A DNA stretch of 64,000 nucleotides from Camelus ferus (taxonomy: Eukaryota): the NCBI RefSeq assembly GCF_009834535.1, contig NC_045696.1, positions 3,412,001 to 3,476,000 on the forward strand. The letters run 5' to 3'. Made by a program: the position numbers and the translations under genes. The notes below the pieces were generated by a model, which saw only the letters and a program-made list of their open reading frames with translations, made no database searches and had not been told where the DNA came from. Of the stretch, positions 1-64,000 are shown one piece after another (the first letter of the stretch is position 1; each line of letters begins with the position of its first letter).

Positions 1-1224
1 CACGCCTCGGGGCCTGGTGTCCTTGCACCCACCCGGACAGAGGCTCGTCCCACGCGGGGCCGACCTTGGGGATGTTTGTTTCACGTTTTCCAAAAAGCAA
101 ACTTCTGCAGGAACTTGAGAACTAGCTCTAAATGCTCTTCATGTCGGAAAACAGAAACCGCAGGAGAAAAAGAAAAGACAAGGGGCCAGTTTTCCCTCTG
201 ATGTTTTAATTCCCAGGAGGGGGCCTTCCGGCCTGGTCACGGCGCCCACACACCAGGTCTCCTCAGAAGGTTCGCGGGACGAGTGTTGGCCTCCCTGCTG
301 GGACTCACATTTTAAATATTAAGTAAAACCCACTGGAAGTTCCCTGTGATTCTATGCAGGTAAGTGACTGGCCTCACGTGCTGGCCCTGGCCCAACCCTT
401 CCCATCCCGGCTGTGAGGGCACCGAGGTCCTGGAACCAGGCACACGGGCGCCCTCGTGTCCTTGGGGCCAAGGGGCGGAGACAAGGTGAAGGCACCGTGT
501 CTCCAGCATCTGCAGGACCAGCTCCTCGGGCAGCTGGCTTTTTCTCCGGTGACGACGAAATCACCCAGAAAGGGCGCTGCCGCGTGGAGAAGTGTGCTGT
601 GACCCTGCCCTGCTGTGTGACTGGGATGGTTCACTGGAGCTCTCTGGGCCCAACTTCCTCATTTCAAGGATGAGGCCAGGGTTGACCACACTTTGTTGAG
701 TTGTATCAAAGGTCTGTTATCTCGAGAGAATGAAGACGTGAACATGGGAGGGTGGTCTGGCTGGGGAAGCTGCCGGCCCAGGGAGGAGACGGGGACCTGG
801 GCCAGCCGCTGCAGGGCCGTGTCCACGTGGCAGTGCCCTGACGGGGACAGGACTGAACAGGGTCAGTGAGTGGAAGGGTTTTCATGACCAAACCTTGTGG
901 GCCCCCAACTGGACTAGAAGGCACCCCCCTGAGGCAGCTGGTAACTTTACTACTAAAGTTGAATTGAAGTTACCACTGCTCACCCCCTATTTGGAGCTCC
1001 AAGTGTGGCAGGGGACCCCAGCGGTAAGCAGCACCTGCCTCCCGGGAAGGCTCTTTCCTTCCGACCCCAACAGCCACTCCCTCCGCTGCTGGATGCCTGG
1101 TGCCCCACAGAGAGATCTGTGCACCCCTTAGCTAATTATCAAAATACAAATTCTCCCGTAAACGGAAAGGCCAAGGGGCAGCGCTCCCAATACCTGCCGG
1201 TCGCGCTCGCGCCAGCACGAGGGA

Positions 1225-1440
1225 GGCACTGTAGCTCGGCAGCTAAGAGAACGGACCCCAGATCCAAATCCCAAATCTGCCACTTCCCAGTCACATGCCC
1301 AGGGGTACATCTTCACCTCCTTGCCCAGATCCCCGTCTGAGAAATAGGGACAATAAAAACACGACGCCATGGGATTGTCGGGGCCCTGAACAAGGAAACG
1401 TTGGTGCGGTGCTTAGAACCCGTCACGTGAGGCTAATGTT
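1225..1440. mobile_element. Degenerate MIR SINE
   Basis: Diverged MIR-core-like words (aaatcccaaatctgccactt...ctgagaaatagggacaata...gtgcttagaac); boundaries approximate. Confidence 0.45.
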
Positions 1441-2339
1441 AGTAGGATCACGGTTCCTCCCCTGAGAACGGCTTTGAGCAGGAGGTGAGGGAGACTCCAA
1501 TGAGACAAAGGGGTCAGGAAGGACATGGGGAGAGATCAGCTCAAGTCTGGGGGACAAGCCACTGGAATCTGGGGGCATTCCAGCTCTTCCAAGAGAGCGG
1601 GGCTCCAGCTCTACAGGGCAGAGCAGAGCACGCAGCCTCCGGGGCCCCGGGCTCTGCACAGAGAGGGCTGCAGGCACCGTGCGGGGGGGTGGGGCGGGGG
1701 AGGCAGCCGTGGGAATGCGCCCCAGGGCCTGCCCCCTCCCCATGTGGCCCTGCATGAGTCATTTCTGCGGGGTGCTGGCCCTTTTCCATCTGGAACTGCT
1801 GTGAAGCGGGCTCCCCCCGAGGATGGGCTTGTGCAGGGGGGCGAGAACAAAAGAAAACACACACCTAAACCCAGTCACCCACGGAGGAAACAGTCAACAA
1901 TGCGATCCTTGTTCAGGTGTGCCTCCTGAGATGATGCAGAGAAAGAACCCACAGATGAGGGCACAGATGGGGGCGCAGGTGAGGACCAGAGCCAGTCTCA
2001 GGCTGCCGCCCACCCCCCAGCCGGCATCACCTCTGACAGCGTTAAGGAAGCATCACTAAAAGCTACCAACCGTGGTCTGTGATCTTTTCTTCTACTTTTT
2101 AAAAAAATCTCAAAACCTTCTCAGAAACAAGTCTGGCACCCCCCACAGTGTGGTTAGGTCTGTTCCGACAACACTGCAGCCCAAACGGACGTCATCCGAT
2201 CTCAGGGAGCTACATTCAGACCCAGAGGAATGAGGCCCACGTGCCCCTCGACAGCTCAGAGGGTGTCCACACTCTCAAAGGCTCAAAGCACTGCTTGGAG
2301 CTCGTGACGTCTGTCCCCGTCACGTCACACGGGACATGC

Positions 2340-2865
2340 GGCTGGCCCCCGGCTCGCAGAGCTCGGAGGAGAATTTTACCTACTAGGTCACCGGTTTACT
2401 GTAAAGGGGTGTAACTCAGGGACCGGCAGATGGAAGAGACGCAGAGGGCAGGTGTGGGGTGGGGCCCCGGGCTTCCGTGACCTCTCCAGAGTCACTCTCC
2501 CCAAATCTCCACGGGTCCACCAATGTGGACGCTCCCTGAACCCCATTTTGGGGTTTTTTTTATGGAGTTCTCATTACAGAAACACAATTGATGAAATCAT
2601 TGGCAATTGAACTCAGTCTCCAGCCTGTCCCCTCCCTGGCGGCTGGGGAGGGACTGAATGCTCCAGGCCTCCAATCACATGGGTTGGTTCTCCCGGCCAC
2701 CAGCCCCTATCCTAAGGTTTGGCCAAAGGTCACCTCATTAACATAACAGAACCACCCTTAATGCCATCATCATTTAGGAAATTCCAAGGGTTTTAGAAGC
2801 CCCTGCCAGGAACAGTGGACGAAGACCAAATACGAATTTCTTACTATAAACTACAATATCACGGG
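2340..2865 (+). mobile_element. LTR remnant, MER21-like
   Basis: Recognised motifs (attgatgaaatcattggc, cacctcattaacataac, ggaaattccaagggttttag, ending tatcac); family from memory; boundaries approximate. Confidence 0.55.
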
Positions 2866-2992
2866 CATGAAACACCAACCCCCGCAACCCACCCTTTGCC
2901 CAAAACACCAGGACACGCTGCGCCGTGACCGTCGGGGGGTGAGGGCGGGACTCAGCGTCAGACGCATCGCACCCACCTCGGGCGGGGGCGCC

Positions 2993-3174
2993 TTATTCAC
3001 GGAACACCTGGTAGCTGAAGTTGTCGGCCTGGGTTCTGAAGCTGTACTTTCCCGTCACTCTCTGGTATCGCGTGATGAGAAGGGCAGCTGCCCCCGCCAC
3101 CGCGGCGAGGACGGCCACTGCGATGAGGACCAGGTAACCGGAGCCCAGGCCCGGCTCTGCACCCGGAGGTGGTC
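2993..3174 (-). CDS. UMODL1: UMODL1 exon 21 coding part, transmembrane helix and cytoplasmic tail
   Basis: [39 protein letters not shown]...[13 protein letters not shown](TAA). Confidence 0.94.
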
Positions 3175-6100
3175 CTGCAGGGACAAGATAGGCACAGGTG
3201 GGAGGTCTGGTCCCCAGGGGGGCCCAGCATCGCCCCTGGAGCGTGGTGGGGCTCAGGACGGAGCCCGCCGTGGGGCAAGTGCTCACATGTCGGCCACTCT
3301 GTAAAGGTATCACAATGTGGCTGTGTACCTGCGGGTTCCCAAAAGTGCAGGGGCAGGCGTCCGAAGCCCAAGGGAGCACAGGAGCCAGGACGGCTCAGCC
3401 CACTCGTGTTCTTGATGATCCAAGAGGATCTCACTGCGCGGGAGCAACAGGGTTTCAGGCGGAGGCAAGGATCTCAGTGGACCCCGCACAGAGACACCGC
3501 ACGCGGGGCCTGCCCTCCCCAGACACAGGGCCTGCCCTCCCCAGACCCGGGGCCGAGAAAAACACAGGAGCGCCTGGACCCACATTTCAACTATTTTCGC
3601 TGAAAATAGTGACTCACATAAATACTTGGACATGCAGGTTCACAGCAGTATCCCCACAACCACAAGGGGGGGCAGCCCGAACATCCATCAAAGGATGAGG
3701 GAGTAAACCCAGTGCGGTGCACGGCACTTGGCCATAAAAGAAAGGGGTGAGATGCCGACACACGCCACTACGTGGATCAGCCGTGAGAACGTTCACCGTG
3801 GGGCAGTCACCGAGGACCACACGTCCATCATGTGACTCTGTTTCTAGGGACAACCAAGACAGAAAGCCAATCTCGAAGATTTCAGGGACAGGGGAGGGTC
3901 TGGGGAGTCTCTCCCAGTGGGCAAGGAGCTGCCTTTGGGGAGATGAAAAAGTTCTGAAACCAGAGAGCGGTGGTGTTTGCACAACACTGTGAATGTGCTA
4001 AGTGCCACTCAACTGTTGATTTTAAAACAGGGAACTTTCTATTAGGTGACTTTTATCTCAATTTTATCACAGGAGCTTATTAAAAAGTCTGGGTAGGAAA
4101 GAGCCTTCCTGGGCAACAAGGGGTAACTGAGATTCCATTTCCCATTCCCAGGGCTGTTGCCGGGAGTGGCTGCAGCTCTGGGTCTCCCGGTCATGGCTTA
4201 GGTGTGTGCAGTCACCCGAGTGCCCAATAATGGCCTAGAAGAGGCCCCCTCCTGACCGCCTGCTCGGTGACCCTGCTAGAACCCGGGCAACCCCCCATCC
4301 AGATAGAGGGACACACTGGGACAGGGACACTGGTGACGGTTGCTGGAGCAGCTGCAACCTCCAAGGAGCCTGAGGCCCCCAGACTCTGGGGCATCAGCTC
4401 CCTGACAACTTTTCCCTGGATGGGCCTTAAATCTAGCCTCCAGTGGGCCCTACCCTGTGGAAAGTCGGGCCCTCCACAAATGTTGCTGTCACTTGTACTA
4501 GTATGAGTCTTTAGGAAAATCTTAGGATTTCCATGCTCCCAAGTGGTTGCTTGTTGGTGTCCATGCTGGTGAAGTGCATGTTTTCATTAATTGTCTAAAC
4601 CAACTCACCAACTCACCTTCGGAGCGAATGAGGGGCCCCCAGGACATCTGGTGCGTCACAGATGTCTCCCCACTTCTCGGTGACCGAAAGTCATCGCAAT
4701 TCTGTTGTTTTAAAAGGAAAGAAAGTTCAAATTAGTTGAACAATGTTTATGAGAAATGAACCTGCTCTCAGGAGCGATACTCTGATTCGTACTTTTTTCC
4801 TGCTGGAAAGATCAAGTCACGATGGATGAGTTCAGTCAAGGGAGAAGGAGGCAGGGGGAAGCCGGACCACCTGGACCGCGGGGCTGTGCCGGGCGCGTTG
4901 GCCCAGTGGGATGGGGGCAGGGCTGGGCGGCGGGAGGGTTGGAGGAAGAGAGACGCAGCCCCCAGAGCTGTCTTAGGTACTAGCTCTGGCCCCGTGGGCG
5001 CGGGGGAGCCTCCTTTGTGTTCTCCACGCCTGCTGCCAACAGCTGCCCCTCTGAAGGCCTTTGCCTTACAAAAAGGTTCAGTGACATGACAGGATCTGCT
5101 TACTATATCCCTGCTATGGGGTGCACTGTGTCCCCTGAAAGATGCTGCAGTCTTAGCCCCAGCCAGTGGAAGTGACCTTAACTGGAAACAGGGACTTTGC
5201 CAATGATCAAGTTAAGATGGGGTCATTACAGTGGCGGTCCTTGTACAAAGAGAAAATTTGAACACAGACTCAGACACGCGCAGACAGACGACGTGTGAAG
5301 ACTGCCGTCCACCAGCCAGGAAGAGGGCCCAGGAGAGGACTGTCCCTCACAGCCTCAGAAGGGACAACCCAGCCGACGCCTTGACCTCAGACTTCCGGCC
5401 TCCAGAGCTGCGCGAGGATAAACCTCTGTGATCAAAGCCGCCCAGCCTGGAGTACTTCGCTACGGCCGCCCCAGGACACCAAGCCAACACCACCCTAAAG
5501 GGACACGGAGAGAAATCTGTGAAGCTCATACTGTAGAGAGTCTGAGACCGGCAGCTCCCGGCCGAGGCTGCTGCGGCCTGAGCACTCTCAGGGTCCCAAA
5601 GGGGCCGCGGGACCAGGTGCAGGCTTGCAGCCCCCTCGGCTGGCAGGTATCAGGGGTCCGTGTTCCTTCCCTCCTGTTGTTTCGGACGATCTACTGTTTG
5701 CGAAAAGGAGATGACAAATCAGGGGTCACTGGGTATCTTCTCCTGTATCCAGTTGGTCACCCAGGAAAGCTGTCCCCCAAAGGAGAGAGAAACACACAGC
5801 AGCTGAACCCGAGGCCAGCAGAGCCCCCTCCGCCGTCCTCGGCCCCAGCTGGGACAGTCACCCCACACACTTGTCTGTGGAAGAATATCTCTTCAACCAA
5901 GAATGCAAAGCACATTTCAAATTCAAAGGTCTGCAGAAATGAGAATGTGAAATCATTCAGAATCCCAGCATACACGCTGAATGGGAAAGAGAGGGGAAAA
6001 AAAAACCCTGATTAAATATCGCAGTGGCTAGGATTCAGTAGTGTTCCATCGACGTTGCTAAAAGTAGCACTAAATTAAAGTCACATTTTCACTCCTAAAT

Positions 6101-9100
6101 ATGTGTTAAATCACCTCGAGGAGAAGCATTGTAGCACCATGACAAGGAAGGTCTGGTGTGCAGGCCAGTGGAGCGGTACAGTCTCAGAGGGACTCGGCGA
6201 CATCAGAACCCCACCCAGGGCTGCCCACCAGTGAACCCTCACTTCACGCCTTTTAAGGGCCAAGTCTGCAGGGCCAGCACCTCCTCCCCAAAGGCGGGGG
6301 CCCCGGAGCCGCCCAAGCCCTGGGCTCCCCTTAACAAGGAGCGTGTGCATCCAGAGGTCAGAACAGCAAAGCACCTACTATTTGGCACGTGGTTCCAGGG
6401 GATTCCAGGCAGATGCGGAGTTTGCAGTGCAGGTAGACCATGGAGTTGTTGGTGAAAGAAAAGATTTTCAGCTTAACCTGAGCCTTGTAGGAGTTTCCGT
6501 TCTCGATCACAATGGTGTGTGTGTTGGGGATGGGGCAGCTGGGAAGAGAGGAATGTGACTCATTAGTTCTAAACCAGCAGTCCTGTCCTCGTTCCCAGGT
6601 GAGTTTCCTTCCAATGCACCTGAGGCACATGGAGCACCCCCACGAGGCTCCGAGAAGGCAAGGATGGCTAGCTCTCCAGTCCCCAAGTTCCCAAGTGGAG
6701 GGTCTCCTGCAGGCGCTACCTAAAACCCAGGTCTGCATCCGTGTTGCCTGGAAATTCAGAGTCCAAAGCAGGCTACATCGGGGGACAGGTGCCCTGTGCC
6801 CCCAGAGCTCCTACCTGTTGTTAATGAAGCCAAACATGACGGGGTCCCTGGCGTTGCTGGACGGCGTCGCCCAGCACTCAGTCAGGACCACCTTGAGGTT
6901 GCTTTTCTGTTTATAGAGCCCTACTTCGATCTTGATGTCATCGCTGGCAGACACGCTGTAATTTTGAGGAATAGGAGAGTCTCCAATAAATAACTGCATC
7001 TCAGTGACAAAGCTTCCAGAGCCGTGGAGGTCCTCGATGATGGTGTAAACCCTGCAGGAGGGAGCATTTGCAGGGGGTCAGCTTCTGTGACCCACCCTGT
7101 TCCCATTCCTCCCCCAAATGCATCTCCAAAGGAGTATGGAACTAGGGAAGACCCCCCAAATGAGAACAAGCCTAGAATGGTTATTTCTTCTGAGCTGGCT
7201 AGAGCTTGGGTCAGCCCATCACTGGCATTTTGTGGCAGGCAGAGGAGGGGTGAGCTTCTCAGGGAAATGGGGGGCTCAGGTGTGCCTGATGGGGGTGCCA
7301 TCATGGGCAGCTCACTAGGAGGGGCAACCTAGGTGACTGGCTCGGGGGACAGGTCTGGTTTCTCCGGTTGGTCCTAAGCTAGAAATGGGGACAAAAATCA
7401 GGGAAGCTGGCATTATCAGGTCCTGGCCACCATCCTTTTATACCTTCGGTCTCTGAGAAGGATCCTCAAGGGACTGAAACCCTAAAGACCTCCCTACTCC
7501 CGCCAGGTGATGGCACTGGGAGGAGCGTGAGCCTCAGAGCTGCAGGGGACCTCTGCACTCACCCCCACTCAGGGGTGTAGCCCGATGACATGAGGAGGTC
7601 ATTCTGGAAGGCACAGTGGATGGGGCTCAGGATCTTCGGGTGGTGGATGACGCCCTCTGGGGACACGTCGTTCCTCAGCACGGTCCTCACCACCGTATTC
7701 GTCATGTTCTGAACACACACAGGCAGTGCGTGAGGTCTTCGGCCCCAGCACAGCTCCGGGTGCAGGGGGATGTTTAATGCTCACTCCCCCGAATACAGCC
7801 CCTGCCCGCTTTCCCCAGTACGAGTCGCCAGAGAGAGCACAGGGTCAGGACACTTGGTTTGGCCTGTTTCGTGTGCCCATTGTCTTCAATGGAAGAGAAC
7901 CAGTGACAAACTAGGTCAGACGAGATCCCAAAAATAAATCAAATTCCTCCCCAGATGATCCCTAAGTACATTTCTGAAAACCAGAGTGCAAAGCCCTCAC
8001 CAAAGAAATCAAGAGTTGGGAATGTACATTGGTGCAGCCGTTACGGAGAACAGTGTGGAGGATCCTTAAAAAATTAAAAATAGATTAACCATATGATCCA
8101 GCAATCCCACTCCTGGGCATATACCCAGAGAAAACTCTAATCGAAAGGACACCTGCACCCCAATGTTCACAGCAGCATTATTTACAACAGCCAAGACACT
8201 GGGAACAACCTAAATGTCCATCAGCAGATGACTGGATAAAGAAGATGTGGTACATATACATAATAGAATATTACTCAGCCATAAAAAGAATGAAACAATG
8301 CCAATTGCAGCAACATGGATGGACCTAGAGATTATCATACTAAGTGAAGTCAGACAAATATCATACGATATCACGTACATGTGGAATCTAAAAAGATGAT
8401 ACAAATGAACTTATTTACAAAACAGAGGTGGATTCACAGACATAGCAAACAAACTATGGTTACCAAAGGGGAAAAGAGGAGAGGGATAAATTAGAAATTA
8501 GTATTAACAGATACACAGTACTATATATAAAACAGATAAACAATAAGTTTATACTGTATAGCACAGGAAGGTATATCCAATATCTTATATTGAAAAGTGG
8601 AAAAGAATCTGAAAAAGAATATACATATATCTGAATCATTTTGCTGTACACCTGAAACTAACACAACATTGTACTCAGCTATACTGCAACAAAAAAAAAA
8701 AAAGGAAAGAAAAAAGAAATCAAGAGTTAAAATAAATTGTTTGAAAAGTCTGTGACTTAGCAACCCACATTCTTCCTAATTCTGGGGAGAATAACATAGC
8801 ACAAGAGTTCAGAGGGCAACCTGAAGAAAATGAATGTGATCTGGAAGAGGACTCTGGGGACGTGAAATGATACCACAGCTCATGTCTGCGGACTCTAGTC
8901 CCCCGGGAACAATGTGATGTCCATTAGCGTTAATGAGATTAAGTCCATAAATAAAACTATGGAGCAAATCGGTTTTGAGCTAGAGAAATGATCCCAAGGT
9001 CACCTGGTATTAAGGAGAGATTGCTCAGAATGCGAACGTTTAGCAGAAAGAAGATTTTTCAGATAGTTGTGTACCAGTACAAGTAGATGGGCTTCCCAAC

Positions 9101-11503
9101 ATCAAAGAGAGTTCTGAAATTTCTCCAGAGCCCAAAACAGAGACGAAGACCCTGAGGTCTTCGGTGACCGCCCGTTTGCTCCGGTGGAGAGCACTGCAGG
9201 AGAAGACACACATTTCTGTGAAAACTGCCGTCTTATACTGATGCTGAAGTCTTTTGTTTAACAAAATGCCTGAAGCTGTGACTATCCATCTGAAGCGCTT
9301 TACTTGCTAATGGCTTGGAGTCTGACTGTCATGGTGGCGGACTCCCCGAGATCAGCACCCCTCCCTGACGCCTCCGAAAGCACCCCTGCGAGCACAGAGC
9401 ACAGGGCCGAGCGAGGGCCACCGGGGGTTCCCTGTGGTTACAACGGTGTCTCACAGCCGGTAGGGGACATTGCCTGCCCCCGTTACAGTCGCTGGCCTCT
9501 ACAGTTCAGAACTAGACAAGGGAAATACGTGTGAAATAGGTTCATCAGAGCCATCACATAAAGAGGAAACGGGGGTGTGGCTGAACTTACACCAGTGAAG
9601 AAGTGTGGATTAGAGGCAGTGGAAACTCAAAGCCAAGTAAAGCAGGTGCTATTGGAATTCTTGGAGGACAAAAGAGCAGAGCATAAGCCATATGGCAAAG
9701 GGTTCAGTCCTGACAAGGTCACCAGCACAGGGTTGGCTGAAAATAGAAATGTTGAGACTAACAATACCAATGAGGCCTGCGAATCTGACAGACGAGGAAC
9801 CCGGTGGCCAGACAAGCCTCGGTGGGTCTGAGAACAAAGTATCCGCAGGGAAAGCCTCGACAGGTAGGGAAGGCGTTGTCTGCTCTCTGACGATTGGATG
9901 TGAAAGTCCCTGAAGAGGACATTTTGAGGTCCCTTTCCCTTCTGCAGCTCCTGCACCTGCTCCATACTGGCTGTTTTATAAGAAATCATAGAATGGGTGT
10001 ATTTCCCTTGTGTGCATCTTAAACAGACCTGGACAAACTGATGAAGTTGCTTACATTAAAGAATCTGTAGCTCTTGAACATCATACTTAACAGTGAGAAG
10101 CTGAAAGCATTTCCTCTGAGATCAGGAACAAGATAAGGAAGCTCACTCTCACCGCTTTTATTCAACATAGTTTTGGAAATCCTAGCCACAGCTATCAGGC
10201 AAGAAAAAGGAATCCAGATTGGAAAGGGAGAAGTAAAACCGTCGCTGTTCGCACAGGACGTGGTCCCACACACAGACGCCACCAAGACACTCACCCATGA
10301 ATTCAGTGAAGTTGCAGGAACAAAACTAATATACAGAAATCTGCTGCATTTCTGTACACTAAGAACAAACTGTCAGAAAGAGAAATTAAGAAAGCAATCT
10401 CATTCACAATCACATTAAAAAAAAACACCTAGGAATCAATTTAAGAAAGTAAAAGACTTGTATTTGGAAAACCGCATAAAACACAAACAGGTGGACAGGC
10501 ACAGTGTCTTCATGGATTTGAAGAACTAGTATTGCTTAAATGGCCGTACTACCCAAAGCAGTCTACAGATTCGATGCAATCCTTGTCAAAATACCAATGG
10601 CATTTTTCATGGAACTAGAACAAATAATTCTGAAATTTATATGGAAGCACAAAAGACCCTGAATAGCTCAGACAATCTTGAGAAAGGACGAAGCTGTGGT
10701 GTCACAGCCCCGTACTTCAAACTGCACTACGAAGCTACAGCATTCAAAACAGCATGGCACTGGCACAAAAACAGACAGACCAATGGAACAGGACAGAGAG
10801 CCCAGGAATTAACCTACACGCTTACAGTCAATTCATCTACAAGAAAGGAGGCAAGAATATACAACGGGGAAAAGTCAGCCTCTTCAATAAATGGTGCTGG
10901 GAAAACACCAAACTAAATGAAGCTAAAAAGCTGCTGCACAGTGAAGGAAACTCTCAACAAAACCAAAAGGCCATCTACTTAGTGGGAGACGATATTAGCA
11001 AGTGATACGTCCAATAAAGGGCCAATATCCAAAGTGTACAAAGAACTCATACAACTTAACATCAAAACAACAAACCACCTGAGCACAGGGTCCAGGTAGA
11101 CAGTTTCCCAAAAACATACAGATGGCCACCAGGCACATGGAGTGATGTTCGACATCAGAACCACAGTGAGGTATCAGCTCACACCAGTCAGAACAGCCAT
11201 CATCAAACGTCTGCAGATAAATGCTGGAGAGCGTGTGGGAAACAAGGAACCCTCCCACACTGCCGGTGGGAATGCAACTGGTGCAGCCACTATGGAAAAC
11301 AGTATGGGTTCCTCAAAAAATTAAAAATAGAGCTACCATATGATCCAGCAATTTTATTCCTGGGTATCTATCTGAAGAAAACAAAAACATTAATTAGAAA
11401 AGATATATGCACCCCTGTGTTCATAGCATCATTATTTATAATAGCTAAGATGTGGAAGCAACCTAATGCCCATCAACAGATGAATAAATAAAGAAGATGC
11501 GTG

Positions 11504-11549
<46 letters not shown>

Positions 11550-14500
11550 TTAAAGGACTACTACTCAGCCATAAAAAAGAATGAAATTTTTCCATTTGAG
11601 ACAACATAGACGGACCTGGAGGGTGTTATGCTCAGTGGAATGTCAGACAGAGAAAGACAAAGACTGTATTATTTCCCTTATATGTGGAATCTAAGAAACA
11701 GAACAAATGAGCAAACACAACAAAACAGAGTTACAGACATGGAGAACAAATAGGTGGTTGCCAGAGGGGAAGGAGGGAGGAGGAGAGAACTAGGTGAGGG
11801 AGATTAAGAGGGACAAACTTCCAGCTGCAAAATAAATGAGTCGCGGGGATGAAATGTACAGCCTGGGGAATACAGTCAATTACTGTGGGACATCTTTGCG
11901 TGGTGACACCTCATAACTAGACTTACCCTGGTGAGTGTTTTGAAATGCAGAGAAATATGGAACGACTGTGCTGTCTAACAGGAATTAACACAGTGTTGCG
12001 GGTCAATTATACTTCAAAAAGAAATTCATAGAAAAAGAGATCAGATTTGTGGTTACCAGAGGCAGGGTTGGGCAGAGGGGGAATTGGATGAAGGTGGGTC
12101 AAAAGACATAAACTTCCAGTTACAAGATAAATAAGTACCAGCGATGTAATGTGCAACATGAGAAAAGTAATTAACACTGCTACCCCTATATATGAAAAGC
12201 TGTTAAAAGAGTAAATCTTCAGGGCTCTCATCACAAGGAAAGCCCATCTCTTTCTATTTCTTTAATTTTGCGTCCCTGTGAGTCAACGGATGCTCATTAC
12301 ACTTGCGATAATCATTTCATGATGCAAGCCAGTCAGATTACTTTAACTTTCCATAGTGCTTTATGTCAGTTACAGCTCAAAAAAACTGGAAGAAAACATT
12401 TTTGAGAAGAATCTTTAGCTCTTGAACATTACTGGTCTCTCTAGGCTTTTATGCGAATAGAGAACTTAGAATGACTGAAAGGCATAATAGTATTTAGAGT
12501 TCATTTTCCTTGGTAGAGACTAGTGATGCATTAGCTTCTGGGAACAAACACATACAGGTTCTTAACTGAATTATCCAACATGGAAGCACTTAAACACCTG
12601 AATGGAGACCTGCCTCCTGCGTTTGCTTCTTAAAGTGCTTGCGCTCCTATCTCCATGTTTTTGGAGCAATTGCCTGCGTGATGTTTACCGTCCCTGCAGT
12701 TCTTCAGCTAAGAAATAGAATCCCATTCAGCACATCCGCGAAGCCACATCTGGGATGGGCTGTGCCAGAGGCACCGAGTCCAGGACGTGTGTCATCACAG
12801 CGTGCGCGCCCTGTGCCCTGAATCCCTTTGAGAACTGCCTCAGACCACCTGGGCAGTCCCCTTCTGTCTTCACAAGAATTTTACACATATTTTTGGACGT
12901 GATTCTGTCCTCCAGTGAATTTTGGGGGGCATGGACTAATTCGTATTTCTTATAGCCATACTTGGCACCATCTGTATACAGTACATCAAACTAAGAGGTG
13001 AGATCTTAAATTTAAATTTAAAAATTTTTAAATAAAAAAGTTAAAAATTAAAAACAATTTGAATAAAATTTAACAACAACAACAACAACGCCAGGAAGCA
13101 GAGCCAGCTAATGCACGTAATCTGCTGTGTCTGCATATAAGTCAGTCTGGGGGCATCTTAACTTTTTGACAAATTTCAAAACACAGGAGCCCCTGTGGTT
13201 TCCAGGGCCCAGATGACTCATGAGAGATGAATTTCCCTTTGCTCTGAACAGCCCTGAATCCTACTGAATTTAATTGCTAAACCAGGTGTTTGTCTAGCTC
13301 AGAAAAACAGCGAGCAGGAGAGCCCACGTCGGCGCCTCGCCCGCGGCCCACCCGCCCGGCTGCAGGTGGTGCTGACTCACCGGGGTACAGCCTGGCGCCC
13401 CCCGCGCCTGAGCGCCGCGGGCAGGAGCGGCCTTGCCTCCAGCACCTTTCACTTACAGTCTACCAGCCCCGCGTCCGTGCGGGCCTGAGAACCGCGGGGG
13501 CAGCTCTGCCCTCGCCGCGCCCCTGCCCGGCTTGTGCTCAGACGCCAGCTCAGAACGGAAGCTGCCCACTCACGGCTGCCAGCCCCCCTCCCCGTGTGCC
13601 CACCTCCAGGTGGCAGGCTTAGAGATCGTTAAGAAAGGGAAGCAAAACCCTGATGGTTATTTTCCAGTTGTGCTGGTTGGAGGGGTTGGAGTGGGGCCGA
13701 TGAAGGCTGTGGACACTGGAAATGTCCCAGTTGGTCCTTCAACCCAAGGACCGTGTCTGTGGCCTGAGGGCCTCCAAGGGGAAAGTGGATTCACGCTCAA
13801 GGGAGGCCAGCCAGGCCCACGTGTCCATCCGCGCTGACCCCACAGCTGCTTGGCCCGCCCTCGGCCCCGGGCCCGGCCTTCACCAGGGAACTCGCCGAGG
13901 GCTCCAGCCAGAGGCTCGGAGGGTGAGGGTCTCCCGCCCACCCTGTGCCAAGGAGGCCCCTGCAGAGGCAGAGTCACAGAGGGCACAGGGCTGCTCCTCA
14001 GAGGCAGTGTGACATTGACCTTGCTCCCCACCCCAACTTTTCTGAGCCTCCAGGTCCCATTGGCTAAATGTGGATATTAATTCCTGGTCTGGGGTGACTG
14101 GGGATGCTCAACACCCAGCCAGCAGCTCCTGGGGTCCTCGGGCCTGATACCCTCCCCACTCCTGTTCTTAAACAAGGTTGAAGGCCCTCGGGCCCTCCCC
14201 GCCCAGTGGCATAACATCCCTGATGAGAACAACCTGCCCGCAGTGGCCCGGGCCCCCTGCTGAGACCCACCCCCGGCCCACCTCCAACCTAGGACCCCTC
14301 CTCCCAGAGCCCAGCTGCCCCGCTGGCCCCACCACCTGGACACCCTCTACCTAGCAACTCCTCCACCATATCCAGGCTCCCTACTCTGGCCCCCACCACG
14401 CATTCCCCCAGCCACACTCGTCGTCCCCGCACCGTAAGCCTCTTGGGACGTTTCAGCCTCCTTTCACTGTCGTCTTCCGAAAGCACCCCTGCCCGATGTC

Positions 14501-16475
14501 GGGCTGTGGGCCCAGTGCTGGCCTGGCCACACCCTGTACTGGCAGGTGATGGCACCTGCTGTCCCAGGACCGCACGTTCCTCCAGGGACAGCCCCACCCG
14601 ATGCTGCTTCTGCTGCCCCCAGTGCCGGGTGCCAGCTGAACCCTGGAAGGGGCTGCCCCTGCCGCCTGGCATGGCCCTGACAACAGAGGCTTCGTGCCCA
14701 GTGGCTGAGTGTGGGGCTGAGGAGGACAGCTGGGAAGCCGGAGTGTAACCGAGGCCTAGAGACAGCCTTTGGAGGAGCAGGATGGACCACGTGGTGGATG
14801 CTGCAAATCTGAGATGCTGACAGGGGCCTGGGAGCCCCGGCCCAGAGTCACCACAGCGAGCAGGGGACAAGCCAGAGCCCCTCTCTGCACGTGGGGTGTG
14901 AGTGCCCCCCGGCCGGGACAGTCCCCCTCGCACCACTGCACGGAGGAGGAAAGACCCTCGAATAAAGAGATTTCTGATGGGGCCACAACCCTGAGGCCAG
15001 GTGCTGCTGATGGCGCCGCCCATATCCCCACCATGCACGCGCACACACGGCCATTCCACACATACTTCACAGACACCCACCACATGCACACACACACTCA
15101 CACTCGTCCATGCACGTGCACACAGACACGTTCTTATACACATGCACACGTGCACACAAACGCACACTCGGACACACACAGGCTCCCGGCTTCCCTGCCC
15201 TGTCCCCTCCCCCTCTGGCTCCCCATCCTGCCTGTGCACCACTTCTCTGGAGGACTTTTCAAACCCCGACTTTGCACCAGAATCCCTGTACCAGGGCAGC
15301 ATGGTTCCCGGCGAGAGCTCAGCCCTATCCTGACCCTTCGCTGGGTCCCCCACTTAGGGTCAGAGACCTCAGGGTGCCAAGTCTTCTGGGGCCCCTGGGC
15401 TGGACGCGGCCCCTCCCCATGTTGAGATGCAGACTCCTGGATGCCGCCTCCCCGCGCCCCCACGGTGGTCCGGGCCCGGCCTCACGCTCTGCACGACGGT
15501 CCCACACTCGTTCCACGCAGCCACCAGGATCACGTGCGTGCTGTTGCGGTCGCTGACGCCGCAGGATGGGTGGCCCAGGTGCAGGGAGGACTCGGGGATG
15601 GACTCCTGCTGCAGGAAGCGCCTCTGGATGGCGATGGCCACCTTCTCGATCTCACAGAGCACCTTGACCGCTCCGGTCAGGTTCAGCCGTGGGGGCAGGC
15701 CCTGGGGGGCCAGGTGGTGCCCCTGCGCAGAGACAGTCCCAGTTCCTGCCGGGGTAGGGGGCCGGGTCGTGTTGCCAGAGGGGTCGCCTGCAAGGCATGA
15801 GGAGACAAAAGCATAGGGTGGGTCTGTGTTTTGGGACCACCAGGTGAGCCCAGCTGGGGAGGTGGGCACTGAGGGGCCGGGCGGACAGCAGATGTGCACA
15901 CCTGGGGCTGCACGTGCCAGCACGGCCACACACACGCGTGTTGCACGTTCCTGCCAGCCCAGGCAGCAGGGCCTGGCGTGGCACACATGGTCCCCGTGGC
16001 CCCCGTGGGCCGAGGAACTGAGACACCCTCCGCCCTCCCAGCCTCTCCAGCCCGACACTGGGCAGGCGCCGGACCCACTGACTTGGGATCAGCCATCTGC
16101 CCCCGGGGCCCCGAGTCTCATCTCTAAAATGGGTTAATGAAGTTTACTCTCAGGACCCCCGAGCCTAGATGGCAGGGGTCATCTCAGGGTCAACACTGAA
16201 TCCCCAAAAGCTCGAATTAACGGAAAAAGTGTGGAGTGGGAAGTGGGGCCGAGTAGAACATCTCCATGTGTTGCCTGTCACTCGGGCTTTATGTCTTGCA
16301 AGATCATCTTCTAGCATCTGAGAGGACACACCTGAGTTGACGTGTGTGCGTTTTCTCAGCACAGGCGTCAGAAGAAGTGCTTGCGGGCACCACCCGGAAG
16401 GCTGGAGGGGTGGGGAGGGGTGGGGAGGCACAGGCACGCACAGGCACACGTACCCACATGCCCACATGCACGTGA

Positions 16476-16516
<41 letters not shown>

Positions 16517-19500
16517 AGGAGACTTGCCCGGGACACAAAAACATGCTGACCTCGTTTGCAAGACACACTTTTGGGGTGAATATCCTTAAAAGAACAGACT
16601 ACCCGACAGTATTCCGGACAAGGGGTCCTGAGACTCTTACCTTCACAGGGTCTTCCAGAATATTCTACGGAGAAGCCGGGGGTGCCTCCCCCGCAGCTGC
16701 AGGCGAAAGACCCCAGGGAGTTGCGGCAGGTGGAGCCCGGTCCGCAGTCATCCTCCCTCCTCTCGCACTCGTCGTAATCTGCAGGGCATTTAGAAAGCTA
16801 GTCCGGAGACCCTCCGCGGCCGCCCGACGGGGCAGGCGCGCCTCGGGAAGCGAAGTTCAGGTGCTCAAATGACAGCCGGACGGCCGCTCTGCAGGGTTCC
16901 GGAGACAGAGCGGCCCCCGACTTTCTGCCGGGGGTGGGGTGGGGCCGGGGGGTGGAGCAGCACCCCCTCAGCTCCCTGGAGGCCGGCAGACCAGAGGGGC
17001 CCCACCCAGCCCTGGGCTCGGGCAGAGGGACCCCAGCAGCCGCTCTCCTTTCAAATCTACACTTGGTCACTTATCTGACCGATAACGCAGGTTTACTGCA
17101 GGAAACAGATGAAACCCAGGGCAGCTCAGCCGAGAGCACACAGTTCCCCGGGAGGCCACCTCCCGGCGTGCGTGTTCGCACGTTGGCACACTTCCTTCCG
17201 GTCCTTTAACAGGCAGACTGGGGGCAGGTGCCGCTCAGCGGCAGGGCGCGCCGGGCACGCACAGGTCCTGGGCGCGAGACCCCGCGCCGCCACCGAAGGA
17301 AAACAAGAACAATTTGAATAAATAAGAGGCAGGCTGCAGCGCAGCTGAAACCGCGTTTTACACGCAAGCGGGAGCCCTGCTTTCTCCCCTTTTCCTTGGG
17401 TCAGGAATATTTTCTGTCTCAGCAAACCTCACTTTTAAGAATTGCCTGACGGCCCGTGGCATGAACACAGCATTTAGTTAATATCTTCCCTACACGGGAT
17501 TACGAGTCGTTTCCAGTCTTCTGCTTTTAAAGTAGCACTGACATGAATGTCCTCGTACATAAGCTATGGTCCAGACTGAGATCGGTTTCCTTAGGATGAA
17601 GTCCTAGACGCGCTATTATTCTAAAGCCAAAGTGGATGAACAGTTTAAAAGTTCCTGACACACACTGTCAAACTGGCTTCCAGGAAGTGCGAGCCAATCC
17701 CTGTCCCCCGAGGGTGGCCTGCGGGTGCTGGCTCCCTATGCCCCCACCAGGGTCACCGTCTTAATTATTATTATTGCTCCTGGATGGGCATGCCTTGATT
17801 CTCCTGCCTTTGTTAGCGGCGTGTTTCTTCTTTCATGGACTGTCTATCCGGGTCCTCTGTGCACGTGTCTATTGGGGTCCTAGTATTTTATCCTCAATGC
17901 CTGTGATCCCTCTATATTTAGGATGCAATTCTTCATCAGATTTTCGGAATGATTTTCTCTTTTGTTGCCTATGAGAGATGTAATTCATAGAGGCAAATAT
18001 TCCAGCCTTTTCTCTGCAGGCTTCACCCTTCTCATTCCAAAAATCAGAAAAATATTCATCTACATTGTCTTTGATTTTATTCATACATGTAACTATAAGC
18101 CTTTCCTCATTTATTCTCAGCTGTGATGTAAGCTAGAGACTGAATCATGTCCCTTCAAAACTTGTGTGTCGAAGCCCGGACTCCCAGTGTGAGTACATTT
18201 GGAGACGGGCCTGTTAGGAGATAATTAACGTTAAATGAGGTCATAAGGGAGGGGCCCCGACCCAAGAGGACTGACGTCCTTATAAGAAGAGATGCCAGAT
18301 CCCTCGCTGTCTACACACCCAGAGGAAAAGCCAGGAGAGGACACAGCAGAAAGGGGGCTGCCTACCTGCCAGGAGGGTCCCTCACCAGCATCACCAGGAC
18401 CCTGATCTTGGACTTAAAGCCTCTCAAACCATGAGAAAGTAAATGTCTGTCGTTGAAGCCGCTCAGTCCATGGTATTTTGTTGCAACAGCTCAAGCTGAC
18501 TAATACAACATGAGAAAAGACTCTAAATTGCCTCTTCTCCCTGCTTCTTTTTTCACTTGTTTTCACTAGGTCTCCTTGGAAACTGTGCCTGGGAGGAGGT
18601 CTGGCTGCGGAGACGGACATGTCTGCCCTCAACTCGCCCAGACGCTGCGGGGGAAGGAGGGGCAGGATGCAGCCGCTGTGGGGATCCTCGCAGGCTCCCC
18701 CAGAGAGGTTTCCAACTCTAAAAACTATTTTTGAAAGAACCACAGTAGCAATAAGGGAGCTGAGCGTCCCTTATTTTCACATTTTCTTCGAACGCAGGGG
18801 AAGCCCTTAAGAGGAAGAGCACCTTTTAGAAACAAAGCCAGTGGCTAAGATTTCACTCTCTCGTCAGAACCCAGTGAGTCTCTGTGGGGCCCAGCCTCCA
18901 CGTACCCCAGATGGAGGTGTCCCCTCCGACCACCTCCAGCAGAGACGTGTTCTGAAAGGCGGTGAGGAACGCAGCAGACACCTCCCGGACATCCACGTCT
19001 GCGACTGATCAGCAGGGTAAACTCCACCACGACACTGCCATTGGCGATGCGGGTCACCTCCACCCGCACCCCACCTGTGTCCAGGTGCTGACGCATGGAG
19101 GCTGGCAAGGAATCCCGCACCTTTAGAGAAACAGGGCTGGTGAGGAGAGCTGCCCGCGAGAGAGGAAACGGGGCACTTGTCCTGAGGGGGGCTCCTCCTG
19201 GGGTTCCGGCCAGCAGCCGGCTGGCCTCGGCAAAGAGGTCAAAGCCTCACGTCAGCTCTGGCCCCTGCCTGTCTGCTGAATCCCCAGGCCCAGCACAAAT
19301 GCAGGGGGTTCTGAGACACTGAGCCCCATTCCCCCCCAACCAGCTGATGGGCACGTACCCTGTGGGCTTGTAACTTGGGAGGGGGCTGAACGAATGATCA
19401 CAGGAAGGGACACCACCTTCCCCACTGCATTTTTTCTAGAACAGTCCTGTGAACCTCATGCTGCAGAACATCCCGCCTTCCCTTCTGCCTCCTGCCTTGC

Positions 19501-22500
19501 TGAGAACCGCTTCCCTGCGGACGTCCTAGGGGGACAGGTGGTTCTCACCTGTAAACGCCTTGTTTACTGTTCTACGTTTGGACAGAATCCTAATCACACA
19601 CTATATTATTCCATTCTCTCCCATCAGGGCCAAAATGCCCAGAAAGGCACCCGATCTTAGAATGAGCTGTAAGCAATCCACATAATGCGACGTGCTATGG
19701 AAGAGCCCCCCTGCACAGTTTGCCCTCACAGAGGAAACCTCGTCTTCATCTGACCCGCATGAGGTTCGAGGCCCAGGCGGATGGGTTTCCAGCCCTGGGA
19801 CAGCCAGCGTGAGCAAGGGTGTTGTTGCCCGTCGGAGGCTGCAGACGCCCGCGAGGCCCCAGAGCCGCCTGCAGCCACGCGGCCGCCATCATTATCCCCG
19901 GAATAGCTTGTCTTCTGTCTCCGTCTCTCTCTCTCTCTGGGGTTTCCAGAGTGGGATCTGTCACAGTCTGGGGTTAAAGTCATTTTTGTCTGCATTTCAA
20001 GCCAGTCTCAAAGCAAAGTTCCAGGCCCTTTGGTAGGAAGTGACAAAGAGCAAGGTGACACATTAACCCACAACCTCCCCGAATGTGTCTTAATGTCCTA
20101 CACACGTGTTAAGGTGCACAGTTGTTTGCTGTCCTGAAATTCCAGACAGATAAAAACTTTGGCCCCATGTAGGCAAAAGACGAAATGCTTTAAAAGGGCA
20201 AGATTAATCAAGGAACTGGGGTGGCAGGGACGCTGCCTCGTGTGATGCTAGAGACACGGGAACTGATTTCAGTGGTCGTTGCTTAATGTGACGTGTAACT
20301 GTGATTTACGCTAAAGAAGATGACGATACACGTGTGAATCGAGCCATCAGCAGCTCTTGAATCCACGCACTGGGCCAGGAGCCGGGACCTCAGAATAAAT
20401 AGAGCAGGAGCCCAGACCCCAGGGAGCCCGAGGGTACAGTTCCTGGAGGCAGCATGCTGGCTTTATCCAGGAGAAACGCCCGTGAGTGTGGACAGCCTCA
20501 CCCAACACTGCAGCCGCCAGCATCACCGACGCGCCATCATGCTACTCCGCCAGTAGGTGGCGCTGCCAAGCCCTCTCCAGCCCGTGTCCTAACCTCCCAG
20601 AACTTGGAAAAGCTAAAATGTAGAGATGTCGTCTGTGCAAACAAGAGCCCTAGATTAAGACAAGTGCATTCTCTATTCGCCAAAGGGCAACCTAACCACC
20701 AGCGAAAAGAATGCTGAGGCTGCTACCCTAACTGAATAGCAACAACGGACCTCCCCAAAGAGTGCCAGTGGGACGGCAGAGGGCACTGAAAGAGAGCAAG
20801 AAAAAGAATTTTTAAGGCAGGGATCATAGCAATGTTAGTCACAGTAGCCAGAAGGCGGAAGCCACCCGAATGTCCATCGAATGACTGGATAAACAGAACG
20901 TGGCCTGTCCGTGCAATGGAATCAAGCCCTAAAAGGGATGAAGTCCTGATACCGGGACGAGATGGATGAAGCTTGAGGACATCACACTCAGCGAGATAAG
21001 CCAGACTCAAAGGGGCCGAACTGTATGATTTCATTTCTATGAAGCATCCAGAATAGACAAACCCATAGAGGCAGAAAGCACATGCCTGGTTCCAGGGGTG
21101 CAGAGAAGGGGGGAGGGTGAGCGACTACTGATGAGTATGGGGTTTCTTTTCTGAGACGATGAAAATGTTCTGAAATTAGGTGGTGTTGAAGGTTGCACAA
21201 CTTTGTAAATACAGCCTGAACCACTGAATTGTGCACTTTAAAAGTGTGAGTTTTCACGGACATCAACAACAAACTATGGTTACAGAGGGGAAAGGGGGTG
21301 GGGGGGCTGCATTAGGAGTCTGGGATTAGCAGATACAAAGGACTGTATACAAACTAGATAAACAACAAGGTCCTGCTGCACAGCACAGGGGGCTGTATTC
21401 CGTATCCTGTAATAACCTGTAATGGAAAAGAGTCTGGAAAAGGACCTATATGAAGATGAGTAGCTGAATCACTGTGCTGTACACCAGAAACTAACACAAC
21501 ACAGGAAGCCAACTACACTTCAGTAATTTTTTTGAAGTGTGAGTTTTCTGGTGCGTGAAACAGATCTCAATGTTCAATTTCTTTCCTTTTAAGGCGGGGG
21601 CGGGGAGGCTTTCTGCTCCTCGGGACCCCACGTCAATAAAGAAGCCACCCTAAGCAGGAAGCGATGCGAGGCAAGGACACAGCAAGAGGAGGAGGTGTGT
21701 CTCCCTCCTGCTGCCGTGACTAATGGCAGATCCAGGACACACAGGCGCCACGCCAGAGCCAGAGGCGCTAGCTTCCTTCAGAAACGAGGAGCTTGCAGCA
21801 TCTTCAGGTCTGAGTCCTGGTTAGCTGCGACTAGGATGCTGCCACCTCCCTCATTCACGTCCCAGGAGAAAAGGAAGATGATTCCGCCAACGTACCGCCC
21901 TGAAAAGCAGCCGCAGGAAGGCCTGGTATTCCCCGCTGCTCACGTTGCGGAAGGATTCTGAATACCTGACGTTCGCTATTCTGACTTGTCCACTGAGCTT
22001 CTGGGCCGCTGCAGGACGGAGAACAAACATGTAACAGATTATCAGCTCTATCTTAAAAATAGTGTTTCTGTGTTGGCCAGGAGCAGCATCACACTGAGGC
22101 TGACCTGCACTCTGTAAAGAAGGAACGGCACCCGGGACACACAGACGCCGCCCACCAGACTCTAGGGGGTGGCAGGACAAAGCCTGGGCACAGAGGGAGA
22201 GCCTTCTGGAGGCCACGGAGCTCAGCCACTGCAGCCCTGTCCTGCCTGCCGGGGCGGTTACCTGTGCACGGGATGCCCACGTAACCCACCAGCCGGCCGG
22301 GGCAGCTCTGAGAGTGAAAGGAGGCCCTCTGTGGTGACGGCGCCAGGGCCACGGGCGTGCGCCGGCAGTGAGGGCCAGCACGGCGTAGGATCGCCTTGCC
22401 GAGTGCCTGCTCACGACAGACCGCCCCGGGGTCCTGCCGCAGCCGGCTCTCCTCCCCCGTAGCCCTGCCTCTCTGCAGGTAAGGGCAGCTCCTGCTTTCA

Positions 22501-25500
22501 CGCTGGTCTGTTCCATCTGAATCTTCCCCCTTCCAGTGGGGCTTCTGAGAGTTCGTGGTCTGGGAGCATCGCCCGGCCGCGTCCTGGCTTCCGGCGTGGC
22601 CGCCGTCTCCGGTCCCGCTCAGTGCCTCACCAGGGATTTGCGAAGCACCTGCCACGCGCAGGGCGTTCTGGGCAGCGCAGGAGGAGGACCAGGTGGTCCT
22701 GTCGGGGGCTGAGAGTCCCTCCCCCAGAAGCTTGCTGCCCAGACGTGAGACAAACCACAAAGCCGCCCCATTATGCATTCCTGGGTGAACCCCAACCCCA
22801 TGTCCTCAGGTTCATGGCTCTCACTGCGCCTGGGAGCCACCGGTCCAGACTCCAGCAACTAGTGTCTGACCTGACCTGAAACCCACCAGGTGCACAGGTG
22901 AGAGCAGATGTGGACCCGTCTCAGGCCAGGGTCACACGCTCACGGGCAGCTCCGCCCTGTAGGCGCGGGTGAGACCTTCAGAGGCCTGATCTGCACTGAA
23001 CGCCCAGCACCAGCTCCCAGACTCCTCCGGGGCTGCCCTGCCTGCCTGTCTGGCTAGCAGTGACCTCCCCTTCCCCAGCTCGCCACCAGCTTACGTGTGG
23101 CGTCGTCACCCACCTTCCCCGCTCTGACTTCCCAGTCCACGGCTAATTTGTACTTCAAAGCGTACAAACAAGAGCTCTAAACTTTCCCAGCTGCACCCTA
23201 ACAGGTCATCTTAGGCATCTCCCTGGGGTGTGCACCCCACCTTGGAGACCACCGCTATCAACTCTTGGACAGCTGCCCAAGCTCGGAGGACTTCTCTGCA
23301 ACATCAGGTCCACCCTGGCTGCTCAGCTAAGTCAGACATTCAGGAAAACACGTGGGTGACAGTTTCCCTGCCGTGCACCCGTGAGGACGCAGGTGAGCAT
23401 CTGTAACCTCTGCAGAGTCTGGAACGCTTTGCAACACAGCCTCATGGCCCACAGTCTGCCCAGCACCGGTCCCTGAAATGATCCACCTGCAGTGTGGCCT
23501 TTACACACCAGCTGAGCATACACTGAGCCCGATGTTCCGAGGCGGAGAAGGAAGCGGAAACCCAGACGCCCACGAAGAAGTCCAGCTCCTCTAAACACCC
23601 AACCACCGGGGCCCTTTCCTCCTCCCTTTGAGAATCAGTGGTGATGGCGCATCTGAAGCCCATTACCTGTCCTCACTCTCAGGTGGGCTCTGGAACTTTC
23701 TTCCCCACATGCTTTGGCCACGATCTCAACCAAGTGCAAGACGCCAGGCTCCAGGTCAGACAGAGTCAGACTTGCGTTCTGGGTCTCCAGGTGCACTGCA
23801 GGGCCCCGAGCAGAAATCAGGGTGAGCTGGAAAGTGCGGTGCAGGGTGAGATCTGCCGCCCACGCCACGTGGAAGCCTGTGCTGGTCACGTTGGAGACTG
23901 AGACTCTGCCGACGGGGACGGGAGCTGGAAAACAGAATATAAACGCTCTGATTAAAATAAATTCAAGGATCCATTCTGAGGACACAGGCAAAGAGAAGCC
24001 TCACCCCACTGCTCGGGGACACGAGTCCTCAGGGACGCCGACCCAAGGGGAGTCAAGTACCCTGGCTGCTGGCTGCACAGGCCGGTGCACAGTCCCTGAC
24101 TGCCTCCTGAGCCCTGGGCTCCCGGGGACGGCCCCCGCCCCTCAGTTTTGCCCCGTTTCCCAGCCTGAGGTTCCGGGACTTGGAGAAACCAAGTTTCCTT
24201 GAGCAGGTTCTGAGGGGCTCCTCCGGAGCAGTTGTTCCCCTCGAGCCCTGGGCAGAGTCGGGGGGAGTCAGCCAGGTGGCCATCTGGCTACAACCATTCC
24301 TACAGGGGAGCCGGGGTGGTGTACACAGGCTGAAGGGTTTAGTCTTGGATCTGGCACTGTTTAGCAGAGGAAATGCATCGATGGAGCTGCACTTAACAGT
24401 TGGTTCCATTTGGATGTAACCCAGGGTCAGGCTGGCTCAGTGCTCTCACACAAGGATGCCAGCACCGCCTTCTTGGCGGAGGCTGCACGGCCAGGCCCTT
24501 TCCTGCACAGAGGCTGCCTGTCTCCTGGGACATCACCCAGGGGTCTCGGTGATGGCTAAACACCTTGAAAGTAGTGAGTAATTTGGAACTGCTGGGGGCT
24601 GCATCAGGGTACGGGGTTGGCACTCCTGGGGGTCTATACCTGGATAGGGGGGCTATAGATGTTGGGGGCTGCACCAGGCTGGGGGTGCAGCACTGCTAGG
24701 GAGGTGCAGAAATGTTGGGGGCCCAACACTGCTGAGGGGCCACCTGCTCAATGCGCTTAATGCAACTCATGCCTGACTTCCTGCTCCAACCGCCGGCAAC
24801 CAGGGAGGTTTCGGAAGGGGGAGGACAGGGTTGGAGGGAAAGCGGGGAGACCCAGGTCCATCCTAACCAGACTGGACTCCGGCCGCTGCGGGCCGGGGCT
24901 GCTCCGCACTGGGTTTGCACAGCCATGAGGTGAGGGCTCCACTTCCGAGCTGCAGAGCAGCCTTCAACCAGACGACGGTGTGAGCTTTGCCAACGGAAAC
25001 ACACACCACGTGGCTGCACTGGTCCCTCTGGGACGCACATCCCAACCACTCACCGCAGGCCGGGATCTTCGGAGATGCAGGGGCTGGGGCCGAGGGCAGG
25101 TCTGGGGAGCCGGAGGGTCCAGGGTCTGAGTTCTGAGGCCACGTGGGGTCCAGAGGTGCTGCAAGTGTGTCCCTCGTGGGGAGGCTGGCATGCCACTCAA
25201 TGTGGCCCGTGGGTCCTTCAGTAGGAGTGGGCCAAAAGGGCAGCTCGGTAGTGGAGTTTGGAGGCAACCCCCCAAGGGGGTCCAGCAGGATGTCTGTGGC
25301 CCGGGGGAGGGGGCTGGGGGTTGGCCCAGGAGCCCTGGGGGCGAAGGCAGTGTTGGCCACCCTGCTGGCTGTCCACTGGCCCGTCTCCAGGCCTAGGGCC
25401 GTGCTGGCCTCCTCCTCCACGCCTTGCCCGGTGCTGTTACTACCGTAGCCGACCGTGCCACTGACCCCTCTTCTGGGTGGGGGCCCTGGGGTCCAGGCCT

Positions 25501-28500
25501 GGCCCACCGCAGGGGTGTCCCATGGGTGTGCGGGGCTGGGTGACCGGGCAGGGGTCTCCAGGCCAAGGGCTGTCGCTTCTGTGCTGGGAGCTGGGGCTGT
25601 TTCCCCTGTCACTGGAGTCAGCACAGCCCCCGTGGGGCTCACCACGTCACCTGCCAAGACACAGCCGCTCTCAGAAGGGGCATCTGGTCCACGTGAGCAA
25701 GAGCAACCCCCCCACAGGTGCACCCCGAGTGGGGACACAGCCTGTCCCAGCGGGCGATTAAGAACGTTTCACGGGGCCCGTGTTTGCAGTCTCCCAAGCG
25801 CTCTCTTTGGAAGGCCACGGGGCCTGTCCCTGTGGTCAGCAAGGGCGCTCGACCCTGAGAGCAGGGCCCCACTGGGGCGGCTGCAGACCCCAGACACCAA
25901 TGCAGGGCTCGGTTCTCGCAGGCCTCAGACTGATCCCTTGGGCCTTCGGGAAAGTTCCCCCAAGTGTGTGCTCCGTGTGGGGCCTGGTGCTGGCCACTCT
26001 CACCAGCTTGCTGGGCATGGCGTGGGTGGACGGGAGAAGGAGGCTGTGTGGCTCTGAGGAGGCAGGACAGTGCGCGTGGCAGGTAAGGACCGGAGGCTCT
26101 CTCCCCAGGGAATCACTCTGTGCTGCTGCTCCAGACAGAGGGCCTTAGCAGGCAGGGCAGGCAGGTGGCTGAGTGCCTCTGCTGCCCACTGTGTCCAGAG
26201 CAGACATTGCCAATCGATCACAGCATTTTAAGTCTGGATGGGACCTCCCTCTGTTTGTCAACTCAGCACTCCAGGTGGCCCCAGCCAGCCGGTCAGAACT
26301 GGCCCCCCAAAAAACTTGGGGCCGAGGCATGCCAAGACTGGGGCTCAGGCCCCATGTCAAGACCATCTCCATCTCAGCTGGGCTCTTCCACCCTCAGGCT
26401 CCAGCCACCCAGGAGGGACCTCGCTCCTGGATTGTGTCATGACTTTCTCAGACCCTTTCATTCATAAAAATAATGAAAAATCATACTGTAAAATACTGGT
26501 ATAAAGACTGGGTTCATCATTGATGTTTGCTGTCATTATATAAATTTCTTTCTTTTGATTTTAAGAGAAATGAAATCATTCTCGTGGACCCCTAACAGTA
26601 TGGTGGGCCCCAGGCACTGTGCCCACCCTGCTTGATGGAGAAGCTGTCCCTGCTCCACCCCAGGCCCCCGGGGAGGAGGCACAGCCCAGAGCGGGGGGTG
26701 GGGAGTGTGGGGCAGGGGGCGCACCCTCGCAGGCCCGGCCCGGTCTGGAGGGGTTGGCATCCCCGGCCGTCCGGCACCGGCAGGTGTACGAGCCCTCGAG
26801 GTTGATGCACTGGGCGGCCGGCGAGCAGTCATGCTCCAGGCTGTCCGCACACTCGTCCCAGTCTGCCGGGCGGGAAGGAGACAGGACACAGGCAGGTGAG
26901 AAGGTGGCCAGAAGCTGCCCAGAGAACAGACAGGCCACGGAGCGGAGTTCTACTGTCTTTGCAGCGAACGGCTGGGGGGACGCGGCGGGGCATCAGGGAG
27001 GCCCTTGGTGCCCAGCCCCCAGGGGGAGGCCCTGCCCAGAGCCCTCCCTGGAAGCCTCTATGTGAACCAAGCTGCCAGGCTGTGCACCCTCCTGCGCCCA
27101 CCTCCTCCGTGGCTGGCTGATCTGGGCAGGGGTTAAATGGGGCGCCGGTTCCTTTGGGGACATTAGCACCCACAAGGGTGAACACAGTCCCCTTTTGCTC
27201 ATTCTTTGCTCCCAGGGTGCTTTCACTTCTCTCTGATGTGCCAACATCCCCTAACACTTAGTGTCTCAAGAAAGAAACAGAAAAATCGCGGAGCCAGGAG
27301 GTGCCCAGTTAGTGGAACATGAACCTTCCGAGACACGGAGAGGAACGGCCCTGCAACTCCTCCCACCTGAGTCCGGGAGGCGACTGTCGGAGCCCGAGGG
27401 CCGTGCCCTGGGAAGCCAGAGCCTTCTGACTGGAGCAGGGAAGTTTGTGAAGGAAGCCCCCCTGCCTGTCAGCCCCCCAAAGCCCTCTCTCCCTTGCTCG
27501 ACCTCTCATCATGCAATCCAGCCCCCAGTGGCCAATCAGCAAGCAGCCAGGACCAGCTTTAGGCCACATGGAGGCAAAACTCACCAGGAGGACCATCCCT
27601 CCTCCTCCTCCCAGCCTCTCCTCTCCCACTTCTGCTCCCCCAGGTCACCACCACCCCCATCCCCGTCCCTGCCCTAGGAAGGAATCTGACCTCCAACCTG
27701 CAGGCTGCTTAATGGGGCTGGAGCCAGGCTGGCCAGACAGCAGGGCCCCTAGAAGAGCGGAGGCCCCGGTCGAGACCTGGGCTCAAACCGCAGAAACCCA
27801 GGAGGCCATCTTGGGGTGGTGACTCCCCTGGCCTTCGGTCCCCCAGCACACGGCTCGGGAGCAAGGCTGAGTAAGGTGCAGGCAGCTCCATCTGGTCTTG
27901 CAACAAAGCCCGAGGCCACACGGTTTTCTGATTCTGAAGGAAGAGGCAGGTCTGTGCACCGTGAGAGCTGCCAGGTGGCCTCTGCACCTCCTGGGCCATC
28001 AGACAAGGAAACAGGCAGGAGCCCGGTGCGGGTCTGGGACAGGATGTGGCCCACCTCCCGGAGGAGCGGGGCAGCCGTGGCAGAGCCGCACCTCCTGGCA
28101 CAGGTGAGACCTCAGAACGAGTTGTGGAGGACCCAGGACAGGCCGCGCCTTCCCTGCAAAGGCAGGCTCCTCGGGGGGCCCCAAGCTGTCTCTGAGGCCT
28201 GGGCGGCCTTCGGAGGTGAAGCCTGGCCAGAGCCCTCGGCCCTTGCTGGGGCCGGCGTCAGAGTCTCAAGGAGGATGATGGGCACAGAGAACCTGGTTCT
28301 AAGGGCGCCACCCACAGAAGCTGGACCAAAGGCAGTGCCACCCAATCTGGATTAAGAAAGGCCACACCAGCAGGCCAGGTGGACGGTGACAGCCCCGGGG
28401 CCAGGCTCCCCAGCTCACACCCCTTCTCCCGCCGCCCACAGAGACACAGAAAGGACCACTGCGTCTGAAGTGCTGTTGGGAGCCAGCGGCCGCGGGGAGC

Positions 28501-31500
28501 TTTGGGGAGCAGTTCGGCCTGTCCTGAGCCTGCCCCCCGCTGCTGTGGTGACCCAGGGAGCCTCACACAGAACGGGGCCGCGGTTAGAGCTTGTCTGGCT
28601 GGCGTCTGCGCAGACACAGAGGCACGAAGGGACCACAGAGTGGAGGCCCAGCCGGTCAGCGCGCTTACAGCCGATGAGCGGGGTGGCCCTTACAGAGCAG
28701 ATTTCAAGGAAGGGTAGAGGCAGGGGTTGGAGACCCAGGGAGAGTGACGGGGCGGGAGGAGGGAGAGGAGCCCCTGGAGGAGGAGGAACTGCCGTCAGAC
28801 GTGTGCTGGGCATCACGTCATTCGCCCCCGAGGTGGGCTGCGTCCTAACCTTCCTGCCTCCCGGATAAGCACATGGAGGCCCTTGTGCAGGGCCCAGGGT
28901 GAGCGAGCGTCAGAGCTGGGACCCCCGCCCGGCCCATGAAGTACCTGTCGAGTCAAGACTCCTGTCTTGGGGCAGCATGGATGGGACTGGACCCCGGGGT
29001 GCTGCCCGGCCTCAGGCCTCCAGCACAGGGCCCACCCCTCAGGGAAGAGCAGGACACGGGGCCACCCGGTGACCCCGGGTGCACTGACCTCCGGGAGAAG
29101 ATGGGTCAGGGCATCGTGACCCCCACGCTGCTAGGATACGTCGACCCGCGGGAGGCGAGAGCACCCAGCTAACCCAGAATGCTCGGGGTGCGACCGCACC
29201 GTTCCCATAGGGGCTGCGGAGGAGAGTTTTCTGTGCCGCGGTTTGTTGACTTTGAGCAGAAGGGCAACGGATGGGCTTATCCAGTCCCCAGGCTGCGGGG
29301 CTGGGGGCTCTTGGGGGCAGGTGCGGGGAGAACGGCTTCCCCACACTCGGGTCAGGCCTGCGCGGCCTCCCCAGGTGGGGGCGGCAGCCTGGGGGCTGCT
29401 CTCGGGCTCCTGTGTCAGAAGCCAGCGGGAACCGGGTCAGGGGACTCGGAGCGGGGCGGGGTTGCCGCCTCGTGGCTGGGCAAGAACAACTCCCCGGCCC
29501 AGGGAGGGCTCCCCAAGACGCCCCTCAGCTCCGAGATGTGAAGCAAACAGCCTCCTGCTTGTCAAGGGCACTGCGGTGACAGCCTGCCCAGGGCTCCCAA
29601 CTTCCCAGGGCGCCTCTAGAACTACATGGGGAGGCTTAAAACGATCTGCTGAGAAGCCTGGGATGTTAGCAACGCAAGGTACCCCTTCTTCTTTGTATAA
29701 GTTTGCTGAGGCTGCCATGACAAACTGTCACATGCTGTCAAGCTGGCTTAAAGCAACAGAATGCACTCTCTCCAGTTCTAGAGGTCAGAGTCCAAAATCA
29801 AACTGTCAGCAGGGCCCAGTGCCCTCTGGGGCTCTCAGGGGAGTCCTTCCTGCCTCTTCCAGCTTCTGGTGGCCCCTGGGCTTCCTTGGCTTGTGGCCGC
29901 ATGCCTCCAGCCTCTGCCTCCGTCTTCATGTGCCTCCTCCAGTGGCCCTGGGTCTCCTCCTTTTCTGTTCCTTCTAAGGACACTGTCACTGGATTTAGGG
30001 CCCACCCTGATCCAGGACGATTTCAGATCCTTACCTTAATTTCACCTGCAAAGACCTTTCTTCCAAGTACGGTCACATCTGAAGTTCTGAGTGCACTGTC
30101 TTTTGGGGCCACCACTCAGCATACTGCATCGTTTGACCTACGCCCAGGTGCACGGGGACCTGGCTGGGAAGCATCGCTGGAGGGCTGGGCTGGGCCACCT
30201 GAGGGCTGCTCAGCTCTGTCTCAGGTGGGCTCTGGGGGCGCACACCAAGGACACATCCACTTGGTGCCCGGTGCCTGCCTGGCTCTTAGCCCCTGAGCCC
30301 AGGCAGGCAGGGCCACCCAGGTGCAGAGGGCCACTCAGGGAGACCCCAGGCTACGCAGGCAGGTGCTTCCCAGGTGTGACTGACTTCAGGTGTGACTTTC
30401 CCACGGCCTTCCCTGGGTTGGGTTGGGGCGACACACAACAGAGCTCAAAGGGCACTGCAGGGCTCACTCTGGGACCCAGCTCCACTGCGGGGTCAGAGGG
30501 ACGCCCATCCCACAGACTGGGCCCCAAACAGGCTCTCTGACGTAGGGACCGTGGTGCCCTCACTGCGCGCAGGAACTGCATCCCGGCGTATGACGGCAAA
30601 GCCTTCCCGACATGACAGCACACCGCCTCTGTCTCTGTTTCTGTCTCTCACCTCCCCTCGTCCCTTCTGTTCCTCCCACATCTCTCTCTGTCTCTCGGTG
30701 TCTCCGTCTCTGTCTTATCTCTGACCGTCTCCTCCATCTCTCTCTCTCTCTGTCCCCTCCCCACTCTTCTGCTGACCTGTGACTTCCTGCCTCAAGGCAA
30801 CTCCAAGTAGAATTACAGAACGTTCGGTCTCCTGAAGTAGATCCATGTGTCAGTGCGAGGTCCAGCGGCCAGGCGGTGCTTGGACTTGGACGCAGACACA
30901 GTGAGCTCCCCATCTTCCTGCCCCTTGGGGACCCCCCAGCCCGGTTCCCTCCTCGGTTCTGGGCCCACGGCCCCAGAAGCATCATCCAAGGGAATAAGCT
31001 TCCCCGGGCTCCACGGGGTCGCTTCTGCCACCAGGAACCAGGAGGTGCGGGGCACAGGCGGGCTCACTGGCAGGGGCTGTGGCCGGAGGGCCCCCGTGGA
31101 GGAACCCAGGGGCAGGGCTCAGGGTTCATTTTCTTTAACTACCTTTCAGAATAAAGTGAACATTGAGCAGAAACAACACTGTCTGGACTCGAGGGCATTG
31201 CGGTGGCGCCCAGGTGAGGGGACGAGGACCCACCTTGCACACGTGTCCCCCGCGGGTCGATCCGGAACAGGCCGCTTGCCCACAGTGGCGGAAGCATGGG
31301 GGCCAGCGTGGACACATCCACTGGGAACTCGGGGTCCCACGCCGTGAGTCTGAGCCTCACGACCACGCTTCCGGCCTGGAGGGACACGATCTGTACCCTC
31401 AGCTTCCCTCTTCTGTACAGGTCGGAAACCGCGGGCGGGAAGGAGTTTTCAACCTGGCCCAGAAGAGGCAACAGACGCTCAGACGGAGCAGACTCTCCCA

Positions 31501-34500
31501 TCGGCATCTTCAAAATGGTCTAGCGGGGCCCCAGGTGAGACCAATGAAAGGGGCCCAGAGTCCATGTGTCCCCTTCATGGCCAGGAGGCCCCCCCAGCTC
31601 ACGCCCCTGGGACTGGAGGCCGGGCCTGTCTGCCTTTGTGAGAACTCAGAGACCACTGCAGTCTGGGCCCCATCATGCACAGCCCGCTCTGGGTGCTCCG
31701 GAAACTGGTAGGAAGGTAATTTGTGAGAGACAGACAGACAGCGGGATTGACCTCTAGACTGAGTGGCCAAGAGGGGAGGAGCTGCTGAGCGACAGCCCTG
31801 TGGCTCTTTGGAGCGGCTCCCCCTCACTGGGCTGTATCCCCCAGGCAGCACCCAGGCACAGCCAGGGCCTTAGGGCCACCTGTGCCCGAGCAGGGGAGAC
31901 ACCAACCTCGCCCCACCTTCCTCCCACACCACTCCTGCACACGCAGGCGAACTCCTGCTAAAAAGGAGAGAGAATTCTCCAAGAAAGTTCTAAAAATGAC
32001 TCCCCCTGCAGGCGCACACTGAGGGGCGACCCTCCCTTCTCTCCCACGTCCATACATCTTGTAGGTAGAAGCCCTAACTGCCCTCTTACTCCAGAATATC
32101 TTTCCAAGTCACTTGTATGATGAACAGCCTTGGGAGAGAGAGAATGGCCCTGCCCAGAGCAAGAGCAGATCTGCTCACTGTCAGATGTCATAAAGTTCAC
32201 ATCTCTTTCTGGAGCACACATAGGCGAGTTGGCTTGCGTGTCCTCGGCGGTGACACTGGTCCACTGCTGGTGTGCCACCTGCCTGGTTCCCTCTGTGTCA
32301 CCCCCGAGGGACCTGGCACCAAAGTTGTGCTCGTGCCTGTGGGGCTGTGAGTGATGAAGTCCTTTGTCTCTGACCCAGGCATCTCATGTCCTCTGCCAGC
32401 ATCCATGACACAGGCTAACTTACTAGCTTGCAGGAAGGGCAAGGTCACAGTTCTGGACAGTTCAGCAAGTCGCTTTTTACTCCAGCTCAGCATCCAGGTT
32501 CTCCCAGGCTGTGTTCTGATACCTCCCTCCAGCCCCAGGGAGGGATGGATGCCAGAATCACTGGTAAATGCATCCTTAAAGAAGCTGCCCCAGAGCAGGA
32601 GGGCAGAGGCCCCAGGTCCCCCAGGCAGACGGTTCAACAGAAAGCCCAGCTGAGCCACCAAGTGGCACAGCCCATGTGAATCAAGGGTGGTTTGGCCCCA
32701 GATCTAGATTAAGCACCCCATAAAAGGGGGCACTTTGAGTAATCACTGTGGGATTTGGGCGTGGCCCCTCCCCAACCGTGGTGGCAGGTGCTTGTCCCAC
32801 AAGCGCACAGGGCGCTCAGCGGCACAGGCGGGCTGGCGCGGGTTTCTGGCTTGGACCCTGGGGAAGCTCCTCTCCTGGCTTTACCTCGTGCAGCAGCTGT
32901 CGGGAGAAGTTCCGGTACTCAGGGCTGCTGCGGTCCAGCAGCCTCTCCGTCACATTGTGGTTTAGGATCCTCACCGTGACTTCAAAGACCCGGGCATCTG
33001 AGACAGAAGACAATGCAAATCAGCTGCAATCCGGTAAGCATGAGTCACGTGCCTTCCTGTCAGCATTTTCCAATTTCCCCCACGCAAAGCAGCGGCGACC
33101 CTACACGACACAGCAGAGGAGTTGGACTTGGTCAATATTTTTAGGACATTACATCCCCCAAAACATAAAATACACTCTTTTCAGTGCACATGGAACATTC
33201 TCTAGGGTAGATCACATACTCAGGCACGGAAGAAGCCTCAACAAATTTAAGAGGATAGAAATTATTTTAAGCATCTTTCTGACCACAATGCCATGAAACT
33301 AAAAATCAACTACAGAAAAACAAATGAGAAAAAAAGGACAGGATGGAGACTAAACAGCATGCGTCTAAAACACCAGTGGGTCAGTGATGAACTCAAAGAA
33401 GAAATTAAAACACTTTGAGACAAATGACAATGAAAAAACAACACAAAACTACAGGACGCAGCAAAAGCAGTCCTAAGAGGGAGGCTCACAGAGGTACAGG
33501 CTTCAAAAACCAAGCAGGACCTCACACCAACAGCCTAGCCCTCTACAAGAAAGAGTTAGAAAAAGAAGCGCAAGCAAAGCCTGAGGGCAGCGGAAGGAAG
33601 GAAACAAAAAGATCAGGAGGCAATGAATAAAATAGAGATTAAAAAACAGTAAAAATCGATCACAACAAGAGCTGGTTTTTTGAAAGAGTAAACAGAATTG
33701 ACCACCCTCTGGCCGGGCTCACCCAGAAGGAAAGAGAGGACACAGATAAACAAAATAAGAAAGGAAAATGGAGAAATTACAGCCAGTTCCCCCCTTTCCC
33801 TGCTCTTTAAAGGGGAAATTAAAAAAAAAAAAAAAAGATTGAGGCATGAGTCTTAGGTTTGGTCGCCAAATCGGGAGAAGCAGCACAAGGAGTGTATGTC
33901 TCAGCGCGGGGAGGAAGGCCCCCCGGGCAGACACATGCTTCCAGAGCCCGAGCAGAGACACCTGCAGAGTGAGCACCAACGTCACACACTCACACCCGCG
34001 GGAGCCGGGGCTCCGCAGCGCATGTGGCCCCTCCAGCAACTCCTCCCGCATCACGGCTGCTGCTCTCCTTGGCCCTTTTCACAACCACACACCCCAACCG
34101 GTCCTCATGCCGCACCCCACCAGGGCCCCCAAAATGCGGGTAACCAATTTACCCCAATTTGCCCAAACTTTCCAGTTTTCCCACCCAAATTCCCACCTCT
34201 CAGGAGCCTCCTGTGTCCCAGGCAAAATGATAGGGTTGGTCACCCTGCCCAGCTGGGCTGGGTCAGTGACCCCCAACCCAGCTCATAGGAAGCACAATGA
34301 TTTGAATCATCGGCGCCAACGGAACTGAGCCAGAAACAAGCTGACAGGGAACGTGGACTTTGGACGAGCAGCCTTACCGGTCTTGACCGTCAGTGCAGCG
34401 GCGATGTTGGCCCCACACGCCTGGTAGCTGGTCTTCACCCCGTACTGCACTCCGGCCTCCAGCCCGGCCACCTCCAGGCTTGTCCCCCGGGTCCTGGAAG

Positions 34501-37500
34501 TCCTGAGCAGCTCCTCACCCTTGTACACCTCCACCTGGACACTGTGGTTCTGGGTGGAATTTAAACGCCAAGACACGTGAAAGCTGCTGCTGGTGACATT
34601 GAGGGTCACGTGGTCTCTGAGGGGCGGGCAATCTAGGACGTGCAGAGGGAGGAAGATGCAGAGAACGTCAGAGAGAAGCAGCGGGAGCAAAAGTCAACAA
34701 GTGGCCGACGGCAGACGGAGACGCTCCCGCACAGCGAGGGCGCCGCCCTCAGAACGAGAAGGCCGCCTGCAGGCCGGGCGGAGGCCTGCTGGTCGTGTCG
34801 GGGAGGGCTTAGCGTCCAAAACACACGTGAGAAGCAGACCACGCAACAGCAAAAAGTATCGTCATCATAATCATCCCATTTAAAAATGGGCAAATGATCT
34901 GAATAGACTGTTTTCCAAAGAAGACACACAGATGGTCAACAGGTAAGCAGAAAGGTGCTCACCGCCACTAATCCTCAGGGAGATGCGCACAAAACCACGA
35001 TGGGGGGTCACCTCACACCTGTCAGAATAGCTGCTCTCCGAAGACGACAGATAACAAGTGCTGGGGAGGGTCCGGAGCAAAGGCGACCCTTGTGCCCTGT
35101 GGGCAGGGATGTAAGTTGGTGCCACCATCATGGAAAACAGTATGGAAGCTCCTCAAGAAACTAAAAGTAAAACTCCCATATGATCCAGCAATTCCGCTCC
35201 TGGGCATTTGTCTGAAGGAAATGAAATCACTGTCTCTGGGAGACAGTGCTCCCCCAGGTTCACTGCAGCATTATTTACATCAGCCAAGACACGGAAACAA
35301 CTTGAGGTTCCTGAGGTAATGACCACTGCGGTGTGCCTCGGGCTGAGCTGTGCTCCCCTAAAATCCATATGTCGGGGTCCTAACCCCCAGTACTTCAGAA
35401 CAGACTGTATTTGGAGGTGGAGTCTTTGAAGAAGTTACTAAGCTAAAGTGAGGTCATTGGCGTGGGCCCTAAGCCAGTAAGGCTAGTGTCCTTACAAGGA
35501 GAGGAGACTGGGTCCCAGACTCGCAGAGGGACGACCATGTGGGGACACGGGGAGAAGATGGCCGTCTTCAGGCCAAGAGGCCTCCAGAGGCACCAGCCTG
35601 CCAGCACCTTGATCCCGGGCACCCAGCGCCCGGACTCTGAGAGTGAGGGTCTGTTCTGCAGTGCGCTCCATGGCAGCCTGAGCAGGTGACCACACGGCAT
35701 GACGTTTCTGTGCTTCATTTATAAACACCCCCCCCCAGCCCAGATTCAGGGGGCCTGGTCCTCCGATGCACATGTGCCTGGTCGCTTGCCCAGGGACTTC
35801 TGCTTGGATAATTCGCCGCTGAAACAGTGGCCCCTGGAGAAGCAGGACTCGGGAGTCAGACCGAGGCCTCCTGCGTTTTCACATCAAAACCCACGCTTCA
35901 GGGAGCAACACACTAACGTGACAACCAACACATATTTTAATACTCAAGTGCAATCAAATCTTTTTGGAGAAAAATTTCTGCTTACAGCAGAGGCACCTGG
36001 AAAATATGAATTATTTAAAAACTTGGGGGGTCCCTCAGTCTAAGCACCATAATTTTTACAGCAGAATGCTTTTCACTGAAGCACAGTCAGTTTGCAATGA
36101 TGTGTCCGTCTCTGGTGTACAGCACGGCGTTTCAGCCACACACATACATACGTATATTCCTTCTCATACCCTTTCTCATTATACGTGACTACAAGATATT
36201 GAATAGCTAGTTCCCTGTTCCTATACAGTAGAAACTTGTTTTAACATCACAATTTGAGTTCCATAAGAAATAAGCTATGAAATTTTTTTTTAAAAATCTT
36301 TTGCAAAACCATGGTAAAAAAAAAAAAAGAATTAAAATATGTGTAACATTTCCAAAGCCCTTCATGTAAGGATTTTTAGGCTAAATGCTTTCTAATATTA
36401 CAAAAAAAATTGTCTTTCCAGACAAATGTGTATGCTTCCTTCTGGTAACAGATAAAAACTGGTACAATTCATTGCATTTCTCTTTTTGTCTTGGCTGCTG
36501 GGAGACTCAGGATCAAGGTTGGTGCCCCACTCTCGTCTTGCAACTCGGTCCTGCTGTGTCCTCCTCCCCGAGCTGCCCGGTGTAAACCTCAGTGCCCTGT
36601 GGGTATGTCCCCCGCACCGCCCCCACGAGCCCCTGCAGAACCCCACAAAGCAGGGGGTATAGACTGTTGGATGCTGGAGAGGGAGGGGAGCCCAGCCCTC
36701 CCTCCATCTAAACTCTTGCAGTTTCCGGAAGACTCTCCTTGCGTGGGGAGGCAGTGCACTTTGAAGAAGCAGCATCTGTCCTTTCACTGAATTGTCCAGT
36801 ATTTATCCACATCTTTGACTCATAAATGTTCATTCTTTATGACACTGTCCTGTGTTGCCGCTGAGGACTGGCCAGCAGCAGGGGCCCTGGGACTATGGGT
36901 CTTGCTCCCAGCCCCCAGTCACCGGGACCCTGAAATCAGAACGCCCCTTACTGGAGGTCTAAGCCCTGCAGCCTGTCCCCAGGGACGTGTCTCACCAAGA
37001 AAGTGAGGAAGGGCTACAATTTTTCTAAAAATCGGCGAAAAGCGCCGAACATTCTATCTCATGCAGTCAAACCACACAACCCCGAGCATCGTTTCAGTCC
37101 CACGGTGACGACATGACACCCAGCAAACAGGACAGGGGACGGGGGTGGGCACGAGGCCTGAGGGCTGGCTCCCGCTGGGGCTGCGGCCCCGCCTCTCTGT
37201 TGCCCTCTGGGCATCAGACTCGTCATGGGACTGAGAACAAACCCACACCCTGGGCCTGTGTGGGGTAGCCCTTTACAAGCACATTCTTTAGAAAGCGCCT
37301 CCAAGTCGGGGGGAATTAAAACGGAAAGGGCCCCCCAGGTACCGGGGAGACCCGGGGACGGTGTTTAGGGAGCGTCTGAGAGGGCATCGGGCTGGCTGGA
37401 GACATGCTCACTCTTTGAATTAAGATGCCAGTGTGTTCCTAGATCACTGGGCAGAGGAGCCGCCAACCCGGCCGTTCCGATGGCTCTGAAACCCTCAGAG

Positions 37501-38339
37501 ATGCCTGCAGGAGCTGCCGTCCGGCCATGGTTTCTGCAGCTGAGAGACTGTGAGCATGTGGCCTCTCGTCCCAAGTAACAGACCCTCCCTGGGGAGAGTG
37601 CGACCACTGAGTATCTGTGTAGCTCTTTCTCCGTGTTACTTTGAGGGAACTGCCCTTGTCCAGAATGAACCATTTTTGAGCGATTGCAGTGGCAATTTCA
37701 TACAGTTCAGCATTTATTGAGTATCTGCTGTGTACCTAGCACCGTCACAGCCAGTGGTGGAAACGAGGATGGATTCTGGCCCCCAGCGATGCCAGACACA
37801 CACACGGGACATCTAAGTCAGTGTGGCCCGTGTTGTAGCACCGTGGGGACTTGGGGCTGTGGGGGCACTCCCGGGGCGGTGAGAACCCCCCCCACCACAC
37901 ACGTCACGCTGCCATCCAAGCCATCAGTGACACACTCAGAGCCACCACTGGATGAGGGCTGTGCGCACTGGGCAGGTTATTCCATACAGTCCTTCCAACA
38001 AAACCAGGTAGTGGGTTCTACTATGTTCCCATTTTACAGAGAACGAGACTGAGGTCTAGAAAGGTCAAGCAGAGAATAAATGGCAAAGCCATCTAATAAC
38101 CAGTGACAAAGGTCCTGGGCTGCAGTCCTAAACTACCCCACCACAGGAGTAGACTGGATAGTGCCCTCCAAAGACAGCAGCTCCTAATCCCTGGAACTTG
38201 TAAATCGGACCTTATTTGGAAAAAGCATCTTTGCAAGTGTGATTAAGGAGCTGAAGAAGAGATTATCATGGATTATCCAGGGTGGCCCTAAATACAATCA
38301 CACGTGTCCCTGTAAGAGAGCCAGCAGAGAGCACACACA

Positions 38340-38377
<38 letters not shown>

Positions 38378-41300
38378 ACAAAGCCGTGTGACGAGGGAGC
38401 GAGAGAGAATAGAAGATGCTGGCCCTGAGGATGGGAGTGATGTGGCCTCAAGCCAAGGAATTCACGCGGCCCCCGGAAGGAGGGGAAGGCAAAGGAGGGG
38501 TTCTCCCCAGACCCCGGGAGGGAAGCCTGGCCCTGCCGACACCTTGACATGGGCCCCGTGACGACGCTGGTGGGCCTCTGCCCTCCAGACGCTGAGAGGA
38601 TGTGTTTCCATCATCTTAAACCCCCAAGGTCGTGGTGTTTCATCACAGCAGCCCCAGGAAGCGAATCCACCTCCCAGATCTTCTTTAAGTAGTTTTCAAG
38701 GCGGCCGTGGGCGGGGCAGCACGACTCGTTGGAAAGTTCTTTGTGTTGCTACAAAATCAGCCAACTTCTGACATCCGAAGGCTCATCCCCCATCTGTAGG
38801 GCAGACCTTGAGATGCGGTCAACGGCACAGTCCTTCTCTCCCGACCCTTCTGTCGTCCCTCTGACTTGGATTTCAGTTCATTGGCGGGACACTCTCTGTT
38901 GCTGCCCTTTGGCTTTACAGCGTCCCTCCCTTTTAAAATGTGGCCCCAGGCAATAAACCCAGTTCTCGCTCAGGCTGTGATCACAGGGCACCGCTGCCCT
39001 GTGGCCTCCCCAGGCCATGGCCGTGAACCTGGATTCAGGAGTTGACATTTATCTCAGGGAAGCATACAGGATTCCCTGGGTCCATGGGTCCAGGCACTTG
39101 TTTTTTCCAGCAGCCTGACCTGTGTCCAAGGGGGCAGGATGGGCACTCCTGGGGACACCGCCCTTCCATCATCTCCCGTGTCCAGCTCTGATCCTCCTGA
39201 ACCCATGCGCCTGTCAGCAGGACACCTGAACTTTGTCAGGGTAGAAACACTGAGGATTCTAGCCAAGACTTGTGAGCATTCGATTGTCGATAACCTGACT
39301 GTGGCTGCAGAATACCAGCTCAGCCAGTGTGCCTGGAGATTCTTGGCAGCCCAGGGGCCTCCCCAGCCGCAGCCCTGCCCTCGCCCAGCAGGGGACTCAG
39401 GACCCGGTTCTTTATGCAGCGGAAGAGCTCTCAGGCTCCAGCCGGGAGGGGACCGTGCCAGAGGGAGCATGGATGCCCCTTGAGTACAGATCCACTCCCT
39501 CCTAATGCGTTCCTGGGCCATGAAGCACGAACTGTGGCGTATTTCTTACAGGTTTTGTTGTTTAGTGCAAGAATCCAGCTGCCCCACGTGTCGTTAATCG
39601 GGTGACTAATTTCACAAGAAAAGTATCTGAAATTCGTGCTGTATTTTCCACGGGTTTGTACCTCTAACCCGTTCCAGCAGATTGCTCATTTATGATATTA
39701 GCTTCTAAATTTAAAACATGTGCTGTTTGCCTGGAGCCATATGCGATTGGAATCCATTCGAAAGCTCTGATCTGGAAACGCTGGCTTTGTGTTTTCCGCC
39801 CGACTGGAAGTGGAGTCAGGCCGGCGCACGTCCCCTGCGGGCGCTGAGCTGTCAGGAGGCCCTGGTCTTGAGGGGAACTTGCAACTCGTGACGCCAGCGG
39901 CGTGGCAGTTGGGCTAGCAACAGTCTTCCCTGTCAGCGGAGTCTCGTGTTTTTTCACATTACTGAGCAGAGTGTTTTCATAGCTGTACTCCAACTGTGCA
40001 TTCTCATGGCAGGGACTGGATGCTCCCCCGGAGGCCACAATCTAGGAGATCTGGAACCTCTGCAGGTGTTTCGTGCAAAGCTTTGTGGGCAAATCCGTGC
40101 CTGGGAGGGGAACCCAGTTCTCAGCGGACTGAGCCCTGAGACGCAGGAGGGAAGTGTTTTGTTGCCAGAGGGGGTGCTGGCTGGTGCTTTTTTGAAATCC
40201 AGAGACTTTAGGAATAGCCACCACTCAACCCTCCCGCTTCCTTTAAAGGGAAAAGCACATGCAGGTTACATTATTAGTTGATTGAAACTCAGTTATGACA
40301 GAATTCTCCATAACCGCCTCACAATTCTAGTGAAAGTTTCAGTTTTCAGAGCAGGATGTCAGAGCCCCCCCCGCCCAGGGAAACAGCACAGGGCACTGCT
40401 ACAGGGCACTGCTACTGCTCAAACGCCGAACATCATAATTATGAAGACCGGGTTGCTTCTTGGAAAACTTCAGGTGATATGATGGTAAGTGAAGAGAGCA
40501 GAATACAAAACTGCATGGGTAGCAGAATTTAAATAAGGTTAAAAAAAAAAAAAAAAACCTGGAAGGGAACAGGGAAAATAAAGACAATTTTCCGAGACAC
40601 TGAGACTGGGGGTGACCACTCCTTCCACTGCTGTTAGCATGTTGTTAAAGTAATCAATCAGATTCCGGAAGGGTAAGAGAATGTTCTAGCAGCCAAATTG
40701 AATAAGATGTGTCTGCATCTCGGCTGGACTGTCTGAGAGAAGGTACTGAGTCCATCAAAGTCCTCTCCTGCTGTCTCTTGTCCTGCCACCCCCATCTGCA
40801 GTTTGCGGTCAGCTGTCCGGGCAAGGGCTGATGTCCACCTGCCAGATGCACCTCCCGACCAGTGCCAGCTCCCAGCATCAGCGCCGGCTCCCCCTACCGG
40901 TTGGAGGGTGTTAACTGCATGATGACCATGAGCACAGAGCCCCTATACTAGATGGAGCCTGAGGATTAATGATGTTAACCTCTGTGACCTCACCATCAAC
41001 CAGTCAGAGAACTGTGCATGACCTGGTCATGTACTCTGTGACCCTCTCCCTCACTTTGTCTTTAAATCCCCTCCGTGAAACCCATCAGGGAGTTCGGTCC
41101 TTTGAGCATCAGCCGCCCAGACTCCTTGTCTGGTCCTGCAATACACACTGCACTTTCCTTCACCCCAACCCCGTGTCAGGAGATTGGCTTTGCTGCACAG
41201 GGGTGAATGGATCCAAGTCCAGCTCGGTCATAGCCAGGGGTCCAAAATTCAGATGAGAAAAAAAATTCTTCATTTTCACTGACATCTAGCTAAAATGGAG

Positions 41301-44300
41301 ACGTTCCTTCAGTTGTGGCTTTGGGACCCACAGTCATCACTCCCACGTCACCAGACGATGTGGCACTTCTCCAAGTCACATCTGTGCTCCTCAGCCCTCA
41401 TCCTCTCCCCTCTCTGCCTCCCTCATCACGTCTGGTCTCCCTGGCTCTGACCCTCCATCTCCCTCTCATAAGGCCCTGTGATGACAGCGGGTCCACCAGA
41501 TCATCCAGGATAATCTCTTCATCTCAAGGTCCTTAGCCTGATCCCATCTGCAAAGTCTGCTTTGCAGTGTGAGGCAGCCAGGCACATGCTGGGCTAGGAC
41601 GTGACCCTCTTTGGGGTCATCACTCAGCCTACCACGTCCCTCCTCGCCCCTCGTCGGCTTCACGGCTACCTCCTGCACTCTGGAAAGTCACCCTGTCCAA
41701 GGGGCAGCCCCGGCCACAGCGCCTGAGACAGAGCACCCAGGCCCCACCCACCTGTGACTCTCCGACCTCATTTTTCTTCGTAGCAGAACTGTCACCCCAT
41801 ATTTTGTATTCATCCACACCTTTGTCACTTCCCAATGAAATGTGAGTTCTAAGGGAGTGAGGGCTCTGGGACACTAAAGAATCCCAGTTAGAATGGTGCC
41901 TGGAACATAGCAGATGCTCATTAAAATGAGCTCACCTGGCCCTCACCGCCCCATCCACGCAGACTGAGCCTTCCACCTGCTCGCCATATGCTCATCCCCT
42001 GCTTGCTCTCCAGAGCTCCAGGGATCAACCAGCATCTCTCCCATCACATGCAGATATGCTTTGGCATCACCGTCTTTTTAACAAGCCCCTCCTGGAGGCC
42101 TGCATCTTCAGACTCTGCCTCATCTCTCAGCCCCTTCTTAGGAAGTGTCTGTAAGGATCAGGCGCTCGTGACTCCTGGAAGCTGCCTTTCCTGCTGCTCT
42201 TCCCGCCTCACTCCTTCTCTGTGAGCCCCTCCTCCCACACTGACGTGTAAAGACCGGGGTTCCTTCCCTCCTCCCAGCCATGCCCGTGGTTCAAGTGTCA
42301 CTTGCACACTGATGCCCCAGGTTTGCCATAGCCCAGCCCTGCCTCTGAGCTCCAGCACCAGAGAGCCAACTCAGCCAGCGCCCTGGCGTCTCCACCTGAT
42401 TTCAACTCCATCTCGATATAAACTGATATTGTCAAAAATGATTACAATAACCCCTGTCTCCCCCCAACTCATTCAGGAGTCACCACCTATTCATTGTTCG
42501 AGCGGGACTCACTACCTCATTCTCCTCTTTCTCTCCGGCATCTCATCCATCAGTAAGTTCCAAAGGTTCGAGCTCCAAAATGTTCCCCTCTCACTGCTGC
42601 CTTCTACCACCCAGGTTCCAGCTCTCTGCAATTGGCAAGATACGCTTATTTCCCACAAGGAGCCACTCACATATACCAGGAATGGCACACACTGGCACCT
42701 GTCACCCGCTTCTGACCCTACTGGCACAGGGCTAGGTCTTCTTTTCGGTGTGTCCACCAGCACCCAGGACACTCTGTTACCATCTAGGCTGACCACACAA
42801 TGCAGGGACGGAGCAGGTTATTCCTGGAGCCCCAATGTAAGCAGTCATCATGACCTTTCACTCCCTAAAGGGTCCCAATTGAAAAAATGACAGGCTCACA
42901 ACATAGAAAACAAACTTATGCTTACCGGTGGTGGGGGGGGAGGGATAAACTGGGAGTTCGAGATTTGCAGGTACTAACTAGTATATATAAATTAGATAGA
43001 CCACGTTTCTACTGTATAGCACAGGGAACTGTATTTAATATTTTGTAACTTATGGTGAAAAAGAATATGAAAACGAATATATGTATATTCACGTATGACT
43101 GAAGCAGTGTGCTGTGCTCCAGAAATTGACACAACATTGTAAACTAACTATACTTCAATAAAAAGTATATACTAAAGGATGAATTATATGGGCATCCAAG
43201 TTACACACCCGCCTGGCAAGCATCTGGCATGTTTTCTACTGAGTTTCCTGAAAGCAAAGATTATGATCCAGTCAGACGTGTTCCATGACCGGCACCTAAC
43301 ACAGCGAATGGCGCACAAATAAACATTTGTTACCTCAAAGAACAGAGGGAAGGGTAGCCCTCTAGGAGGCTGGGAACGCTCAGAAGCGACTCTTCCCTGC
43401 CCATGGGCCCACATTTCCTCTTTGGTAGAAGAGAGGGTCCCCTCCTGCACTGCTGGTGGGAATGCAATTTGCTGCACCCACTGTGGAAATCAGTATGGAG
43501 ATTCCTCAAAAAACTTAAAGTAGACTTACCCTAAGATCCAGCAATCCCACTCCGGGGCATATATCCAGAGGGAACTCTAATTCAAAAAGATACTTGCACC
43601 CCAATGTTCATAGCAGCACTAGTTACAACAGCCAAACATGGAAACAGCCTAAATGTCTGTCAACAGATGACTGGCTAAAGAAGTTGTGGTATATTTATAC
43701 AATGGAATACTACTGAGCCATAAAAAAGAACAGAATAATGCCATTTGCAGCAACATGAATGGACCTGGAGATCATTATACTAGGTGAAGTAAGCCAAAAA
43801 GCGAAAGACAAATACCATATGATATCACACATACGTGGAATCTAAAAAAAAGAAAAGAAAAAAGAGGACACTAATAAACTCATCTACAAAACAGAAACAG
43901 ACTCACAGATACAGTAAACAATCTTACGGTTACCAGGGGAAAGGGGGTGGGAAGGGATACATTTAGGAGTTTGAGATTTGCAAATGTTAACCCCTGTATA
44001 TAGAAATAGATTTTTAAAAAATAAAAGGAGAGGATCCTCGTGGTCTGAGGCGCATCCAGCCTGGGAGATTCCTTAGGGCACTCCTTGCCCCCGGGAGCTC
44101 CCGGTCTCTCACCTTCACACGTGCCGTCCAGCTCCTGGGGAGACGAAGTCAGCGACCCTGGGGGACAGACACACCGGTACGAGCCCTCCACATTCACGCA
44201 CCGTTCCCTTGCAGGGCAGGTGTGGAGTTCGTCAAAGGAACATTCGTTTACATCTATTGAAGAGAACAGGTGAGGACGCTCATCAGGGCCACTGTCCTTC

Positions 44301-47300
44301 TCATTAACCTCCAAGCGTGCACCACACAAGTTGAGGGCGTGGACTGGGCCTCTGCCCGGAGGGGCCTCTTGATGCCCTGCCTTAGATGGCCCGTGCAGCC
44401 CTCCGGCCCCCTTCCCGGAGCAGCCGGCCACGTCTCAGGGCACAGCCTCCCAGCTGCCACCCGTGCTCGGGGGCTGCTGCTGGAGCGAATCACTCTGGGG
44501 CTGAAATGATGGGGCCCAGACATCCACCCCAAGCATCAGCCCCGCGGACAGCAGTGCTCTGGGCGGAGGCGGAGAACAGAGCAGCCGCCGACGTGCAGGG
44601 GGGCCTGGCCTCGCCGCGGGAGCAGCCTCGCAGAGCACCAGCTCAGGACAGGCAGCCAGGCCGACTCACGACCAAGGGAGAGTGATGCTCGGCAAGGCCA
44701 CATCACGACTTTATCTAAGCCAGATGGGCAGAGGGCCACCGCGGCCCCACGAGGTACCAGCCCCCTTTTAGCCACAACGAGTGACTATTGGTTCGTAACC
44801 AATCACAGCTCACCTTCATGCTGCCCCTCCCGTGGGTGAGAGTTATCCCAGGTACCCAGTCGCAGAATCGCCTCCTCTTTCCGACAGCAGCCAACCCAGA
44901 ACCCCACTCCCCCACCCAGCCCGCAACCATCCAATCCAAGCCCATATCCTGTAACGGGTTCTCTAGACCCTCCCACAGAGATGCCCACGGTGCCCGCACG
45001 TGCCATCTCTCTCGCCACCTCATGTGTAACCGTGTTCACCTATAGGGGCGTCCCCATCTCTGGGTGGAGGACCAGTCAGAACAGACAGGGCGGGCACTTT
45101 GCTGACCGGCACAGTCTCGGTTTGGTTTACATTTGGGGAGTCTGAAAGGAGCTAATGCCTTCCCTGGAGCTATCCCCGGGCCCCAGACCCTGGCACCCTC
45201 ATGCGTGACTTCAGTGTCACAGGAGGCCCGGCCCTAGGCAGAGCAGCCGCCCTTCCAGGGCTGCGGCGGGAAAGAAAGTTCTACTGGGGCCCAGCCTGTC
45301 TGCTCACACACACTGTCCACAGCTACCTTCATGCCACGTGGCCCCCAGCCAAAAACATTCACTGTCTGGCCTTTTTCAGAAAGTCCGCAGACCCCTGACA
45401 TAGACTAAAACAAATAAACACAAAAGGACGAGGTAATTTTCTCTAGAAATGCATCCATATGCGTCACCAAACGCAGCTTTGTGCAATTCGGCTTTGAGAG
45501 CCTCCTAGATCCAAGGGTGTCCTTGGCTGAGGGAAGGAAAGAGGCGAGAGGGAACTTTGGGAACCCAAGAACCAAGGAAGCGAGTTATTCGGGGGCTTTT
45601 CCGGGATCTGTTCTCCAGCCCCATCTGGACGGAAGAAGCAGCCTGGGCGTGAGAGGCAGCAGGGGAGACGCAGGGAGGGAAGGGAAAAGCAGCGTCAGGG
45701 CAGGACCAGTTCTCAAAACCTGGGCTGCAGAACCTGGAGTTTACCTTTGGGCCCAGATGAGCTAAAAAGGAGCAGAATGCCCCCCATGCCCCCCTCCCCC
45801 AACTCCCCCCCCCCGACCCGCTGGAGGCCGCCTCCGCTCCTGCGGCCCCGCCCCACCCACCTTGCACCTGGACAGCCATCACTTCGTAGACGCGCTGCAC
45901 CATGCCGTCCAGGGCTGAGGACACGCGGGCCTGCCGGCGCCGGCCGCGGCAAGCCCAGCAGCAGCCAGGACACCGTGGTCGACGTGGCCCCGCCGGCCGA
46001 GCGCAGGTGGTGGACCGTGGTGTCCAGTGGCTGCAGGGCACCCGGTGACCTGTGAAACCAGCCAGAGCGTCACGCGGTGGAAGGGCGCCCCCATCGGACG
46101 GACAGGGAGATGGCAGCCCAGAGATGTTAAAATTAACACACACACACACACACACACCCCTTTCTCCTGTGCAGGGGGGGAAAAATCCCTACAATATTTT
46201 TATTTCTCTAATCATTCTGCAAACCAGGGTGTTACAGATTGAATGGCAACACCAGTTGTTACGGACTGAATGGCGTCCCCCTCCCTAGCAAAAATCCCCG
46301 ATTCAGAGTCCTAACCCCCCCGGGAACCTCAGAATGTGCCCTTGTTTGGAGAGACGGCCGTGGCAAATGTAATTAGTTAAGATGAGCTCATTAGGGTGGG
46401 CCTGTGTCCAGTATGACTGGTGCCCTTACACAAGAAAGTTGGACACAGACACTGGCAGAAGGAAGTGAGGGGAGGACACAGGGAGACGCCAAGGACAGGC
46501 CTGGGGGGGACCTCCGTCTGTGTGCTTTGTTACGGCCGCCCAGGGAGAGACATTGGTCAACCCCAGGACACCCCAGTCCCCACCCTAGCAGCTGATGACG
46601 GCATCGGGACGGAATTAGGGACTAGACTTCAAGCTCACGTGGTGCACATCTGACATTTTCTGAAGTTTAATGACCCCTTTCTCATCTCACATGAATTCTT
46701 TTTACTCCAGCCTAATACCTCGAAATCTCAAGATAGTTTTTGCCTTGGGAAGCCAGGCAAAGTGGCATGGCCACTCAGGCACAGAACATCACCGGAGGGG
46801 ACTTTAACAACAAACCCCTAAGCCTCCAGGAAGGCCTGTGGTGGCGGCTGGGCACTGGGGTCCCTGCTCCCCTCGGCAGACCTGGAACCCTTCACGGGGG
46901 CGGGCGGAACAGAAGGCCAACGCTAGCCTCGTGCAAATCCCTCAGTCAGGGGGCAGCACCTGCTGCAGTCAGGAGCCCGTGAGGACAGGCCTCTCCTGCA
47001 GGGAGGGACAAAACCTACCACCTGAGGAGACAACGGGTGACACGGGGCAGCAATATTCAAATAACAACAGCCGCAGCAGCTCAGAACCGATATGCAGCAG
47101 GATCCTTTTAGGCTCCTTACATGTACTGTTTAAACCCCACAGCCACTGCTCAGGTGAGACTCTGCTCATTCCTATTTCCTGGAGGAGGCATTGAAGGCAC
47201 AGAGAGGTTAAGTAACTTGCTCAAGGTCACACAGCTGATGAGTGGCAGCGTGAGGATTTGAATCAAGGTAGTCTCATTCCAGAGCCACATCCTTACTGGC

Positions 47301-50300
47301 CAAGCAGGCAACCCCAACCCTCCAACGAGCTAAGGAAAGACAGAAATCCCTTCCCACCGGGGCAATTACGAGGCTTTCGGGTCACAGGGACATTTGGGAA
47401 CATCTCTCAAACCGTTTGACTGGACAGCCCACAGCAAGGTGAGAGGCGGGCCATCTGCTCTCACCACGACATGTGGGACACATCTATGGGAACCAACGGT
47501 CAGGCGGGACCAGCCACATGGTGTGTGGGGTCTTCTGAGTGTGGGGTGACTGTGCAGGCCGCTCGACCTTGAAGCTGGCCCTGAGGCCAGACCACCACTC
47601 TGGGAAGGCACCGTGTGGTGAAGACAAGCCGGGCCTGCCCACGGCTGGGTTGCCAGGACCAGGGTGCACCCGGCGTGTGACAGCCCTCCTGGTTGGAAGT
47701 CACCAAGGCACAAGCTGTGTCTCCAGCAGGGGCTCTCCACCCGGAGCGGTGCTGCCTCTTGGGGGACAGTTCTGGTTGCCACGGCTGCACACGTTTCTGG
47801 CTTCTTGTGCACAGAGGCCAGGCATGCTGCGGAACCCTGTGGGGACAGGCAGCCCCACGACACAGAGCCATCCAGCCCCAAACGTCAGTGGTGCCGAGGT
47901 GGAGGAGCCCGGTCCAGAGGGCCCAGCCCGGCACCTTCCAGGACATTCCCTCGCGCGGGAGCTAGACCTCGGGATCTGCGAGGGAGGTGCGCGAGGCACG
48001 GCTCCGGGGCCTAGGCCGTCTGCACCGGGGCACCTTTGTTTAAGCCGCAGACCGCGAGGAGTGGGGGCTCCGTGCTCCGCAGCGCGGTGGGGCAGGGCCT
48101 GCACGCTGTGTACCTCAAAACACGCCAAACCGCACGCTTCCAAGGCTGCATTTTACCGCACGGATACCCACCCCTTCAGAGTGGCTTTCAGCTGAGACTT
48201 CTCACTTGGTCAGAGTCAGTCGTTCGGGGATCGCTCGTGGAACCCCTCCCCAAACCCCAGTTCCCACCTGTGTCTCCCGTGCAGCCCGCAGGCTCCCTGC
48301 CCCACCTACCATGGAGTGCAGGAGCCGCATGTGATCCCGGAGCCCGGGGTCCACCTGCCGGAGCTCCTTGAAGTCCATCTTCACCAGGACGGTCACGTTG
48401 TACCAGAAACCTGCCAGGGTCCCCTCCGGAGCTGCACGAGGACACATCGCTGAGCCCCAGGCCAGGACAGCGCGGGACGCCCCCCCACCCCCTCCTCTTA
48501 CGTATAATCCTGTATACACTGTATATTGTTGTACACAGTGTGCCTTAGGTAACACTGCGTGCCATTGATACTACGCACACTGTGACGCGTACAGTACGAG
48601 TACCGTTGTACATTGTCTGTGTTATAATATCGCATAAATATTATAATACACTGCTTTACATTATTTGTACTATCACTTCATACTGCGCTAATAAGGCACA
48701 CACTACACTAATACACAACATGTAACAGATATTGTATATTGTAAGGTTTTTTGTATCTATCTCCCCAGCTCTGAACCTTGACGAGCGCTTTCTCCAGGGG
48801 GCGGGCACTGAGGGCCAGGCTGCCCACCTGCCGGACGGGGGCCACGGGGAGGACCTCGGGGCCCCATGGGGCTTCTCCAGCAGACAGCCTTACCCCTTCC
48901 CCCTCTGACACAGCTCATCTTCCAGGAAGCTCCGCCGGGAGCTCGGGGGGCTTTGCCAGGCAAACTTGGGAAACTGGGGTCACTGCTCTTCCTGGAACGC
49001 CCTGCCTCCTCAGGGCACCTGCGAGCCCGCGGCCCACCCTGAGGGGCCAGTGGCCGGTTTGGATGAGTACAGCGGGCCTGGGCACAGGCTTCCCGTAAAA
49101 CCCGAGCCGCTGCTTCTGGAAACTCACCCCCCATCACCCCATCGCCCAGTGCCTGGGCCCCCAGCCCCCGCTCCACTCCCTAACTGGAGACCTCCTCTGC
49201 TCAGGCGCCAGCCCCACCTCGGGGAGCAGGAGCCACACAGCGCAGGCCCCCCGGCCAGGGGCAGCACTTCTGAAGGCCGGGACAGTCGGTGTCCAGGGCA
49301 CACAGCGAGGTGGACGCTTCCGGCCCCACCGTCGGGCAGGTCCCAGGTCTGGATGCAAACTCTGCCGATCGATTCAGGGCTGGGGGAACAAGCGATTAGC
49401 AGTTAGTGACGCTGGCAACAGAGCCCCCGATGGGCCGTGCAGGTGCTGCGTCTGGGTGCCTCCTGGCACGGGAACCCGTCCGCAGCTCCCAGGTCCACAG
49501 TGCGGCCCGCTCCCGGGCCGTGTCCGGGCCTGGCGGCACCTCACCACGTCCTACGGAGCAGCTGCTGAGGGCCGGGGCTCTGAGTCTAATGTAGCCTGAC
49601 TGTCCTGGAAGGAAGGCAGCCTCAACTGGGGGCCCAGGTGTCCCCCTTCCTCTAGGCCTCAGGGGTCCAGACACAGGAGCCTCCACCACCCCCATAGAGG
49701 CCCCCTTGCTGCTCTGTGTCCTGACAGCTCCCTCCCTCACTCACTTGTTCAGTATTTACTGAGCCATATGCCAGACATGGTACAAGGTGCCCGGGACCCA
49801 GCAATCGGCCAGAGGCAAATTCCCTGCCTCAGGACACAGATTCCAGGGGACAGAGGTCAATACACAAACAGACCTATGGAAGTTCAGTTGGAGGATTGCT
49901 GCGGGGAAGAAAACAGGGCCCGGGCAGCCGGGCAGGGAAGGCGGCCCTGGTGAGTCTGCCGGACACTCGGTGGCTGACGGCCCGGGAGAGCCTGCAGGTC
50001 TGCACGTGCCCAGCAGTGGGGCTCAGGGCAGTGAGGGATGGTCGGAAGCTGGGAAGCTGAGAAGCTGGGAGCAGCGGGCTGAGGGCAGCAGGGAGAGAGG
50101 TGCCGGGAGGGTGAGACCCCAGCATCAGCGTGTGTGCTCACAACCTTCCTGCCATCCATCCTGAGACGAGGGCTCCATGCCAGCTTGGGTGCCCCTCAAA
50201 CCCGTCTGGTTCCCACCCAGATCCATTTAAAGCTCTGTGTCCTACATGACTTTGAGAGGTGCAGTTCCAGGCCCCTCAAAGTCCAGGAAAGTCAAAAGAG

Positions 50301-53300
50301 GCTGCTGACAACCACACTCTGGAAAAGTGCCCACAGGAGCTGGAAGCATCAGCCTCCTGGGAGGACTTGAGGGGTCGCCAGGTAGAAGAGAATCCCTGAG
50401 GGGCTGCAGTCCCAGGGACAAACCTTTGGGGTCCCCCAGGGTCTCTGCAGGATGCTTCACAGCCAGACCTGCTGGGAACACTTCACCAAGGGCGCCTGCG
50501 TCAGCCAAGGATAAGAAGAGAAAGACGAAGTGGCTGAAACACACATGGAACGGCCCCGTGACCACTCTCCTCCTGGGACCCATGCTGCCGGCTCGCTGTC
50601 TGTTCACACTGCTGAGCCTGGACTTGGAGGTCACTCTCAAGGGCATTCTCCTTTCCATGCCGTCCCTGGCTCCCTCTTCACTTCCCAGTCATCCCGATGG
50701 CGATTCCAACGTCTAAAGTCCTGGAGACGTGGCCATGCAGGGACTGGCTTTGGGGGCACAAAGCATAGGCGTGCAGTGCAGCCAGAGAGGCCGTGTGAGT
50801 TATTTGTCTTCAAATCAAAAATATTTCAACCCAGAGGTTTATCTAAATGAGAGGAAAATACAGGCCCCCAGGAAAAACTGACTTTCAAAAATGATTGCCT
50901 GATCACAGCAGAAGGGTTTCGAGTTAAAGTTCGTCTTAATTTGGATGCAGCTGGGAATCTCCCTGCGTCCGTCAGGGCTGGCGGCTTACGGAGAGCAGCC
51001 AGCAGTTCCAACTTGGTACAAAGTCAAAAACCTGCTTCTCCTTCCACACAGTGACACAGGGCGGCCCCGGGCCCGGCAACCCCAGGTGAGTCACAGCTCA
51101 GTGAGACAAGGCGGAGGCTTCTGTCTGAGCCACGGCCCTGAAGGCTCCCTAGGCCTGGGGAATCTGATCTCTAGGATGATTATTCCCACCTCTGACTCCT
51201 TCCTCAGGGTCCTCTCCCCCAAAGGGGCCCTGTCGTCAGCCTGGGAGGAGATGGGAAGTTTGGGGTAGGCTCCTGGTGCAGGGGCATCCTGGGCTTGCCA
51301 CGGAGAAGGGTCTGCGGAGGAGACGGGCCAGGGAGGGAGGAACCAGGGGCATCACTGCAGGTGCCGAGCGTTTACCGAGATGCTCAGATCCGCCCTGAGG
51401 AATCCATCCTGAGTAGCCATTCCAGCTTGTGCACGACTGTGTTTGCGCCATATGATACTCACCGCAGCCTTATTTACAATCGTGAAAAGTTGGAAGCAAC
51501 TAGATGTTAAGTGGAGGGAGATTGCTTAATGCTGACACATCCATGTGAGGTAATGCCTTGTGGCCATTAAATCATGCTGAGAAACACTATTTATTGACAT
51601 GAATCCAGATAAATTGCCAAGTGGTAAAAGTGCACTGCAAACCATCGTGAGCAGGCTGACCGAGCATTTGTAAAGCGTCTGGCCTAAGAGACTAGAAGAA
51701 AATGTTAACGGTGGTTGTTCTTGGTGGCGGGATCGGGGAGGACTTAGCACGCAGTCTCCCTTTGTTCTTTTTGCTCTTTCCAAATTTTCTACATGGCTGG
51801 TGCATTCATTTTTGTAATTGTACTTTAAAAGAGATTTAAATGCGATCTCGTACAACTTACTACATTCCAATGTTGGACTTAAAAAAATGGAAAAAGGCAT
51901 CTAGACCGAAAGAAATAGCACATGTTCTCAGAAGGCCCTTCCCTTGTTAGACAACGGTCGTCGAGTGGGAGGAGGAAGAAGAAAGCAAGGCTGAGGTTTT
52001 GCTGCCACCGAGGATGAGACGTCTGAGCTGAAGCTGCCAAGACACAAGTCTCCCCTTATCCGGTCGACCAGGAGGTCCTGCCCCGAGGACAGAGTGCCTG
52101 CCCCCATCCCGGCCCCCGTCCCATCACGCATCAGAATCCCAGGCTCTTCCCGCGGCTAACAGCTCCAGGCCTCTGCCTCCTTCTGTGCAGAGCCCCCGCA
52201 GGTCTCCGTGGGCCACTTGCAGAGACTTCTCACTTCCTGTTCCAGAAGGCCAGGCTGTCATGAAGCATCTCTGAACCAAGTCTGATCAAACATTCAGGCT
52301 TTGACTGGGGGCCAGGGGGGCGTGGAGAAAGCTGAGCTGCCAGTGTCCCTGGTGTAACTGCTTCTAACCCAGGCACTCTGCAGCTGCCCACGTGGCGTCC
52401 CTGAACACAAAGCCCCGCCAGGGGTCACAGCCCCCACCAGGGGTCTCAGCCCAGCACCCCCAGCCACCGCAGGGCCAGCCAGGACCTTCCTGAGTCCACT
52501 ATGCTCTGTGCCCAACCTCCTTCATCACCATTCCCTTCTCGCCCCCACCCCCTGACAGTCCCCGTCCTCAGATGCCACAGTCTGAATCCGACTGGGATCA
52601 GGGAGACCCAGGCCCAAGTCTGTGGGATCTTGATCAAGTCACCCGCCTCCCCCCGGTCTGTGTCCCTGGCACTCGCTCAAAGCCCCCTTTCCTCTCTCTT
52701 CTCCTTCCTCCTGGGCTCCTGTCTCTCCTGTCCACACCGCCTCTAGAGTGACCCTTCTAAGGCCTGGCGTTGGGGTGGGGACACCCCACCACCCCAACTC
52801 AGCCCCCTCTGCAGGGCCTGGGGGCTTCAGGGTGAGTCCTCCCTCCCTCATTCCCAACGCGCCCCCCACCCAGTCCCCACCCTCCCTACACCTGCCGCAC
52901 CAAGACCTGTGGTTCCCCAGAGCAGACTGCCCACGGGACTCTTTCTAGAACGTTCTGGCCCTCTCCTGCCTGGTGAGTTCCTATTTAAAGGTGCTGACAC
53001 TTTAAACGTGGAGCTGAGTCACCCGAGAGGCTGGTTCCTGGCGGCTGGTTTGTTGGGAGAGAGATGAGCAGCAGGTGCCTCCCTCCTTCTCTCTGGGGGG
53101 ATCTCACTTGTGAGGGCAGCAGGACCGCACCTGCACAGAAAGGTGACCTCGGGGCTCAGCCTCTTCCGGGGGCGCCTCTGGACGTGTGACTTCACCGGCC
53201 CCATGACAGCCGTCAGGTGGGGACAGTGTGGTCTTCGCAGGTGAAGGTGGATGGGGCAGGGCGGACGCCTCATTCTACCTGACACTCCCACCCAAGGGGA

Positions 53301-56300
53301 CCCGAGGCCTCTCCGACAGGAGACCCCGACCCTCAGGTGCAGGGTGCTCCCAGGCCAAGGGCAGCTCCCTTTGTGCACGTGGCCCTCCGAGACAAGGACA
53401 GCAGGGAGGGAACTGCAGTCAGCACAGAAAGGGACGCCTTAGACCCAGCACCTGGACAGGACCACCAGGGGACAGAGCCCCAGTGGGAATTCACCACAGG
53501 CTCCCCCTGCAGACCTGAGGCCAGCTGGCCCCTCCTTGTTTCTATGTGTGGTGGCGGCATTGGTGACAGCGGTGTCATTGTACCACTCCCGGAAGAGGTG
53601 TACCCCTGTGAACTGCTCAACCCTGAGCTGTCTGGTCATCTCTGAGCCTGGTCCTCTGCATGGGGTCAGGGCAAAGTGTCACCATCCTTGTCCTCTGTGA
53701 GATGGCTTTGGAGGACTAAGGGCAGCACGATCAGGACGGCTCGGCGTGCCCAGCCCACGCAGCCTTCTGCAGGGTCCGGCTGACCCAAGGCTCCGCATCC
53801 GGGAGCCCCTGGTGCTAGGGAGCTGCCCCCCCGGGGTGCAGCACCCACGCCCTAGCCCGCAGCTGTCCCGGGGCCCCTCCCTGCACCCCCTGAGCCGGTG
53901 CTTTCTGGAGTCTGAAGGCAGCAGCCCTCACGTCTCAGAGTGTCACCCCCGACACCCCACGAAGCCACACCCTTCTCACTTCGCCTACACCATGGGGGTG
54001 GGGGCTGACTGTTCAGAGACTCATCTTAGCTCTAGTATTGACTCAGATTTAACAATCACCACCTCCCACACACATTCACACACACATGCCTGCATCCTTT
54101 CCCCTGGAAGAAGTCTTCTGGAAAGTTCCCTTTGTGTCAGGGACTGAGCCCTGAACCCCCTCCCAGCTCAGTCCACTTGGCCTCAGACACTGTCCGGCAG
54201 AGCCGCACTGGTGCTGGTAGCCACCCCGGGCATCTTCTGAACCACACTGAGGAAGTAAGGGGGCTTGGGGGCTTGGGGTCTTCTGGGCCGTGGAGGGGGG
54301 CACGGAGGGCACCCTTTCCAACTCTTCTACAGACTGGAGCTCAGACCAGGATTTCATAGCTTTTTGAATAAAAGCGCTGGCTGTCAGTATAGCAGAGATG
54401 ACAATGCTGGTTCCCAAACTCAGCTGCAGGTTACAACTGCTTGCAGAGCCTAAAAAACCTGTCCCCAAGCTCTGCCCCAGACCAAGTCCATCCCAGCCTC
54501 CGAGAGGGGACCCAGGGATCAGAGTTTTGAAAGCTGCCCTGGGTACACTGTCACTGTGGAGTCAGGTCCGAGAGCCACCGCCCATCACAGAGGTTCTTAG
54601 AGTGTGGCCTCGGGCGGCGGCATCAGCACAACCTGGGGCCCTGTCCTCCACCCCTGACCCCCTGGATCTGAAATCTGGGTGGGGCCAGTCACCTGTGCTT
54701 GGACCAGGCCTCTGGATGGCCCTGGTGCACACACAAGGCTGAAACTAGGGTTCCAGAAGGATCTGCTGGTTCTGGGCTAAGGGATGTGGACAGAGACAGA
54801 GACCATCCCGAGAGTGGGCGGGGCCCGGGGGGGGGCGCCGCCCCTGGACTCACGCAGGACGCAGTAGAGGCCCAGCTGCTCGTAGCCCTCGCAGCAGTCG
54901 GTCACATTCCTCCACTCGGGAACCTCCACCGCCTGGAAGCGGGTCCTGTAGACCGTCTTGGGGCAGCGCCGCCAGGGGACCCAGCGGCCGCAGGGCACGT
55001 GGGTCAGGAGGGACGTCTGCACAGCCTCCACGCTCGGCACGCTCCGGGCCACACTCTGGTTGCATAGCTGGTAACTCAGCAAAGAGAGGACCTTTTTCTA
55101 CCGGAGGAGGTGGAGGGGGTTGATGGAGGAAACAAGAAGTGGAAAATGGCACAGTCAAATCCATCCGAGGGGCTCTCTGTCAGAGCCGGTGAGACAGGAC
55201 CCCCAGCGTGGCGGACCCTCGGAATCTGCCTCCCAGCCCAGACCCGAGAAGGAGACGCCAAAGAGCGGACTTGAAGGACTAAAGCAGGAGCGGGCCCCCG
55301 TGGGCCGAGAAAACCTCCTCTACAGGGCGGGGGACACCGCCCCCGCCTGGCCCCTGCCCAGGGGCCTGCCATGACACGGAAGGGAACACGGAGGAACCGA
55401 GCATCTGGGGCTGCCGTCCGAGGTTCTGTGCTCTCTGACTCCACGGGCTGGGGATCCTTGTGCGCACCTTTTCTCTGCTTGAGCCCCAGGGTCGTCCCAG
55501 GTGAGCTGAACACACACTATTCCCGTAATGAATGCATGACATGCTGGGCACGCTGGCACTGGCACCCTCTTTTGGAACGAGACACAAGGTGGATGATCAT
55601 GTCCAGCCCATGTGAGAAGTTCATAGGTGGGAAAGGTCAGTCCACCATCACTCACCAGCAGCAGGACGACATGAGCTGGCCTGATCCGGCCCTCTGCGTC
55701 TCCCACCTGGAGCCTGGTTCCTGTGCACAGACACCTGTGGCCATTCATTAGCACTGTCACTTGGTTCTCAAGGCCCCATGGCACACACTGCCTTCACCAG
55801 CCCTACGCCCCTTTGTCATGGACCATCTCCCACGGGGTCCTCAGGTGTCCCATCTGCCCAAGGAGCCTCTGTGGCCTCCTGAAACAGGGACTGTTATGGG
55901 CTGAAATGTGTCCCACCCCTCATTCATGTCCTGAATCCCAGGACCTCAGCGTGTGACTGTATTTGGAAACAGGGCCTTTGCAGATATAATTAGTTTAGCT
56001 GAAGGGATACTGGAGGAGGGTGGCCCTGGTCCAATATGACTGGTGTCCTTATAAAAGGAGACATTTAGACCCGGAGACAGGAATGCACCCAGACGGCCAC
56101 GCTAAGATGGAGGCAGAAATTAGGGAGATGCTTCTATAAGTCAAGGAGTGACAAAGATTTTCAGCAAACCCCCAGAAGTTGGAGGAGAGCCTGGGACAGA
56201 TTCTCCATCACAGCCTCAGGAGTAGCCAACCCTGCCCGCACCTTGACCTCAGACTTCTGGTCTCCAGACTGTGAAGAAATAAATCCCTTCCTGTTAATCC

Positions 56301-58638
56301 CCCAGCCTGTGGTGCTTGCCCAGCGGCCCCGGGGAACTGACACGGGAGCCAAGGGTGCCCCCACCTCCACAGCCAGCACGGGGCCCACCGCAGCGTGGGA
56401 CCTCCGTGTGGGATGGATGAACGGCTTGAATATCTTTGCAGTTTCAGATACTCAGCCTCGAGCCCTAAGCTTCCCGACACTGTGCAGCCGTTGGGTGGGT
56501 GCCCACAGAGGAGTGCACTTCCCTCAGGGCAGAGCTGGGTTTCTTGAGAGGAGCTCAAAGATGGCAGAAGAAATAATCTTCACCCTCAACCCCAGGACAG
56601 CACCAGAAGTTTCCCTCCTATGGCCTCATAGTCACCCACAAGCACACAGAAAGCAAGACGTGGGGGCTGGTGACCCCGGGAGGAAGCGGGGCTGATCCAG
56701 CCCTCCAGCCGGGCTGGTGGGAGAGCAGCCCACTCCCCAGCCACGTGGTGGCCTCCCCTGCAGTGTCAGGGCCTTGGGGGTGCACACAGCCTGTGCTCAC
56801 CACAGGTGGGTTCCAGTAGGCTTCGGGGTCGGGAGGCCCCTCGCCGTGTGGGGTGGGGCAGGAGAGGCAGCGTCCGAGGCCAGAACTTAGAGGTGACTGG
56901 GATGGGACGTGGGGCCTGCAGAAAATGACCACCGTGAACATGGTCACTGGGTTGATGGACGGGGCCAAACAAGGCAATACCTCCTGCACAGAGAGGTCGG
57001 CGAGGCAGATTTAGATGTTGTTTTTCATCTTCACGCAAGACCAGATGACAACAGTAATGAAGGTTACACTTCTCTGCCTCTAGAGAGCCTCTGGGCTCCG
57101 CCTGCTCACGACAAGGTCCCAGCTGATCATCAGCAGAGCCTTACACACACACAAACACACACACACACACACACACACCCCTCCTTCCAAGGAAACTGCA
57201 CTTGGATCTACTTGTTTTGTTTTTTACCTTCTACTGGAAGCCACTGGGTCCTCTGAGGGCCTGGCTTCTTGGCAGAGCCCGGAATAAAAACCTTTCAGCA
57301 GACCCTGCCGTTCAACAAATTCTTTCAGGAGCTCTCAGCACAGGAGTCAGGGGCCCAGGGTTCTGGTCCCAGAGGCTGGAAATCTTAATGCCCCAGCAGG
57401 TCCTGGGGTCAGAACACCTGCATTCACACCAGCTTTGCAAATACCAGCCATGTGATTCTGAGTACTTTCGTGCCCTCTCGGTGCCCCAGTCTTGTCACTT
57501 GTAAAATCACCGCTACGCCCGGGGTTTTAGAAGGATTCAGTGAAATCCTGCCTGGGGCCGGCGGGCCGGCTCATGGGAGCCGACAACCGAGTGGCCCCAA
57601 CGGACCCCCAAGTGGCGCTGCCGTGTCCTCACCGTTGCACGAACTTCCTCCCGAGAGTTCCCCGCTTCCAGACTTTCCCCTTTGCTCTGCCACTGAGCTG
57701 TAGGGTTTACACATTATTCATATTCCAAAGGAAAAATCAAGTTGAAAAAAATCACAATTAATTTTAAAAAATCACAAAATCCTATTTATGGGTGAAAAAA
57801 AAAAGTTAAACTAGGACAAAATTGAAGTTGCTTGCAGGCACAGAATGGATCTGTTTGAATTTCCAACTGCAGAAGTCAGATTTCAAGAGGAAAATGATTT
57901 AAAAGATTTGTAACCTCAATGCTCAGAAATCTGGTGCTTCAGAAATCTGATGTGTTTTTAGCAGCTGACACGTGCCTCTCAAAGGCCTTGGACGTGTACT
58001 GGCCCCCTCTGCCCCCGTGGAAATGTGAGGAAGCAGGGCTGGGCGTGAGAGCCCACTTCGGGATTCCACCTCCCGGGCAGGCGAAAGGCAGACTTAGCCA
58101 GGGTCAACGGCAGGGGCCGCCCCGGTGGAATCTGCCCTCTGCCAGCCGTGCGGCCTTGGGCGAGTCCCTGACCACTCTGGGCCTCCCTCCGCTTATCTGG
58201 AAGCTGGAGAGTAATACGCCAAGGCTGCAGAGACCTCGACTCTGAGTCTCCAGGAATTCACCACTCTCTGCACGGCCCGAGGCCTGCAGCATCTGCAACA
58301 CCAGCAGAAATGCAGAGTCCTAGGCCACCCGAGCCCTGCTGACTCAGGATCTGCATTCGCACCCCACCGACCCCCAGGGGATTCGGAGACGGTCCCACCA
58401 CCTCTTTGCTGGATACGAGCAAGTTTGGCCCAGACCCTGGCTCTCAAAGCAGATGCATCTTTGCCAGCCCAGCTCTCGGCAGGGCCTCTGTCCCCAGGAG
58501 ACCCGCTCCCCGGGAGCCCCTCGCTCCTCCAGCATCCCACACCCTGAGCCCAGACTCCTTACCTGTGAAGCCGCTGGCCAGGGTGGGGCCCACGGCGCTG
58601 ACCACGGCCAGCAGGGCCAGCCCGAGGGTCCTGAGCAT
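2993..58638 (-). CDS. UMODL1: Uromodulin-like 1 (olfactorin), 21 coding exons, ~1362 aa after removing four apparent +1 insertions
   Basis: Manual exon tracing. Domain order SP-EMI-WAP-EGF-FN3-SEA-EGF-mucin-FN3-SEA-EGF-ZP-TM and peptides such as [31 protein letters not shown] and NFSYQVF match UMODL1 as I recall it. All introns GT-AG. Exon sum 4093 nt; minus 4 = 4089 = 1363 codons including stop. Confidence 0.97.
3620..4065 (+). mobile_element. Old L1 (L1MB/MC-like) 3' fragment
   Basis: ggagatgaaaaagttctg...tgcacaacactgtgaatgtgcta...ttttatctcaa, typical of old L1 3' UTRs. Confidence 0.6.
4617..4701 (-). CDS. UMODL1: UMODL1 exon 20, post-ZP cleavage region and external hydrophobic patch
   Basis: [31 protein letters not shown] acceptor, AAG|GTGAGT donor; 85 nt. 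Confidence 0.92.
5112..5480 (+). mobile_element. MaLR LTR (MLT1-type)
   Basis: gtgacctt..tggaaacagggactttgc..ttgacctcagacttccggcctccagagctg..gtacttcgctacggccgccc. Confidence 0.65.
6379..6538 (-). CDS. UMODL1: UMODL1 exon 19, ZP-C
   Basis: [53 protein letters not shown] (ZP signature VYLHC); 160 nt. Confidence 0.95.
6815..7051 (-). CDS. UMODL1: UMODL1 exon 18, ZP-C
   Basis: [33 protein letters not shown]...[24 protein letters not shown]; 237 nt, phase 2-2. Confidence 0.95.
7563..7708 (-). CDS. UMODL1: UMODL1 exon 17, ZP-N
   Basis: [48 protein letters not shown]; donor GG|GTGAGT; 146 nt, phase 0-2. Confidence 0.92.
8018..8712 (+). mobile_element. 5'-truncated young L1 with poly(A) and 16-bp TSD
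   Basis: L1 ORF2 end and 3' UTR (ccatatgatccagcaatcccactcctgggc, gcagcaacatggatggacctagag), A-tail; AAAGAAATCAAGAGTT at 8002-8017 and 8713-8728. Confidence 0.88.
10082..12406 (+). mobile_element. 5'-truncated L1 (RT-to-3' UTR, L1MA-like) with flanking direct repeats
   Basis: Degenerate RT peptide [27 protein letters not shown] and [10 protein letters not shown]; 23-bp direct repeat with 1 mismatch at 10059-10081 and 12407-12429. Confidence 0.88.
11505..11546. repeat. (TG)21 microsatellite within L1
   Basis: Direct reading. Confidence 0.95.
15486..15787 (-). CDS. UMODL1: UMODL1 exon 16, linker and start of ZP-N
   Basis: GDPSGN...[37 protein letters not shown]...[10 protein letters not shown]; donor AGC|GTGAGG; 302 nt. 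Confidence 0.93.
16479..16512. repeat. (CA)17 microsatellite
   Basis: Direct reading. Confidence 0.95.
16641..16778 (-). CDS. UMODL1: UMODL1 exon 15, calcium-binding EGF domain 3
   Basis: Manually translated [46 protein letters not shown]; donor AAG|GTAAGA; 138 nt. Confidence 0.94.
18130..18507 (+). mobile_element. MaLR LTR (MLT1A-like)
   Basis: gactgaatcatgtccc..gttaaatgaggtcataagg..gtccttataagaagag..tcagtccatggtattttgttgcaacagc..gctgactaataca. Confidence 0.7.
18906..19120 (-). CDS. UMODL1: UMODL1 exon 14, SEA domain 2 C-half (contains +1 insertion at 19005-19006)
   Basis: [38 protein letters not shown], then a frame change to (I/V)[32 protein letters not shown]; 215 nt where phase 0-1 needs 214. 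Confidence 0.92.
20547..20565 (+). promoter_or_regulatory. CTCF-binding motif in intron 13
   Basis: CCGCCAGTAGGTGGCGCTG matches the core consensus CCASYAGRKGGCRS at every position. Confidence 0.65.
20800..21570 (+). mobile_element. Old L1 3' fragment interrupted by a younger L1 3' end (21256-21534)
   Basis: L1MB-like UTR; nested piece flanked by AAGTGTGAGTTTTC at 21242-21255 and 21535-21548. Confidence 0.75.
21896..22008 (-). CDS. UMODL1: UMODL1 exon 13, SEA domain 2 N-half
   Basis: [38 protein letters not shown]; donor GCG|GTACGT; 113 nt. Confidence 0.93.
23667..23924 (-). CDS. UMODL1: UMODL1 exon 12, fibronectin type III domain 2
   Basis: [22 protein letters not shown]...[17 protein letters not shown]...LRVRT; donor CAG|GTAATG; 258 nt. 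Confidence 0.94.
25054..25650 (-). CDS. UMODL1: UMODL1 exon 11, Pro/Thr/Ser/Gly-rich mucin-like region
   Basis: Open frame [11 protein letters not shown]...SPKIPAC between CAG acceptor and G|GTGAGT donor; 597 nt, phase 1-1. Confidence 0.85.
26725..26862 (-). CDS. UMODL1: UMODL1 exon 10, calcium-binding EGF domain 2
   Basis: [30 protein letters not shown]...ACE; 138 nt, phase 1-1. Confidence 0.94.
29690..30125 (-). mobile_element. MaLR LTR (MLT1-type)
   Basis: gctgccatgacaaa..ggcttaaagcaacagaa..ttccagcttctggtggc..ggatttagggcccaccc..tgcaaagacc. Confidence 0.7.
31234..31453 (-). CDS. UMODL1: UMODL1 exon 9, SEA domain 1 C-half
   Basis: [34 protein letters not shown]...GTRVQ; donor AAG|GTGGGT; 220 nt. 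Confidence 0.94.
32040..32430 (+). mobile_element. Probable ERV-type solo LTR remnant
   Basis: aagtcctttgtctctgacccagg..tcatgtcctctgccagcatccatga resembles ERVL LTR R/U5; family uncertain. Confidence 0.4.
32885..32997 (-). CDS. UMODL1: UMODL1 exon 8, SEA domain 1 N-half
   Basis: [38 protein letters not shown]; donor GAG|GTAAAG; 113 nt. Confidence 0.94.
33130..33780 (+). mobile_element. L1 ORF2 endonuclease-region fragment
   Basis: Peptide [32 protein letters not shown] resembles the L1 EN C-terminal motif; A-rich + strand. Confidence 0.85.
34137..34247. mobile_element. Short hAT-type DNA transposon (MER81-like)
   Basis: Terminal inverted repeats gggtaaccaa / ttggtcaccc around ~110 bp. Confidence 0.6.
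34378..34632 (-). CDS. UMODL1: UMODL1 exon 7, fibronectin type III domain 1
   Basis: [22 protein letters not shown]...[14 protein letters not shown]...LTVKT; donor CCG|GTAAGG; 255 nt. Confidence 0.94.
34870..35305 (+). mobile_element. L1 ORF2 C-terminal fragment
   Basis: aaaatgggcaaatgatctgaatagac; peptide [26 protein letters not shown]. Confidence 0.85.
35330..35690 (+). mobile_element. MaLR LTR (MLT1-type)
   Basis: gtcctaacccccagtacttcagaa..gactgtatttggag..gagaagatggccgtct..ctgccagcaccttgatc. Confidence 0.7.
36065..36240 (-). mobile_element. Short L1 3' end, sense to the gene
   Basis: Reverse-complement of L1 3' UTR words (tctggtgtacagca, acaagatattgaata, gttccctgt..ctatacagtag). Confidence 0.6.
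38145..38670 (+). mobile_element. MaLR LTR (MLT1D-like) containing (CA)n at ~38343-38374
   Basis: ctaatccctggaacttgt..ccttatttggaaaaagcatctttgcaagtgtgattaag..ggattatccagggtggccc..acagcagccccaggaa. Confidence 0.7.
40870..41232 (+). mobile_element. ERV1-like solo LTR remnant
   Basis: cctcaccatcaaccagtcagagaactgtgca..tttaaa (TATA-like)..tttgagcat..aatacacactgcactttccttcacc; family not named. Confidence 0.5.
41410..41632 (-). mobile_element. MaLR LTR fragment
   Basis: ataaggccctgtgatgac..atccaggataatctcttcatctcaaggtcctt..catctgcaaagtc. Confidence 0.6.
42890..43170 (+). mobile_element. Young L1 3' end
   Basis: catagaaaacaaacttatg..gggataaactgggagttcgagatttgcag..tgtatagcacagggaact..atacttcaataaaaa. 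Confidence 0.8.
43430..44025 (+). mobile_element. Young L1 ORF2-end/3' UTR fragment
   Basis: gatccagcaatcccactcc..ccaatgttcatagcagcact..atgccatttgcagcaacatg; ends ~90 bp from the exon 6 donor. Confidence 0.85.
44113..44253 (-). CDS. UMODL1: UMODL1 exon 6, calcium-binding EGF domain 1
   Basis: [30 protein letters not shown]...TCE; TAG acceptor, AAG|GTGAGA donor; 141 nt. Confidence 0.94.
45290..45400. mobile_element. MER58-like DNA transposon fragment
   Basis: aaaacattcactgtctggcctttttcagaaagtccgcagacccctg resembles the MER58 terminus. Confidence 0.45.
45861..46049 (-). CDS. UMODL1: UMODL1 exon 5 (contains two +1 insertions near 46040 and 45931)
   Basis: Acceptor TTTCACAG, donor AAG|GTGGGT. 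Corrected reading [62 protein letters not shown] uses three frames; 189 nt where phase 0-1 needs 3n+1 (187). Confidence 0.9.
46255..46480 (+). mobile_element. MaLR LTR 5' fragment
   Basis: ttacggactgaatggcgtcccc..aacctcagaatgtgccct..gtaattagttaagatgag. Confidence 0.6.
47080..47295. mobile_element. MIR SINE
   Basis: ggcacagagaggttaagtaacttgctcaaggtcacacagctg..ggatttgaa (MIR core). Confidence 0.75.
47720..47912. mobile_element. MER20-like DNA transposon
   Basis: ttctggttgccac..agaggccaggcatgctgc..acaggcagcccc..atccagccccaaacgtcagtggtgccgaggtgg. Confidence 0.6.
48310..48431 (-). CDS. UMODL1: UMODL1 exon 4
   Basis: [44 protein letters not shown] acceptor, ATG|GTAGGT donor; 122 nt, phase 1-0. 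Confidence 0.92.
48498..48760. repeat. AT-rich degenerate purine/pyrimidine (TA/CA) low-complexity tract
   Basis: Abrupt drop in GC, with repeated tacact/tatatt/gtaca words immediately upstream of exon 4. Confidence 0.6.
49218..49379 (-). CDS. UMODL1: UMODL1 exon 3, WAP-like domain
   Basis: Not in the ORF track in this frame. Translates [57 protein letters not shown] acceptor, GAG|GTGGGG donor; 162 nt. Confidence 0.92.
51370..51825 (+). mobile_element. Very old L1 3' fragment
   Basis: gcagccttatttacaat..aagttggaagcaact..aaatgttaacggtggttg..ttttccaaattttctaca. Confidence 0.45.
54854..55097 (-). CDS. UMODL1: UMODL1 exon 2, EMI domain (contains +1 insertion near 55089-55090)
   Basis: Acceptor TAG|AAAAAGG, donor C|GTGAGT; LSYQLC...[11 protein letters not shown]...[15 protein letters not shown]; 244 nt where phase 1-1 needs 3n (243). 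Confidence 0.92.
55891..56345 (+). mobile_element. MaLR LTR (MLT1C-like)
   Basis: tgttatgggctgaa..tgtgactgtatttggaaacagggcctttgcagat..accttgacctcagacttctggtctccagactgtga. Confidence 0.75.
57143..57178. repeat. Interrupted (AC)n microsatellite
   Basis: Direct reading. Confidence 0.9.
58563..58638 (-). CDS. UMODL1: UMODL1 coding exon 1, signal peptide [25 protein letters not shown]
   Basis: ATG in GCCATG context, hydrophobic leader, donor CAG|GTAAGG; 76 nt, phase 1. Confidence 0.93.
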
Positions 58639-58639
58639 G

Positions 58640-58900
58640 GCCGGGCGGTGGCGGTGGCTCTGGGCCTCTCCTGAGCGGCAGCACAAAGGTACCTGGGCCG
58701 CCTGGGCCCAGAGACAAGGTCCTGATTTTCCCTTGCGTCGCCGACCGTGGCAGTGGCTTCAGAAGGTGCGCTCGCCGGGAGCAGTCCCTTATGCCCGCTC
58801 GTAAACACCTGCCACCGCCACGGCCGTGTCCCTTGGGGCACCTGCGTGTCACAGCCCATTCTCCCTCCAGGCAGATGGCATCTCTTAGGAAAGGTGAGTA
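58640..58900 (-). promoter_or_regulatory. Putative UMODL1 5' UTR / proximal promoter
   Basis: Position upstream of ATG. TATA-like CATAAG (58788-58793, minus), forkhead GTAAACA (58801-58807), E-boxes CACCTG/CAGATG, O/E-like TCCCTTGGGG (58829-58838). Motifs only; TSS unknown. Confidence 0.35.
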
Positions 58901-60960
58901 CCCCACCGCCTGGCTGCATCGCTGGGTCGCATCTCACTGTTACGTAGGAAACACATTTCAGCCCCGAATCTGACTCCTTCCATCAAGTACAAAGCATCCT
59001 CTTACCTTATCATGGCGAGCTGGCGGGAGAAAACAACATGGCATCAAAGCGGCTCATCGGATTCAGAAAAGCGTCCTTCACACAATTGGACAGGCCAGAT
59101 CAAAAGCTAGAGACAACGTCCCTGCAGCCCGGCGATCTCTTCCCGAGCCTGGTCTGGGGACCACGGAGCTGCCGTCTCAGAGATGTCTGTCATTGGCCAG
59201 AATTTAAAGCGGCAGAGCGTGGAAGTGAGCCTTCGCGGGAGGAGGGGAGGGGAGGTTGTGGCAGAGCCCCTGGACGTGACCCCACCCCGGCGTGCCGACC
59301 GTGAAGACTTTGGGCAGCGAGGAAACGATACCTCCCGACGCGAAGTCAAAGCCGCGCCTGGCGCCGCGCCGCCTCCAGAAGGACGGCAAGTCTGCAGTTG
59401 TGGGCTCAGCCCAGAACAGGCCGCAGGACTGAAAGGAAACACAGTGAGGGGCTGCAGACTGATGGCTGGGTCGTGGTGTGTTTCAGGAGCTGTCACACGG
59501 TGTGAAACGGGATTTTAAATTTCATAGCGAAGACATGCCTGTTGATGAAGCCTTCTCGTTCCTCTGTTGAGCTGTCTTTTATCGCCTGGTACAATCTTTG
59601 ACATTTGATGAGGCACAGTTAGTAGCATTAGACGAGGGTCTCTTTAGTCCTGCTGAGAAAACTTTCAAACAGGGCCACAAAGACCCGCCTTGGTCCAGAA
59701 GTGTGATTCCCTCGTGTCCGAGATACAGAACAGGTCTGCCTGGAGCCCTGCTGTGGGGCTGCCACATGGGTGCGTCTTCCACCCCCAGGAGATTAAGCGC
59801 TGAGTTTGTAACTGCTACACTTGCGTGGTTAGTGCCTACGTGGCAGGTGCCGGGACAAGAAGACCAAAAAAAAGGAGCTGGAAATAATCCCGCAGTTGAG
59901 GGGCTCAGCGCGAGTCTCCCGAGACAGCAGCACCCTTCAGGGCTCGGCTCACGAACTCTACTGCTGTCACGGAGGCGTGGAAAAGAGTTTCAACAAGAAA
60001 AGACAAACTTTTAAAGCTATAGTATAATATTCAAGAAAATAAAATGTAATCAGCACAGAAAAACAGGAAAGGTGTTATGATGAAGGTAAACCTGAGCATT
60101 TACAAGTGGGAGCTGAATCTGTATTATAATATTCGACTGTATCATCTCTTAGAACTTTGGCTACAATCACGTACGAACGCTTCTAGAAAACACGAGGGTG
60201 GGATCAAGGACAATATTATATTTAAAAACTTGAAATTGACCTTGTGCACCTTCTTTCTCATCTTCAGACCCACCCTCTGAAGTAGGTCCCTTACCTGCCT
60301 CATACACATAAAGAAGCTGCGGGTCCGAGAGGCCACACGGCTAGCGAGGAGGACTCTGCTCCAAACCCAGCTTCACAGCCCGCTCCCTGGCTGGCCCCGG
60401 GGCCGGCCCGGAGGACACCGCCACAGACCCCAAGGAAGAGGAGCGAAGTCAGGACTTCCTGCCCGCTGCACACGTCACGCTAACTTGGAATTGTCCATAA
60501 GACGTTGTCGCAGGGCTTTCTCCTTATATCAAAACTCATACAATTGAAAAAAAGCCCCCAGATTGTCTGTCTGCTTCTAGCTCCGCGCTGCCTCCCTCCC
60601 CCCCACCGCCCCCGGTCAGGCACGGGAAGGGTAAGCGTGCGTGTTGTTTCTTTTCCATCCACAGGGAGGGGTTCCCCTCCTGGTGCTCACGCATATTTTT
60701 CTGCATGACGGCCACAGGGATTTTCCACTTTTGACTTTTCCATGTAAACGGTCTACTTGAGGAGAAGTAACCACGCGCTAACCAGAGGGAGAGGGCTGTC
60801 CCTCCAGGGCACCGTGTCCAGGTGAGTCTGGCCACAGGTCCATCCAGCAAAGAGCCCTCAGGTCCACGCCTCTGGGGAGAAAGTCCAGCACCCTGTCAAC
60901 GTGGTGACCAGAAACTGGGGGACGAGGGGAGGCCCTCAGGCTGCAGTTCTAGATCTAAGG

Positions 60961-60993
60961 ACACACACACACGCACACACACACACACACACA
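60961..60993. repeat. Interrupted (AC)n microsatellite
   Basis: Direct reading. Confidence 0.9.
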
Positions 60994-62261
60994 TGCACAC
61001 TTGCTCACATGTCCACACTCTTAGCCTTCCATGTGCGGGTTTACTGCAGACACACCCTGGCACGCTCACACACATGCACGAACACACGGGATGCGGGTGA
61101 GCTCCTGACCCTGCAAGCAGTGTCTCCGTGGAGGGAGCTGTGCTCTCTGCTGTTGGTGACAGAGCCTGGGCTGGGCGCCGCCTGCCCCCACCGTCAGCAG
61201 GAGGAGGGGGTTGAATCAGGTTACCTCCAAACAGCCCTTCTCCTCTCGGGTTCTGAGTTCCGTGGTCCTAAGCACAGAGGTCCAACAACTCCAAGACAAA
61301 ATCACATCTGTCGTGACCCCACAGGCCAAAATATATACACCCCCAGCGCTATCCTGGGATGTGGCCATCATGTCCCAAGGGAGACATACTCGTAGCCGTG
61401 GTCTGGGGCAGGGATGGCAGGACAGCACTGCTCCCAGCTTTCTTCCGACCCCTGCTCCATCAGCAGCCCTGGGGACCACCATGCGCCAGGCCAGCGGGCG
61501 GGGAGGGGCGGGCAGGGACCCGGTGCTCTCCTGCCCTGCCTGGCCTGGGGTGGGGGGCAGCCTCCAGGGCGTGGAGGCTGCGGTGCAAAGTGACATGGGG
61601 CACGAGGGAACTGGGGGACTCGGGAGGAGCAGCGTGGGGTCTGGCGACGGCTCTGCTCGGTGAGGACGGAGCTGGAGGTGGGGCGGGGAGGCATCCTCTC
61701 GCTAAGGGGCTATTTCCAGGGAACACTGGCTGTGATGCACGGTCAAGACAGAGAACTAGAGAGGAGCTTTATGAAGCTGTAGAAATGTTGGGTTTGGAAG
61801 TCACCTTGAGCAATCTGGCCCAGCTTCTGTCCCAGTCCAGACTGCTCTCCGACACTGCGGAATCAGGGGGACAGGCTCACTAGAAATTCAGGTGCCTTTC
61901 GGCACCTCTCAGGTGCCCCAAACTTCTCAGTCTGTTAGGGTGGGTCCGCAGGGGCTCAGGTCCTTCAGGTGTGCAGAAGCTTGAAGACACTGACAAATCC
62001 TTGTAAATACCCAGGGACGCGGCCCTGGGTGGAGCAGCCCCTCCCCGGGCAGTGATCTGCTGAAACATTCCTCCTGATGGGGAGTCAAATTTGACCTCCA
62101 CTGGCACCACCAGAAGCGTGGCCGTGGTCCTTCAACTAGACTAAGGAATCGCATCGCCTTCCACCTGACAGCCCTGCAGACTCTTCTGGGGAGTTCTCAG
62201 GGCACCCTTGTTTCTGGTGTGGTTGTTCTTCATGGTCCCTCCCCATACTTGTCTCCCCCAC

Positions 62262-62362
62262 TGCACACGCAGACACACTGACACACACACAGAGATACAC
62301 AGGAACACACACAGACATGCAGAAACACAGACACACACAGAGACACACAGACACACACACAC
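62262..62362. repeat. Compound CA/GA-rich simple repeat
   Basis: Direct reading. Confidence 0.8.
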
Positions 62363-64000
62363 ATCCTTTTCATCCCTGTCTTTCTCTTCTGTGTTTGGTT
62401 TTGCAAATCCTTGACATTATAAAATCGCAGGGTGGACACTGTTTCTCACCCTCTCTTCCCATCCCAGCCCGGAGACCATTGCCCTCTGAGCAGAGTTGAA
62501 TGGAAAGTGGGGATCCAGCACGTGGTCACCAAGCCCCAGGGAGTGTGCTGGACACTCTGCTTCCAGCCAGGGTGGGTTGGACGGTGAGGAGAAGCAGGTC
62601 TGCCTGCACGGGTGCCCGGTGGCCAGAGCAGCTGGGGCTGAAGCTGGGGGCCCAGGCCTCTGCTCTGCAAAGCTGCCTGGGAGACTGGGAAGGCAGGCGA
62701 CCCTGCACAGCCCCCTTTTCGTAGACTCGCGGGAAAAGCCTGGCCTAGGAGCCGGACATCCTGGTCCACCCTAGTTTTGCCAACAACCAGCGGGGTTACC
62801 AGGGGCAACGCTGCATCTCCCTGCACCTCCCAATCTACAGAACGGGGGCACTTGTGCCTCCAAACTTGGCAGTGTGGTAACGCCTCCCGACTTTGTGAAA
62901 AACAAGCAAGACCGCGTGTGGGAACTGCTCTAGAACTTGAAAGCGCTTTAAGACATCCGTCCTCTAGAGTCATTAAATGTAGATAAAGTGTTATTGGGGG
63001 AATTTCATTAAAAACGAGTTCTGCTCCCACCCCAGGGAACCTCTCCACAAAGTCGGAGGAGAAAGAAGATTCTTTCACTGCTGAACGAACATTAGACCAG
63101 ATGACAAGGCGAGCCACGGGCAGCCCGACGCGAGACTGCACGGGCACGGAGATCCCACCTTCCCTGCGATCGAGCAGACACACCCACTAGGTCAGGCTCG
63201 CAAGACAAACGATGACCAGTCCCCAGGCAGAGGACTTGCCAGCACCGCTGGTCACACACATCTCCTGCTCATCTCGGCCTGCGACTGGGGCGGCCTTCTG
63301 TACTAGCTAAACGGCTTCATCCAGAGGGAAAAGAAACTTCTGTCTTTAGCACAGGAGGCAGTTTTGCAAAGTAGAACAAGGAGCCCACAGAGTTAGGGCC
63401 CAACCCACCTCACAGAGACGGGGGGGCGGACGGGGACTGACAGCACTCACGACGTTTCCACGGCAAAGAGATGTTCCCATGGTCTTGAGAGTGACGTTCT
63501 CGGGCCACAGAGCCCAGGAAATGCTAACCTAGTCTTCAAAAGGGGACACATGCATTTCAAAGACAGGGGACGGTGCTTACACGTTTTCTAAAGTACGTGC
63601 TCAAAGAAAAGAGGGGAGGGAAATCTCTTCCCTTATTTTTCACAGAAAGAATTAGACCTCTTATTATTTTTAATTTGTATTTGTCTTTACAGTATGAATG
63701 CCCCGAAGCAATCTGCCAGGTGTGGGGGTTAGGACGACAGAGCCAGGGAGACTGGGCCGCGTGCCCTCCGAGGCCCCTTCCAGGAGGGCTGAGCATCTGA
63801 GCACCAGCACCTTGAGTTCTAGAATCTAGTAGTAAGAGCCCACGTGCTACGATCAGGATGACCGTGGGCTGAACAAACAATCTTATGATCAGTGTTCTCG
63901 CAGAGAGGTAACACCAGCCCAGAAACAGAAGTCCACCCCTCTGAGGGCCCCAGGACTCCAGAGTGAGGGCAGCGTGTTGGCACAAGGGCACTCGGATGAG

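Follow-up and report, generated by a model that had tools for sequence, protein, structure and literature searches.

Four extra bases in the assembled UMODL1 gene of the wild Bactrian camel are very probably consensus errors rather than a gene loss

UMODL1 of the wild Bactrian camel (Camelus ferus) is very probably an ordinary and intact gene, with the four extra bases that break its reading frame best explained, on comparison with other camelid sequences, as consensus errors of the assembly. The window that we analyzed comprises 64,000 nucleotides of contig NC_045696.1 (GCF_009834535.1), and the four +1 bases are present in it, a confirmation that applies to the assembly text alone. For most of the four sites we lean towards a mechanism in which the two alleles of a heterozygous SNP were placed next to each other in the consensus, and we hold this with more conviction for site 4. 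The loss of UMODL1 in the wild camel is very probably not real. The coordinates of the gene, its relevant exons, and the four sites are collected in Table 1.

Table 1. UMODL1 features in window coordinates; the range of each site covers the positions whose removal gives the camelid-type peptide.
Feature	Position	Strand	Description
UMODL1 (olfactorin)	2993..58638	-	ATG at 58638, stop at 2993; long exon-11 form, 1362 aa
Exon 1	58563..58638	-	76 nt, N-terminal leader, intact
Exon 2	54854..55097	-	244 nt as written, 243 needed
Exon 5	45861..46049	-	189 nt as written, 187 needed
Exon 14	18906..19120	-	215 nt as written, 214 needed
Site 1	55088..55090	-	extra base, Gly28 third position; dropping T or C gives Gly (C/T pair)
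Site 2	46040..46045	-	extra base, Thr203/Gly204; can be repaired silently in three different ways (C/G or G/T pair)
Site 3	45930..45932	-	extra base, Ala240 third position; dropping A or G gives Ala (A/G pair)
Site 4	19005..19007	-	extra base, codon 914 first base; dropping A gives Val, dropping G gives Ile
First stop as written	16748..16750	-	TGA, codon 958, exon 15

The gene was mapped with camelid proteins to 21 coding exons on the minus strand. Its orthology was evident from full-length colinear identity with named UMODL1 proteins (approximately 79% to hippopotamus), and the exon 2 peptide matched Camelus ferus uromodulin-like 1 at 100%. An earlier note on this DNA had reported exons 2, 5, and 14 as too long, and the same lengths were obtained on re-measurement, with an exon total of 4093 nt as written (1 mod 3). 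Its claim of canonical splicing was reproduced, as all 40 splice sites carried AG/GT. The four places that it gave for the extra bases were recovered as well, although the interval 46040-46041 was too narrow for site 2, where the range is 46045-46040. Dropping one base at each of the four places left 1362 codons with no internal stop, in agreement with the claimed absence of nonsense codons. Alternative splice sites were considered as a cause and rejected, as the extra bases fall within conserved peptide and every boundary is canonical.

It was noted that the first three +1 bases total +3, a return of frame that had been overlooked, and in the text as written the frame is regained beyond 45930. 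The shifted stretch spans codons 28-240 and contains no stop; the correct frame holds over codons 241-913, and a stop first appears in exon 15. The as-written product would be without its WAP and ZP domains, as well as the hydrophobic segment at the C terminus. A message with such an early stop is an expected target of nonsense-mediated decay.

The frame breaks are already known to the public annotation, which corrects them. The RefSeq protein XP_032316810.1 (uromodulin-like 1 of Camelus ferus, 1362 aa) carries the label 'LOW QUALITY PROTEIN', which the excerpted text of 10.1101/2021.07.16.452324 gives for RefSeq models in which an indel or a stop has been corrected. This record represents the same gene at the same length as in the window, and is identical to the four-base-removed translation save for 2 of 1362 residues, Val28 and Ala203, both at repair sites. 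Among the full-length orthologue records, Gly28 was found in 108 of 110 and Thr203 in 101 of 110, and the window permits silent repairs that yield both of these residues; the public repaired protein has two wrong residues. A Pfam search, run on this near-identical record in place of the window's repaired translation, found WAP, EGF_CA, FN3, SEA, ZP-N, and ZP-C, and the actual protein would be an olfactorin of the usual WAP-EGF-FN3-SEA-ZP layout.

The comparison with other records of the same and sister species that had been proposed earlier was carried out with proteins, and all 10 members of the 90% protein cluster were examined. Unflagged 1362-aa records that are colinear and in frame at all four sites were found in C. 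bactrianus (XP_074206270.1; 11 of 1362 residues differ from the repaired window), C. dromedarius (XP_064332250.1; 14 residues differ), and alpaca (Vicugna pacos; XP_072825744.1). With intact frames in the other camelids, a real loss could concern C. ferus alone. Within this species, the older record EPY86163.1 is in frame through exon 14 (residue 914 is Ile, and 66 of 66 six-residue words are matched), and site 4 is therefore not fixed in C. ferus. The records of this species thus do not share a disabling change at site 4, and sites 1-3 lie outside the coverage of EPY86163.1 and its companion EPY86164.1. As judged from these proteins, sites 1-3 stay unrefuted within C. ferus, where the in-frame record covers site 4 only.

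The older C. ferus models take unusual routes through the gene. EPY86164.1 avoids the start of exon 2 via an intronic pseudo-exon (55724-55656) and omits exon 5, and the EPY86163.1/EPY86164.1 pair also omits the intact exons 3, 10, 12, 20, and 21. Exon 5 is absent from all four older camel models, including those of Bactrian and dromedary, and the newer records of these two include it. Exon skipping in the old camel models was thus rejected as a sign of real frameshifts, being unspecific since intact exons are skipped too. The same models bear on a mixed case, in which a single frameshift would be a real allele, with site 1 in exon 2 as the likeliest candidate, beside three artefacts. EPY86164.1 does steer around just that portion of exon 2 in which site 1 lies, but with five intact exons also skipped, and with two silent repairs available at site 1 as at other sites, we consider such a mixture very improbable. 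Residue 373 is Gln in the window but Arg in the older C. ferus record, which could be an error of the older record, and it differs at 3 of 63 codons of an intronic stretch, which may likewise be its own errors. The sequences offer hints of variation at this locus within C. ferus.

Short camel proteins from public contigs were also searched. For exon 5, the one match among 130 candidates was a deer and none was camel; for exon 2, there were 33 matches among 111, of which the camel ones were only P0003 and EPY86164.1. In a set of 24 read runs, the share of sampled words from 45700-55300 was 0.91-0.95 in 9 runs of one organism, 0.59-0.87 in 9 runs of a second organism, and 0.07-0.08 in 2 RNA runs, these shares being blind to single bases and given no weight here.

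A real and recent inactivation would require that wild camels have a UMODL1 null haplotype, either fixed or still segregating, with four true insertions. The assembly text is broken at four places, and none of sites 1-3 is read through by the older C. ferus model; the route of EPY86164.1 is also the gene-finder behavior expected at a real frameshift, although it is unspecific. In addition, the window has Thr1250 against Ile in 105 of 110 full-length records, and the wild population is described as small and inbred (PMC13107281). Against this stand the frames of every other camelid and the absence of site 4 from the other C. ferus record. The mix of damage typical of a pseudogene was sought in the 21 exons, and 0 deletions, 0 stops, and 0 splice losses were found. 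Derived changes were polarised with dromedary and alpaca, a polarisation blurred by polymorphism, and gave 4 amino-acid changes in the window (P132L, A155V, R373Q, I1250T) and 7 in the intact domestic Bactrian. The surplus of amino-acid change that was sought as a mark of loss was consequently not found (4 vs 7).

The four missense changes imply approximately 6 substitutions, with an upper bound of 15. Human indels are given as 16 times rarer than SNPs outside hotspots and about 1 in 8 overall (PMC3638132), with a ratio of deletions to insertions of 2.74:1 (PMC4448676). With these excerpted human rates applied to camel, 0.10-0.50 insertions would be expected under neutral decay, with P = 4e-6 to 2e-3 for at least four insertions and P = 1.5e-4 to 1.5e-2 for at least three when the first hit is free. 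That all four hits should be insertions has a probability of 0.005 under the same human deletion bias, and non-duplicating insertions make up approximately 2.5% of human indels in the available text of PMC3638132. The gap between the expected and the four observed insertions is large despite the borrowed rates. Four derived changes are far too few, which makes four insertions by neutral decay implausible, and we regard a real inactivation as highly unlikely. The preference of the earlier note for consensus error over decay is thus borne out by the in-frame orthologues of three camelid species and the in-frame exon 14 of a second C. ferus record, together with the missing surplus of amino-acid change and the very low odds of neutral decay. 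Its alternative, that this lineage has lost an olfactory ZP protein, is unsupported by the orthologue, substitution, and indel-odds comparisons.

We then assessed how consensus errors of this kind could arise. At 4 of 4 sites, a camel-type residue results whichever of two neighboring bases is deleted, and simulated +1 errors did likewise at a proportion of 0.43 (4029 duplications) to 0.48 (16116 random bases). The joint probability of four such two-allele-like sites is 0.03-0.05, of modest strength as the test was picked after the sites were seen. A transition pair was included at 3 of 4 sites vs 0.23 expected per site. At sites 3 and 4, one of the two alleles makes a CpG, which is a frequent location of real SNPs.

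Site 4 was distinguished by its recorded alleles. With the repaired model XP_032316810.1 excluded from the tally, codon 914 reads Ile in five records (P0121, P0123, P0124, P0125, P0127), including the older C. ferus EPY86163.1 and C. bactrianus, and Val in five (P0129, P0122, P0128, P0004, P0126), including dromedary and alpaca; both residues were found within C. bactrianus. Among random +1 errors, 9 of 4029 or 61 of 16116 spelled a recorded residue difference, which corresponds to P ~0.01 for at least one of four sites, or 0.05-0.07 with alpaca residues allowed. Both alleles are on record at site 4, and at sites 1-3 the alternatives are silent, variants to which protein records are blind. Site 4 therefore appears to be the stronger case for a two-allele origin than sites 1-3. 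Among the wild camels of Mongolia, 10-22% of animals are reported to carry domestic-camel introgression, with heterozygosity reduced overall (PMC13107281).

Under this mechanism, the sequenced animal would have been heterozygous for a SNP at each place, and a haploid consensus over the two haplotypes may have put the alleles in adjacent columns and written both. Polishing limited to homozygous disagreements would then have left such sites untouched. Artefacts could also have come from common noise in the reads, such as miscounted runs or stray bases, that was left unpolished in a GC-rich region, with no heterozygosity involved, which we take to be a possible but distinctly less likely source. 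Sites 1-3 fit this equally well, as each can be read as one duplicated base within a short C or G run, and approximately 43% of the simulated duplications looked SNP-like by chance. The extra base of site 4, however, is no duplication of an adjoining base and spells the recorded Ile/Val difference. Homozygous errors are, moreover, what short-read polishing clears; in a human example, frameshifted transcripts numbered 434 of 2153 before such polishing and 8 after (PMC7466960). Alleles written side by side remain our favored mechanism for most sites. If it is true, heterozygous SNPs would lie at many of the +1 frameshifts of this assembly, and if the breaks are artefacts of either kind, they are a warning that gene-loss calls from this assembly need reads.

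Toothed whales are not known to have a sense of smell, and the full-length UMODL1 records found for them (P0009, P0025, P0026, P0038) bear no low-quality label in their listed names. As these whales keep a full-length UMODL1, a loss in camel is not expected on olfactory grounds. Olfactorin is described as guiding GnRH neurons and olfactory axons; GnRH neurons are drawn to it in vitro, and olfactory and GnRH axons are disturbed in zebrafish when it is knocked down (PMC8874799). Expression of UMODL1 in olfactory tissue, and also in T cells and the ovary (PMC3542605), is known from mouse (PMC8874799, PMC3542605). No report of UMODL1 gene loss was found in the literature on UMODL1 with pseudogene or camel, as judged by titles and abstract openings. 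Were the breaks real, three +1 bases would restore the frame after 213 shifted codons with no stop, and the fourth would remove the ZP domain and the membrane anchor. Such a null haplotype, peculiar to the endangered wild camel and lacking in alpaca and the domestic camels, would amount to a natural knockout of a protein of the ovary and of GnRH-neuron guidance, and the fertility of the small wild population could suffer; we give this outcome very little credence.

The errors that we propose resemble those known from other assemblies. Frameshifting short indels in the consensus are described as the commonest error before polishing in noisy long-read assemblies (PMC8081667). An explicit account of both SNP alleles written side by side was not found in the excerpts of the assembly-error literature, including PMC5632298 and PMC5889714. 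The available text on long-read frameshifts is likewise without side-by-side SNP alleles, unlike the mechanism that we infer for UMODL1. The outcome is nonetheless the same, as frame-breaking short indels that result in 'low quality' RefSeq models are described there too (Rhie et al. 2021, PMC8081667; Merfin preprint, 10.1101/2021.07.16.452324), and in the KNL1 example from that literature the error consists of one extra base, as it does here.

It was noted that the first three extra bases in the UMODL1 coding sequence, which affect codons 28-240, produce no early stop, because the +1 frame has its first stop no earlier than codon 270. This frame contains 27 stops over the 1362 codons.

An ATG within intron 1 lies in the same frame as exon 2, and comparison of translations found the stretch that it opens to be identical to residues 1-25 of the C. 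bactrianus UMODL1 isoform X1 (P0125). This ATG is predicted to be an alternative start that lacks the usual leader.

Coordinates of UMODL1-associated and other features in the window
Feature	Position	Strand	Remark
Stretch opened by the ATG in UMODL1 intron 1	55164-55090	minus	100% match to P0125
Intronic UMODL1 stretch, pseudo-exon of older C. ferus model	22472-22284	minus	
UMODL1 exon 19, with codon 1250	6538-6379	minus	
Old repeat, dispersed copies	8017-8695, 11156-11771, 21253-21524, 34990-35301, 36066-36240, 42896-44011		67-76% alike
Open frame	32739-33296	plus	

At codon 1250, in the ZP-C domain, the window encodes Thr compared to Ile in 105 of the 110 full-length records, and Thr was also present in the older C. 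ferus record. From the aligned proteins, this looks like a substitution of the wild camel. In the intronic stretch that serves the older C. ferus model as a pseudo-exon, 3 of the 63 codons do not agree with the window, reflecting either diverged haplotypes or errors. Among the 120 matches listed, the only further LOW QUALITY label in the names shown belonged to Vulpes lagopus (P0017).

The six old-repeat copies were 67-76% alike, and the end of the plus-strand open frame may resemble a LINE-1 ORF2 fragment.
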